A stretch of 64,000 nt of DNA from Haliotis rufescens (lineage: Eukaryota). The stretch's first letter is position 1, and each line of letters opens with the position of its first letter. Shown one piece after another: positions 1 through 64,000 of the stretch. The stretch is taken from positions 32,674,001 through 32,738,000 of the forward strand of contig NW_025964112.1 of NCBI RefSeq assembly GCF_023055435.1, read 5' to 3'. The translations under genes were made by a program, and so were the position numbers. The notes beneath the pieces were generated by a model. It searched no databases. It was not told the DNA's origin and saw only the letters and a list, made by a program, of their open reading frames with translations.

Positions 1-330
1 CTGCCCCAGTCTTGTCCTCTGAACCTCAAATGCTGTCTACACCAAACTAGGCGTGTCTGACGGTTACGTGGATGCAAACCTGCGCGTATCGCTGAAGGTC
101 GGGGCCTGATGTTGTGCTTCCTCAACTGGTTGCGAACGTTTCTGCCACTTATTGATCTCAACCCAGAGTTTGTACGAGCTGATAACATGGCAGTTTGATA
201 TCGATTCCGTAGATGCACCAACCGAATATGTTTGTCGTGTTGACGTGACGTCACACACGGAAGACCGGCCCGTGGCAAGTCATGAATGTCGCCCTGCCGC
301 TGTTTCAAAAGAGACAATATTAGGTTTTGA
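1..330 (-). mobile_element. Tc1-like transposase remnant (HTH/N-terminal part), running off the left edge; lies in an intron of the channel gene
   Basis: Manual minus-strand translation gives LVHLRNRYQTAMLSARTNSGLRSISGRNVRNQLRKHNIRPRP...RQTRLVWCRQHLRFRGQDW. This parallels the Tc1 at 51-52 kb (VLHLRNRFLT...VSRQTVTRRL...ARLTWCRQ). Confidence 0.8.
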
Positions 331-1244
331 TGAGCACCTGATAACTACACATTTACTGTGTTCTGAGTGTGTGAGTAGTGTGCTCCCCAAAATAATTATC
401 ATATTATATACGAATGATTTTATAATTTAATTTATTGATTTTGCATATCATCAGGTGTTTAGGATATATATATATACTAGTATGTGTGTGTGTGTGGGTT
501 TGGGTGGGTGTCGGTGTGTGGGTGGGTGTTTCGAATATGATAAAACTACATGTTTCTAATCGTTCTAAAATTCTAAAGTACACATCCGGGGGGAGCGGTC
601 AAAAGTCGTGTTGATGTTACTGACTTTCTCAATTTTTCTGTCTACAAATTGATGCCATACTTGCATATTATATTCAGGGATGCACACATGGTATTTGGAA
701 GCCTTATCTGAGTAAACCAGTAATTGAAAGATGTACTTAAAGCAAATTGACTTAATTCCTGGTGATGCCGTCATCAGCAATGTCACGGTCAGCATAGAAT
801 GGGTAGGGCTTGACACAACAGTCACAATTCAGGACTGTAATATTTCATGCTAGAATTCTTGATGTCATAGTTATAAAGGATATCCGCCCTCTCCAAGTTG
901 GACATGACAGCAGTATAGATGTGTAATAATGGGGGTGATTTCTGAGTAAAGAACATTTTGCCATTAGTAAGTGAATGTTGTGTAACACCACTGTCAGCAA
1001 TACGTATATAATTAATCCGACAAAACAGTTAATGAAAGAATCAACCACTGGGGCAGGATGTCACAATCAATCTCAACCTGCTCCTAATAACCCGTGTCGG
1101 CTCTCTCAACAAGCATGGGATATTGGGGTCCTATTCTTTCCGGAAAAACACGTGCGAAATTCCTTTAGAATTTGTTGAATTAATAATAAATAATTCATTC
1201 TTGATTAGGGTTGGTAAATACTCTTGTTTCTCTTTTTATTTAAG

Positions 1245-1672
1245 GTATATATCTGGCACTGATCTTGTTTGTTGGAGCGAGCACGACCGTCATCACCGTG
1301 ATCAATATATACCTATTTCACAAACTGTCTAAAACACCCGTCTCGAAATCTGCAAGAGCCTTTGTCTCCACCGTCCTCGTGAACATGGCCGGCTGGAAAA
1401 GACAGGATCAACGCGTGCAAAAAGCGAGCTCATCTTCAAAAGTGAAAATCGTTCCATACGAGGACACTGAAATGAATCAGAATCCGAGCAAGCGCCAGGC
1501 CGAGGAGCCGGACCCCGAAATGTTCTCGAAGGAACCACCATTCTATTCATGGCGTGAAATAGCTCTCATGTCTGACATCATGTGGTTCCGAGTGTATGCA
1601 ATGTTCGTAATGATCGTCACGATTGTGTTCATGATCTGCCTGCCTGTGGGAGGCCACCTGAACTATGTCTGA
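1245..1672 (+). CDS. Terminal exon of a Cys-loop ligand-gated ion channel (nicotinic acetylcholine receptor-like) subunit: TM3, cytoplasmic loop, TM4
   Basis: Acceptor tctttttatttaag|GT at 1244/1245 (phase 1). Translation (G)IYLALILFVGASTTVITVINIYLFHK (TM3) ... SWREIALMSDIMWFRVYAMFVMIVTIVFMICL (W-x-x-IA-x-x-x-D motif then TM4). Stop at 1670-1672. Upstream exons are not visible in the window. Confidence 0.85.
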
Positions 1673-1779
1673 ATTGAAGGACATGGTGAAAGGTCTGCGT
1701 CTTCGCTTGTCCGACCACTTGTCTTAAAAACAGAATAGCATTATTTGGCAATTCATATTGATTTTTATGTTACCGTACC

Positions 1780-1780
<1 letters not shown>

Positions 1781-1827
<47 letters not shown>
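1781..1827. repeat. (TTA)n microsatellite
   Basis: Seen directly; it explains the poly-Tyr ORF. Confidence 0.97.
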
Positions 1828-2027
1828 TTAGTATGTATACTTTGCAAACCTCTATCGCTTTTGAAATAAAACATACGTACCACCATCCTGTTTTTGCACT
1901 ATCAAAGTTTCACTCTGAAACAATTTTAGTGGCAGGCAATTTCTTTTTTTCCAATAGTCTGAAGCATAATTATTTTTTCACGAATGTTCGGGATAATTGA
2001 GCCTAATGATGACAGGGTCTTAGTGCG

Positions 2028-2170
2028 GACGCTGTCGCACTACTCTCAATCTCTGTGACGCTGTCGCACTACTCTCAATCTCTGTGACGCTGTCGCACTA
2101 CTCTCAATCTCTGTGACGCTGTCGCACTACTCTCAATCTCTGTGACGGTGTCGCACTACTCTCAATCTCT
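2028..2170. repeat. 29-bp minisatellite, about 5 copies
   Basis: Unit gacgctgtcgcactactctcaatctctgt repeated head-to-tail from 2028, 2057, etc. Confidence 0.95.
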
Positions 2171-2859
2171 TTTCTTGTACATTCAATCCGTCAACCGGTT
2201 ATATGGCATTGGGGGAGATAGAGTGCGCACCTTCACTCTGTTAATCACCCGACATTAGTTCTGCTACAAGAAATATGTACATCGGTCAAAACCTGAGATC
2301 AAGTAGGACAACATTCTGTTTTCCTGGTTGAAAAGGTTACAGAAATAGCCCACAGCGTGAAGTACCTCTCTATACCACGGTGGCTTGTTGTGGGGATAGG
2401 AGATCCGATGTTCAGTCGTTGAACTGACCAGGTAAAACTCCGAGGCTGGGGCTTAACTGACGACATCAACAATTGAACATCGGATAAACGAGTGGTCTAA
2501 TTTATTTGAACAATCGACAGCGTTCCTTCTACAAACATGTTTTAATACCGTATGTACAAATACATTCACGAACTGCTTTACTGTGAGAAGAGTGGTAATG
2601 CACGTGAACACATCTATCAATCACCTACATATTACTTGCCCATGTTGATGGGTCTATAATGTCTAGCCCTGATCGAGAAAATAGTAGTTTTAACGAAACA
2701 CTACCAAACGTACGTTCAATGTACAGAAAAAGCCATACTGAATAAATCACATATTTATATAATATCCCCGTCCCCAAACGGATTAGTCTTGATGTAAGTA
2801 AGTATGACATTGCTCATTCTACATAACTTTTTCCATATTGCCATGACATTTATTTTTCC

Positions 2860-3190
2860 CGGCCGCGTCTTACCAAAAGACGGTACAAGGTACTTGTTGT
2901 TACCCTGCCTGGCGCTCGGCATTAAGGGGCTAAAACAAGGACTGGTCGGCTCGGAGTCAGCATACTGTGTCTGAGTGGGGTATTCATGTTAAACTGCGAC
3001 ATGGTATCTCATTGGGCTAGAGCTATAAAATCGGCATTATTTCGGACTAGTACAGGCACACACGCACACATGCGCATACGCGCACGCACACACACGCACA
3101 CACACACGCACGCACACACACACACACGTGCATGCACGTCGCAATATAAGTGCAATAATCTTGAACGCGAAGTTAAACCTCATTCACCTC
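2860..3190 (+). mobile_element. SINE family A (Meta/MESC-domain-like), partial, with (CA)n tract
   Basis: Core gtacttgttgttaccctgcctggcgctcggcattaagggg...aggactggtcggctcggagtcag...catgttaaactgcg recurs at about 8.2, 20.1, 35.9 and 60.2 kb. The 35.9-kb copy has tRNA-like A/B boxes. The domain name is from memory. Confidence 0.75.
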
Positions 3191-4009
3191 ACCTTATATT
3201 ATATCCTAAAGAGTAGGCGATATTCGAAAATAATAAATGATGACAGAATGAAAAAGAGGTATCGAGATGTGGTATTAGCTGGATAAGGCAAGGAAGGACC
3301 AGATGGAACATGGCAATCAACAACACATGTCGGTGGTGTAGTGTAAGGAGGATTCAAACAACCAAGAAAGACGACGGGTGTGTAGTGAAAAAATGAAAGT
3401 TTGAGATGACTTGATCAATAATGGGTTATACTCCACAATTGGTCAAACATTCGTTTATATGGCGTGGCATGAATGAATCTCCCAGAGACAATTTGAAGGC
3501 GTTTTGTCCACTCCTTTCGCACCTGGTCCAGTCCGGTCCAGTCTTCTTCCCGAAGCAAGGGAGTTAACGGACTAGAAAAGTTCAGCTTCAACCATTGCCG
3601 AACTAGGCTGGAATTATAGAGTTATATACTGGCTGGGCTAACGAGTCCAATTAAAATCGCGTTACGAAATCTATATCCGGTGTGTTGGCGCGTTACGGGT
3701 TTTGGTTCCGAGAACTCCGACAGTCATGTTTCAGGCCTGAACAGCTGCTGTCAGTCAATAACGACAGGTAGACAGCTTGCGCGTATTCAACTGTTTGTCT
3801 GCTGTCCAATCCATGGCCGAATGTCATTCATTCAACTTACATGGGTAAGTTTCTCTTAACGTAATAAGATACATTTTAAAGATACGTGTCATTAATGGAA
3901 GATGGACGATTTATAATTTTTTGAAAGGTTGGCTCAACCGTACTTCCGTACTTTTTTTAATTCATGAGAAAAATGTGTGACGCCCATTTCTGGTCTCCCC
4001 GTCCGTGAA

Positions 4010-4290
4010 ATTTCATTTTATACAGCGGGATAAGCATTCCTATGTTTTGGAAATTCATCAAAACAGAATACAGAATAAAAAAATCACATACATATAAAGC
4101 ACAAATGTACATGGCATTTATTTTTAAACAATTAGGAGGAAAACCGTTTATACCGTGAGCTTTGTGAGATTTCAATCCTTTAATAGCAGCTCCTATTTCA
4201 TAACCAGTTTCAGATAACAAATCTGTAGTTTTACAACACTTACAATGTTCGTAATCATGTTTCACAATGAAGTCTTTAACCTTTTTATCA
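4010..4290 (-). mobile_element. LINE reverse-transcriptase N-terminal fragment
   Basis: ORF 3957-4265 contains EIGAAIKGLKSHKAHGINGFP...IGMLIPLYK, typical of the pre-RT region of APE-type LINEs. Confidence 0.7.
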
Positions 4291-4294
4291 AAAC

Positions 4295-4342
4295 GGAGCG
4301 GTCGGGCAGCCTAGTTGTTAAAGCGTTCGCTCGTCACGCCGA
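4295..4342 (+). mobile_element. tRNA-derived SINE family B, 5' part
   Basis: gcagcctagttgttaaagcgttcgctcgtcacgccgaagacaagggttcgattccc (A and B boxes). Same family at 15665-15822 and 40037-40200. Confidence 0.8.
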
Positions 4343-5011
4343 AGACAAGGGTTCGATTCCCGACTCACCCACTGACCCACTCTTATCAAAACCACTATGC
4401 GGTTCACTGTTAACACGATCATATTTTACGGTCAGTTGATTGAACTGCGCACTTAACTTTCCGCATCACAGTGAATTCTAATGGGGGGTTTTCAAGCCAA
4501 AGTTTACGGTAAAAACAAATGATATTATCCCGCAATGTATAACGATTTGGTTCTGCAACTGTTGGCGATAAACGTTTGCATAAATAATCAGGTAAGATAG
4601 GGTTCAACATTTTGGAGGTTGGCAATGTAAAGCGATTTCTTCTTTCACTCGAGGAAGTTGGATTAGTTCATAGGAAATTCTATCATAACGTGTTCCAGGA
4701 ACTGCACCATATACTCCATTCCAGGATGACACATTGTTGTTTTGTACAGTTATACAAATATAACTACAATATTGGAATAGTTAGGATAAACACCATATAC
4801 ATAGTTTCCAGGGTTATCTTTGGGATGCGATTTTTAAAGGAATTTAAAGGATATAAATTCAGGAATATACAGTTGAATATTCCTGGAGGGGACAGGACAT
4901 ACGGCATGTCCAGCTCCTATGATGACAGTGCTTTAAGCTGGAACGAAATGATCTAGACATACCAGCCCCCTCACTTCAGAATGTGAAATGGAGGTTCCAA
5001 AACAACCATAT

Positions 5012-6791
5012 TTAAGCAAAGCGTACATTAAGTGACACCACTACAATTATCAAACACACAACACTGCAAACAAGGGCGATTTTCTTCCAGTGTTCTTTCA
5101 AATACTCCCGCCAGTCAGGCTCCTGATGACAGCAATGCAACAACACGCGGTGAAACATATACTCATTGTCCATATCATTGGGGAGAATGTGTCCATTTTT
5201 GATAAACAGCCTTAATGTTTGTTTGACGGTAGATTCCAAGTCGCTTGGAAGGTCGATGCCTACTTCAGAATCTTTTCCGACTGACGCAATGATAAGAATT
5301 GATGAAGGCAAACCTGAGGGTGAAATGTGACAGAATCTATATTTGTGATCAACTTATTTAACAGTTTGTATTTCTCTCGAATAGGAGGCAAAATGTTTGA
5401 AATAACGCAATCAGCACTCAACATGAACACTTTAAGGCTGTTTTGAAATAAATATGTCAACTCTTTCTGAATATATTTAGTTCTCCTTCTCCATATATCA
5501 ATACTGGATTATTCTCCTTGTTATAGGTGCACGCCTACATACAACCGATATATTTGAATATAATCACCTACCCCGTAATGTGTCAACAATGAGTTCCTCT
5601 TCATCTTTAATGCGAGATGAAACTTGATATATGACGAGGTGGGGGAAATCCTTTTTTAACTTCGATCCCTTCGCTCTGTATCGCATCACATTTTGGAAGA
5701 ATTCGTCTTCTAGACTTTCGGCGTTATTGCTTCTCGGGATGATGATAGTATTTGCTCTCAGTATGTTCTCTACAAGATAAATGCTGAATGTTACATTGGC
5801 CTCTCGGTATAGGAGGCATGTGTTGCAACTATAGGATGTTGTTACGGCAAAAAGGTGACATATTTAAAAATGATTACTATCATTCAATATTACTCTGATT
5901 AGGAAGGAAATTGCTTGGCATCAACCCTTTAATGACAAATGTGTGGTGACTCGAACACCAGGACAATAATTCCCACACACAGAAAGTAAAACTACTTTGG
6001 TTTAGGTGAAGACTCGTGTGTGATAATGAACATCTAGTAGAAACTGTGGTTGATATCATAGCCATATCGCTCATGTACTGTTATCGCAGAGTTTGCTAAG
6101 AGGGCGGTGAATTTTAGTGCCTCTTGGCCACTGAAAATGTCAAACTATAGACACAGTAAATTTGGATCTATTTGTATAAATATTATCAGATGTTCAAATG
6201 GCGGACAACTAGCCTTTTTTTTAGCTTATTACACCTGCACGTTTTGCAATCCTGTGGTGACAAGTTCACCAGATTAGCTTAAAGAAGTGAAAAAGACCGA
6301 TTTATTCTTTAGAACTCCAAGAGAAAAAAATATGTTTTTATATTTTATATATCTTTTGTTTATCCACATCTAAGAAACTAGATGGACGGAAAAATGTTGT
6401 TACTTAAATATTAGAAAAAAAAGCTTCTTGAAAACATGAGATGTTTTAACACATTCTAGCGTCACTATACAAATAGTATTGCCAATAAGCTCCATACGTC
6501 TACGGATCTCACTCTAACATGAAACAAGTCTTATAAGTTGTTTATATGAAGACATCGGACAACCTCCATAACCATGTTTAAAAAAATACCTTTTCTTAAA
6601 TCGTGCATCCAATGGGGCCATTATCATACTTTGTTTTTGTGCTTAGTAATTTGCAAGTGCTCAAAGGAAGCAGAGGGTTTACCTTCCACTATACTAAACA
6701 CTCGAACAATGTATTCCAACTTACCCATGTCACTCCTTCCATGCATTCCCATGCTCTTGTATGTTACTGGACTGGCTGCAACCTTGGACAT
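5012..6791 (-). CDS. GIMAP/AIG1-like degenerate GTPase with C-terminal TM anchor, paralogue 1 (188 aa)
   Basis: Exons 6791-6725 (ATG; 67 nt), 5769-5572 (198 nt) and 5313-5012 (302 nt). Introns are GT-AG, phase 1/1, and the frame is open: MSKVAASPVTYKSMGMHGRSDM/ENILRANTIIIPRSNNAESLEDEFFQNVMRYRAKGSKLKKDFPHLVIYQVSSRIKDEEELIVDTLR/GLPSSILIIASVGKD...WKKIALVCSVVCLIIVVVSLNVRFA. The gene model is well supported by four copies; the family call is inference from motif resemblance. Confidence 0.75.
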
Positions 6792-7532
6792 CCTGGAAAC
6801 ATATTAGTCAGCGGATGTTAATGAAAGTCTGTTTGTTTAATTACATGTGCGTAAGAGTTTTACACCATCATCGAAACCACAAATCGGAACAGGGTAATGA
6901 AAATATAAATCGTAATTGAAAAGTGTAGTCAGGGATGAAGCACGTCTTAAGACTTTGTAAGCAAATAACCTTAACGTCGAACTGACTCTCATCCACAAGC
7001 TAAGAAAACCGACCTACATACGCCTACAAAATAGCAAACCTGTTGACTATCTTGAATATGATACCTTTATGAATATGTCATCATTACAGAATTGGCCTTA
7101 TTGTCTTCCACGAACAATTGCATCCATGTAATCAAAGAACACATTACGTCATTTAGCAAAAAGAGATATTGAAAAAAGAGTGCAGGTAAAGGTCCCCTTA
7201 CAAGACTCTCAATCGATGACAAATGCATCTGATATATTTAATGTACATGACAAATTGATATAGCAGGTCGAGTTTAGGGATGTATATACATACATATACG
7301 GGGCTCGTCTGTTTGTATATATATATACATGTATATACACAGATACATCTTTTGTATGATCCCTGGCTCGGTTGTCAATGTTAAGACAATCTTATGAATA
7401 TAGATTCTATGAAAGGACAGTTTTAATGAAGATCAGGTTTGTCTAAACACAAACTCCATCTGACCAACGGCTGTGCTCTGCAATCATAACAGTAGATTTA
7501 GTGAACATAATAAAACGTGTTTAGTGAGAAAA

Positions 7533-7736
7533 ACTTACCTGTTTACAGCTAGCCCTGTTGAAACGTTCTTCTCTTCAGATCGTCAAATAAATACTGTGCA
7601 GGAGCTGGTATAATATTGAGTTATCAGCCTCGGTTTCATGCATGCAATGTCTGCCTGTTAGACAGCAATTGGACCGTGACACAGAGCGCTCAACTCACTT
7701 CCCATAGCAGAGGATATTCGACAGCTACAAGTAAGT
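7533..7736. promoter_or_regulatory. Putative bidirectional promoter with two outward-facing non-coding first exons (copy 1)
   Basis: Minus-strand donor CAG|GTAAGT (acttac, 7533-7538) and plus-strand donor CAA|GTAAGT (7731-7736). The block is conserved at 19545-19729 and 59661-59862. Confidence 0.55.
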
Positions 7737-8204
7737 GGTATTAACGTTATTTTCATCACGAGTGCTTTAATAATGATATCAACAGCAGAAGTACTATATG
7801 TCTTTATTCATAATACTGAGAGGCCATAGGCCTATAGTACATGTTATCTAGTAAAGGGTGTATATACATTTATTAGGTAACACATGTGGAACTCCTTAGT
7901 TTCCTAGTATTTTTCGTTACTAGCAGCAGCAGAAGTAAGGTCCTATTATTTACAGAAGCTGGCAGCCTTCTAAGAAAAAAAGTATAACCTATTATCTTTA
8001 AAAGTGGACACCTAACTCTATTTGAAGTTACTAGTTTTAAGATGTGCACATTTTAGGTCAGTGTAATGATTTTTTATACAGAAAACAAAAAAACAAGGTA
8101 TGCAGAGAAGTTATAATCAATAATTATTTTGTCTTCAATGATGAATTTAACTATTTTGACCATACATTGTTTTTTTATTATTTGTATTTGATGTCATCTT
8201 CGTC

Positions 8205-8385
8205 TCGCCATGGTGGTTCGAGCCCCTGGCCTCGCCATACTACAATACGTTTAAAAAGGCACTTGTTATTATCGTTCCTGCAGCCAACATTAAGGAGATA
8301 AATCAAGGAATGCCGACTCGAGTCAGTAGGGTATCCATGCTAAACTGCGGCATGGTATCTTAGTGGGCTAGAACTATTTAACTGA
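8205..8385 (+). mobile_element. SINE family A copy, part of the duplicated unit
   Basis: ggttcgagccc...cgccatac...gcacttgttattatc...gactcgagtcag...catgctaaactgcggcatggtatctt; same position relative to the promoter block as the copies at 20.1 and 60.2 kb. Confidence 0.7.
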
Positions 8386-10899
8386 CAANNNNNNNNNNNN
8401 NNNNNNNNNNNNNNNNNNNNNNNNNNNNNNNNNNNNNNNNNNNNNNNNNNNNNNNNNNNNNNNNNNNNNNNNNNNNNNNNNNNNNNNNNNNNNNNNNNNN
8501 NNNNNNNNNNNNNNNNNNNNNNNNNNNNNNNNNNNNNNNNNNNNNNNNNNNNNNNNNNNNNNNNNNNNNNNNNNNNNNNNNNNNNNNTAAGCTGTTAAAC
8601 CCTAACCCCATCTCACTTCATCTCTAATGTTGTATGTAACTGTAGAGGTTTCATGCCTCATTAAACTTTGTAAATGTGTATGACAGACCTTTTTATTACA
8701 TTCTACACCTAAATTGCACATTATGAGAAATGGTCAAGTATTCTCTATAAGAGTAAATCAGTATCAATAAAATCGTAACATAGTGTTAGCTTCAATATCG
8801 AAAACATAAATAAAATGTTTTGGTATATTTGTATCGGAATACATAGGTAGAAAGAGAATAATGCATTTTGAAAACACACTTCTCTTGATTAATCCTGACA
8901 TGGGAGATGTTGTCATTGAAATTTCGCAAAATTAAGTAACGTTGCTTTGATAAATTAGACAATGTCGTCGGTATCCCCGCCATTTTAGGTATGCTGTGTG
9001 TTAAGTAACACTGCCAGCAATATTCTAGCTATATTATGGCGGTCTGATATGATACAGTTTGGAGCAACTTGTTGCATTGTAAACGCGAAAAGAACTACAA
9101 AAATGTCAAACTCCAGAATGACAAAAGGCAGAGTTAAACACTTACCTGAAGTGTACATAAAGTTTCACGATGAACGGTTTAGGAGTTACATGTATGCTCC
9201 AGAAATGAAACGTGACAGATGAACTGTCTGTATCCCTGTGTGTTAGATTTAGCCATTTGTGTGAAAACATAATTTATCATAACTACTCGTACATCATAGT
9301 ATCCATCAAATACTATCTTTAATTTACGTACTGCTAAGATTTCTTTTCCTAACGTCTGAATTAACGACCTCTTATTTTCTGTTTGATGTATTTAATCTAA
9401 CCTACTGGCGCAATAAAAACAACAACATTTAAACAACAAACATGGCGCCGGACGAAACCGGGAAGCTCGGTCACTTCGCACTGCATTTGAAGCAGAACTG
9501 TTACAATAGGGAAAAGTTGTTGTTTTATAAATAACGTATAATAGGAACTACTAACCAGTAAATCTTTACTGGATGTGAAATATCTTCACTGTCGACTAAG
9601 AAATGTCAGTGTTGCGAAGCCCGGCTAATGCCGCTTGTCGGCTACTTCGTTACCGGTAGTTCCAGCAAAATGTTATTTTCGCTGCAGTGAAGATACCACT
9701 TTTCTGCCATTGTGGTGAAAATACCACCTTTCCTAAACTTTAGAAATCTCTGTCTTTCACACTTAAGTATATGAAAAATATTTATAAAACCTTTTTCTAA
9801 GGTGTATCCTTACTTACAGTTGTGATGGAAACACACGTCTCTTTACGATATGTGCATTGTTTGGCTTCAATCACATCTTAACACTGAAGTTTAGGTACAG
9901 TTTCGTCAATACTTTCATCAGCCAGGCTGCGAGTGCGGTCTCGGATTATGCCCTTGCTGAAATTTAAGGTCTTGTGAGCAGGACAGCTAACGGTTAGATC
10001 AACCAGCTTACTTGATGTCATGAGATTGATAGCCTCTGTTTTCTTGTACATTCAATGAAAATATATACGGATATATCTACGTGCTGTATTGGTGCAATTG
10101 AGGCTGATAGCAATACGACACACACACATTCTGTACAGTAGTAAGTCAAAGATATGGATTCAGGTTGATTGCAAGATGGCCATAACCTAGTCAGGGTGCT
10201 TTTTGTGACCGAGTCTGAGGCGTGCAATGGCTATTTCAGTTTTCATTTCATTTGAGTATGAGTGTGGCTTTGGGTAGATCTTTGGTTGAATTTTGCACAG
10301 CCATCTGACGATTTACTGCAGGACTGTCGGAAATGCTAGAAAATACTTTTCTGGTTTCACTTAATGTATACGAATCAGAGGGCTATGAAAATAGCATCTA
10401 TCAAAATATCGCAAATGTACCTAATCTAGCCTATCCTAACTGACACTGTGATTAGACTCAAAAGCTACTTTTACGGGTAAAATGATGAAAAACTTACAAA
10501 ATATGCGTGTGTGAACTGGCCTGTAGCCTGAGGTAATTACCTATTACCTGTCCCGAGTTGATGACCTCACACCAGCTTGTGCACTGTCACAGGTGCAAAT
10601 GGTCTAAATATATTGCTGTTATTGTACTTTATTGAGACATGCGTTAAGATATGTACTGCATTATATTTGCTTGGAAAATGATGGAATAGTTTAAAGCTAT
10701 TAAACTGAGTGACTATTGGAAGTTTGGAATTTTTTAATCAAGAAATATTTGCTGTTCTACAGATGATTTCTTTAGCCAGCATCTCACTCATCTGATAACA
10801 TATCTGAATCTGCACTATCACTCAAAGGTATGACAACCAGTGCAACAAGGCTGATATATACGCCACCATGTTGGCGGTACTGACGTGATCTTCAAGCCT

Positions 10900-11900
10900 T
10901 TTGCCATACCTCTGGTGTAATTCTAGAATAGACTGCATTGATCAACCGTTTGGCATGTGTGAGTTTGAATGCATTGTTGTGTCTTACCACAAACCCTTTA
11001 CAGTTAGCCCAGCTAATTTCAATAGATTAGAGCTCAAAATGTCTGATTGGTGCACATAAAACGTGACCGTGTTGTGCCGCCAGGACATGTCTTGTACTTT
11101 ACTGGTGTATATTTTAGGCAAAGTTTCTCCTTGAGTTGAACTATCGTTTCAGTTGGTCTGAAGTTGACATTGCAAGACGTCAGATATTCCTGCATTGTGT
11201 TAATTCATAGCTGTAGGTGGTGTTCCAACTAATATATGAACACATCGCCATGATAATCACCAGTTTCCTTTTTTCGCCTCGAACACTAGCTCACATCCAT
11301 TAATAAGTGCCATGGGTTCCGGCGTGCCAAACAATGACAGGATTACCTTTACCTGATGGTACCATGGCTGCTTTTCGTCCTTCTGACGTAAGCCACTTTC
11401 AGTCAGAGGAATCACTATTATTCATCCAGGTTTCATCAAGGTAAATGATCTGGGAGCCCTGACTGCGATTGTCAGATATAATGTGACCTTATAGACAGGA
11501 TGGAATATTTTTCCCTGAAAACTGCTCGGTTATCTATCGCCACGTGCAGTGTTTCGAAATCAATAATTAATGTAGTCCGGGACACATTAATTGTGGAGTT
11601 TAACTTCCACCCGAATTCTACTACAGGTTAGGGATACCTTCTGCTCATTAAGCGTATACACAGCATGCCGAATCACCCCTGTATCAAAGCTGCCTTATAT
11701 CCTTTACATCTCGGTTTTGTTTTTAAGATGACCCTTACCTTCTTTGTTTTATTTACCACACCATAGACTTGGAATGAAAGTTCCAGAGCTTGGGCAGTCC
11801 GGTAACATACCGTATCTAAACTAATAAATGTTTTCCCTCTGTTTCACTCAAGTGTAATGTGTATACATATCCCACTACATACTCTATGTCGTGTACCATG
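10900..11900 (-). mobile_element. Degraded IS630/Tc1-superfamily transposase with long D-E spacing (Sailor-like)
   Basis: Minus-strand motifs IIYLDETWMN...W...PSGKG..VIVWHAG, VIIM(DN decayed) and VLCAPIRHFEL*SIEISWANCKGFVVRHN. About 77 codons separate the second D position and the E. Stops and frameshifts present. Confidence 0.65.
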
Positions 11901-13278
11901 GCTATGGCTAATGCTACCTGCATCATGGGAGCAGAATTGACAAAATAAATGTAGCGTCACTTTGTTATTTTCTAAGCTGGACAACTCGAATGTTCTCAAA
12001 TTGACTTGGTTTTTTTTATTTGATGTTTTATGGAGACTACATTATTACTTTTCATGCTTAAGTCCGCTTCAGACTGCCCTCATTGGACTTGGTTTCTGAA
12101 CTTGAAGTTTTTGTGCAATGTTTCTCTGGTAAAATTGTCGATAAGACTCATTGTGACGGAAATACTTCAAACCACTTGTAGGTAGATCATTAGTTACTCG
12201 ACATTCCAATAGCAACAGTCTTTAAAACATTCTATCTTGTTTTAACGGACATATAGCATTTCCGACAGTACTTTAGCGTCCCATTGGGCTTGCCATTTTT
12301 GAGCGATGTCGGATTTGATTTTGCTCTTTTTCTAGAGCCAGCTTCGCCAGTAGGTCTGTGAATCTTAACACCTATACTTTAATCTGGATGAAATTATATT
12401 TATACAGCTTCTAATAAAAGATCCCTACATTGATGATCATATTAAACATTAATACACACAATACGTTCAAATCAATTATTATTTCTGTAATTAGGGTTCT
12501 AAAACTATGAATATCAGTAGGAATCTATTTAGCAAAATTCCACACATTTGAAAGACATTCCACAGCTGACATAATCCAATATTTTTTTCAATACCCATGA
12601 CCTGTAAAACAGACAGCTGCACTGTTGGAATATTAGAGCATCCTCGGCAGTCAGTTGAAAGGGGTCTTGGTCCATCCCCACTGATTTCATCCATAAGCCC
12701 TTACATTTGACAAGCACGTTCTGAGCAGAATAGGATATAGAAGAAAACATGAAAGTATGAAAGTTCAGGAAAAGAGGAACGAAATAATTTTACATGGAAA
12801 CTCATAACGATGCGAATGTTCCGAATTTCCGACTGTTTTCCAAACATTGCTATCATTATACTATACTGACACTAGATTCCATGTTCTTGATCACATTTAT
12901 CTTATATTTTCTTACAGATTCCTAAACTGAATGTTCTGTAACGAGATTAAGGTTCCAACCTAAATAAACGCATGTTGTTAGGCTACTTGTAACATTGTGA
13001 GTGTATCACGCCGTATGTAGTCAGATATATGTAATGTAACACATGAACTTTCCCAACTATCCAGTGGACAAAAGCACGATGAACGATCCAAACCCGTCGG
13101 GGCGCGATGACACACAATCATCCACTCTTTTCGAAACCAACCACAGGAACCGCATGTGTCGAGTCTTACGACCAGCATAGGGTTTTCTCTTTGCAAAGTA
13201 CTCTTTTCGAAACCACTACAACCGCATTTGTCGTGTTTTACGACCAGCAATGGGTCCCGTCTCTGCAACGACCCCAGC

Positions 13279-13578
13279 CGCATTTGTCGAGTCTTACGAC
13301 CAGAATGGATACTCACGTCGTTACAACCGGAGACGCATTTGTCGAGTCTTACGACCAGAATGGATACTCACGTCGTTACAACCGGAGACGCATTTGTCGA
13401 GTCTTACGACCAGAATGGATACTCACGTCGTTACAACCGGAGACGCATTTGTCGAGTCTTACGACCAGAATGGATACTCACGTCGTTACAACCGGAGACG
13501 CATTTGTCGAGTCTTACGACCAGAATGGATACTCACGTCGTTACAACCGGAGACGCATTTGTCGAGTCTTAAGACCAG
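13279..13578. repeat. 55-bp minisatellite, about 5.4 near-perfect copies, with degenerate copies upstream (~13150, ~13222)
   Basis: Unit cgcatttgtcgagtcttacgaccagaatggatactcacgtcgttacaaccggaga starts at 13279, 13334, 13389, 13444, 13499 and 13554. Confidence 0.97.
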
Positions 13579-13704
13579 CATAGGGTACTCTTTTGAGTTA
13601 CCAGTTGCAACGGCTGGAACTGTATTCGTCCACAAAACACCAACCAATAGTTAGTGAGCTGAATTTCGAGCTCAGACATACATGGGGTGAGCAGAGTTCC
13701 GAAA

Positions 13705-14790
13705 CATATGTGATGTGATCGGAGTTTCCAGCTCATACATACGTGAAGTGATCTGAGTTTCCAGCTCATACATACATACATGTAGTGAGCGGAGTTTCCA
13801 GCTCATACATACATACATACATGTAGTGATCGGAGTTTCCAGCTCATACATACGTGTAGTGATCGGAGTTTCCAGCTCATACATACGTGAAGTGATCTGA
13901 GTTTCCAGCTCATACATACATACATGTAGTGATCGGAGTTTCCAGCTCATACATACATGTAGTGATCGGAGTTTCCAGCTCATACATACATGTAGTGATC
14001 GGAGTTTCCAGCTCATACATACATGTAGTGAGCGGAGTTTCCAGCTCATACATACATGTAGTGAGCGGAGTTTCCAGCTCATACATACATGTAGTGAGCG
14101 GAGTTTCCAGCTCATACATACAAACATGTAGTGATCGGAGTTTCCAGCTCATACATACATGTAGCGATCGGAGTTTCCAGCTCATACATACATGTAGTGA
14201 GCGGAGTTTCCAGCTCATACATACATGTAGTGATCGGAGTTTCCAGCTCATACATACATGTAGTGAGCGGAGTTTCCAGCTCATACATACATGTAGTGAG
14301 CGGAGTTTCCAGCTCATACATACATACATGTAGTGAGCGGAGTTTCCAGCTCATACATACATGTAGTGATCGGAGTTTCCAGGTTCGACATTGTACATGT
14401 GGTGGGCGGTGTGTGTGTGTGTGTTAGTGTGTGTGTTAGTGTTAGTGTGTTTGTGTGTGATTGTGTGATCNNNNNNNNNNNNNNNNNNNNNNNNNNNNNN
14501 NNNNNNNNNNNNNNNNNNNNNNNNNNNNNNNNNNNNNNNNNNNNNNNNNNNNNNNNNNNNNNNNNNNNNNNNNNNNNNNNNNNNNNNNNNNNNNNNNNNN
14601 NNNNNNNNNNNNNNNNNNNNNNNNNNNNNNNNNNNNNNNNNNNNNNNNNNNNNNNNNNNNNNNNNNNNNNNNNNNNNNNNNNNNNNNNNNACATACATTT
14701 AGTGAGCGGAGTTTGCAGGTCATATATACATGTAGTGATCGGAGCTTCCAGCCCATACATACATACATTTAGTGATCGGAGTTTCCAGTT
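13705..14790. repeat. 33-bp minisatellite (with +4 cata variants), interrupted by assembly gaps
   Basis: Unit catacatgtagtga(t/g)cggagtttccagctcata, about 20 copies before the gap; it produces the repetitive YELETP/SWKLRS ORFs. Confidence 0.97.
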
Positions 14791-15664
14791 TCGACATTGT
14801 ACATGTGGTGGGCGNNNNNNNNNNNNNNNNNNNNNNNNNNNNNNNNNNNNNNNNNNNNNNNNNNNNNNNNNNNNNNNNNNNNNNNNNNNNNNNNNNNNNN
14901 NNNNNNNNNNNNNNNNNNNNNNNNNNNNNNNNNNNNNNNNNNNNNNNNNNNNNNNNNNNNNNNNNNNNNNNNNNNNNNNNNNNNNNNNNNNNNNNNNNNN
15001 NNNNNNNNNNNNNNNNNNNNNNNNNNNNNNNNNNNNNNNNNNNNNNNNNNNNNNNNNNNNAATATGATATTAATGACACAAAATAAAGGCATTAGCTAGT
15101 TCATTAAATGTCCATGTTTCCTGTGTCCTGAATACAAAGTGTCTACAGCTGTTGTCATAACAACGGGTCGGCAGCGTGCGCGAAATCAATTCTTTGTCTA
15201 TGATCGAACACATGATACATGTCATGGTGACATTCCTGAAGTGCAATCCGACTTCAGCCACCCAGATGTGACTGACTTCCCCATTGTTGGATACAAGTCA
15301 CCGGGAACGAGTCTATTGATGGTTTATTTATCCCAGCACATGCATTTGTAATAGGTGAGGTATTCAGTTACCGGTTAAAGTTTCGTGTCATGTTTCTAAA
15401 ACTAAATAAGCGTAGCTTGGGGAAACAGTGGGTAATGTTGTAGTTTATTGTCTATCTGTTGCAAGCTATCTTGATTAGACCTAAAATGGGCACGCATACA
15501 GTGTCCTTCGTGCCTTACATGATTTATTCCAACCATCAGACAAACAAACACATTGCCAGTCTTCAGTATAATAGAAACATTACATCACATCGGTTTTAGA
15601 AGGAGAACTGGGTTGGTAAACAAGCACGTCATGCTGCTATTAATTCTGCTCCATCAACTGAAAG

Positions 15665-15822
15665 TGAGTTGGGTAGCCTAGTGGTTAAAACGATCGCTTC
15701 GCTCGTCACGCCGAGGACCTGGGTACGCTTACCCACAATATGTGAAGCCCATTTCTGCTGTTCCCAGCCGTGATATTCCTGGAATATAGCTGAACGCGGC
15801 GTAAAATCATACTCAGTCACTC
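15665..15822 (+). mobile_element. tRNA-derived SINE family B
   Basis: gggtagcctagtggttaaaacg...tcgctcgtcacgccgaggacctggg...tgtgaagcccatttctg...ggaatatagctgaacgcggcgtaaa...actcagtcact tail. Confidence 0.85.
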
Positions 15823-16963
15823 CAACAACAAAACAATTAGCAAACCTGGTTACAGAATGCGAATTGGCAAATAACATAATGTATAAACACCATTAGGAAG
15901 TATTAACATGAAGACCTAGTTGACTTGCGGATTTCACTTTCTCACAATGCGACTTTTCGGTAAAGAGGCTGGTTGCTTTATCCACCTGCTTGATAAAGGT
16001 AATAGCATATGCACTGTAACCTCGCACTGTAAGCAAAAAGTTGAAATCCATGTGAACTCTGTCTTCATCGTTACTACAGCTTCTGAAATGCCACTTAAAT
16101 ATACATACTAATGTTAGAAACATTACCGCTGAAATAGTTTACAATTTCTAAGTATATCCATGAGTAAAATTGTACATGCATTGTATTCCTAACAATATCA
16201 TAATGAGCACAGTGAAGAAGTAATGAAGTGCACTTTCGGTGGTGCAGGAAGGAGATGGTGCAACATTTTGGAAACGGTTGGCAATTTAAATCGACTCCCT
16301 CAAACGAATTTCATTTAAGGAAATTGGTTTAGTTTTCAAAACCACTTTGCGGTTCACTGTTAACACGATCAGATTTTACAGTCAGTTGACTGAATTGGGC
16401 ACTTAAGTTTCCGCATCACTGTGAATTCTAATGGATTTTTGTCTTTTCAAGACATAGTTTAAGGTAAGAAACTAATATCATCCAGCAATGTATAACGATT
16501 TGGTTCTGCGACTGTTGGCGATAAAAGTTTGCATAAATAATCGGGTAATATAGGCTTCAACATTTTGGAGGTTGGCAATATAAAGCGATTTCTTCTCTCA
16601 CTTGAGGAAGTTGGATTAGTTCATAGTAAATTCTATCATAACGTGTTCCAGGAACTGCACCATATACTCTTCCGTAACGCTTCTACATTTTCCAGGATGA
16701 CACATTGTTGTTTTGTACAGTTATACAAATATAACTACAGTATTCGAATAGTAGGGTAAACACCATATACATAGTTTCCAGGGTTATCTTTGGGAGGCGA
16801 TTGTTACAAAGGAATTTAAAGGATATAAATTCAGGAATTTACAGTTGAATATTCCTGGAGGGGACAGGACATACGGAATGTGCTTTAAGCTGGAACGAAA
16901 TGATCTAGAAATACCAGCCCCCTCACTTCAGAATGTGAAATGGAGGTTCCAAAACAACCATAT

Positions 16964-18609
16964 TTAAGCAAAGCGTACAATAAGTGACACCACTACAATT
17001 ATCAAACACACAACAATGCAAACAAGGGGGATTATCTTCCAGTGTTCTTTAAAATACTCCCGCCAGTCAGGCTCCTGATGACAGCAATGCAACAACACGC
17101 GGTGAAACATATATTCATTGTCCATATCATTGGGGAGAATGTGTCCATTTTTGATGAACAGTCTTAATTTTGGTTTGACGGTAGATTCCAAGTCGCTTGG
17201 AAGGTCGATGCCTACTTCAGAATCTTTTCCGACTGATGCAATGATAAGAATTGCTGAAGGCAAACCTGAGGGAGAAATATAACAGAATCTATATTTGTGA
17301 TCTACTTTATAAACAGTTTGTAGTTCTCTCGAATAGAAGTCAAAATGTTTGTAATAACGCAAGAACAAGGACAATGTTTTGAAATAAATATGTCAACTCT
17401 TTCTGAAAATCTGTACCCCGTAATGTGTCAACAATGAGTTCCTCTTCATCTTTAATACGTGATGAAGCTTGATATATGACGAGGAAGGGGAAATCCTCTT
17501 TTAACTTTGATCCCATCGCTCTGTATCGTATCACATTTTGGACGAATTCATCTTCTAGATGTCCGGCGTTACTGCTTCTCGGGATGATGATAGTATTTGT
17601 TCTCAGTTTGTTCTCTGCAAGATAAATGCTGAATGTTACATTGGCCTCTCGTTATAGGAGGCATGTGTTGCAACTATAGGATGCTGTTACAGCAAAAGGG
17701 TGACATTATTTCATTAATTCCTATCATTCTCTATTACTCTGGGAAGGGTATTGCTTAGCATCAACCTTTGATGAAAAATGTGTGGTGACTCGACACCAGG
17801 ACAATACTTCCCGAGCACAGGAAGTAAAACTACTTGCATCTGTCAGAAGCTGTGGCTGCAATCAAAGACGTATTGTTCTTTTACTATCATCACAGAGTTA
17901 GCTTAGAGGGCAGGCGTGTCTAGTGCCTCTTAAGGCCACTGAAAACGTCAAATAATAAAGATACAGACTATGAGTTAATTTTAATTCATTGGTATGAAAA
18001 GTATCAGACACGTTGAAATGGCGGATATCTAGCCTATTTCCGTATTATCTCTATACGTTTGAACTTCTAAGGTGACAAATTCACAAGGCCGATTTATTCT
18101 TTCAAACTTCAAGAGAGAAAAAATATATATTGTAAATCCGAGACAGAAGGTGAATTTGCCCACACTTTTCTTGTTGTTGTTTTTATCTACATCTAAGAAA
18201 GTCAGTTTGGATAGAAAAATTGCTCTTGTTGAAATATTAGAAAAAACACTTTCCATAAACATCTAAAATCAGCTGTTTTGACACACTTTAGCCACACTAT
18301 GCAAAAATCATTGTTATATGTCCGACAGATCTCACAGTAAAATGAACCAGGTCCTATAGTCGTTTATATGAATACATCTGATAACTTCCTTAACGATGTT
18401 TAAAAATCGATCATTTCCTAAATCGGGCATGAAGTGAATCAAACATTATCATGGTTTGTTCCTGTACTTAATCATTTATCTGTACTCAATGGGAGTAACG
18501 TGTTTAGGTTCGACTATACTAAACACACGTATTCCAACTTACCCAAGTCGCTCCTTCCATGCGTCCCCATGCTCCTGTATGTGGCTGGGCTGGCTGCAAC
18601 CTTGGACAT
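16964..18609 (-). CDS. GIMAP/AIG1-like degenerate GTPase with C-terminal TM anchor, paralogue 2 (188 aa)
   Basis: Exons 18609-18543, 17614-17417 and 17265-16964 (67/198/302 nt), open frame: MSKVAASPATYRSMGTHGRSDL/ENKLRTNTIIIPRSSNAGHLEDEFVQNVIRYRAMGSKLKEDFPFLVIYQASSRIKDEEELIVDTLR/GLPSAILIIASVGKD...IIVVVSLIVRFA. The middle-exon donor is a weaker GTACAG. Confidence 0.75.
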
Positions 18610-19544
18610 ACTGGCAACATATTTTTAAGGACGTTGATGTTGAAGAAGTCCTGTTTTGTGTACATACATTTGTGTCAAACGTTACACAATGTTATTGAAT
18701 ATACAGATCGGAATAGGTTATTGCCCTGATAATGGAAACATAAATGACAATTGAAAAGTGTAGTCAGGTGATACATGTACATTCGTTTGCTGCTCAGCAC
18801 ATATTGAAGCATGTATTATTGCTTTGTAAGTACATAACAGTAATGTCAACACGACAGTACGACAGTTCTCAAAAACCTATCTACATATTCCCAGCAAACC
18901 TGTTGAATATCTTTGTGTGTTGAATATAAGATCTATGTCAATATTAATACATCATTACATAATTGACCTTATTGTCTTCAAGAACATTTACATTTATGTT
19001 AGGTCCAAGTTGGATCAATCACAGAAAACATAACCTCATTAAGCCCCATGCCAAAAGACGTTGAAAAATGACTTCAGGTAAAGGTTCCCACACAAGCCTA
19101 CTAAATATTATCGATGAAATATGCATCTAAAGTGCATACCACATAGGTATGATTATAGTAGATTGAGTTCGTTGACGTATATACACACGTTNNNNNNNNN
19201 NNNNNNNNNNNNNNNNNNNNNNNNNNNNNNNNNNNNNNNNNNNNNNNNNNNNNNNNNNNNNNNNNNNNNNNNNNNNNNNNNNNNNNNNNNNNNNNNNNNN
19301 NNNNNNNNNNNNNNNNNNNNNNNNNNNNNNNNNNNNNNNNNNNNNNNNNNNNNNNNNNNNNNNNNNNNNNNACACNNNNNNNNNNNNNNNNNNNNNNNNN
19401 NNNNNNNNNNNNNNNNNNNNNNNNNNNNNNNNNNNNNNNNNNNNNNNNNNNNNNNNNNNNNNNNNNNNNNNNNNNNNNNNNNNNNNNNNNNNNNNNNNNN
19501 NNNNNNNNCAAGGTTTCATCTTACAATGTTTCATGTTCATGAGA

Positions 19545-19729
19545 ACTAACCTGTTTGCAGCTACCCTTGGTGAAACGTCCGCCTCCCCAGTTCGTTAAAT
19601 ATAAACTGCGCATGAGCTGGTATATATGAATTTTGTTATCGGCCTCGTTTTCATGCATGTGACATGTACACTGGGAACGGGGGATAGAGCACACACATCT
19701 CCCACAGCAGAGAACAGCTATAAGTAAGT
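19545..19729. promoter_or_regulatory. Putative bidirectional promoter/first exons (copy 2); candidate 5' end of the IFI44-like gene
   Basis: Minus donor CAG|GTTAGT (19545-19550), plus donor TAA|GTAAGT (19724-19729); homologous to the 7.5-7.7 and 59.7-59.9 kb blocks. Confidence 0.55.
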
Positions 19730-20054
19730 AGTAGTAGTAACATTATTTCCACGAATGCTATTATTACGAGATACAGCAAGCAGAAATAATATTGATATAA
19801 CTAAGGTCGTACTATATAGAAAAACTGTCAGCCTTTGACTAAAAAAGTATTAACTATTTTCTATACAAATGGGCATCTTCAAATTATGAAGTTACCAGTA
19901 TTTAGATGTGCACTTTTCAGGTCAGGGTTATGGTATGTTACACAGAAAACAATAACAAGTCAACAGGGAAATGTTTTTTTCAATCATGAATTTAACTTAT
20001 TTTCCATATTTGTTCGATTATATATATTTGATGTCATCCTCCTCTCGTATTGTA

Positions 20055-20355
20055 CCCGGACAGCGGGAGGTCGGTGGTTCGATCTTCTGGTCCCGCCATA
20101 CTCAAACACGTTAAAAATGGTACTTGCTGTTACGCTGGCTTCAACCGCCATCAATGAGATATAGCAAGGACTGGCCGCATCGAGTCGGGATAATGTGTCT
20201 GAGTCGGAGAGCCATGTTAAAATGTGGCATGGTATCTCAGTGGGATAGCACTATTTAAACCGGCATAAGTCCGGATTAATACAAGAAGACACAAACACAC
20301 GTGGCTTAATGTCGCATTGTTAGTGAAACAATCTTGGATGCGACCTTAAACCCAT
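20055..20355 (+). mobile_element. SINE family A copy
   Basis: gcgggaggtcggtggttcgatc...cgccatactcaaacacgttaaaaatggtacttgctgttacgctgg...catgttaaaatgtggcatggtatctcagtggg. Confidence 0.8.
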
Positions 20356-21844
20356 TTGACCTCACCCCACCTCATCCCATCTCTCATGTTGTATGGAACT
20401 CTGGGGATTTCATACCTCACCTAACTTTGTAAATGTTCATGACATACCTTTTTGGGAAATTCTACACGTTGTCGAAAGCCCACCGAAGTTGCACAATCCG
20501 CGAGATCAACAAAAACTGTATAAAGTAAATCAATATAGTAAAAATGTAAAATACCAGAGAACGTTGCTTCGAGATAGTACCCTTTTTATATAAAATTCGT
20601 ATATTGTATCGATATGTATCAGCAGAAGAGGGAAAGAATGTTGAAAAACACTTATTTTGATATATGTTTTGGGATTAATGTTGATTAATCCTGACATGGG
20701 TGATGTTGACATTGAATTTTCGCAATTTGAATTAATGTGCATTGATGAATATGACAATGTTGTCGATATTCCCCGCCTTTTTGGTATGCTGTGTGTTAAG
20801 TAATTTACATTTACGTTTACGCATTAAGTTTATTTCCATGTTATTGGTATGCTCCCGTTGTCACAGAGTATGTTTCAATAGAAGTTGTTTTTTTTGTGTA
20901 ATGTGAGATAGCTGTGAAGCTTAAAGTCAATAATGAATTGAAGTGAAGTTGAGGCAATGTAGGTTTCATTGTCTGCCAGGGGTAGACGGCATAGTTTTGC
21001 TGTTTAAAGCGTGGTTGAACTCGTGTATTGTAAGGGCTTTGTGGTGAGGTATGTTGCCTTGAGGTGGCCGTGCCATGGTGCGGCGAGTATTTTGCGCAGA
21101 ACAGAACAGAACTTTATCGCTTTTCGAGGCCCGGTATAGCGGCATATGAAGTAGTTTTTGTTTGTTTGAAACTGTAAACAATTCTTCAAAATCTGTTGTT
21201 CGTGGCTCAATTGAAGGTGCGGTCTCCTCCAATCCCACCATATGTTTAGAAATACAAAACATTTTATCGTCACTAATGTATTTAATATCACTGTGCTGAA
21301 GCCAATCCTTATAAACCACATATGAATAGATATTGTCAACGGGCTTGTGTTGACGGGGAATTAGCTCTTGGGGGAATAAAGGACAAAATCGACATCACTA
21401 TCCCGGAACGCTTTATGCATAACATGTAAACAATAAACAACAATTGCACAATGAGCGGAATACCTGCTCTGACAACACAAACACAGCAATGAGCGGACCT
21501 TCCAGCTCAGGCAATACAAGAGATGAGCGGAGCTCCAGCTCACCTCAGGGCGTTTCCTACGAGCAGCACATCCTGCTCGAGGTCGTCCCTATGCCAGCAC
21601 TCGGAATACCAAGCCTGACTTACACCGTAGTAACTGTGTAATGGTAACACATATATAGTAATGAACAACAATGGACAGACAAAGAGACAATGACATTGCT
21701 TTGGACATTGGACATATGGACGTGATGAACCAACACAGTTCATGGGATGATCAATTAGGGCAATAAATGTCATACTATAAAAAGCAGTAGTTAAAGGGAA
21801 GTGATTTGGTAGTCCAGGCTGACTGACAGTCAATATACAATGAA

Positions 21845-24800
21845 ATGTTGGTGAGGATTAACAACGGGGATGAGCGCCTAAAACGTAATGACAATTAAGT
21901 TGTGGAGACATGGCTACAGGGTAATTTGCCCTTGGAGTCAAATGTACTGCAGACAATGGTAGTCATAAATCAGTCGCTATGACAACTTCCCTCCGTTCCG
22001 TGAAGCTTGGACCCCAAGCTTACATGAGTCCAAATTGATATGTGTGACACGTTTTCACCAACGAAAACAACAGTGCAAAATGTTAACATAATCAGTTAGA
22101 TGAGTTCAGGATATTGTTGAAATACGTGTGCACAAATACCTATCCAATGACGGTATGAAAGTTATCATCTAGCCAGTTTGATTTAGTGCCAGTTTGAAAA
22201 CTAACCAAGTATTGAACACACAACGATATAACAAATATAACATTTGTTACATCAACCAAGTATTCTTTGCAATGTGCAATTTCACTACGAGGTAATACAA
22301 CTTTGCACAGATTCAATAAATATATCACCAAAGGTTCTTTGAATTCAGGAGTCTGGCTTGGAGGTGCGACTCTGTACCGAATAATGATAATGAGTAATGT
22401 CATAAAAAGCACAAATGAAACATCTCAACAAATATTTTGCATAAAGAAATTTGAAACCAGGAGTCTAACTTTACCGCGCGACTCAAACGGTACTTGTGGG
22501 TACGTTTGCCCTTTTAAGTACAATGGGTGCTCTTCCCGTGTCTTTAACGGAGCTTGCCCATATGTTATGGGTGCTATGCCCAAGGAAAATAATAATCCTT
22601 AATTCCGACATCAAAATTCTGAAATGCTGAATACCGCTGTGCAGTTAATTAGTTAATACTGACATACAATAAACATATGTGTGGGGTTGGCTTACCCAAG
22701 AATATCCCTAATCTGAATTCAAAGTCCTAGACAATACATTCAATTTTGTACCAAATTGTGCACATTAATAACATGTAACAAATGACAAATTTTGTCGTTT
22801 AGATTTTTTTAAATTACGAGTCTAGCTTAAAGGTGTAACTCGATAACCCTACAGCTTAGGTTTGTCTGGGCCCTAGTTGTATCTATATATCTGGCGTGGC
22901 CTGGGGACATTTCAAAGATTCCCTACACAATAATTTCAAAGATCTAGCTTGACTAAAGATGTGATTTGGAGTATAGTGCACATATGCAAAACTGAATTTT
23001 GGAAAGACTCCTTTTGGCATAAATATACTGGCTTTGATCAAACATACCTGGTTGCACTTATCAACAGTCACACAATATATATCCTGGAATGCGTCCATGT
23101 AAGTAAACACAAATTAGTAAGTCCCAATGAGATATCTTGTACACAGTGTCCATCTTGCAGGTGCCCGTGAGGCGGTTTCTGTATTGTGCAGGGTCTGCAT
23201 GAAGATGGCTGTGGTCGGATCTCTGTGGTATACGCGTGTATACTTCTTTTCTTAGGTCATGTGCAGGAATGACATCTTGAAGGGGAAGACTTAGCAGTGT
23301 TGCTAAGATATTCGAGCAGGGAAGGTTTGGGATCGGAGAACTTGTTCTTGATCAGAGAGGTTCTTGTTCTTTCTTCAATCTTGTTACAGGCCGTTTCTTC
23401 GTTCTTGGTGATTGGCCTTCAGGAAGGTAGTATATATCCTTTTAATAAAAGACTGTCACTTTCTACAGTTTTGTGAACCATATGCCATGCTGCAAAGAGC
23501 TACAGGAAAGGACAGACTAAGAAGTCTGTCATAACCGATAGCTCAACCAAATTAACAACGCGTTGGTCTGACATTCATTAATGAATAATTTGCATATTTG
23601 CGTATATGCAAGGGGCCGACGTATGGTTCTCAGTAGGAAGTGACAACTTGGAGACGATGGCTTGCGGTGTATACAGTTTTACTTTATACATGTAGATATA
23701 AACATACAAAGGCACTGTGTGCCAGATCAGCACATGGTGGTAGTGGTTGTTGTCAAGGTGCCCCGGAGCACCCAGCCTAACCCTAGCTAGGCTAAGGGTA
23801 AGACCTTTCTTTTTCTCCTCACTTACTTACTTACTTACTTTGGAGATTTAACGTGCGCTTTCCAACTGATGCGTATTTCGCACACGGGCCCGGCCAGGCC
23901 ATTTAATGTGTTTCCGAAAGGGGCGAAAGTGGTCTGTGCAACCCAAGAGGGGGGTTTTAGGGGTTGCTTATATAGAATTTGGGAATTTTGAGATTTGGAA
24001 TAGATGCCGATGGGATTGGGGAGGAGAACTAAGGGAGCTGGGTATGGTGGATGTTTGTTTGTTTATGTGATTTTGATTTGGTAGGTTATTGTGTTTTTAG
24101 ATGCGTTTTATTAGTTCCGTTTTTATTAAGAATACGCCTAAGGCCTTGAAGTTTTCTAGTTTATTTTGTGGGTTTAGTATTGCTTCTAGAGTTAGAGCCT
24201 TGTTTAGATTGAGGGTGGTTTGTAATGCGGTTCGATGTGTTAGGTAGTGTGTGCAGTGGATGAGTGCGTGTTCTGGGGTTTCTGGTTGTTTGCAGTGTGG
24301 GCAGTTACCTGTAGTGTGTTTTTAAAAAAAAATTAGGTGGTTATTTAGGTTGGTGTGTCCTGTTTGGAGTTAAGTGATTACTCTGTCGATTTTTTTGGAT
24401 GGATGGAGAATTTTTGGTTTGGTTAGTGGTTTGCTGAGCACTTTTTTTATTTGGCTATTTGAGTTTAGATATAGGTTATGCCATTTTTTGTGATTTTTTG
24501 CTTGTTTACACTTTTAATTTCTGATTTTGAGATGGGTAAGTTTAAGCTTATTTCTGGGATTTTGAGGGATAGTTTAGCTGCTTTATCGGCTAAGGGTAAG
24601 ACCTTTCTTTTCTCCCCTCTGGACCAAGGCTTATATAGCCAAGGTCACCTGACATTTAGTAAGTAATAAATATAAATGTAAACAGTAAATCATCAGTGAC
24701 ATACTTGCACATCTTGTTCAGGATCGTAGACGGTCGATGTACACAAAAATGGGGATTAACAAATAGGATTAGCATCTTATAAATAACAGCAATTAAGTGT

Positions 24801-24895
24801 TTCAAGGCATAAAGATGTCATGGCTCCAGGGTGATGAGCCTTTGCAATTAAATGTACTGCAGACAATGGTAGTCATATATCAGTCGCTATGACTA
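21845..24895 (-). mobile_element. Probable internally deleted LTR retrotransposon remnant (Gypsy-like)
   Basis: Diverged direct repeats at ~21850-21983 and ~24750-24893 share aaatgtactgcagacaatggtagtcata(a/t)atcagtcgctatgac. Decayed coding-like interior with an integrase C-terminal-like LQHGIW...VEK relic near 23.5 kb. Boundaries approximate. Confidence 0.45.
23819..24590 (-). mobile_element. 5'-truncated I-group LINE (RNase H end plus CCHC knuckle) with (AAGT)n tail and ~28-bp target-site duplication
   Basis: Minus strand reads ADKAAKLSLKIPE...LQTGHTNLNNHL...CPHCKQPETPEHALIHC. Tail (ttac)n at ~23820-23840. Flanked by ggctaagggtaagacctttctttt(t)ctcc at 23790 and 24588. Confidence 0.85.
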
Positions 24896-25627
24896 TATGA
24901 TAAATCTTATTTATATAATTTTTCAAAACAATTATTTCACTTGCCTCTGCATTTAAACAGGCTATTTCTGTTTCTTTAAATAGGGTTTAATGGTACCGCA
25001 CGACAGAATTTAGACGAAAAGTACATCAGATGAAATTGTTTTATATTAATAAAGCGTCTGGATTGTACAGAATGAATGCCGCTTCATATAATTACACTGT
25101 TCTGAATAAAATTCTTTTCGAGCAAAACGATAGCTTTAGGTTGTATACGGTATACAAGTGCCAAATATATCATATACAGCAATTCGACATATCTGTGGGT
25201 GTGGTGGTGTGTATCGGATATGTTATATACATGTATATCATTGTGAAATACGGGGAAGTGTGTACATCACACATAAAACATACATCACTCAGAATGAAAG
25301 GTTGTGTGTGTGCGTGTGTGTGTGCGTGCATCGTACTTAATATAAACATAAGAAACATTCAGAATGAAAGACGTGTGTGTATATATCGGATATATTATAA
25401 ACATCGCACAGGATGGAAAGCGACGGAGAGTGTTCAACGATAGACAACGACAGAGGTTTATATCGGATGTATTATATTATACATACTTCAGAAGGCTGTA
25501 GATGTCAGCATAGAAACATGCTGAGAAGTAACAAGATGGATGTTGACCATTTTGTATCGAGATTAGATATTTTTCTCAGCTACAGCTATAAAACAAGATA
25601 TCATTTTTTTAAATTAAAACCGAGAGC

Positions 25628-28200
25628 CTGTAGTGAGTTTGGCGGGACTGGTGCTGTTGTGACGTGGATTGGACTGGTACTGTTGGGACTGGTACTGTAG
25701 TGAGTTGGATGGGACTGGTACTGTAGTGAGTTTGGCGGGACTGGTGCTGTTGTGACGTGGATTGGACTGGTACTGTTGGGACTGGTACTGTAGTGAGTTG
25801 GATGGGACTGGTACTGTAGTGAGTTTGGCGGGACTGGTGCTGTTGTGACGTGGATTGGACTGGTACTGTTGGGACTGGTACTGTAGTGAGTTCGATGGGA
25901 CTGGTACTGTAGTGAGTTGGGTGGGACTGGTACTGTAGTGACGTGGATGGGACTGGTACTGTAGTGACGTGGATGGGACTGGTACTGTAGTGACGTGGAT
26001 GGGACTGGTACTGTAGTGAGTTGGATGTGGCTGGTACTGTAGAGAGTTGGATGGGACTGGTACTGTAGTGACGTGGATGGGATTGGTACTGTAGTGAGTT
26101 GGATGGGACTGGTACTGTAGTGAGTTGGATGGTACTTGTACTGTAGTGAGTTGGATAGGACTGGTACTGTAGTGAGTTGGCTGGGACTGGTACTGTAGTG
26201 AGTTGGATGGGACTGGTACTGTAGTGACGTGGATGGGACTGGTACTGTAGTGACGTGGATGGGACTGGTACTGTAGTGAGTTGGATAGGACTGGTGCTGT
26301 AGTGAGTTGGATAGGACTGGTACTGTAGTGAGTTGGGTGGGACTGGTACTGTAGTGAGTTGGGTTGGACTGGTACTGTAGTGAGTTGGAAGGGACTGGTG
26401 CTGTAGTGACGTGGATGGAACTGGTACTGTAGTGACGTGGATTGGACTGGTACTGTAGTGACGTGGATGGGACTGGTACTGTAGTGACGTGGGTGGGACT
26501 GGTACTGTAGTGAGTTGGGTGGGCCTGGTACTGTAGTGAGTTGGATAGGACTGGTACTGTAGTGAGTTGGATAGGACTGGTACTGTAGTGAGTTGGCTGG
26601 GACTGGTACTGTAGTGAGTTGGATGGGACTGGTACTGTAGTGACGTGGATGGGACTGGTACTGTAGTGAGTTGGCTGGGACTGGTACTGTAGTGAGTTGG
26701 ATAGGACTGGTACTGTAGTGAGTTGGCTGGGACTGGTACTGTAGTGAGTTGGATGGGACTGGTACTGTAGTGAGTTGGATGGGACTTGTACTGTAGTGAG
26801 TTGGGTGGGACTTGTACTGTAGTGAGTTGGATGGGACTTGTACTGTAGTGAGTTGGGTGGGACTTGTACTGTAGTGACGTGGATGGGACTGGTACTGTAG
26901 TGACGTGGATGGGACTGGTACTGTAGTGACGTGGATGGGACTGGTACTGTAGTGAGTTGGATAGGACTGGTACTGTAGTGAGTTGGGTGGGACTGGTACT
27001 GTAGTGAGTTGGATAGGACTGGTACTGTAGTGAGTTGGCTGGGACTGGTACTGTAGTGACGTGGATGGGACTGGTACTGTAGTGACGTGGATGGGACTGG
27101 TACTGTAGTGAGATGGGTGGGACTGGTACTGTAGTGAGTTGGGTGGGACTGGTACTGTAGTGAGTTGGAAGGGACTGGTGCTGTAGTGACGTGGATGGAA
27201 CTGGTACTGTAGTGACGTGGATGGGACTGGTACTGTAGTGACGTGGATGGGACTGGTACTGTAGTGAGTTGGGTGGGACTTGTACTGTAGTGAGTTGGAT
27301 AGGACTGGTACTGTAGTGAGTTGGATAGGACTGGTACTCTAGTGAGTTGACTGGGACTGGTACTGTAGTGAGTTGGATGGGACTGGTACTGTAGTGACGT
27401 GGATGGGACTGGTACTGTAGTGACGTGGATGGGACTGGTACTGTAGTGAGTTGGATAGGACTGGTGCTGTAGTGAGTTGGATAGGACTGGTACTGTAGTG
27501 AGTTGGGTGGGACTGGTACTGTAGTGAGTTGGATGGGACTGGTACTGTAGTGACGTGGATGAGACTGGTACTGTAGTGAGTTGGGTGGGACTGGTACTGT
27601 AGTGAGTTGGGTTGGACTGGTACTGTAGTGAGTTGGAAGGGACTGGTGCTGTAGTGACGTGGATGGAACTGGTACTGTAGTGACGTGGATTGGACTGGTA
27701 CTGTAGTGACGTGGATGGGACTGGTACTGTAGTGACGTGGGTGGGACTGGTACTGTAGTGAGTTGGGTGGGCCTGGTACTGTAGTGAGTTGGATAGGACT
27801 GGTACTGTAGTGAGTTGGATAGGACTGGTACTGTAGTGAGTTGGCTGGGACTGGTACTGTAGTGAGTTGGATGGGACTGGTACTGTAGTGAGTTGGATGG
27901 GACTGGTACTGTAGTGACGTGGATGGGACTGGTGCTGTAGTGACGTGGATGGTACTTGTACTGTAGTGAGTTGGATGGGACTGGTACTGTAGTGAGTTAG
28001 ATGGGACTGGTACTGTAGTGAGTTGGAAGGGACTGGTGCTGTAGTGACGTGGATGGAACTGGTACTGTAGTGACGTGGATTGGACTGGTACTGTAGTGAC
28101 GTGGATGGGACTTGTGCTGTAGTGACGTGGGTGGGACTGGTACTGTAGTGAGTTGGATGGGACTTGTGCTGTAGTGAGTTGGATTAAACTCGTTCTGTAG
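25628..28200. repeat. 26-bp satellite array (~100 units)
   Basis: Unit gggactggtactgtagtga(gt/cg)tggat; decays toward ~28450. Confidence 0.98.
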
Positions 28201-28576
28201 TGATTTGGATGTAAAGGGTTTTGAAATGAGTTGTGTGTGACTTGTACTGTAATGAGTCGAGTTGAACGCGCTGTTGTAAGAGAGATGTAACGCGTGGCGT
28301 AGCAAGACAGATTTTACACTCGATCTTCTCAAGTATTCGAGTCCTACTGTAGTAAAATAGATGTACTACGTGTCGTTGTAGGACAGGTGTGAAACCTGCT
28401 TTAGTGCCATGGATGTGACATGGGTTATATTGAGGTTGGAGTGACATGTGTGACTTCTGGAAAGCTTCAGATGTGACACATTGACTCATTATCATTGCTA
28501 CTGTATCATTATGATCGTTGACCTTTGAAAGAATAATTCGGTCATGATCAGATATACTGTTTTTCTTCCAGTAAAC

Positions 28577-29832
28577 ATGGGACCGTGGCAGACTAAGGAA
28601 AGGGTTCCCACTCCTGTAAGTAGCTGGCGAGTTTATCTTACATCTTCATTGGTAAAGCGTTCTGCCTCTTTGTAACATGTACTCCAGAACTTCAGAACTC
28701 ACTCTATCATAGATAGGACACTGACATCACTACAAATTTGTTGTTTTTGTAATTAAAGAAAACAATAATAACATTCAGTAATGTTGTCATGTTTCAGCCA
28801 CCGACTGAGAAATGGGGAGCAGATGTGGCTTTGTCCTGGACACCAGAAGTATGTTTTGCGAATTAGAGGTACAGAGAATATACTGTTGTCAAGACATATG
28901 TCAATCATCAGTTAGTGATCATCATATGGTTGTTGTGAACGAAAAACCAGTTGATGCTTGTGGAAATATTCAATCAAATGTCTAGCTGTTCGTCCACGTT
29001 CGTTCGACTGTATTGTCTGCTATCCCCAGGGCCTATGTGTTTGGCTTATCCCAGGAAGTGTTTCATTTCAGGGAGAAGATGACTTTCGCCGTCGCATAGC
29101 CGAAGTCACAACCAGAGACGGGCTTGTGGTGATTCTGTTTGGTCAGACTGGATTTGGTAAATCGTCTTTTGGCAATGGAATTCGAACTTCCATCAGACGG
29201 GACAGGAAAGTCTCCAATTATTTTCCTGTGGGAATTAACACACATGGCAGCTACACTAAAGCTGTGAGTTGTTGAATGTTATAATCAAAATGTCAAAGTT
29301 CCGACTTCAATTTTTCGTTTTCTTTTAATATTTCCAGTCACTGGTAGCAGAAATTCAGCATAAAAATGTGTAATAGGGAGGTTTCTTGACAGAATGAAGC
29401 CAACGGATAACAACGATATCCGTTTGGGTCATATGCGGATAGAGATGCAAATATCAAAGGTCAAGTAGGAACTACTTTCAGTGTTTACAAACAAACATGG
29501 CGTCGCCCTTGTCATTCGGCGATCGAGTCAGAATTAACCGATGGACACGTCACTTACCTTCTGATATTTATAAAAGCGCACATTCCATGAAAAGTTGCAA
29601 TGTTTCGGTAATGTTTGTGAGAGTTGGGAAGTGTATTCGAGCATAGAATTGAAGAATGATATTATAAGTTACAAGTTATCACGCTTGTGTGTTTGGGGAT
29701 TGTAAATATCCTGCACTAGGATTAAACACTATGTATATAGCTAGGCAAGGTTCGCAAAATACAACGTACAATCCTAATACAATAATTCCACTATCGTCAA
29801 ACACACTCGCGTGATAACCCAACCCACCCACC

Positions 29833-29901
<69 letters not shown>

Positions 29902-31632
29902 ATGAAAACTGTATATTAACATATGTGTATGTATTGCAGCTGAACAGTGACGATTACTGCCGTAGATATTGTCAAGAAAAGTGCACTTGCCAGCCGTATT
30001 TTTGGGTAATTGACATGCCAGGATTATTCAACAGTGACGCGATCACAGACGAGAGTATTGAGAAGATTATCACAGGACAGGTTCCTTTCTATGCAGAAGT
30101 AAGTACTTTGGGAACGTTTGTCACCTACATAAAGAGTGAGTTGATGGGGATTAACATCAGAGCAACAATGATATGCCAACATAGACGCTTGTAAACAACT
30201 ATTCATCTCGTCAGTATGCCACACAATCAACCAGGTCATCGTGTTACACGCGTGGACAGATGTAGTTTTACAACATAACCACAAAACATTGTTTGTCAGT
30301 GATCTAAACTGTACATGTTGTATGCTTAAGGGGATCTGTGACCACATATGAAGAATCTTAAAAATGTTCTAATGGCAAAATATATCTATTTATAGAGGTA
30401 TATTTTCATTCTGTTGGCTGGGAAAGTGTGAAGAATGTCTATTGTTTTCGTGTCCAGGTGAAACCAACGCTTGAGGCTATGGATAGTTCACAGATCCTCC
30501 CGCCAGAGGAGAGGGTCAAGGCGTCATGCGTAGTTCTTGTCCTTAAAGCAGGAGTTGCTGTAGGCGATGATGTAAAGCGACAGATTGGTGTGCTGAGAAC
30601 GCTACATTCACGAGGGGGTAACCATACCTTATATATCTACAACAATATTCAAGTACACACTTTATGCTTACAAATTTAACAAATTTTGTTTCAATCATCT
30701 CGATTGACAAGTGTTTTTTTCATCATCACATACACTATTTATATTATAGTTTACATTCATTTAGAATCTCTGTAAATTAGTATACTGACTATTGCGTTTG
30801 TACTGTTACATTTGCAACTGAATTTTTGTTCTACTGATATAATGGTAACTGTTGTAGTGTGGCGCATACACGTATATTAGTTGTTATAATATCGTATCGT
30901 CAACGTATCATTCTATTCACTGAAATGCTCATGATATGTTTTACTTCATTTAAAATACTTTTGTTTACTTAAAACAACATATACTCAGTCAAAATGTGTT
31001 TGTAGTACTGTTGTGCGGTGTCAAACAGGAAACAAACAGACTACTGGTGGGGCAGAACATGCTTACCCTTTACGAGAAAACTTTTCATTGATGCATTCAT
31101 ATAATTTTACGACTTTTTTGCCTTCACGCCCGATGAAACCTGATTCGGCGGATTATCGATACAAGTTATTTTCTGGTGTTGATGATTTTGGGATAGTTCA
31201 TTTCATAATGTTTTAGGTAATACAATATGAAGCAAAACAATAAGTTGCATGTTCAAAACGGCGCTGATGTTTTAAGATGAAGTATTTACATAACAACGTT
31301 TCTTTTCAGTTCTGTCAGTCCATGTGATCCTGACACACATCGATGCGGTGGAACCACTGTTGAAGGATTCCGACAATATTCCATACGTGTTTAACTCGGA
31401 GGAGGTTCGGGCTGCGGTGAGGTTTGCTTCTACGGAGACAGGGTTACCTCAAACATGTATCAGCGTGGTGAAGAACTACACAGTTGAAAACGCCACCAAC
31501 ACCAACAGCAGTATCCTGTACCTACATGCCCTGGAGAACATCCTGCTCGCTGCTAGAGACACACTTGAACGGGATGAGACGAAAAACAGAATGCGAACAA
31601 CGTTATACACAAAGAACACAGAACCACGATGA
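28577..31632 (+). CDS. IFI44L: Interferon-induced protein 44-like (IFI44/IFI44L family) P-loop GTPase, 307 aa, no TLDc domain
   Basis: Six GT-AG coding exons: 28577-28615, 28798-28848, 29072-29263, 29940-30098, 30458-30617 and 31310-31632, totalling 924 nt in frame. Motifs: G1 GQTGFGKSSF, G2 SYT, G3 DMPGL followed by IEKIITGQVP, G4 ILTHID, plus IFI44 hallmarks VKNY and LHALENIL. The symbol is family-level, not orthology. Confidence 0.88.
29833..29900. repeat. (CT)n microsatellite in an IFI44-like intron
   Basis: Seen directly. Confidence 0.97.
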
Positions 31633-32019
31633 ATGAGAAAAACACACCAATACCATATTTAAGTTTTCCCACTTTCATATGGGTCTGTTTTAGCTTTGAA
31701 CAGTATTTTAGTGTTGGGGTGACCAGTGTCGAAGATGGTTACCTTTTGAATGAATCATTGAGGAAAACAATCAGATCGAATCCGAGATTCGAACACAAGA
31801 AGTATTGATTCTATAGGCTATTGCCTAGGCCTCCCCGCAACTTACAACTTATTATTGACAATGATTTGTGTAATTGCAGTGTAACATTGATAAATATGTT
31901 AAACATTCCTATACTCAATTCGTTCAGATAATTAATTATTGCTATTATTAGGATTATAGAACTATGAACATTTAAGGATAAGTAAGAGTGCTGTATAGTT
32001 TAAGTCACAAAATTCCGAA

Positions 32020-34740
32020 AAATGAGTTCACATTACCAGCTGTACCAGCCATGGAACTTAGGCCAACCGTGGAGTCGAGTGAGAAGAGTGATGAACTATT
32101 ATTTGTTTCTAGTCAGAAGATTTTCTCGTGTTCTCTCCTTTGACGAGTTTCTCTCCAAATCCTCTCCTTTATCGCTCCATGGCTTGGCCAGAGTTGGCAA
32201 CATAGTTGTCTGTGGTGAACACAACATCATCGTTTTCGACATTATATGAAACACTTTCTGGCAAATCTTGCTGAAGTTACTGGGAATGTCCTTCAAGTAG
32301 TAGAAAGAAGCATTGCCATCATGAATCACAAGAAATTCATTGGCAGGAGGGACATCCACATCCTCGAGATACTGGGTCAGGTGGTTGGAAGGCCTTTCAC
32401 TTTTCAGTATGCAGTCCCGATAATGACACAGGAGTCAAAGGATAGTTCAGCAGTTCCTTCAGACCCAGTTGTATTCCTTGAGTTTGGAACGTGATAAACA
32501 ACTGAAAAGCGATGTACCCTCCCTGTTTGTACTGTACCACTTTGTTTGCGGTGGTTGTGACCCTGACCTTCTTGTCCATGTCTCCTAAAGTTTTGAGATT
32601 CAAAGGTTTCACTGGCTCAAAAAAATTTTGCCACTTTCCAATCGGGTTTCAACATCTACTCCGCCAGTTCTGCTCAGAGAACATCTTTTTTCACATGTCG
32701 GATGCCGCTTGTCCCGATAATCCTTACTGTTGACTGAATGGGTTCAGGAAACTTTCAATGGCTTCTTTTGTTCGGTTTAATTGTTTTCACTTTTCAGTAC
32801 CTCAGCAGGCCGGACATCATGGTGTTTGGTTCCCCTACGCTGCCTGACAACATATCAGGCATATTGAGAGTGACGTTGACACACTGCGATATGGTAAGAG
32901 AGGTTCTAATCCAAAGTTAATAAGTATCATGGTTGGTCAACACGCCTGAAACACCAGCACCACTTCCACCAGCACCACCACGAGACTTGGCGTGTCACAT
33001 GGAAGTCTCTTCCAAAGTCTTGTTGACTTCACACCTGTTGCCACGAATGAAGGGTCGGTCATTGCTGATAGCACCTCTCTTCTCCTGGATGAGATGTCTC
33101 GATTTTGGCTATGAATGTGGAGAAGTATGTGAGGTACCTCGCATAATTTTGGCCACCAAACACGTCAGCCATGAGAGGAAGACAATGCACAAACACGTGT
33201 AAATCGTTGTTTCACTGCGTGTATCAGTGATAGTACAAGCCATAAATGACCCATGTATGACCACAGTTGAGCAGTCTCTCCTTGAAACCATGCCATAATG
33301 TCATCGCGATATTGCTGAAGTCCTTTCATGTAATCCTTAGGCCTCTAAAGATGGGGTGTGCAGCATATTATCCATCACTTGCTTTGATTGCTCAGATAAC
33401 GAAGACAGTTTCACGCGGACTTTCTACATACTGAGTCATTATAAGTCGCCCAAGGCACTCCAACAAGACTTTCTGGCAGTGCATGGCTGCGTTTTAATGT
33501 TTCCCTCACAGAACACCTGCGATGGAACCCGAGTCAGTTTCCAGCAACATATCAGCGAGACCTGACCAATTCATTTTCTTTGCTTTCATTTCCATATATG
33601 CACAAACTAGATGGAATGTTCCAATTAGGATAATGTGCTTCTCGTACTTAGTTTGTTTGTTCCAGTCGAGGGGATATGCTTTCATACATACACAACTAAA
33701 ATGTGGTGATGATGTAGCACTGTCTGGGTTCGGTTGTGGCGTTTTCACCATAGCTTGGACACACTTATAATTGGTGATTGAACTGCCAATAACTAGATAG
33801 AAATCGATTGTTATAAATCTCAGGAGCGTCACCAGTCAAAAATGTGAAACCTGTCCACCCAGGCTCTTCCTGGTGTGACAAACAACTCTTCATCCGTATC
33901 AGAGCCCACAATATGTGTCGCATATCTGCTCCGTGGTAGTTTTATTCACCATCAGGATATGTCTGCTTTTTTACCCAAAATTTGTGGACAATCTCGCTGG
34001 GTGACATAGCAGATATTCTGCTAGATTGAGGATCAACGAACGTTGATTGATAGTGTTAAGGGATGTCTACACGGGTGCCACCATGATCCTCTGGTTTGCC
34101 TTCTTTTTCGTGTAGTATGAACTGAACCCATTCCACTAAGGTTGTTGTCAAATTATCAAATTCAGAATGAAACACTGATGGTGGCCGAATATGTATTGAC
34201 AATACAGTTAATGTTTCCTCAATAGCCTGTGCCAGCGCTGTGGTTAGCTGCAGTGAAAATGAATAGTTCTCACAATGGCGCATTCGGTTGAGCAATGTAA
34301 TCAATCCCTCACTTCTGAACAGGTTTGGAGAGTGTCATGCATATCAACACATGCTTTGGAAGTTTCCACACACCGTTGCTGCCCGAAGTCGACATGATTT
34401 AGATGTGTGGGTTGCTGCGTTAACTGTTATGGCATAATTTAGAAATTTCTCCAGTTAAGATGCCAGAACATTACTAATGTTTCCAAGATCCTGAGCAGAT
34501 GGGAACCATTTCAATTTGTTTGATTTTGTGCAGCTGTTTATAATAACCTTAGGCAAATAACTTCCAACTTCTTTGATCATATCTGAAGAAGCAAGTTCAT
34601 ATGCATGTCTAACAACATTGTTAACCTCAATATCGGATACAATATAGGTTTGGAAGTTTCCAGTGCTGTTCAACATACAGAAAGACAACCTGTCCTTGTA
34701 TGTCTTGTGTTTCTCTGTAATCTCTGACAATGCAAGTGTT
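32020..34740 (-). mobile_element. Degraded large DNA transposon ORF (Academ-like)
   Basis: Frameshifted minus-strand pieces LLETDSGSIAGVL, VVQYKQGGYIAFQL...LKELLNYPLTPVSLS and VIHDGNASFYYL resemble invertebrate Academ-type transposase/XPG-like proteins. Superfamily assigned from memory. Confidence 0.55.
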
Positions 34741-34744
34741 GTTT

Positions 34745-35400
34745 GATTTTATCAAATTGAACACAAATGGCAGTAAGAGGGGGAAAAGATCTGTCGAATA
34801 AGGTGGATGAGGCAAGTGTACGTATCCACATTCCCGTACAGCAGCCATTTCAACATTACTGGTTTCAACTGGAGCATTAAGCTTTGAAGTTGGTTTCCAA
34901 ACGAATTTCGGCATAACCCTTCCTCACTTAGTGGATCTGCTTCTTTAAAACTTCATGGTTTCCACTTCGTGGATTATTGTTTGCTCTCAGGAACACAGTG
35001 ATGGATCCAGGCCTTATCACCTGTCACTAACCTCACATGAAGTTATTGCGGTTTTATCTTGTTAACAGGCTATTAGAGTTGGAGGCCGTAGGCTTCATTT
35101 CATCCAAATGCATTCCATAAACCCCTCGGGCACGAACTTTTGACATATGAAGTTGTTCAAGGAAGATAGTTTCTATGTTGACTATTATTCAGTACATTCT
35201 GGACTGCATCAATGTTGTCTTTTGTGGTGATGGACCAGGGTTGTGTCATCTTACACATTCTTTCACACACGCTGAAATTGTGGCATTTGGTGGGGCAGCT
35301 TACCATAAACAGCATGTAAACGTTGGTGATGGACACTCGAGGGTAAATAAAATTATTGACTGCTCTAAACTCAGTTTTCTCCATTTCAATGCTAAGAGAT
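34745..35400 (-). mobile_element. Mariner transposase remnant
   Basis: MEKTEFRAV N-terminus, VTGDKAWI (GDETW-like) and HLPHPPYSTDL (HPPYSPDL-like); many disruptions. Confidence 0.8.
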
Positions 35401-35562
35401 CGGGTACCTCAGAGTCGAAGTCAGTTATCAGCGAACCACTTGACTGAAGATGACCAAATTACGGCACACAGGTCATTACTAACATATGTCACGCGTAAAC
35501 AATATATCCGACTCAATACAGCATAAAAATACACCAGCCTCAATATCTTCCGATATCCGTCA

Positions 35563-35820
35563 AACCCATGAAGATCCGAGGTAGGTCTTCAGCAACCCAT
35601 GCTTGCTGTAAAAGGCGACTAAGCTTGTCGTAAGAGGCGACTGACGGGATCGGGTGGTCAGGCTTGCTGACTTGGTTGATACATGTCATCGTATCACAAT
35701 TGCGTAGATCGATGCTCATGATGTCAATCACTGGATTGTCTAGTCCAGACTCGATTATTAACAGACCAACGTCATATAGCTGGAATATTACTTAGTGCTG
35801 CGTTAATCAACAAACAAACG
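35563..35820 (+). mobile_element. Interspersed SINE-like repeat family C
   Basis: accc(a/g)tgaagatccg...gcttgtcgtaagaggcgact...gggtggtcaggct...gctggaatatt...gcgttaa followed by a (caaa)n tail; second copy at 56673-56925. Confidence 0.85.
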
Positions 35821-35881
35821 ATATCCGCTCAGTATTGTTGCAATAAAAATCGTCAATGTTTGCTCTTTCTTAAAGGAGCTA

Positions 35882-36180
35882 CCGGCTCAGTGATGTAATG
35901 GGTAGAGCGTCTGCCCGGAGAGCAGAAGGTCAGTAGTTCGATCCCTTGGTAGTGTCATTGTGAAAGACGGTAAAAAAATGTAACTTGTTGTTACCCTGCC
36001 TGGTGTTCGGTATTAAGAGCGCTCAGACTAGAACTGACCGGTTCGGAGTCAATATAATGTGTTTGAGTCGGGTATGTTCAACTGCAGAATGCTATGTCGT
36101 TGATCTAGGACGATAACACCTGCAGGAGTCCGTCCTGTACAATGCTACATAAGTGAAATAATCTTGAACGCGATGTTAAT
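35882..36180 (+). mobile_element. SINE family A, with tRNA-like head
   Basis: gtgatgtaatgggtagagcg (A box) ... gttcgatccc (B box), then the family A core. Confidence 0.8.
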
Positions 36181-37926
36181 ATATTAAATTGTCAAACGAT
36201 ATGGTGTGATGCACCCTTAGTGTGAGCCTATATACCCCGAGCTGTTGCTGTCATGTTGTATATGGTGTGATGTACCCTTTGTGTACCCCGAGGCGTTAGG
36301 TACATCACATATGCCCCGAGGGAGCGGTTGACAACGAATTCATCTGACGGCATTCACTCATCCAGACCCGGAATATATGTACGAAGCTTCACCGAGGTAA
36401 AACGCTTTGATTCAGTCATCTTAACAGCAAGCAGACGACGCAGACGAAACGAGTTACTTCCTTTTACCTAATGCATTAGTGGGGAATAAACATCTGCTCA
36501 TTTCAGCTCAACGATACTTATGCGAGACACGCAAGTTACCTAAGTTGTGTTGCGATTGATTTCTCAGCAGGGTACATGAACGGAGTACATGTAAAATAAT
36601 TTCCCGCTCCACAACCAATCAGAATCTAGTGTTTTAATGTAAGGTCACATAAACATAATTTCACCTCACCGGTAGTAGATTGGTTCCACTGCCGTTAGGT
36701 CTAAAACGACCGGGGGACCTCCGCTATATTGCCTGTTATTATTGTTGAACTGGTACGGTGTGGTTGGCTAGTTCATGGGAATTATTCGTATTCACTTTCT
36801 TTCACTATGTTTAACTCATGTCTGAAAATAGGGACACATTTCTGTTCATCCTGATGCAGAGTAGAGAGGCGTTACATTGCTTTCGTCAGAACTTTATCCA
36901 CCAGATACTTGTCATTTATGTCTCTCTTTGTAAACATTTCTCGAAATGAAGAAAATGTCATAACATTTGTTAGGTAATTACTAAAAGTAACCTTTGATCG
37001 AGCAAAATAAAGAAATTACTTTAAGTTAATATTTTTAATGAAAATTCATTTGGTTACTTCACTTCCGAGGCGGGAAGATAAACAGAAGTCTGATTGACCA
37101 TTTAGAACCGCTTATTTCAAAATCCATATTGGAGAAAAGCTTGTTCTGGGAAATCGTTTAAAATAATTCCTACTTAATTTGTCTGTACATGTAAATTTGT
37201 GAAATATGTTTTTACACAAGAGCAGTATGAATTTGCTTTCACTGTTAACGTTAGCATTTATTGAAAAGCCACGGCTAGCACGGCTGTCGTCTATTTCTGC
37301 AGTTTGGGTTCAACTGTCGGATAATACGACAGCAATAAGTAATGACAGCAACATTACAAATGTTTGAACTAAAATCTTGAAATAAATGAAATTGGCCGCC
37401 ACAAAACATATATTGTTGCAAGACTTTTCTCTAAAAAATGTTTGCTCAGAGTTTTATTTTTTGTAAATATATTTGTCTTTGCAGCCTTAGATGAAAATTA
37501 TTCATTCTCTCCTACCCCAAGAATAGGACGGTGGGGTAGTCTAGAGATTAGACTTATTCCCCTGTATTACTGCGTAATTTAGAGTATGAATGATAACTTC
37601 TGTGCTAAAATTACGTCCATCTCTTAATACTAAAATCGTTTGTAAAGCAAGCTTGAATGATATTCCATGCGCGCTTTACCAAATCCAATGATCTAATGAT
37701 TTTCTCCCTTTTCCCCAACAAGGAGGTGATATCTCACGAGAGACATCAAACAACAACGGTGCCTACAAGAAGTCAACACGTTCCTATGGGGTTTTCTACA
37801 GAACATCTTAAAGAACTTTCTGATGAGATCAGCACTGCAAGCTATTGTTGCATAATGGGTTTCATATGAGCAATCTGATAATGCAAAGAAGTATTGATTC
37901 GGATGGTTGATTAGGAAGTTACGCCT

Positions 37927-38012
37927 ATAGGGTCACTCTCGATCTGGGTACCATCGAAATGTACCCTGGGTTTTCGACATTTCGATGGTACCCAGATCGA
38001 GAGTGACCCTAT
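37927..38012. repeat. Perfect 36-bp inverted repeat with 14-nt loop (mini-MITE/hairpin)
   Basis: atagggtcactctcgatctgggtaccatcgaaatgt (37927-37962) is the exact reverse complement of 37977-38012. Confidence 0.95.
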
Positions 38013-38513
38013 CAGCGGAAGTTACAGCTTCGAGAAACAAAGTCGGAAGTTCAACAGATGCCCTGAGACCAGGCAAGAAACGTGTCAATATTCACAGATT
38101 ACTGCTGACGTTTTGTCATATAATTGCTCGTACCACCATAAAGGTAATTACAAGGGTTTGGAACCACACGCAACACATGGAGTGAAGCCTTATGGTTTCC
38201 AATGTTCTATATTACATGAGGAATCCTTTCAATCTTTTTTTGTCGTCACGTTGTCCCTTGAAACGTCAAATTTAGCCCTTTCAGTCAGGTGATCACGCCG
38301 CTCTTTAAACTCATCTGAGTCTTGGATCAACTTTCCATGGCGACATCATATTGGTTTATATATGTATTATTGTGTTGACCACTTTCTAAAGGGTCGACAA
38401 CTACTTTGCTTTATCGCGTCAACGGCATACGCATTGATGGCGTTCCACGTGAGGACACGACTATAGCACTAACTTATATGAAAACCCATTGGCATCCGTT
38501 GTTCTACCTTCAT

Positions 38514-38795
38514 GAGTGAGTGAGTGAATTTGGTTTAACGCCGCTTTTAACAGTATTCCAGTTATATCACGGCGTGTCAGCGCATGTGGGAGGAAAGCCC
38601 GAAGGGATGCAGATCTCAGACGTTTACCACTTCGGTGAAACCCGCGAGCACGGGTATGGTGCTGACAAACCTAGAAACATAATCGGGGCGAAGCGGGATT
38701 CGAACCCACAATCATAGGTTTCTGGCGTGATCAAGGAACGCAACTCTGCACAGCGAATCTCGGCGCCTTAGACGGCTGGGCCACCCGTGCCCCCT
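38514..38795 (-). mobile_element. Full-length tRNA-derived SINE (Leu/Ser-like head) with 14-bp target-site duplication
   Basis: Minus strand GGGGCACGGGTGGCCCAGCCGTCTAAGGCGC...GGGTTCGAATCCC and a (CTCA)n tail. Flanks ttctaccttcatga (38502-38515) and ttctacctccatga (38796-38809). Confidence 0.85.
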
Positions 38796-40036
38796 TTCTA
38801 CCTCCATGACCTGTAATTTGATGGATACGCTATCCTGTTAATGAGTAATCCTGCATTTCTACTGATATTTCTACTGATATAAACAGTGTGTACGTACATG
38901 CCAAATGTTGTCTCAGTATTACATCATATACATCTGGGGAGGGACTGCTCTGCTGTCCCAGAAGATTTATAGTATGGCCGGCCGTGTACATCCTGAACAG
39001 TAAACAAACTGCCCTAAACGGAGCTAAAATTCCGGGCCTCGCCTGTTCAACACTGAAATATTATATCCAATGTGATAGATCAAGGAATTTGCATCAAGAT
39101 CACACAAGCACACACAATTAGAAAAGGAAGTCCTTGCTATCATCTACGGAATATAGAAATTCTACTAGTATATATATATAGATGCAAGCTTGTTTTAGTC
39201 ACAGACCAAGATTACCTGGAAATGATTATCCAGACTGACGCTAACAAGAAGTATCTTCCAACATAGAATTGTCGACTTTGATGACAATATTTTCTCGAAT
39301 AATTGACAGTAGTTCCGGGTCAGTTTTACATAACCTCTGACTTCGTTAATAATGACTGATTTGTTTGACTTTCAACCTTGACATGTCTTTATACAGAATA
39401 AAATAAAATAACACAAAATATAGGTAAATTGTTAATTTCATTACATATCTATGTTGCCAACAACAAAGTGTTTGTATTAAGATGGCCGACCAGCTGTTGT
39501 CAGGGTCAATAACAACAGATATGAACCATGTGCGAAATCAACTGTTTGTCTGTTGTCATATCCATAGCCGTGCAATTGTCATGGTGACATTCCCAAAGTC
39601 TTATCAAATTTCCGACAGCCAAGTTTACCCAACAGCCCCGTAGTATTGTATAGGAGTCTAATGATGTTTATCCAGGCCCTTTATAATTCATGCCATAGTC
39701 ATAAGTTAAGGTTTCATATTATGTTTCTAAACAAACACGTGTAGCTCGGAAACAGGGAAGTAATGTGAAAGCCTGCAGTCTATCTGTCACAAGCTATTGA
39801 GAATGGAACATACAAATGTGCAAATATACAAAATGTCCTTCGTGGCTCATATGATTTATTCAAACCATTACGCAAGCGCGTCATCGGTATATTAGAAACA
39901 TTACAAAAGCCGTTTGTAGAAGACCGACACATATTAACAAACATGAATTCGGTTTTAAATATTTATTTTCTGAAGAGAAAATGGGTTGGTAAAGAAGCAC
40001 AACATACTTCGATTAACACTGCTCTATCAACGAAAA

Positions 40037-40200
40037 GGAGCTGTGGGGTAGCCTACTGGTTAAAGCGTTCGCTCGTGAAGCCGAACACCCGGATTGGATT
40101 CCCCAATGATTCCCCACAAACTATGAAGCCAATTTATGGTGTTCCCCGCTGTGATATTGCGTGAATGTTGCGAAAAATGACGTAAAATCACTCACTCACT
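40037..40200 (+). mobile_element. tRNA-derived SINE family B
   Basis: ggggtagcctactggttaaagcgttcgctcg...tgaagccaatttatggtgttcccc...cgtaaaatcactcactcact. Confidence 0.85.
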
Positions 40201-40769
40201 CCAGCAACAAAACAATTTAAAATATGTGGAGTGCAAATCGGCAAAATATATTGTAGAAACACCAGTAGACATATTATTAAAAAAACCCATCTGATTAGGG
40301 TTGTTTGTCACTGCCAGGCAGCTTCTTAATTAAATATTAATGTCAAGAAGCTATTTCGAATGGCTTTGTTTTTTTATGATATAGTCATGTACTAATTTTC
40401 ATATTTGAATTTCAATTTGTTTTTTTACGTGTAAGGAAGCATTACCATGAAGATAGGGTTGGCTTATAAATTTCAACTTCTTACAATGCAACGTTTAGGT
40501 AAAGAGACCAGTAGTTTTAACCAATTGCTTAATAAATGTGCCGGCATCTGTAGCAAACGTCGAATTATAAGAATAAAGGTCAAAATCCATTTCAATTTTT
40601 TTTTATTGTAACTACAGCTTTTAAAAGGCCACTTAAATATGCTGGAATAATTACGGCTTAAACAGTTTCAAATTACACCTATGGGTAAAATGGTACATGC
40701 TATTTCTGATAATATCATACTTTGTGCATGTGAAGAAGTAATGAAATGTATTTTCGTGTTGGTATCCGC

Positions 40770-43422
40770 AGAAAACGGGCAGATTCGTCATGGTAATGCA
40801 TTCCAAAGTTTAATTCTGTCTGGAATAAACGATTTTGCATAACATTTTGTACGACAATTGCTATTTTGTAAATTGATACTGTCCTGAATGCATAAGGAGT
40901 TGTTACTTGTTACTACTACGTTGGTAATGTGAGTTGGACATTATTTTTTTAGGTGCCGAAATTTTAGCAATAATGACAAGAAATAATAAAATAAAAGGTA
41001 TACAGAAGGGTAATATTAAATCTCTGCTTGCACAATATGCAGATGATGCTACATTAAGTTTAGATGAATCTGAAAAGAGCTTCTATACCACAATGATCAT
41101 TTAAAAGAAATGCCCAGTTTTCGGGATTAAAAGTTAATGCTGAAAAAAACAAGTTGATATGGATAGGGTCAAAGAAAAGATCAAGATATAAGTTATGTGA
41201 GGATTGGAATTTTGACTGATCACAATCTCACTTTAAGCTAATAGGCATAGATTTTGATGTTGATTTGGAAAATATGGTCAATTTAGACTATTGTTACGTG
41301 TGGATCCACTAAACCGTTTCCATACATAACAAGGAGAGATCACACAACAATTTAAAAATAATTTAATACTGGCAGTCTAATCAAGATTCATATTATTTAC
41401 AAACAGCAAAAGCAAGTATCAATCACAATATAAACAGTCTTACTTTATGATGAAAAATCACATCATTTCCAAACAAGATCCAGTGAATGTTTCGTGTAAT
41501 CCATAATACACCATAGTTCACAAATTGCCGACATGGCATACACAATTAAAGTTTAAAATCTTGCCGACATGGCATGTCAGTTAACACCTCCAACCCGACC
41601 TGGGAACTGACCACTTTGTCTACCCGTTGAGCAATAGCCAAGCCACAATTGCATAACATCAGCCTTAACTTGGCTGTGGGCTTACCAGGGCTTACATATA
41701 GACAATGTGAAGTGAAGTGTGTAATTGGTCAGTGTTGATCACTGGCAATCTGTACACAAGCAACATAATATATGAAAAGGTAGGAATATACATTTCATGA
41801 TAACAAAGTACATTTAATATATTCTACATATACGTATAGTAAATATACATGTATAATGGATTCTCATAACAACTATACAAACAAGTTTGATAAGATAGAA
41901 AGGAAAGGAAAATGTGGGAAAAGAGAACCCTGACACCTATGGGTAGAAATGTTGTACTAAAATCATTGTTGTTACCCAAACTCAATCACCTGTTTTGCAG
42001 TATAACAAGCCCACCCAAAATTGTAAAAGAAAAGTTTCAGTCAAAATGTTTTCACTTCATCTGGAGATCTTAACCTGACAGAGTTAAAAGGAAAATTATG
42101 TCATTACATCCTAAATATGGCGGCATCAGTGTCCAAGTGGTGGAAATGGTAATCGACGCACAAAAATTAAGCTGGATTAAGAGACTGGTTCATGGTAATT
42201 CCACATGGACAGCTTTCTTTCTTTTTTAAATGTTGCTAGCGCGAATGTAATTTACCTGGCTGATGCTGCCTATATTAACGAAAAGATTATTCCAAACATC
42301 AACAATAACTTTTGGAAGGAAGTTTTGTTATGGTGGTCAGTGTGCTTGAATTGTTGTGATAATGTTAAACAATCTGGCGAGGATATGATGTGCAAATCTG
42401 TCTGGTATAATAATGAAATCAAAATTGATGGTAAGTCTATTTATTTTCCACAATGGCATCAAAAGGGTATACCATATATAAATGACTTCATTCATGACAC
42501 AGGGAAATTATATGATTTTGACGAATTTGTACAAAAATACAGTTTGAAGACAGACTTTTTGACCCATCAAGGAGTAAAACTATCAATAGTCAGGTATTTA
42601 CAGAATAACAATATAATACATTGTGCTAAAGTTTGCCAAAGACCTATACTGCCATATAATGTATAAAAAATAAACAATAAACCGGGAAGCTAGGTATTTT
42701 ATGAAGCCCTATTAAACCCTAAATTTATAAAACATAAGTGCTGCAGTAAATGGGAAGATTTCCTTGAAAAACAGTATACAGATACAGAGTGGACAAACTT
42801 TAACCTTATGGCAAAAACATGTACACAAAGTTCTGAATTAGGATGGTTTCAGTTTAAAGTTATACATAATATTTTGAGTACTAACTGTTATTTATTTAAA
42901 TTTGGATATGTTGAATCGCCAGTTTGCTCATTATGTATTGAACATTTACTTTCTGAAAACAATTACTCATGTATTATGTTATTGTCACTATGCTGCTGAT
43001 ATATTGACGAAACTTTCAGATTGGCTTGGAAACTATACAGAAGGCAGAGTTAATTTTAAAAATGAACACATACTGTTTGGATTTAAAGAGAAGAATAACA
43101 ATTCACTCAATGAAGGAATTATGGTAACAAAATCTATGCTGTACACATTTAATAGAAAAAAGTCAAACCACTCCTTTTACTAATTCAAAAAGAAATACTT
43201 CGATATTATGAAAATACAAAATGTATTGCATATTCAAATTGTTATTATGAAAGTTTGCATGCCTTCTGGTGTTCTCTACATGTATTATTTAGAAACCCTG
43301 TATAACTACGATATATGATCTGTCAATGCTACAAACATGCCAATAATGTCACAACAAATCCATGCACACTCTATGTATGATATTGAAATGTAAAATATGA
43401 TGAAAAATGGAATAAAAAAATA
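40770..43422 (+). mobile_element. 5'-truncated, decayed L1/Tx1-type LINE (RT C-terminal half), interrupted by a solo LTR
   Basis: Motifs QYADDAT, SGLKVN, LTPMGRNVVLKSLLLPKLNHL, NNFWKEVL..W, VWYNNEIKIDGK and FQFKVIHNILSTN; aataaaaaaa 3' end at ~43411. Inserted in the 3' flank of paralogue 3. Confidence 0.88.
41292..41871. mobile_element. Solo LTR (580 bp) with 5-bp TSD
   Basis: Begins TGTTACG and ends CATAACA. ACTAT is duplicated at 41287-41291 and 41872-41876, and the LINE reading resumes across it. Confidence 0.88.
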
Positions 43423-43508
43423 TTTTCAGGTAGGAAATGGTTAAACATTTTGGGTATGTAAAGCGATATCTTCTCTATCTTAAGGGATACGGTTTAGTTC
43501 ACAGTAAA

Positions 43509-45104
43509 TTATACAATAACTCTCCGCATTAATTTAAAACCAAACCATACAATTAAGAATGGCACCGTTACAATTATTAAACACATGTCGCCAACAAAGG
43601 CGATTTTCTTCAAATATCTCCGCCATTTAGGCTCCTTTTGACAGCAATGCAACAGCACACGGTGAAACATGCATTTGTTTTCGCTGTCATTGAAGACAAT
43701 GTGTCCATTTTTTAAAAACAGACGCAAAGTTTGTTTGACGGTAGATTTCACGTTGCTTGGAAGGTCGATGCTTACTTCAGAATCTTTTCCGACTGACGCA
43801 ATGATAAGAATTGCTGAAGGCAAACCTAAGGGAGAAATATGATAGATCATATATGTATAATTAACCTTGTATACAGGTTGGTGTTTTCTCCAAGAGCAGT
43901 CAACATGTATGAAATAACACATTCATTTTTCTAACAGTAACAACCCATCCTAGTCATTTTATATTTAGGCTGAAGTGCTTGATAGGCATTTTGAAGTTGG
44001 AAGAACCTGAAGACATGAGACTTTTTAAGGAGGGTAACTTCTTTAAATCTTTGTCACGACGTTTCATAGCTACTTCTGTATGTCAAAGATTTAGGCTGTT
44101 CAAATAAATATGTCAACTTATTTCCGAAAAGATGAATCCCTCACTCAATACTGTTTCATTCCTCTTGACTACGTATGACATATGCCGTTATCAGTGCACG
44201 TGTTCGATATATTTCAATAGAATCATGTACCCATTAAAGTGTTCACAATGAGTTCCTCTTCATCCTTAATGCGAGATGAAACTTGAAATATGACGAGGTG
44301 GGGGAAATCCTTTTTTAACTTTGATCCCTTCGCTCTATATCGCATCACATTTTGGAAGAATTCATCTTCTAGACTTTCGGAGTTACTGCTTCTCGGGATG
44401 ATGATAGTATTTGCTCTCAGTATGTTTTCTGCAAGATAAATGCTGAATGTTACATTGGCCTCTCGTTATAGGAGGCATACGTTTGGGGGGGACGGCGGTG
44501 CTGCCTCTTCGGGCCAATTGCTCTTGTTCAAATATTAGAAAAACGCTTCATGACCTATTTTGAGTCATTTTAGCCACACTATACAAATATACTTGTGAGT
44601 CCAATAGATCTTAGTATACAGGTCTTACAGTCGTTTATATGCACACATCGGACAACTTCCATAGCCATAATTAAACATGTGTCATTTCTCTCATCGTGCA
44701 ACCAGTGTGGCAAAGGGGTCATTATCACACGGTGTTTTGTGCTGAAAACATCTGATACCTTCCAAAGCGACGTTTTTAAACCGATCGTTTCCTAAATCAA
44801 GCATGAAGTGGACCTATGGGGTCATTATCATGGTTTGTTCCTGTTCTTAATCATTTATAAGTACTCAATGGGAGTAAAGCGTTTACGGTTCAACTTTACT
44901 AAACACACGTATTCCAACTTCCATACGTCCCCATGCTCTTGTATGTGGCTGGGCTGGCTTGTAATTGAAGCATATTATACGATGATTATTATGATTATTA
45001 TAGAATGAATGAATGAATAAATGTATTTATTTATTTCACATAAATCCGAAGATTCTCAAAGCATCAAGATTAGGTAATTAAATAATTAAATAACACAATA
45101 ATCA

Positions 45105-45173
<69 letters not shown>

Positions 45174-48100
45174 ATGTCCCGCATATTAACAGGCTATAAA
45201 CAGTGAGAAATATTGGTAAGGTTACCACACGTTGTTTAGGATATGTTTAATTTGATATAAATACTTTAAGATTTCAATGATAGTGAAATGCCTCGTTATT
45301 TCATCAATGTCATTGTTATCTGCACCAAGAAAGAATGCTAACATATCATGGTCTTCCATCATCTCTATTTTTACATATGTTTAACATCAAGATTATCAAT
45401 TAGAGTGAAAAAGAATACATCTCTATCTGAAAGTAGACATTCACAGTTTAAGATGACATGGTGATAATAATCATGAGCAAAAGTATTACATTTTGTACAT
45501 TCTTTTGATATTTTGGATCCAATCCTTATTATATACTGTATTTCTTCTCTCATTTCTGGATATAACATTACAATGCTGTATAACACATGAGGAGTACATG
45601 TAAGTGTTGTGTTAATTTTAGAATATCGAGATAGGTCTGCTCTACATGATAGTTATATTTCCATACTTCTTCCTCGTGGGTAGTTATTTTATTTAACACA
45701 ATCTTTATCCACTTAATCTTCGCGGGGAATTCCCCTGTGCGAACGTAGTGAAATACATGATGGAGTAGCTTATATTTCTTGGCTGTTGAAAGCAACACTC
45801 CACATAAACTGTGTAAATTATTGTTATGAAAGTAATAGAGTGAAATTGATTGAAAACAGTTTTACAAATTGAGACACATGAGTTGTTGCAGAGACGCCCC
45901 AGCAGCTGTAGTCTACATTTATCTATATAGCCAACCATGCTCCAAAGTCCTAGATTAGCAATAGTGGCATCAGTGGGGGAACGTTGGTCAAAACCTTGTA
46001 CAATCCTTGCAAAGTAACGCTGGGTGCTTTCAGCTAATTCAAGATCTTTACCATGCAGAGGAGGTAGTAATTCACATCAATAAAAGCTTGTTGTTAAGAT
46101 CATTCTTTTCCATATCTCAATACTTGCATACGAATGTAAGTCACTACTATTTAGACCAACAGAGAGGAGAGAATTATTAGTACGCCTTGCAGCTCTCTTC
46201 AATATATAATTTGAAAGAAAGATTACTTTGTAGAACAACACCCGCATATTTTACATTATCAAACAAAGGCATATCATAGTCCCCAAAGGGATAAGCATAC
46301 GTTCACAATAATTGCTTCTTTTTATGAAACACAACAATTTTACTTTTCGATGCATTATAAGTTAATCGCCATTTGGATGCGTAATTAACAACTGTATCTA
46401 AGGCTGTTTGCAGACCTTTAGGGCTGTAACTGATAAGAGTAGTATCATCAGCAAGTAACACTCATGGTAAACTAACATTATATATACATATTCCTGTATC
46501 TAACTGCCAAAGCTCAGTTATGAGGTCATTTATGTACACAAGAAAAAGCAAAGCTGAGATAACTCTACCCAGACCTATAACCTTATCTAACAGCAAATGC
46601 ATCAGATTGTTCGCCCTTATACTGAACACACGCATACATGGAAGTATAACAGTGATGTAACAGAGACCACATTTTACCTCTAATACCAAGATGATAGAGT
46701 TTTACAAAGAGACCCGAGTGCCATATTCGATCAAAAGCTTTCTCGTTATCTAGAAATGCTGTGTAGATACATGATCACCTGTTAACATAACTTTGTACAC
46801 ATTCGATGAGGTTAAATAGCGACATAACAGCACCGTCTTTCTTCCTAAAGCTAAACTGCAATATACGGGAAAATTACAGGCATTTCGGGATGTCCACGTT
46901 TCTAATCTTTCTGAGAGAATTTTCTCAAAAAGCTTACTAAGGCAAGATGTTAGCGTAATACCTCTATAATTTACAGGGTTTGATTTATCCTTTTTACCCT
47001 TATAGATAGGTATAATTACCCCGTGTCTATAGGCTGCAGGTGTGTACTGAAGTTTAAGAATAGCATTAAATAACAGTGCTAACTTCCCTACTAGCAGCTC
47101 ACCACCAAACATCACATGTTCATTTTTAATATTGTCAGGACCAGGTGATGTGTTCCTCTTCAGTGTCTGTACATATCTAATCACTTCCTGAACCGATATT
47201 TCAGCACATAGTACATTATCAACACATGAGTTAGATTCATTACTGGAGGCTAATTTCTCAATTTCATAGTCAATACCATCTTTAAAGTCTTGATCGAACT
47301 GGTCGGAGTCATATGGTTTTGCTAGATCCGCATAGTACCTACCCCAAAGCTGACATATGTCAGTGGGAGTTGTTACATTACGGTCATCATATGTAAGTTT
47401 TTCAACTCCGATCTTCTGTTTACGTAGTTTTCTTACAGATTTATAAAACGTATTCACATCAGTATCACAAGTTTTTTCTAATTCCAATCAAAATTTCTTT
47501 GAAAAGGCCTCCTTTGACTTTCTGTGACGACGTCGGAATTCTCGCTTAACCTGCTTGGATGATGCTTAAGAATGGACATTATCCCCCCTTGGTTTTTTCC
47601 TCGGATAACCATCTCCGCCTTGCAACTCGCATGTTATAATGGTCTAGGTGTAGCCCACCCTGTTTCCAGTAAGGCTTCAGATTAGCCTTGAAACTACCTA
47701 CTGGTATAGACTGTCTTACTGGCATCAATTATACATTTACTGATCCCCGTATTAAATGATTCAATATCATCGCGTTTATCTATTGATAAACAAGTCTCTG
47801 CATTGTTTAGCAGTGTATCAAGACAGACCTTGTACGAAGAGATCTCCATATTGGAAGCTTTGTCCCATTTAACAAGACATGCTTCTTTAACCTTTTGCTT
47901 TACATTATCATGTTTTAGCCAGTTTTCTTATTCAGCAATGATATCGACATAGTCCGGTAAAATAGAGTTGATATGTTCGGTCTGATGAGACACACCAAGC
48001 ACATTCCAGGTCAACACACTTAGTGCCATCACAATAGACAACATAGTCAATATGAACATAGCCATTTTGTTAGTAGATGTTGCTCCTGTATTCTTGCTGT

Positions 48101-48210
48101 TGTTGTTGTTTCGGATCAGTTTGACGCTGCCTTGCCACATAGTCTCATGTGGTAACCTTACCAATATTTCTCACTGTTTATAGCCTGTAAATATGCGGGA
48201 CATTGATATG

Positions 48211-48246
<36 letters not shown>

Positions 48247-48715
48247 TATATGCTCTTGTTCAAATATTAGAAAAACGCTTCATGACCTATTTTGAGTCAT
48301 TTTACACTATACAAATATACTTGTGAGTCCAATAGATCTTAGTATACAGGTCTTACAGTCGTTTTATGCACACATCGGACAACTTCCATAGCCATAATTA
48401 AACATGTGTCATTTCTCTCATCGTGCATCCAGTGTGGCAAAGGGGTCATTATCACACGGTGTTTTGTGCTGAATACATCTGATACCTTCCATAACGATGT
48501 TTTTAAACCGATCATTTCCTAAATCCAGCATGAAGTGGCCTATGGGGTCATTATCATGGTTTGTTCCTGTGCTTAATCATTTATCTGTACTCAATGGGAG
48601 TAACGTGTTTACGGTTCGACTATACTAAACACACGTATTCCAACTTACCCATGTCGCTCCTTCCATGCGTCCCCATGCTCCTGTATGTGGCTGGGCTGGC
48701 TGCAACCTTGGACAT
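43509..48715 (-). CDS. GIMAP/AIG1-like degenerate GTPase with C-terminal TM anchor, paralogue 3 (193 aa); promoter block missing, possibly non-functional
   Basis: Exons 48715-48649, 44428-44231 and 43825-43509, open frame: MSKVAASPATYRSMGTHGRSDM/ENILRANTIIIPRSSNSESLEDEFFQNVMRY...FPHLVIFQVSSRIKDEEELIVNTLM/GLPSAILIIASVGKD...HIVFND...CLIIVTVPFLIVWFGFKLMRRVIV. The first coding intron holds a 3.2-kb LINE and a broken duplicate of the ATG exon. Confidence 0.65.
44519..45004. repeat. Local ~500-bp direct duplication (partner 48251-48763) containing a broken copy of the ATG exon
   Basis: Both copies start tgctcttgttcaaatattagaaaaacgcttcatgacc and end ...atgattattataga. In this copy the donor and the ATG are deleted (~44915-44960). 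Confidence 0.92.
45005..48140 (-). mobile_element. Decayed APE-RT LINE with internal deletion
   Basis: APE start LSVLTWNVLG (~48.0 kb), RT motifs SPGPDNIKNEH, NYRGITLTSCLSKLFEKIL and LLADDT; aataaa plus (ATTC)n tail at ~45005-45035. Confidence 0.9.
45108..45170. repeat. (TA)n microsatellite; a second tract at 48207-48250
   Basis: Seen directly. Confidence 0.95.
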
Positions 48716-49449
48716 ACTGGTAATTGAAGCATATTATACGATGACTATTATGATTATTATAGATGATAATATAATCTGTGTAAATAGATTTGTGGAAAGC
48801 GCTTTACAACACCATTGAACGTACAAATCGGAACAGGTTATTGCTCTGATAATAGAAATATAGATGGCATCTCAAGTCATTTCAGGTAGGCTGGGCATCT
48901 CCAAACTTCAAATAATGATTGAAATTTGATGTTTTTCCGTGTTGCACTTGTCAAGACAAGCAGAAACAATGCATACCGAATCCCTACAACACGCGTTTTT
49001 CTATACCCTGGTTTACATCATCAATTGCATGATTTTGTTTTGTCAACAGATCATGCTTTTCTGCAGAGGTTCCGTTTGTGTTACATGTTTTCAAATATCC
49101 CGTTTCATATCCCGTTTAGCTCGTCTCCCTGATATTGTTATGTGTCGACTTCTAAATTGAAACAATCAGTTAAACCAGTAAGAATTCAGTGTGTATGGAA
49201 ACAAGATATTTTTTTATATTTTCAGCCACATGTGCACCTCTGGAACCAGATATTTGTTTTATTGCAACTATGAGACTAAATATATATTTTTAAGAAACAC
49301 ACATTGCACCAATGTATTCTCTGTGGCTGTAAATAACCATTTTTCAACAGTCAGAAGCACAATGTTTTTTATTTATTTAACCTTAATGGTTAATTCATTG
49401 TACAATTTTTGAAACACCCTATATGTTTTTACAACTATTAATACTCAAT

Positions 49450-49755
49450 GCTGACTTGGAATTATCACTTCATCTGTGCAAAACTTAGGGTATAATGCAT
49501 CCTATGCATTTTGAAATTGATTGACGTTAAATATTGACAATAAAAAGCAAAACGTAGTTCAGCCGTACATATGAGGAATATTATACCATATATGTATTTC
49601 AATAACGAATGATGTTCCCTACTGACTTTGAATGGCCGATTCATTCGTACAAACATGGACATAATATACAATATAATATATTTAAATCGATCACAAATAA
49701 CGCTCCATACCATCTTAGGTGACAATTTCATCCATTCAACAGTGAAATAGTACAC
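49450..49755. repeat. Diverged dispersed repeat; partner at ~55655-56005
   Basis: cttggaat...ttcatctgtgcaaa...atcctatg.attttga...tgacgtt and acaaataacgc...ttcatc...aaca.tgaaata occur at both sites in the same orientation. Confidence 0.7.
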
Positions 49756-50299
49756 CCAAGATGTATTCTGATCAAGGTATGTTTGTATTATGGTTGTATT
49801 ATACTCTACTCATTGTGCAATTTCCAATTTCGGCTCGACGGATTTCTGTAAAAAAAATAACCTCAAAGTACCCACAGACATATCTGTCCAAAATGTATTG
49901 ACGTTAATGCTTAAATAGCCAAGAACGATCCCTTTGTTTCTACGTATAGTGGGACCCTCATCGAAACATAGACAGGGCTGTGCACTATTACATGAAATGA
50001 ACGGCTCAGCTCCAAACTCAATATCTATAAAAAGGCGCTATAAAGCAAGCGTTTATCACATCCCCTGCATCTCTGCAGCGAGAACAAGACTTAGTTTCCT
50101 TTCATATCTATATTTCCGGAAAATGGCGTTCAGTGCTGTGGAAACAACATCTTGCATCTGTAGTCGGTACACAGAAGGAGGCATCCAACCCACTGTCACC
50201 CACCAACAGCAGCAATCGGAGCAGATTTTCGGAGGTCCATGAAACAATTTATTGCTTTGTTTGTTGTTTCTGTATTCACCAATGTGAAGTCGCAAATAT

Positions 50300-50835
50300 G
50301 CAAAGTTGGTAATCCGAATTCCGTCGTCAGCTAAAACATAGCATCATACAACATCGTGTAAATGTTCAGATGCACAAGGTCGAGGGACTTGACTTCTGGC
50401 GGCTACCCTCAGCTAAATTCAATTGTTTCTGAGAAAACGTGTCCCAAATATGCACAATGTAAAATAACACGGATCAAGGGCCGTAACTCCGTAAAAAAAG
50501 TAATTTACGGTACCATTCTCCGAAGTCAATCTTGACAAGTATCTTTTAGATAAGCATGTAAACTTTCAATTCGTGTAACGTCAGTAGTTTCTGCGAACAC
50601 CTTTCCCCATTTCACGCAGTATGCTCTCAGTTAAAAATCAAAATCTCTGTAAATAATTAATTTACGACAACAATTTTCGAGCTCATTTGAGATCATGACC
50701 AGTAACATCAGTGTGTAAAATTTCATTTCTCAAACTGAAATAATTGTTTAGAAAATGTGTCCACTTTGAGAAGCGGACGGACGGAAGAACTTAGTTCCTA
50801 TTTCCCCCGCCCCGCATCGTGGCGAGTGATAAAAA
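50300..50835 (+). mobile_element. Probable non-autonomous Helentron/HINE-like mollusc repeat
   Basis: aagggccgtaactcc internal motif, (cgga)n run, 3' GC hairpin cccccgcc...ggcgagtg followed by ataaaaa. Family assignment from memory. Confidence 0.45.
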
Positions 50836-51129
50836 TAAAAACCTGTCGTCTTAGGAACAGTGAACAAAATGCGCAGGTGTAAAGATATTTCTTCCTCTAC
50901 AGTCAATGTACAAATCGTCACCTGTGAACCATAATGTCCTATCTCCACTTTGATAAGTTTTGAGTAAATGATATTTTATAAAATTTGAAGTGCTGTATAA
51001 TATTAATTGAAAAAACAACATGCATTTATTTTACATGAAACAAACAAATACAAAATAATTGATAATTTTTTTAATCAAAAGTATTTATCCATCTATTACA
51101 GATAAATGTTATATTTATGTAAGAGTATA

Positions 51130-52640
51130 AAACTGACGGCCAAAAGAAACGTTACCAACGATATTTCTAGGATAAAATATGACCAACACATTTTGAAGCA
51201 GCAATAACAATTGTATTGTAGAAATTCATCATTCAGAACAGTAAAATGCAAATTTACTAATTCAACAACAAAGTCCTTGACCTCCAACAGTGACATTTTT
51301 TGACAAGGGGTCATTCGTCCAGTATTCGATCAACAACATTGGTTACAACTTTAAGGTGACGACGGCCCAGACCGTTCAATACGGGATATGACCTCCATGA
51401 GCGGCAATGCATCTTCGAATGCGGCGCCGAACTGAGTAGACAAGCGTCCTCACATCGACTGCAGGTATCCGATTCCATTCCTCACGGAGGTCAACGATCA
51501 ACGCTTGTCTCGTTTCCGAAAACGATGCCCCAGCTGGTCCCGCAGATGTTCTATGGGTGACAGATCTGGTGATCGAGCTGGCCACGGCAGGACAGTCACG
51601 TTGTTGGCATTGAGGAAGTCTCTAGTAATACGGGCTTTATGGGGTGTGGCGTTATCTTGTTGGAACACCGTCCGTTGTTGACGCTGGATGAAAGGAAGAA
51701 CCACTGGCCGTAAGATATTGTCAATGTAGCGTTGTGCTGTCAGATTGCCTTCGATTATGACAAGTTCAGTCTTCTCGTCCCCGCAAATGCCGCCGCAGAC
51801 CATCACACTTCCGCCCCCGTAAGGTTCCACCTCCTGGACACAACAAGGAGCCGTACGTTCACCACGTCGTCGATAAACTCGCGTCCGCCCATCAGGTTTG
51901 AAGAGTTGGAAGTTGCTCTCGTCACTAAACAGCTCTCGCCGCCATTCCCTTTGTTGCAATCGCTGGGTTGCCTGCACCACGTCAATCTGGCACGTCGATG
52001 TTGACGGGTCAAGGTCATGCCCTTGAAAGGGCGAAAAGCCCGGAGACCATAATGTCATAGTCGTCTGGTCACTGTTTGTCTGCTGACCGGATGTCCTAAG
52101 CTGTTGGCAGCTGATGCCGTCACAGTAAGAAATCTGTTTCTCAGATGAAGTACCCGTAAAAAGCGGTCATCCTGCGGGGTCGTGACGTTTGGTCTGCCAC
52201 TCCGTGCTCTGTCTGCGTTTCTGCCAGTCTGTGGGAGACGTGCGACCAGTCCTGTAATGGTCATCTTGGAGCAGTTCATGTTAATGGCAACCGCTCTCCG
52301 TGTCGGTCACACCTGCAGCATACCTGTGGCTCTCTCTCTCTGGACAGCGGTCAGTCTTGGCATGTTCGTTGGTGTTAATCATCGCAACCAATGATAGGGA
52401 ACAGATCCGTGCGTAATTTATACCCGGAAATTGCACGATAATTTGGGAAAGAATGTTTTAAAAATTTGCTGACAAACACCAATATCTCCCAAAATCCGCA
52501 AAGCACGCGCAAAGAACGACAGAGAACATGAAGGCTGTATTCGTGAGATGTGTTCTTTACTGTTTTTGAACAGGTTGGCATCTTTGTTTCAAAGTGGCAA
52601 ATCAGTTAATGTTGGTAACGTTTCTTTTGGCCCTCAGTTT
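51130..52640 (-). mobile_element. Full-length Tc1 (DD34E) DNA transposon with disrupted transposase
   Basis: 30-bp TIRs aaactga(c/g)ggccaaaagaaacgttaccaac at 51130-51159 and 52611-52640. Transposase 52363-51376: MPRL..., RSGRP, FSDES, QQDNATPH, SPDLSPIE (34 residues between D and E); stop and frameshifts. Confidence 0.95.
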
Positions 52641-55600
52641 AGTTAGGACATTTTGTTTTCAGATCGATACAGTTCTATCTCCATTAGTAAATTCAATTTG
52701 CGTATTCTGATTATTCTTGACCAAAGTTTTCATCCATAGAGAGATGACATACTTAGACAGCTTATTGTAAAGAAGTCATCACCTTATAATTCAGTATTTT
52801 AGCTGACAGATCACAAAAATCATTCTCAATGTTCACATTCTACAGTTGATAAATGATAACCAAATCTATCTCCAAATGACTTGGAACTATCAGAGACCAT
52901 ATAATATGGTCTCTGGAATCGAACTATGCGTTCCTATCTCCTTGTCACATGATCTGTGTCAAGAACTTGATTGGACACATGGACATTGACATGGGCATAG
53001 ACCAGGCTGGTTCTAAGTAACTTATGATTTTTTGGACGTAGAATCATTGAAAAACTACTTTCCAGGAAGAGGGGCTTCATGAAATTTACAACAATGTTAG
53101 AATAGCACCCATTTGGGAAGAAAATGCAAATACATCATTTTGGGTCAAAAGTGGTTCTCAGGCGACGAAATGTATCTGGAAATTGACAGAGCTGCCAGTC
53201 TCACCAAGTTTCCTTGGATTTTGGACCCAAGCGAATGTGGACCTTGTGACACCTCTCCTTATCACTCACATGCCTCTCCGCCTGAGTCACGACAAGGGTC
53301 GAGGTAATCACTAAAATCTTCCTTGAAAGGAAACCCTCGGTCTACCTTCTTCAAGGGTCGGGTGACTAATTGCTTTATTTTAACACAAAAGTCGCGTAAG
53401 AATCTCCTTGAAGTGTGTACACGTGCATGTCAACTCTTGCAACGTATAAATCTCGGGGAGCGACTGCTCTAATTTCCTTGATAGATGTTGCTAGGGCCGA
53501 ACACAACTGCCTTATATGTGGAGGACATGTTTAACGGCATTCGTAACCACGCGCATGTTTCCGTGACCTATACAACAAGGCTCGTCCCCTTCTCGATGAT
53601 CGCCATGAGTCGAAACGGCGCAAGCCAAGGATCAGGATATGTGTATTTCGATCAATAAAATCCCGAGTATTGAAAATAATTCACTTTTCCTTAGCCATAG
53701 CTAGTGCTTTAACAATAATGTTTAGCCTGCTTCATTGACATATTGACGGGTGGATTTGTGTAGATGTCATATGAATATCAAAATTAGGACAGTGTTTAAA
53801 ACGGATCTAATTGCTATAATTATGTATGTGAGTGATTATCTGGTTCTCCAGGTTACCCATACATGCGGGTTACATACCTTTATTACAGTAACAAGAGATA
53901 ACTGAACAGATAAATACAGGTTGCTTGAAAAAATATAGATTCCTCAATTACAGATTCATGACTAAATCATGGTTTGGTTTATCATACACGCAAGAGTCAT
54001 TTATATCATCAGTCAACGATAGAATGCTTACAATGAATTATTAGAGAATGCTTGTAATCAATTACTGGATAATGTTTACAATCAAATATAGAAGTACATA
54101 TATACGAAGGACATAAGATGAACATGATATAGAAAAAATTGACAACTAGTGATACATACTGGATTATACATATCAGGATGATTATTATACAACATACAAC
54201 AATTGATGATATAATTGAAGATACTATACCCGACACGCCCTAACTAATATCTTACCCGTGTGCGCATTCACACAAGATACATGCTATGTTAGTCACAATA
54301 CATATCCCAAAATAAAACCCCTAATGAAATTACACAGAACTGACACAATCTATCCACAGCAGAATTACAACGAGAATATCTAAAGTATACTCAAAAGTAT
54401 CACACGAACTGGCAAATTTGCCAAGGGTAACAGCGTATAGATAAGAGTTAAGATAGAACAAGAGAGTAACATTTCTTACCTGAGTAAATAAACAGAGAGT
54501 TTATTCGTCAACCACAGACGGATGTGTGACTGACTGTCGTCCTAACCTAGCTACAATATCTAATATTATTTTCTGATTATGAAAGCGATAAAGTTGTTAT
54601 TGCGAACCTTAGAGAAGCTATCTCGACAGAAGTACATAATTTAGTTTGACGGATGCATCGATTTTAATTGTGTGAGTGAAGTTTAGCATGAAGAAGATTA
54701 GTTGAACAATTGTTGCTGTTGTGCCACGAAAGTATACGTGGTACGCGTGATTTAATAAGGGTGGGTGACAGACATAACCGTAAATACAGATAAAGGTATT
54801 AACGCCTTAAATGTGTCTGTCTAACTCTATCTGACCAGCACAATAAGAGCTGCTGGTCCTGGGTTATGGTCCAAGGCGTGTTACCAATTTTAGCCTTGGC
54901 AGGTTTAAGATGTTGGAACATGATCCGTTAGTTTGTAGTATCCCCTTATTACACAATTTCTCACTACATCCAGTCCTTAATATGTCGCATGTAACGTGAT
55001 AAATTATTTGTAAAACGTTGTCCATTTTCCCCATGTTAAAAAATTCATACAAAATGTGCATACTATTTGTTAACGCTGTCCATGAAAGTACAAATTCAGT
55101 CACAAAATAAATAAGCGAGATCTGCAGAAACGCCAACATTTCACTACAAGAAGCGATTAGAATAAGAGTTATCGTTGTTTAAAGTTGTTCTTGTGTTCAT
55201 ACGCCAATATGGAAACTTCGAAGCGGCCACGTGTCTCGCCTTGTCCCTGCATTGCACGAGTTGGCCACGACTGGTTAAGATGACGCCTTATTGTTGTTAT
55301 ATTTATATCAAGAGCCACAAAGTTCGACTAAGTTTGAAAGTCCAGACAAGTCTAGCGATTCTCGGGGAACGAATGCTTTCCTGGAAAATTGATAGTATGA
55401 CCACGCAACGCTACCCTACAAAGAGGTGGCATGCGTGTATAACTAATGCCTTATTTGGGTATAGATTGGTCGCATCGGTTTCAAAATGACACACACATAT
55501 ATATATGGCAGGTATTCATGTGTTAGGCGGCCGCATTTTGTCACGATGCTTTATGAAAGTATAAGCAATGTAAACTATCAAATCCTTATATGGTTAATTC

Positions 55601-56672
55601 AAATGTACAACACTTGAGAAATATCACCCTGTGTGTTTTTATAACGATGCTTCATGCAGGCTTGGAATGACAATTCATCTGTGCAAACTTGGAATATAAC
55701 ACATCCTATGTATTTTGATAATGAATGACGTTCCATATCTACTTTAAGTAACCAATTCACTTGTACTGGATTTGAATAACACTTTCTAATTTTTATAACA
55801 AACTACGCCCCATTTTGACTTCAATTAACCAATTCACCTGTACAAAATCGAAACATTGTGCCATCAATTCATTATAATGAATGACTCTCCATAACTTTGT
55901 ATGACCAATACGTTCGTTCAAACATGGATATAAATCCAAATATGTAATTTGATGACAAATAACGCCGTGTAACAACTTCATCTGCTTAACACTGAAATAT
56001 TACGTAGATGATATGTTTTTTAGATAGTGGCACAAATATGCTTCCATATAGATCAGCTATTTCTCTAAAGTGACAGGTATACCGGAAGAGATGTTGCACA
56101 GGCGACTAGAAAAGACACCATCCCTTCTTTTGTGTTAGACTATTATTTCTCCAACCCTACAGGATTATGTGTTGCAAGAGTTGTATGTATGTACATTCAT
56201 ACAATTTGCCTTAAAATGTAAGTAATTATTACCTGACGCTGCATAGCAGAACTTCTGTCCTGCGGCCTGTAAACAAACCTGACATTCAACTGATCGCTGG
56301 ACCAGACAATCCAGTGACACAATAGTGCGTTTACTGATTTTGTTAAAAATAATACAAATGATGTGCAAGTGTTCCATTGTGTGATATCGACAATCCCCAG
56401 GAACGAGTCTGGCGGCGTTTTATGCATTGACTCCGGCTCTTCATGCATTAGTCATAGATTAAGGCTTCGTGTCATGTTTCTAAATGTAAACAAGTGTACC
56501 TGGAGAACAGTGGGTAATGTTGCAGTTGGAATGTCTATATGCTGCAAGCTATCTAGATGAATCCATAAAAAATTGCACGCACACAAAGAATGTCCCTCGT
56601 GGCTCACCTGATTTATTCAAGCCATTACACAAACACGTCACCAATACATTAGAATCATTACAGACATAAATA

Positions 56673-56925
56673 TACCCGTGAAGATCCGGGGTAGAATAGG
56701 TTGCCATGCTTGCCGTAAAAGGCGACAATGCTTGTCGTAAGAGGTGACTAACGTGATCGGGTGGTCAGGCTCGCTGACTTGGTTGATGCATATCATCATA
56801 TCCCAATTGTGTGGATGCTCATGATGTCAATCACTGTATTGTCTGGTCCAGACTCGGTTATTTGCAGGCCGCCGTCATGTAGCTTGAATATTGCTGAGTG
56901 CGGCGTTAAACAACAAACAAACAAC
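56673..56925 (+). mobile_element. Interspersed SINE-like repeat family C
   Basis: Homologous to 35563-35820; (caaa)n tail. Confidence 0.85.
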
Positions 56926-57570
56926 ATAAATTCATTTTATCTATTTATTTTCAGAAGACAAAATGGGTTAGTAACAACGTGCATCTATTAATACTGCCCC
57001 ATCAAGATAAAGGGTTAAAGCCTTCGCTCGTCATGCTGAAGATCATTGTTCGATTATATTTTGTCCCTTTATCATGGTTAAACATTTTTGAGAAGGCTGT
57101 GTACAGCGATTTCTTCCTTCACTTAAGGAAGTTGATTCAGTTCACAGTAAATTCTATCATAACATTTTCCAGGAACTGCACCACATACTCTTCGTAACGC
57201 TTCTGCGTGAAAATTGTCCAGGATGATAGATGTTGTTTTGTTATTGTATATTTTGTTATTCAAATATGACTACAGTCATATGTAGTTTCCAGGGTTATCC
57301 TTGATAGGCGATTTTAAAACGAATTTACATCTACATAAATTTGATTGACATTTGCTCCGTCAAGACAATAAGTTCACAGTCGCATTACAGGGGCTGTGTC
57401 AGTTAAGGAATCCGCCATTCGAGGAGGAGACAGGACATTTTACAGGACATTTTACGACATGTCCAGTGCACATAATGAAGGCGATTCGAGCTAGAATAAA
57501 TTTATCTAAAGAAATACCAGTCCCCCTCACCTCAGAACATCAGCTGATCGTTCCCAAAGCAATATTTCTT

Positions 57571-59292
57571 TTAAGCAAAGCGTATCATAAGTGCCACTAT
57601 TATAATAAGCAAACACATGACACCGCCAGCAATGGCGATTTTCTTCCAATGGTCTGTCAAATACGTCCACCAGACAGACTCCGGTTGACAGCAATGCATC
57701 AGCACACAGTGAAACGTGTGTTCGTTGTCCATATCATTGGGGAGAATGTGTCCATTTTTGATAAACAGACGCAATGTTTGTTTGACGGTAGAATTCAAGT
57801 CGCTTGGAAGGTCGATGCTTACTTCAGAATCTTTTCCGACTGATGCAATGATAAGAATTGCTGAAGGCAAACCTGAGGGAGAAATATAACAGAATCTATA
57901 TTTGTGATCAACTTTATAAACAGTTTGTAGTTCTCGAATAAGACTCAAAGTCTGTGAAATAACACAATCAGCATTCTAACATGAACAAATTATCATAGTC
58001 ATTATATATTTAGACTGTTTTTAAATAAAGATGACAACTCTTTCTCCAAGTATGTGTACTCAGTATTGTGTTATTCTCCTTGTCATTGGTGCACGTGTAC
58101 TCAAACTCGATATATTTGAATATAATCACCTACCCCGTAATTTGTCAACAATGAGTTCCTCTTCATCTTTAATACGTGATGAAGCTTGATATATGACGAT
58201 GGCGGGGAAATCCTCTTTAAACTTCAATCCCATCGCTCTGTATTGTATCACATTTTGGACGAATTCATCTTCTAGATGTCCGGCGTTACTGCTTCTCGGG
58301 ATGATGATAGTATTTGCTCTCAGTATGTTTTCTACAAGATAAATGCTGAATGTTACATTGGCCTCTCGTTATAGGAGGCATGTGTTGCAACTATCGATGT
58401 TGTTACGGCAAAAAGGTGATATCTATCTATAGTAATTAGTTACTATCATTCAATATTACTCTGACTGGGACGGGAATTGCTTGTCATCAACCTTATGATG
58501 GGACATGTGTGCTGACTTGGACACCAGGACCTTAATTCCCGAACACAGAAGTAAAACTACTTTGGTTTTGGTGAGGACTCGTGTGTGACACTGAACTTCT
58601 AGCAGAAACTGTGGTTGTAATTAAATCGCTCATATATTGTAATCACATAGCTTGCTGAGGGGATTGGGTATATTTAGTGCCTCTTTGGGGCACTGAAAAT
58701 GTAAATTATACAGGTATGAATAGTATCAGACATGTTGAAATGCCCAGCCTAGCCTTTAGTCCTTGTTACACCTGCACGTTTTGAACTTCTGATGTGACAA
58801 GTACACCAGGACAGCTAAAAGAAGTGAAAAAGGCGGACTTATTTATTCGAACTTCGAAATAAAAATATGCATGATAAGTTCGAAACCAGGGTGAATGTTT
58901 ACTATTTATACTTTTGTTACTATGTATTTTCTATTTTTAATCTACATCATTGCTCTAGTTCAAATATTTCACACATTTTTACATATTTAGCCACACTATA
59001 CAAATAGCATTGTTCATTGTATCAAGTCCAATAGACCTTACTGTAATTTTTTTATAAATCTTCTTGTCGTTTAAATGAACACATATGATAACTTCCACAA
59101 CGATGTCTAACAAGCGATCATTTCTTACATTATGCATCCAATGAGGCAAAAGGGTCATCATCATCCTTAAGTCTTTAATGAAAGTAATACGTGCAACAAT
59201 ACTAAACACACGTATTCCAACTTACCCATGTTGCTTCTTCCATACGTTCCCATGCTCTGGTATGTCGCTGGACTGGCTGCAACATTTGACAT
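57571..59292 (-). CDS. GIMAP/AIG1-like degenerate GTPase with C-terminal TM anchor, paralogue 4 (188 aa)
   Basis: Exons 59292-59226, 58331-58134 and 57872-57571 (67/198/302 nt), canonical sites, open frame: MSNVAASPATYQSMGTYGRSNM/ENILRANTIIIPRSSNAGHLEDEFVQNVIQYRAMGLKFKEDFPAIVIYQASSRIKDEEELIVDKLR/GLPSAILIIASVGKD...WKKIAIAGGVMCLLIIIVALMIRFA. Confidence 0.78.
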
Positions 59293-59660
59293 CCTGGTAA
59301 TTGAGGCATATTGTTAACGAGGTTGGTGTTGGAGAAATTCCGTTTTGTGTAAATACATTTTCGTAAAACATTTTACAAAATCATCGAATATGCAACTCGG
59401 AACATAGTTTGATGTTCAGCATATATTATGACATTGTAAAATAAACAACAGTAACGCGAACCCGATGGGAGGTCAACTGTCTTAAACAATCTGAAAAAAA
59501 CCTAGGTTCATACTCCTAGAAAATAGTAAACCTGTTGAATAGTTTTGTGTGATGAACATGATCAGGCTTGACTAAACACAAACTCCATCTGACAAACGGC
59601 TGCGCTTTGCAATCTGAACGGTAGATGTAGGAAACATATTAAAACATGTCTAGTATGAAA

Positions 59661-59862
59661 ACTAACCTGTTTACAGCTACCTTTGGTGAAACGTCCGTCT
59701 TCTCCACTCGTCAAATATAAACTGCGCATGAGCAGGTAAAATATTGAGTTATCAGCCTCGGTTTCATGCAAGCAATATAATGCGTGTTAAAATGCACTTG
59801 GACCTAGGCACAGAGCACATATATCTCCCACAGCAGAGGATACGCGACAGCTACAAGTAAGT
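59661..59862. promoter_or_regulatory. Putative bidirectional promoter/first exons (copy 4)
   Basis: Minus donor CAG|GTTAGT (59661-59666), plus donor CAA|GTAAGT (59857-59862); a TATAAA-like element lies between them. Confidence 0.55.
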
Positions 59863-60189
59863 GGTACAAACATTATTTTCACGGGTGCCTTAATTATGAC
59901 ATACAACAGCAGAAATAATATTGATATAAGTAAGGTCATATTAGTTAGAAAAGCTGGCAGGAGAAAAAAGTATAAACTATTGTCGTTAAAATGGACAGCT
60001 TCAAATGTGTATTAAGTTACCAGTTTTAAATGTTTTAGTCCAGTGTCGTGATATTTTACGCAGAAAACAATAACAAACCAGGCAGGGAAAGTTATGATCA
60101 ATTATTAAGTTTTCAATGATAAATTTAACTAATTTGCCCATACATGGACATGGATAAACATTCAATATATGTGATGTCATCATCCTCTC

Positions 60190-60403
60190 ACGTTCAGCCC
60201 GGACAGCGGGAGGTCGGTAGTTTGATCCCCCGGCTCGCCATACTGACAGGCGTTAAGATGGTACACTATTGTTACCCTGTCTACAACTGGCATTAACTCG
60301 AGTCAGTATAATGCATTTGAGTTTGGTATCGATGTTAAAATGCGGCTTGGTATCTCAGTGATCGAGCACTGTTAATTCTGGACAAGTACAATCGCACGCA
60401 CGC

Positions 60404-60473
<70 letters not shown>

Positions 60474-60530
60474 GTGCATTTACGCTGCTGTTAGTGATAT
60501 AATCTTGAATACGACGTTAAACCCTCACCC
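60190..60530 (+). mobile_element. SINE family A copy with (CA)n microsatellite (~60400-60470)
   Basis: cccggacagcgggaggtcgg...cgccatac...gttaccctg...gttaaaatgcggcttggtatctcagtg; same position as the 20.1-kb copy. Confidence 0.8.
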
Positions 60531-60574
60531 CACCCCATCACTTATGATGTTTGCAACTATGGCTTATACAGCAG

Positions 60575-63500
60575 TGAATTGGTTTGGTCTCGTACTGTAG
60601 AGAGTTGGGTGTGACTCATGCTGTTTCGAGTTCGATGGGTCTCGTACTGTAGTGAGTTGGGTGAGACTCTCACTGTAGTGAGTTGGGTGGTTCTCGTGCT
60701 GTAGTGAATTGGTTGGGTCTCGTACTGTAGTGAGTTTGGTGTGACTCATACTCTTGTGAATTGGTTGGAGTTCGTACAGTAGTGAGTTGGGTGTGACTTA
60801 TACAGTAGTGAATTGGTTGGGTCTCGTACTGAAGTGAGTTGGTTGTGACTTATACTGTAGTGAATTGGTTGGATGTCGTACAGTAGTGAGTTGGGTGTGA
60901 CTCATACTGTAGTGAATTGGTTGGGTCTCGTACTGTAGAGAGTTGGGTATGACTTATACTGTAGTGAATTGGTTGGGTCTCGTACTGTAGTGAGTTGGTT
61001 GTGACTTATACTGTAGTGAATTGGTTGGGTCTCGTACTGTAGAGAGTTGGGTGTGACTCATACTGTAGTGAATTGGTTGGGTCTCGTACTGTAGTGAGTT
61101 GGACGGGGCACCTGCTGAAGTGAGTTGAGTGTGACTTATACTGTAGTGAATTGGTAGGGTTTCGTACAGTAGTGAGTGGGTCGGACACCTGTTGTAGTGA
61201 GTTGGTTGGGTCTCGTACTGTAGTGAGTTGAGTGTGACTAATACTGTTGTGAGTTGAGTGGGTCTCGTACTGTAGTTAGTGGGTGGGACACCTGCTGAAG
61301 TGAGTTGGGTGTGACTTATACTGTAGTGAATTGGTTTGGTTTCGTACAGTAGTGAGTTGGGTGTGACTTATACAACAATGAATTGGTTGGGTCTCGTATT
61401 GTAGTGAGTTGTGTGTGACTCATACTGTTGTGAGTTGGGTGAGACTCGTACTGTAGTGATTTGGGTGGGACTCGCACTGTAGTGAGTTCGGTGGTTCTCG
61501 TACTGTAGTGAGTTGGGTGTGAATCATACCTTTGTGACTTGAGTGGTTCTCGTACTGTAGTGAGTTGTGTGGGACACCTGCTGAAGTGAGTTTGGTGTGA
61601 CTTATACTGTAGTGTATTGGTTAGGTCTCGTACTGTAGTGAGTTGGGTGTGACTCATACCGTTGTGAGTTGAGTGGGTCTCGTACTGTAGTGAGTTGGGT
61701 GGGACACCTGCTGAAGTGAGTTGGGTGTGACTTATACTGTAGTGAATTGGTTGGGTTTCGTACCGTAGTGAGTTGGGTGTGACTTATACTGTAGTGAATT
61801 GGTTGGATCTCGTATTGTAGTGAGTTGGTTGGGTCTCGTACTGTAGTGAGTGGGTGGGACACCTGCTGTTGTGAGTTGGGTGGGTCTCGCACTTTAGTGA
61901 GTTGGTTTGGTCTCGTACTGTAGTGAGTTGGGTGTGACTCATACTATTGTGAGTTGGTTGGGTTTCGTAGAGTAGTGAGTTGGTTGTCACTTGTACTGTA
62001 GTGAGTTGGTTTGGTCTCGTACTGTAGTGAGTTGGGTGTGACTCATACTGTTGTGAGTTGAGTGGGTCTCGTACTGTAGTGAGTGGATGGGACACCTGCT
62101 GTTGTGAGTTGAGTGGGTCTCGTACTGTAGTGAGTGGATGGGACACCTGCTGAAGTGAGTTGGGTGTGACTTATACTGTAGTGAATTGGTTGGGCTTCGT
62201 ACAGTAGTGAGTTGGTTGTGACTTATACTGTTGTGAGTTGGTTGGGTCTCGTACTGTAGTGAGTGGGCGGGACACCTGCTGTTGTGAGTTGGTTGGGTCT
62301 TGCACTGTAGTAGTGGATGGGACACCTGCTGAAGTGAATTTGGCGTGACTTATACTGTAGCGAATTGGTTGGGTTTCGTAGAGTAGTGAGTTGGTTGTGA
62401 CTTATACTGTAGTGAGTTCGTTTGGTCTCGTACTGTAGTGAGTTGGGTGTGACTCATACTGTTGTGAGTTGAGTGGGTCTCGTACTGTAGTGAGTGGGCG
62501 GGACACCTGCTGTTGTGAGTTGGTTGGGTCTTGCACTGTAGTAGTGGATGGGACACCTGCTGCAGTAAATTTGGCGTGACTTATACTGTAGCGAATTGGT
62601 TGGGTTTCGTAGAGTAGTGAGTTGGTTGTGACTTATACTGTAGTGAGTTGGTTTGGTCTCGTACTGTAGTGAGTTGGGTGTGACTCATACTGTTGTGAGT
62701 TGAGTGGGTCTCGTACTGTAGAGAGTGGATGGGACACCTGCTGAAGTGAGTTGGGTGTGACTTATACTGTAGCGAATTGGTTGGGTTTAGTAGAGTAGTG
62801 AGTTGGTTGTGACTTATACTGTAGTAAGTTGGTTTGGTCTCGTACTGTAGTGAGTTGGGTGGGTCTCGTACTGTAGAGAGTGGATGGGACACCTGCTGTT
62901 GTGAGTTGAGTGGGTCTCGTACTGTAGAGAGTGGATGGGACACCTGCTGTTGTGACTTGAGTGGGTCTCGTACTGTAGTGAGTGGATGGGACACCTGCTG
63001 AAGTGAGTTGGTTGTGACTTATACTGTAGTGAGTTGGTTGGGTCTCGTACTGTAGTGAGTGGGTGGGACACCTGCTGAAGTGAGTTGGGTGTGACTTATA
63101 CTGTAGCAAATTGGTTGGGTTTAGTAGAGTAGTGAGTTGGTTGTGACTTATACTGTAGTAAGTTGGTTTGGTCTCGTACTGTAGTGAGTTTGGTGGGTCT
63201 CGTACTGTAGTGAGTGGATGGGACACCTGCTGTTGTGAGTTGAGTGGGTCTCGTACTGTAGTGAGTGGATGGGACACCTGCTGAAGTGAGTTGGTTGTGA
63301 CTTATACTGTAGTGAGTTAGTTGGGTCTCGTACTGTAGTGAGTGGGTGGGACACCTGCTGTTGTGAGTTGGGTGGGTCTCGCACTTTAGTGAGTTGGTTT
63401 GGTCTCGTACTGTAGTGAGTTGGGTGTGACTCATACTGTTGTGAGTTGGTTGGGTTTCGTAGAGTAGTGAGTTGGTTGTCACTTATACTGTAGTGAGTTG

Positions 63501-64000
63501 GTTTGGTCTCGTACTGTAGTGAGTTGGGTGTGACTCATACTGTTGTGAGTTGAGTGGGTCTCGCACTGTAGTGAGTGGATGGGACCCCTGCTGAAGTGAG
63601 TTGGGTGTGACTTATACTGTAGCGAATTGGTTGGGTTTCGTAGAGTAGTGAGTTGGTTGTGACTTATACTGTAGTGAGTTGGTTTGGTCTCGTACTGTAG
63701 TGAGTTGGGTGGGTCTCGTACTGTAGTGAGTTGGGTGGGTCCCGTACTGTAGTGAGTTGGGTGGGTCCCGTACTGTAGTGAGTTGGGAGGGTCTCGTACT
63801 GTAGTGAGTTGGGTGGGTCCCGTACTGTAATGAGTTGTGAGGGTCTCGTACTGTATTGAGTTGGGTGTGACACCTGCTGTAGTGAGTTGGGTGGGTCTCG
63901 TACTGTAGTGAGTTGGGTGGGTCTCGTACTGTAGTGAGTTGGTTGGGTCTCGCACTGTAGTGAGTTGGTTGGGTCTCGTACTGTAGTGAGTTGGTTGGGT
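60575..64000. repeat. 26-bp-based satellite array, related to the 25.6-28.2 kb array; runs off the right edge
   Basis: Units such as gggtctcgtactgtagtgagttgggt and gtgacttatactgtagtgaattggtt share the core tactgtagtgagttgg. Confidence 0.97.

Follow-up and report, generated by a model that had tools for sequence, protein, structure and literature searches.

This study identified a family of small tail-anchored proteins that is restricted to the genus Haliotis and is encoded by four tandem paralogues in Haliotis rufescens. The four genes (copies A to D) lie next to one another on the minus strand over 55 kb, within the window, namely the whole stretch of 64,000 nucleotides that was analyzed here, and they are the sole four copies in the 1.33-Gb H. 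rufescens genome. Relatives are confined to four Haliotis species, and a profile of the family searched against 1.84 billion representative proteins recovered Haliotis sequences only, apart from one von Willebrand A (VWA) match and one repeat match.

We tentatively propose, as an explanation that may well prove wrong, that the family protein is a nucleotide-independent, pseudo-GTPase-like adaptor with a G-domain-like fold on the cytosolic face of a membrane, where its partners would be the P-loop GTPases whose genes stand head to head with copies B and D. It might, for example, supply in trans a membrane anchor replacing the one lost by these two GTPases, of which many paralogues carry their own. 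Here we infer the descent from a G-domain, the co-expression, the binding of the GTPases, and the membrane that would be targeted.

Gene structure and conservation

All four paralogues have three exons with GT-AG introns, and the exon lengths are 67 nt for exon 1, 198 nt for exon 2, and 302 or 317 nt for exon 3 (Table 1). The translated exons of copies A, B, and D equal P0002, P0001, and P0003, respectively, exon for exon (22/22, 65/65, and 99/99 residues); these proteins are NCBI models of 188 aa each, named "uncharacterized protein". The splice mapping and this protein identity bear out a preliminary description, made from the sequence alone, of four open three-exon coding sequences with 67- and 198-nt exons identical in length. 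For copy C, this description stands only with the distal exon 1, located 4.2 kb upstream, as the proximal exon-1 duplicate has lost its ATG and donor. The five N gaps of the assembly are all intergenic, with none in any exon or intron of copies A to D; therefore, the four reading frames are independent of the gaps, but the distance between A and B and the region upstream of B do depend on an assembly gap.

Table 1. Positions of the paralogue exons and of the neighboring GTPase features in the window.
Feature	Position	Strand	Description
Copy A exon 1	6725..6791	-	67 nt; ATG at 6791; donor G/GTAAGT; translation equals P0002 residues 1-22
Copy A exon 2	5572..5769	-	198 nt; both ends phase 1
Copy A exon 3	5012..5313	-	Last strands and helices, CC motif, predicted tail-anchor TM, stop codon
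Copy B exon 1	18543..18609	-	67 nt; translation matches P0001
Copy B exon 2	17417..17614	-	198 nt
Copy B exon 3	16964..17265	-	With stop codon
Copy C distal exon 1 (putative)	48649..48715	-	Intact 67 nt; 66/67 bases equal to copy B exon 1
Copy C exon 2	44231..44428	-	198 nt
Copy C exon 3	43509..43825	-	104 codons including longer basic tail, stop codon; 100/104 residues equal to H. cracherodii P0006
Degenerate duplicate of copy C exon-1 region, inside intron 1	44886..44985 (approximate)	-	17-nt deletion takes ATG; 16-nt deletion takes donor
Copy D exon 1	59226..59292	-	67 nt; translation matches P0003
Copy D exon 2	58134..58331	-	198 nt
Copy D exon 3	57571..57872	-	With stop codon
G-domain exons of P-loop GTPase gene	29072..31632	+	Head to head with copy B
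GTPase exons	29072-29263, 29940-30098, 30458-30617, 31310-31632	+	GQTGFGKSS in the first, VIDMPG in the second, LTHID and stop in the fourth
Linker and tail-anchor TM relic	31669..31740	+	In frame past the GTPase stop; broken by stops

In copy C, a duplication of about 500 bp was found (44519-45004 versus 48251-48763, 89% identical), and the frame is open only via the distal exon 1, so that intron 1 spans 4.2 kb and includes a reverse-transcriptase-like insert. The predicted protein has 193 aa, compared with 188 aa for A, B, and D, and is altered at two positions that are invariant elsewhere (R88M and I126L); a search for an H. rufescens database protein corresponding to copy C found none.

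The exons of the paralogues are 86-96% identical, with no indels in exons 1 and 2, and the introns are 45-88% identical with many indels. The 96% identity between the third exons of A and B points to gene conversion between these two copies. Maintenance of the family under selection, which had been claimed previously, is only weakly shown: the exons are better conserved than the introns, but the dN/dS values between paralogues were 0.43-0.77, and most of the confidence intervals reached 1.

Protein architecture and predicted fold

The predicted protein consists of a disordered N-terminus of about 20 aa, an alpha/beta domain of about 130 aa, a juxtamembrane segment with a Cys-Cys pair, and a C-terminal transmembrane (TM) helix. 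The TM segment is a single hydrophobic 19-mer (Kyte-Doolittle 2.3-3.5), after which 3-17 residues remain to the C-terminus. No N-terminal hydrophobic segment or signal peptide was found in the family proteins. A C-terminal tail anchor is therefore well supported as the predicted topology, in agreement with the earlier portrayal of the proteins as compact, tail-anchored, and multi-copy. The Cys pair, previously noted as conserved, is invariant in all seven proteins. The family was also said to be nucleotide-dead, and indeed no P-loop, DxxG, or NKxD was detected in it and no G motif is conserved.

Across the four Haliotis species, at 60-88% identity, 69 of the 188 positions are invariant, and they are concentrated in SSRIKDEE at the end of strand 2 and the start of helix 2, and in SVGKDSE and IDLP after strand 3. 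Where a P-loop would lie, the loop is variable among species and contains an indel. The motif strings quoted in the preliminary description are present, but HIVFND occurs in copy C alone, and the R of "GRSD" is replaced by Q in H. asinina and H. rubra.

The AF2 models of P0001 and P0004 agree with each other (pLDDT 73.9 and 73.6; pTM 0.64 and 0.63, respectively) and show beta-alpha units that alternate between residues ~20 and 153, forming a three-layer alpha/beta sandwich of about 130 aa, for which a flavodoxin-like or minimal G-domain-like arrangement is predicted. The best fold matches by VIA-align were tied at Z 6-8 and comprised LRRK2 ROC, Rag, and CENP-M, as well as TIR and CheY. The scores of the GTPase type were 8.1 and 7.4 for LRRK2 ROC, 7.0 for RagD, 6.9 and 6.7 for CENP-M, and 6.4 for IRGQ, all fold Z values being at most 8.1, the level that the tool itself calls a common arrangement. 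Because GTPase domains account for about half of the top 50 matches, a degenerate G-domain of non-AIG1 origin is possible. TIR domains, CheY-like receivers, and flavodoxins score on a par with the GTPases, and Foldseek returned no match at E<=1e-3.

Neighboring P-loop GTPase genes

The GTPase gene beside copy B ends in a stop that is followed by the relic of a linker and TM, which matched the tail of the TM-bearing paralogue L081 by tblastn (E 0.007, 2.2-kb target). A second GTPase, 92-96% identical, is encoded head to head with copy D and lies 40 kb to the right, past the window edge. Neither copy A nor copy C is paired with an intact GTPase gene, and a remnant of a GTPase 5' region is located upstream of copy A. 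Among the other GTPase paralogues, 11 of the 24 last exons end in a TM.

No sequence method that we used gave a significant link between the family and any GTPase. The C-terminal helix in exon 3 was weakly similar to the GTPase family profile, scoring 17.6 by hhalign (null 10.9 +/- 2.4; reversed 12.2; 3 of 300 shuffles reaching the score), a signal of 18 columns with p ~0.01, uncorrected for the testing of four or five families. No similarity to the neighboring GTPase exons was seen for exon 2 (z 1.2 and -0.8).

Alternative explanations

The preliminary description regarded the protein as a stripped-down AIG1/GIMAP G-domain that lacks switch I and has a degenerate P-loop, a pseudo-GTPase decoy resembling a dead GIMAP1 or GIMAP5; membership in AIG1/GIMAP is not supported by our sequence comparisons, and we judge this origin very improbable. 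The motif series aligned by eye is colinear, the best hhalign segment (residues 74-90, near where the AIG1 conserved box lies) is in the same register, GIMAP7 appears at rank 32 of the fold matches (Z 5.5), GIMAP1 and GIMAP5 are tail-anchored, and the at least 83 matches to PF04548 in the H. rufescens genome offer a potential source. These matches, none of which is in the window among the matches listed, are each about 200 aa and largely uninterrupted, whereas the family domain is split by two phase-1 introns. The profile comparison with PF04548 proposed at the outset gave nothing above chance: with the most permissive Pfam setting (E<=10, at which some weak matches may still be removed by filtering), no AIG1 match was listed for any exon peptide or any of the seven full proteins, and a PDB profile search recovered no GIMAP chain. 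An HMM of 31 own-genome AIG1 domains scored the family at -2 to 2 bits, no differently from reversed sequences and no better than shuffled ones, and hhalign against the AIG1 profile gave 19.5, compared with 20.5 for the reversed control, with 3% of column shuffles doing as well. Further, the AIG1 conserved box fits two different protein segments equally well, the second being LPSAILIIASVG; the match to LPSAILIIASVG indicates that the recognition is generic, of a hydrophobic strand with an acidic helix after it, and the alignment by eye is no better than chance. Its "GRSD" reads GQSE or GQSD in other species and lies in the disordered region (pLDDT <50), and its HIVFND is limited to copy C. A VWA domain truncated by loss of the N-terminal MIDAS strand is hardly credible. 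The sole non-repetitive match among the 1.84e9 proteins was in a collagen VI alpha-3 chain from a fish, to its fourth VWA domain (query 45-120, E 6e-4), and hhalign against 23 abalone VWA domains recovered the same register, but 5% of shuffles equaled that score, exon 3 alone fell below the null, and the abalone VWA HMM scored the family no higher than shuffled sequences. VWA domains are very common, with at least 150 matches in the H. rufescens genome, and yet just one match was obtained; the Pfam VWA family was unmatched, and neither model had a VWA domain among its 50 best fold matches.

Of greater weight, although still unlikely, is that the domain is unrelated to GTPases and of a flavodoxin-, TIR-, or receiver-like alpha/beta type, that its sheet has a conserved polar crevice along the C-terminal edge, and that it would bind or process a small molecule, such as a nucleotide-derived signal, at a membrane. 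The TIR of TIR-STING ranked first or second among the fold matches (Z 7.7 and 7.6), the TIR domains of RPS4 and SIGIRR, SEFIR, CheY-like receivers, NrdI, and flavodoxins followed at Z 5.8-7, and about 130 aa suits these folds better than a full G-domain. The stretches with the strongest invariance are polar and stand after strands 2, 3, and 4 (SSRIKDEE, SVGKDSE..IDLP, and KNGHI), and the H. rufescens genome is very rich in TIR genes (at least 138 matches). Nevertheless, every Z is in the common-arrangement range, no TIR box motifs are visible, and Pfam at E<=10 matched neither TIR nor receiver nor flavodoxin families. We consider it improbable that the copies are young, fast-evolving orphan genes that have little if any conserved molecular function and are in part decaying. 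The dN/dS values, the absence of relatives outside one genus, and the state of copy C, with its degenerate exon-1 duplicate, long intron with the reverse-transcriptase-like insert, and two altered residues, fit this explanation, but each of the four frames is open, the exon lengths are exact, and the splice sites are intact, whereas the introns are rich in indels, more than a third of the positions are invariant in four species, a C-type paralogue is retained in H. cracherodii, and a confident folded core is predicted from just seven sequences.

Comparison with known systems

Like GIMAP1 and GIMAP5, the abalone proteins would have a small cytosolic alpha/beta domain followed by one C-terminal TM anchor, and their genes occur in clustered multi-copy families in immune-type neighborhoods. 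They differ in that the AIG1 profile is unmatched and G1, G3, and G4 motifs are absent, and in a domain of about 130 aa with two introns rather than the unbroken 200 aa or so of the abalone AIG1 matches; the fold match to GIMAP7 is also just Z 5.5.

TIR domains such as that of TIR-STING, which are likewise of alpha/beta type and similar in size (about 140-150 residues in the matched chains), are tied at the top of the fold matches, but the family has neither a Pfam TIR match nor visible TIR box motifs. The TIR family as such is hugely expanded in H. rufescens. CENP-M and IRGQ, which have G-domain-like folds without nucleotide binding and act as protein-protein scaffolds, are both among the fold matches (Z 6.4-6.9), although they have no sequence relation to the family and score no higher than the unrelated TIR and CheY folds; CENP-M is soluble and located at the kinetochore. 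The best structural match is the ROC domain of LRRK2/Roco proteins (Z 8.1, rmsd 3.6, 110 residues aligned over the whole domain), but the identity is 12%, the abalone domain is shorter and has no P-loop, and the Z is at the tool's common-arrangement threshold.

The neighboring P-loop GTPases differ from the small gene in keeping the GxxGxGKS, DMPG, and THxD motifs and in having more exons. They resemble it in the head-to-head arrangement with copies B and D, in a phase-1 intron placed four residues ahead of the equivalent beta-strand in both gene types, in a common last-exon layout of strand, helices, linker, TM, short tail, and stop, and in that many of their members appear to be tail-anchored.

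Results

Four Three-Exon Genes Confined to Haliotis

The small genes of this window form a real family, found only in Haliotis, whose products are predicted to be tail-anchored and carry no nucleotide-binding motifs. Six-frame motif searches for the family peptides located four minus-strand sites, here termed copies A to D, and the four open three-exon coding sequences proposed in the preliminary description were borne out by their splice sites and exon lengths. Exon 1 (67 nt) and exon 2 (198 nt) have constant lengths in all four copies, introns 1 and 2 are both in phase 1, with GT-AG borders throughout. Translated exon by exon, A, B and D reproduce without a difference the database proteins P0002 (LOC124152180), P0001 (LOC124152181) and P0003 (LOC124152178), respectively, each of 188 aa, and this identity indicates that the earlier models of these copies equal those of NCBI. 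Whole-protein work on A, B and D used these database entries; copy C and the neighbouring GTPase gene were handled exon by exon. Since all five N gaps in the window are intergenic with respect to the four copies, no reading frame of A–D depends on a gap, although the gaps make the A–B distance uncertain, and likewise the sequence 583 nt upstream of the copy B ATG.

Positions of the gene models and of repeats and transposon-related frames in the window
Feature	Position	Strand	Basis or content
Copy A, exons 1/2/3	6791-6725, 5769-5572, 5313-5012	-	splice-site reading and exon measurement
Copy B, exons 1/2/3	18609-18543, 17614-17417, 17265-16964	-	splice-site reading and exon measurement
Copy C, exons 1/2/3	48715-48649, 44428-44231, 43825-43509	-	splice-site reading and exon measurement
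Copy D, exons 1/2/3	59292-59226, 58331-58134, 57872-57571	-	splice-site reading and exon measurement
P-loop GTPase, four exons	29072-31632	+	motifs GQTGFGKSS, VIDMPG, LTHID
Minisatellite arrays in A–B interval	13100-14470		source of long spurious ORFs in multiple frames; adjacent to gaps 14471-14690 and 14815-15060
26-nt G-rich tandem repeat	25684-28257		about 100 copies, 88% matches; within plus-strand GTPase gene
Weak reverse-transcriptase-like ORF	46750-47487	-	in copy C intron 1; RVT_1 E 0.06
DDE_3 transposase ORF	51498-52058	-	between copies C and D; Pfam E 1.1e-14
Array related to 26-nt repeat	60560-64000		in GTPase paralogue at right edge of window

The exon-1 region of copy C is duplicated (44519-45004 versus 48251-48763, 89% identity), and the proximal duplicate has lost its ATG through a 17-nt deletion and its donor through a 16-nt deletion. 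Because this duplicate is degenerate, copy C has a 67-nt first exon only by way of the distal exon 1 and a 4.2-kb intron. No H. rufescens protein for copy C was found in a collection of 5.8 billion proteins. Its exon 3 matches the H. cracherodii protein P0006 at 100 of 104 residues, indicating that a C-type paralogue predates the split between these two species.

A family profile run over the whole 1.33-Gb genome recovered four copies only, all in the window, and the family members in the 5.8-billion-protein collection came solely from Haliotis (H. rufescens, H. cracherodii, H. rubra and H. asinina). Among 1.84 billion representative proteins, the profile retrieved, beyond the family, just the repetitive protein P0008, a match rejected as spurious, and one VWA domain of a fish collagen VI (E 6e-4). 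Searched against PDB sequences, it gave chance matches to aspartate aminotransferase alone and no GIMAP chain; the ESM Atlas returned merely unnamed chordate clusters at 0.82-0.86, under the lead threshold. No mention of the four loci was found in the published literature.

Membrane Anchor and Sequence Constraint

Each of the seven Haliotis proteins compared contains one hydrophobic 19-mer (Kyte-Doolittle 2.3-3.5) within residues 163-185, ending 3-17 residues before the C-terminus. No N-terminal hydrophobic segment was present in the seven (maximum N-terminal 10-mer hydropathy at most 0.66), nor any signal peptide or other transmembrane segment. The single predicted near-C-terminal transmembrane segment and the short tail conform to a tail-anchored topology, and with the AlphaFold2 helix at residues 166-187 they bear out the proposed anchor as a prediction.

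Across the seven proteins 69 positions are invariant, including the CC pair and the polar stretches SSRIKDEE, SVGKDSE..IDLP and KNGHI, which follow strands; variation falls in the loop after strand 1 (the P-loop-equivalent position), the juxtamembrane segment and the transmembrane segment. Between paralogues, the exons are 86-96% identical, with exons 1 and 2 free of indels, whereas the introns are 45-88% identical and contain many indels. Pairwise dN/dS is 0.43-0.77, and its confidence interval excludes 1 only in some comparisons with copy C, clearly for A–C and marginally for B–C. These data indicate that constraint is present, though modest, and bear out only weakly the claim that the family is kept under selection.

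Copies A and B share 96% identity over exon 3 and 300 nt downstream, and 72-76% elsewhere. For 4383-5474 against 16333-17410, exon 3 and its downstream sequence reach 88-96%; intron 1 and the regions upstream are at 72-76%. This excess of identity points to gene conversion as a probable influence on exon 3 and its downstream sequence in A and B.

Comparison with AIG1/GIMAP

The family had been read as a nucleotide-dead AIG1/GIMAP domain. At the loosest Pfam setting (E<=10), eight exon peptides and seven full proteins yielded no relevant family and no AIG1 match. PF04548 gave at least 83 matches across the genome, each of about 200 aa and largely unbroken with few or no stops, and zero within the window. 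Against an HMM built from 31 of the genome's own AIG1 domains, the family scored -2.0 to 2.1 bits, indistinguishable from its reversed or shuffled versions, and the hhalign score of the family against AIG1 was 19.5, compared with 20.5 for the reversed control and 13.7 ± 2.4 for the column-shuffle null. In Foldseek's top 1000, GIMAP7 (3zjc_B) stood at rank 32 with Z 5.5, behind ROC, CENP-M and a receiver-like CpaE protein, and neither wide fold search had it among its 50 best matches. Kinship with AIG1/GIMAP therefore found no AIG1-specific support in Pfam, the own-genome HMM, hhalign or the fold ranking.

The motif strings fared little better. The candidate for the G1 P-loop GxxxxGK[ST], 'G(M/T)HGRSD', is wrongly spaced and lacks the Lys; it varies among GRSD, GQSE and GQSD, with Q in place of R in the H. 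asinina and H. rubra proteins, and is disordered in both structural models (pLDDT <50). The G3 motif DxxG is absent after every strand of the family proteins, and 'SVGKD' does not match the G4 pattern [NT][KR]xD. The nucleotide-dead part of the reading is accordingly borne out at the motif level. The string HIVFND, aligned earlier with the AIG1 consensus, is present but confined to copy C.

The segment FPHLVIYQVSSRIKDEEE resembles the AIG1 box 'GPHAFLLV..RFTEEE', yet LPSAILIIASVG-KDSE is an equally good partner for the box; one comparison placed the box on FPHLVIYQ..RIKDEEE and another on LPSAILIIASVG-KDSE. On this AIG1-box region the reversed sequence reaches 17.6, and reversed exon 3 also matches the box. 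As the box fits two segments and a reversed exon, the resemblance probably reflects an unspecific pattern, a hydrophobic strand with an acidic helix after it.

Neighbouring P-Loop GTPases and Locus Structure

A plus-strand P-loop GTPase gene is the head-to-head neighbour of copy B, and a paralogue 92-96% identical to it, 40 kb to the right and just past the window edge, is paired with copy D in the same head-to-head arrangement. Contigs C346 and C68 carry a further 24 or so paralogues, which are more distant. The P-loop exon of the neighbour gave generic P-loop matches only, including GIMAP2 and GIMAP5 at E 0.26-1.7, and homologue searches with the last-exon ORFs of these GTPases returned nothing in the allowed length range. 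The long ORFs at paralogue loci, considered as fused genes, were rejected because they are minisatellites; at three of the loci (L083, L085 and L088), the first codons of the last exon (IHLVLTHL...) recur in the minisatellite that precedes it. Within the window, the 26-nt array of the GTPase gene is probably intronic, since its period is not a multiple of 3.

Self-comparison of the window showed that the flanks of the four small genes are related too (A with B; A and B with D). Upstream of copy A, 7431-7797 and 8601-9008 match the GTPase 5' regions (19544-20803 and 59560-59921), and copy A seems to retain a truncated remnant of a head-to-head GTPase partner, within which the gap 8389-8587 falls. 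The offsets of about 40 kb between A and C, between B and D and between the two GTPases lead us to infer a 40-kb block duplication of small gene, small gene and GTPase.

Several features may link the small gene with the GTPase. Intron 2 of the small gene and the last intron of the GTPase are both in phase 1 and lie four residues before an equivalent hydrophobic strand (R[G]LPSSILII in the small gene versus RG[V]LSVHVILTHID in the GTPase). In 11 of 24 other paralogues (loci L065-L088), the last GTPase exon ends in a linker, a transmembrane segment and a short tail no longer than about 8 residues, which indicates that the GTPase family is often tail-anchored; this is also the layout of small-gene exon 3. 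The soluble part of exon 3 scored 17.6 against the GTPase last-exon profile (null 10.9 ± 2.4; reversed 12.2), a value reached by 3 of 300 shuffles; the match is marginal and confined to an 18-column C-terminal helix. Against such a link, exon 2 had no similarity to the GTPase exon profiles. Pairwise comparison of GTPase exons with the small gene gave one z of 2.6 among 32 tests. These observations on a link between the two gene types are suggestive, not proof.

The GTPases beside B and D have no transmembrane segment in the last exon. Past the stop codon of the GTPase beside B (31630-31632), the plus-strand frame at 31669-31740 reads PLSYGSVLALNSILVLG*PV, a decayed linker and transmembrane segment that resembles the anchors of paralogues such as that at L081 (tblastn E 0.007, 2.2-kb target). 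This reading suggests that the GTPase beside B may have lost its anchor secondarily.

Discussion

Two AlphaFold2 models were computed from a seven-sequence alignment, with the copy B protein (P0001) and P0004 as targets, and they agree (mean pLDDT 73.9 and 73.6; pTM 0.64 and 0.63). Residues 1-18 are disordered and the first element is a helix at 21-28; strands at 30-33, 66-71, 93-100 and 118-127 then alternate with helices to about residue 153, followed by a lower-confidence juxtamembrane segment and the terminal helix. Foldseek found no match in the PDB at E<=1e-3. VIA-align against 48,161 chains gave a flat list at Z 6-8, and by the tool's calibration a Z below 8 may mean merely a common arrangement.

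The matches of GTPase type include LRRK2 ROC (Z 8.1 and 7.4), RagD (7.0), CENP-M (6.9 and 6.7), Roco2, MnmE, Era, G-alpha and IRGQ. GTPase domains account for roughly half of the 50 best matches (Z 5.7-8.1), so that a degenerate G-domain is the commonest reading of the modelled fold, although not an established one. TIR, CheY and flavodoxin folds score on a par with the GTPases, namely TIR-STING (Z 7.7 and 7.6), the RPS4 TIR, CheY-like receivers, NrdI and flavodoxin. A G-domain minus its antiparallel strand has a flavodoxin-like topology, and this shared topology would explain the mixed list. The preliminary description had named a failure to resemble P-loop GTPases in profile or structure as an outcome that would count against it; such a failure was found for profiles, and the structural comparison escapes it only ambiguously.

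The best-supported working model, which we hold tentatively and at rather less than even odds, is that of a G-domain-like, nucleotide-independent membrane adaptor that would act with the adjacent GTPases. Its main rival, in which the domain resembles flavodoxin or TIR, has a conserved polar pocket and is unrelated to GTPases, appears unlikely to us. The fold ties are compatible with it, but the TIR Z of 7.6-7.7 is not discriminating, and TIR (PF01582) gave no Pfam match at E<=10 and no window match in the genome search, nor were the TIR box motifs found. A bolder form of the adaptor idea is a 'split' tail-anchored GTPase system: a degenerate G-domain-like module would have kept the anchor, having arisen from or alongside tail-anchored P-loop GTPases, would be expressed divergently from a promoter region shared with anchor-less GTPase paralogues, and would recruit them in trans as a pseudo-GTPase/GTPase heterodimer. 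We regard this as distinctly improbable.

VWA was also considered, on the single HMMER match to the fish domain, and was rejected after local HMM and hhalign comparisons. Pfam gave no match to PF00092 at E<=10, the protein has neither an N-terminal strand nor a MIDAS DxSxS motif, and an own-genome VWA HMM gave the family scores no higher than those of shuffled sequences. Families of immune-type domains are very large genome-wide (at least 83 AIG1, 150 VWA and 138 TIR matches).

The chief practical outcome concerns naming: this family should not be given the GIMAP label, attractive as it is, nor be filed under AIG1/GIMAP. At present, the product is best described as an uncharacterised tail-anchored protein that is limited to one genus and has a common fold. 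If the family members are membrane adaptors for the adjacent immune-type GTPases, they would show a separation of enzymatic and membrane-targeting modules in an expanding invertebrate GTPase family. In oysters, herpesvirus induces IFI44 and GIMAP genes (PMC8917759); if the adaptor reading is true, the abalone family would represent a lineage-specific, pseudo-GTPase-like partner added to mollusc antiviral gene clusters.

Follow-up and report, generated by a model that had tools for sequence, protein, structure and literature searches.

The question raised by this locus is whether a small gene and a GTPase gene that lie head-to-head in Haliotis rufescens form one unit, with a common promoter and with products that act together. 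The window (the whole stretch of DNA that we analyzed) covers 64,000 nt, from 32674001 to 32738000. The account that we tentatively put ahead of the others, while giving it slightly less than an even chance, is a unit of two divergent genes, specific to Haliotis, in which a tail-anchored protein is encoded beside an IFI44-like GTPase, with a shared promoter in a conserved block and gating at the membrane. Its gene models, orientation, duplication history, conserved neighborhood and GTPase family assignment are established.

The plus-strand gene of the pair (LOC124152183, named "uncharacterized" by NCBI) encodes a protein of 307 aa. It consists of an ATG exon at 28572-28615 (ATG at 28577, acceptor AG at 28570-71), coding exons 2 (28798-28848), 3 (29072-29263, with the P-loop), 4 (29940-30098, where DMPG is the G3 motif) and 5 (30458-30617), and a last exon at 31310-31632 that contains the THID G4-like motif, the predicted interface residues 216-231 and the stop; the joined exons give exactly the NCBI protein (P0055) and the splice sites are canonical. 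A sequence-only reading of this DNA had called it an IFI44-like GTPase, and this name holds: P0055 aligns with an H. rufescens protein named IFI44-like by NCBI (P0010; 39% identity over 251 aa, E 5e-55) and with a fish IFI44-like protein (P0019; 26% identity over 272 aa, E 7e-14), and it has a P-loop at residues 54-62 (GxxGxGKSS), DMPG at 119-122 (DxxG) and THID at 209-212 (THxD, G4-like). Pfam reports AIG1 (20.9 bits) and MMR_HSR1 (16.2 bits), both under the cut-off, and a low-confidence structure model matches the G domains of EF-Tu, Irga6 and septin. IFI44 and IFI44L belong to the interferon-induced protein 44-like family, which is expanded in molluscs, and vertebrate IFI44 has an N-terminal TLDc domain. 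The abalone protein is like them in aligning across the whole G domain, with the three motifs given above; it differs in being short, with only ~45 residues N-terminal to the G domain and no match to TLDc, and in belonging to a divergent two-gene subfamily (~39% identical to the nearest named paralogue) with a dedicated neighboring partner gene. At least 26 exon-level matches to the IFI44-like family were found in the H. rufescens genome. On sequence comparison, LOC124152183 is a true relative of the named IFI44-like proteins that has no TLDc.

The minus-strand gene (NCBI LOC124152181) encodes a tail-anchored protein of 188 aa in three coding exons: an ATG exon at 18543-18610 (ATG 18609-18607), exon 2 at 17417-17614 (donor GTACAG, acceptor TATCTTGCAG) and exon 3 at 16964-17265, which has the stop and the C-terminal hydrophobic tail anchor. 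Its joined exons likewise reproduce the NCBI protein (P0001) exactly, with canonical splice sites. About 22 hydrophobic residues are found at the extreme C terminus, modelled by AF2 as helix 154-187. The label "GIMAP-like", previously attached to this gene, was not borne out: neither the small-gene exons nor the whole proteins P0001-P0004 match AIG1 (PF04548) even at E 10, the G1 P-loop GxxxxGK[ST] and G3 DxxG are missing from P0001 (the nearest strings are GTHGRS and IIIPRS), and Pfam, PDB and profile searches with the small protein gave no match. A generic flavodoxin-like alpha/beta fold is predicted for it, with TIR, REC, flavodoxin and GTPase folds tied as structural matches (the best being TIR-STING, VIA Z 7.8, and LRRK2 Roc, Z 7.7; every Z <8), and Foldseek with the small-protein model returned nothing at E<=1e-3 (GIMAP4, 3lxx, is at E 0.22). 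Neither an AIG1/GIMAP nor a G-domain identity is demonstrable for the small protein.

The GTPase gene (+) is head-to-head with the small gene (-) in units B and C, the two complete units of this region. The window carries a single IFI44-like gene, that of unit B, and no second one; IFI44-like copy C (LOC124152177, locus L029, window-equivalent 68100-71790, +) is located 4-8 kb past the right window edge, 40 kb downstream of copy B. Small genes A (LOC124152180, 188 aa; 5012-6791, -; CDS 5012-5313, 5572-5769, 6725-6791) and C (LOC124152178, 188 aa; 57571-59292, -; CDS 57571-57872, 58134-58331, 59226-59292) translate to P0002 and P0003, respectively. Copy D has exons 2-3 (43554-44429, -) and a broken first exon nearby (44920-44973); an extra intact ATG exon 3.7 kb upstream (48626-48715, -) is possibly its functional first coding exon. 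The divergent pair was duplicated as one unit (B and C), and copies A and D of the 188-aa gene are partial copies of the unit with no GTPase partner; the proposed amplification as a cassette is not confirmed in its original form, holding for B and C and not for A and D. Both the small-gene family and the 307-aa GTPase family are restricted to a ~70-kb region of the H. rufescens genome.

Unit C has the same layout as unit B (block, minisatellite, GTPase gene). The coding starts in unit B are 10 kb apart, and most of this spacing is a transposable-element (TE) insertion and a minisatellite. The former is a dispersed repeat at 21333-24900 (138 scored matches on many contigs, 77-99% identity), which is unique to unit B and absent from unit C, and has inflated the distance between block and GTPase gene in unit B. 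The latter, found by TRF at 25684-28257, has ~100 copies of a 26-bp repeat, G-rich on the plus strand (GC skew +0.63); it falls in the putative first intron of IFI44-like gene B and is common to unit C, where self-BLAST places it at 60560-64000 (+), continuing beyond the window edge. The sequence also has an assembly gap or masked stretch at 19192-19508; it falls between block and ATG exon, in what would be the 5' intron of small gene B, and affects no reading frame. The sequence on either side of it aligns collinearly with copy A (18920-19128 with 7052-7230, 19544-19792 with 7532-7797).

Both genes had been said to need an upstream non-coding exon, as a splice acceptor precedes each ATG. The acceptors are as described, with the AG 1 nt upstream in the small gene (exon start 18610, -) and 5 nt upstream in the IFI44-like gene (exon start 28572, +), and they are retained in every paralogue (four small-gene first coding exons, i.e. 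those of A, B, C and the 48.7-kb copy, and two IFI44-like copies). The NCBI isoforms, which differ by alternative acceptors at the ATG exons of both genes, fit the need for such an exon. The leader exon of the small gene would lie in the block and splice from 19551 to 18610. Indirect support for this minus-strand junction comes from isoform X1 of H. rubra LOC124273034 (a Gnomon prediction), whose 25-aa N-terminal extension, searched by tblastn against 74 kb, matches best on the minus strand of the blocks (block B 19613-19584 and 19627-19547; block C 59735-59706); the matches stop at the predicted minus-strand donor and are individually weak (E 0.16, tied with one chance match).

Block B (19545-19729), defined from alignment A1, its conserved islands and the mapping of the H. 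rubra extension, has a minus-strand donor (exon end 19551, CAG/GTTAGT) and a plus-strand donor (exon end 19723, TAA/GTAAGT, closing a candidate non-coding exon). As the sequence-only reading had stated, a donor on each strand is retained in three copies in alignment A1: A (7532-7797; minus exon end 7539, plus donor GT at 7731), B, and C (59655-59929; minus exon end 59667, plus donor GT at 59857). Conservation is highest in three stretches, namely the donor islands and an element of ~30 nt at the center (about 19626-19660), against 59% three-way invariance across the whole block, in which no canonical ISRE, NF-kB or STAT site was found. The plus donor is the sole strong donor whose position is conserved in all three copies, and a search for strong conserved donors upstream, which would turn the block into an internal exon, found none. 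The IFI44-like gene would also require a non-coding leader, the strongest candidate being the exon of this block with its end at 19723; should it be used, the block would serve as a bidirectional promoter of compact size. Since the exon of H. rubra has to extend to B-equivalent 19627 or further, <100 bp would remain for two divergent start sites that do not overlap. Support for a common promoter of 200 bp goes only halfway; together with the plus-strand junction, co-regulation and an immune role, it is what we infer. The locus resembles bidirectional promoter pairs in its head-to-head genes, compact block, donor motif per strand and central conserved element, and in a pairing kept across species and in duplication; it differs in the little room for both putative start sites and in the wide separation of the unit B coding starts.

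The small gene and the IFI44-like gene are adjacent in four Haliotis species, the pair being kept in H. asinina, H. rubra (three pairs) and H. cracherodii (from consecutive accession numbers and shared contigs) as in H. rufescens. Complex prediction for the two proteins passed, with a score of 0.63 vs 0.25 for the best control; the mark is passed by 51 of 78 solved complexes and by 2 of 108 mismatched pairs, in a test calibrated mainly on microbes in which 7 of 44 blind neighbor pairs likewise pass. At least 52% of contacts recur between runs (partner pLDDT at least 78). With about 20 confident contacts, the predicted interface is a small one; it sets helix 136-152 of the small protein (the last one, amphipathic) against GTPase residues 216-231, just after G4. 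On the GTPase side of the interface, L217, Y226 and E231 are conserved among orthologues that have the partner, and other residues stand there in IFI44-like paralogues without it. In silico, the small protein is thus predicted to bind the GTPase, and by this contact the tail-anchored protein may hold or gate the GTPase at the membrane. The idea of a membrane-anchored, catalytically dead partner keeps its tail anchor, missing P-loop and predicted binding, and loses a demonstrable G domain; a dimer of the IRG or GIMAP2/7 type is not supported by the model, as no G-domain-to-G-domain interface is seen in the predicted complex.

Three other explanations have to be weighed against this gated two-gene unit. 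The most plausible of them, which we still consider rather unlikely, is that the genes are neighbors with no shared promoter. On this view the block would be the leader exon or promoter for the small gene alone, the GTAAGT island on the plus strand would be either a promoter element or a minus-strand acceptor (pyrimidine tract plus AG), and the IFI44-like gene would have its own leader, nearer its ATG or immediately to the right of the block. Both donor islands do read as good acceptors on the opposite strand, so that the sequence alone leaves the strand of use unfixed, and copy A keeps the plus-donor island perfectly with no IFI44-like gene downstream, so the island may serve the small gene. 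The plus donor in B also scores 2.3 vs 4.8 for a nearby non-conserved site, B-C similarity extends 0.5 kb right of the block, and the 10 kb between coding starts in B point the same way. However, most of that distance is inserted or repeated DNA, no strong minus-strand donor right of the block is conserved in all three copies, and among the donors in the ~0.9 kb of unique sequence that B and C share from block to ATG exon, the block plus donor is conserved best.

The remaining two explanations concern the small protein. It would be a young, weakly constrained orphan or a decaying remnant, functionally unrelated to the GTPase and adjacent to it by shared tandem duplication and common descent in one genus, as suggested by the dN/dS of 0.55-0.72 between paralogues (and therefore weak constraint), the failure to find relatives outside Haliotis or a known domain, and the two of four copies (A and D) that lack a GTPase partner. 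We find this improbable, since A, B and C all keep an undamaged 567-nt ORF with its splice sites, four Haliotis species (H. asinina among them) have orthologues in which long stretches are invariant, the AF2 model is confident (pLDDT 72.6) and the complex prediction passed with controls at or below 0.25. More doubtful again is the reading of the small protein as a pseudo-GTPase descended from AIG1/GIMAP, which would control the IFI44-like GTPase by forming a G-domain heterodimer with it, on the pattern of GIMAP2/GIMAP7 or the GMS/GKS IRGs. The tail anchor is as in GIMAP1/2/3/5, motif remnants are in G-domain order (GRS 18-20, IIIPRS 31-36, GKD 101-103), GTPase cores are among the structural matches (LRRK2 Roc, Rag, G-alpha, Era, Obg), and 12 residues are similar to the partner's P-loop helix (E 0.87); yet hhalign of the small family to the IFI44-like family gives a probability of 0.2%, the AIG1 and GIMAP4 comparisons fail as described above, non-GTPase folds score equally, and the predicted interface leaves the nucleotide-pocket face uninvolved.

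Under the two-gene unit that we prefer, the closest known systems are similar in part. GIMAP1/2/3/5 are tail-anchored GIMAPs and a GIMAP2-GIMAP7 heterodimer is known; the abalone small protein shares with them the single-pass C-terminal anchor and a predicted pairing with a soluble or peripheral GTPase, whereas it has neither the AIG1 signature nor a P-loop, its predicted contact is helix-to-loop and not a G-domain dimer across the nucleotide, and its partner is IFI44-like, not a GIMAP. In the IRG system, membrane-bound GMS regulators, which are full nucleotide-binding G domains, control GKS effectors (e.g. Irga6). The likeness is one of concept, i.e. a membrane-resident partner without normal catalysis that would control an effector GTPase, proposed for abalone from sequence and models, and the abalone partner differs in not being demonstrably a G domain. 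The abalone GTPase model itself weakly resembles Irga6/IIGP1.

The stretch holds a minus-strand gene for a tail-anchored protein of 188 aa (the small gene) and a plus-strand gene for a GTPase of 307 aa (the IFI44-like gene). Searched against proteins, the last exon of the minus-strand gene hit LOC124152181 (188 aa, "uncharacterized") at 100% identity. Its exons at 18609-18543, 17614-17417 and 17265-16964 have canonical splice sites and, once joined, give exactly the translation of LOC124152181 (exons were joined by a script for checking gene models and computing substitution rates). We call this copy B; the joined exons of copies A and C likewise give exactly LOC124152180 and LOC124152178. The segment 17724-17861, which has the look of another GTPase-like exon, was rejected, as its frame does not match that of the ATG exon and the exactly reproduced NCBI model lacks it. 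LOC124152183 (307 aa) was reached via its H. asinina orthologue in a search of representative proteins with the last exon of the plus-strand gene, and six exons in the window reproduce it.

LOC124152183 shares 39% identity over 251 residues (E 5e-55) with an H. rufescens protein named "interferon-induced protein 44-like" by NCBI, and 272 residues of it align with a fish IFI44-like protein (E 7e-14). It has P-loop, DMPG and THID motifs, Pfam scores below threshold for AIG1 (20.9 bits, cut-off 27) and MMR_HSR1, and no TLDc domain according to Pfam. Its AF2 model is poor (pLDDT 55.6) and matches the G domains of EF-Tu, Irga6/IIGP1 and septins, i.e. the general GTPase fold only. Based on homology, motifs and fold matches, "IFI44-like GTPase" is a fair name, and the protein belongs, as a divergent member without a TLDc domain, to the IFI44-like expansion known from molluscs. 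We note that five of the six IFI44-like orthologues (P0055, which is LOC124152183, with 28577-28597 as the coding positions, and P0053, P0052, P0007 and P0074) begin with MGxxx[S/T][K/R], resembling the kind of N-myristoylation signal that Irga6 has; in three orthologues the Gly is followed by P, R or W, which the strict PROSITE pattern disfavours. An isoform X1 with a 12-residue extension would bury the N-terminal Gly, and alternative acceptor use could thereby toggle lipidation.

The small protein had been labelled GIMAP-like, a label that is wrong or at least unproven. Pfam gave no match to it even at E 10, with the exons or with the whole proteins, a profile search of PDB sequences gave none, the ESM Atlas offered no lead, and hhalign of the 188-aa family against the IFI44-like family returned a probability of 0.2%. 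A profile search of 5.8 billion proteins found seven Haliotis proteins and no relatives outside the genus. The AF2 model is reasonably confident (pLDDT 72.6): after a disordered N terminus, residues 20-150 fold into a beta-alpha-beta-alpha-beta-beta-alpha core, and residues 154-187 into a long C-terminal helix, the tail anchor. With this model, Foldseek found nothing at E<=1e-3 (GIMAP4 only at E 0.22), and the best Z scores in an exhaustive structural search were 7.8 (TIR domain of TIR-STING), 7.8 and 7.7 (LRRK2 Roc), with many ties among GTPases, receiver domains, flavodoxins and TIR domains, a level rated as a common arrangement. The protein is a tail-anchored orphan that lacks a P-loop and is modelled with a flavodoxin-like fold. 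It may have originated from a GTPase, as remnants of the motifs occur in the right order. Descent as a truncated copy of the IFI44-like neighbour was also considered and rejected, the resemblance being limited to 12 residues and insignificant (E 0.87).

The pair itself is real and conserved. On one 59.8-Mb contig of H. asinina, the small protein XP_067685803 comes directly after the IFI44-like proteins XP_067685798-802. H. rubra has three pairs with consecutive gene numbers on the same contigs (LOC124273823/LOC124273824, LOC124273034/LOC124273035 and LOC124264754/LOC124264755), and in H. cracherodii both families lie on one contig, at most 10 accession numbers apart. Pairing across species was judged from accession or gene numbers and shared contigs, which show adjacency, not orientation; the synteny thus holds as adjacency in these three species, and the head-to-head orientation is seen in H. 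rufescens.

According to the sequence-only reading, both genes need a non-coding upstream exon and share a bidirectional promoter of ~200 bp. The acceptors that it placed 1 nt and 5 nt before the two start codons are there: on the minus strand, small gene B has a pyrimidine-rich stretch and an AG followed by one base and the ATG (exon start 18610), and on the plus strand the IFI44-like gene has a long T/C tract, an AG at 28570-71, five bases and the ATG at 28577 (exon start 28572). Both acceptors are retained across all paralogues. At NCBI, LOC124152181 has two transcripts for one protein, and the H. asinina IFI44-like gene has four transcripts with one protein plus one extended isoform. The 12 additional N-terminal residues of IFI44-like isoform X1, found in three species, are encoded immediately upstream of the acceptor, and copy C of this gene (LOC124152177, outside the window) has a second CAG 35 nt upstream of the acceptor, consistent with an alternative acceptor. 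Isoform X2 of small gene C begins at Met14, which is explained by a CAG within the ATG exon. Given such alternative-acceptor isoforms at both ATG exons, both genes do appear to receive an upstream exon.

The candidate source of these exons is a block at 19545-19729 in unit B (a unit being a small-gene copy with its surroundings), with copies in unit A (7.5-7.8 kb) and unit C (59.66-59.93 kb). Block B has a minus-strand donor (CAG/GTTAGT, exon end 19551) and a plus-strand donor (TAA/GTAAGT, exon end 19723), and a three-way alignment confirms that the donor motifs on both strands are kept in A, B and C. The best-conserved 16-mers of the block are the two donor islands and a central element (~19626-19660 in B), compared with a three-way invariance of 59% for the block overall; between A and C, the plus-donor island, the minus-donor island and the central element are the longest identical runs (22, 15 and 30 nt). 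An inverted pair of TGAAA(A)CG, at 19571-19578 (+) and 19646-19653 (-), ~80 bp apart, flanks the central element and is kept in all three blocks, and no canonical ISRE, NF-kB, STAT, CRE or AP-1 motif was found in the block. The putative intron between the block and the small-gene ATG exon contains N runs (19192-19371 and 19376-19508), which no reading frame crosses; the flanks of this gap match copy A (18920-19128 to 7052-7230 on the left, 19544-19792 to 7532-7797 on the right), with order and orientation preserved and a compatible spacing.

Each donor island can also be read as an acceptor on the opposite strand: the minus-donor island offers a good branch point, pyrimidine tract and CAG acceptor on the plus strand, and the plus-donor island a good pyrimidine tract and TAG acceptor on the minus strand, so that the sequence alone would allow four readings. 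For the block to be an internal exon, a strong conserved donor would be needed on either side of it, and donor scoring found none. For the minus strand, isoform X1 of H. rubra LOC124273034 (212 aa) has 25 extra residues that join directly to the normal ATG. Their best tblastn match in the 74 kb searched falls on the minus strand of block B (19613-19584, 8/10 identical), with a second collinear segment reaching 19547 and a homologous match in block C (59735-59706), and their frame runs across the predicted minus donor to the base preceding the ATG. These matches are individually weak (E 0.16, tied with one chance match), and their location, strand and end point are as predicted. The match implies a minus-strand exon that reaches at least 19627, and the small-gene junction 19551->18610 (-) is probably used. 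In the unique block-to-ATG-exon sequence common to B and C, the plus donor is the only strong donor to keep its position in all three copies, A included (donor scores come from a weight matrix and serve as a ranking aid only). Against its use, copy A keeps the plus-donor island perfectly without a GTPase gene downstream. On conservation, we lean slightly towards use of the plus-strand donor at 19724, and the case for a promoter truly shared by both genes is nearly evenly balanced, if anything a little on the negative side.

Because the mechanism in the sequence-only reading was a physical pairing of an anchored partner with the GTPase, we ran a complex prediction of the LOC124152183 product with residues 1-155 of the LOC124152181 product. 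The score of 0.63 (0.63, 0.63 and 0.62 in the runs), compared to 0.25 for the best control, passes a mark reached by 51 out of 78 solved complexes and 2 out of 108 mismatched pairs (39/65 solved and 2/126 unrelated pairs in eukaryotes). The runs agree in at least 52% of contacts, with a partner pLDDT of at least 78. The predicted interface is small (~20 confident contacts) and places GTPase residues 216-231, just past the G4-like motif, against residues 122-123 and 136-152 of the partner, the latter being the helix that precedes the anchor. In partner-bearing orthologues, L217, Y226 and E231 of the GTPase do not vary, and IFI44-like paralogues without such a neighbour have other residues there (Q/C, N/Q, P/A). 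Of 44 neighbour pairs drawn blindly, seven pass the test as well. The prediction supports binding of the small protein to the IFI44-like GTPase; what does not carry over from the earlier proposal is the nature of the partner, which has no demonstrable G domain, and of the predicted contact, which is no G-domain dimer.

IFI44 and IFI44L are classic virus-induced genes; to our knowledge, their molecular mechanism and partners are poorly understood. The tail-anchored GIMAPs and the GMS/GKS IRG system resemble the abalone pair in concept, as a membrane-resident, non-catalytic companion of an immune GTPase, but the pair belongs to neither system, for the two differences just named. It is conceivable, though on balance unlikely, that a tail-anchored, genus-specific protein (possibly what erosion has left of a G domain) serves as dedicated membrane receptor or gate for the IFI44-like GTPase, that one compact bidirectional promoter co-transcribes both, and that the unit was co-duplicated. 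If true, this would be the first defined partner of any IFI44-family protein and, following IRG and GIMAP, a third independent case in which an immune GTPase is controlled by a companion that is membrane-bound and catalytically silent. A co-duplicated, conserved head-to-head companion that is a predicted binder provides a concrete hypothesis for how an IFI44-like protein may be placed or switched at a membrane, and ties a lineage-restricted orphan gene to a known immune family by position and predicted binding, not homology. The molluscan IFI44-like family is expanded and herpesvirus-responsive (e.g. PMC4198667). We found no paper naming these LOC identifiers and none on IFI44/GIMAP or IFI44 bidirectional pairing in molluscs.

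Self-comparison and exon searches show that the cassette comprises two full units, and that the small gene was copied further alone. Unit B contains the small gene, the block, ~0.6 kb, a TE insertion (21.3-24.9 kb), a minisatellite (25684-28257) and the IFI44-like gene. Unit C follows the same order but lacks the TE; its minisatellite is longer, and its LOC124152177 lies at the window equivalent of 68.1-71.8 kb. Copy A consists of small gene and block only. Copy D has exons 2-3 of the small gene and a first exon that is broken, with an intact spare one 3.7 kb upstream. The proposed amplification as a cassette therefore stands for B and C and is smaller than claimed, A and D being without a GTPase partner. 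Exon searches found no members of either subtype elsewhere in the 1.33-Gb genome. Pairwise dS among small-gene paralogues A, B and C is 0.11-0.19 (dN/dS 0.55-0.72), and IFI44-like B and C differ by a dS of 0.08 (dN/dS 0.53). The small-gene coding sequence groups A with B (dS 0.11), whereas the block groups A with C (81% vs 70% identity; regions 4383-7797, 16333-19792 and 57078-59921), a conflict that would fit gene conversion or unequal crossing-over between units.

The minisatellite has a 26-bp repeat, present in ~100 copies in unit B and extending over ~7 kb in unit C (60560-64000, continuing to ~67.85 kb beyond the window edge), a roughly threefold difference in length. Its plus strand is markedly rich in G (GC skew up to +0.63), and its position between the block and the IFI44-like ATG exon would put it in the first intron of the IFI44-like gene, on the non-template strand. 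The TE insertion specific to unit B (21333-24900) is a dispersed repeat that recurs many times on other contigs (77-99% identity), repeated ~300-bp terminal segments included. Downstream of block A, where the GTPase gene of unit A would lie, there are a second, unrelated minisatellite (13223-14412) and N runs (~14.4-15.07 kb). In copy D (43554-44973) the first coding exon is broken, its ATG and donor region being deleted, and the spare first exon (48626-48715) is an intact duplicate, 96% identical to that of B at the protein level; D may still be a gene, since the H. cracherodii protein P0005 matches its distinctive C terminus. Between copies D and C, on the minus strand, lie a 245-aa ORF of reverse-transcriptase-like appearance without a Pfam match (46753-47487) and a DDE_3 transposase fragment (51501-52058, Pfam E 1.1e-14).
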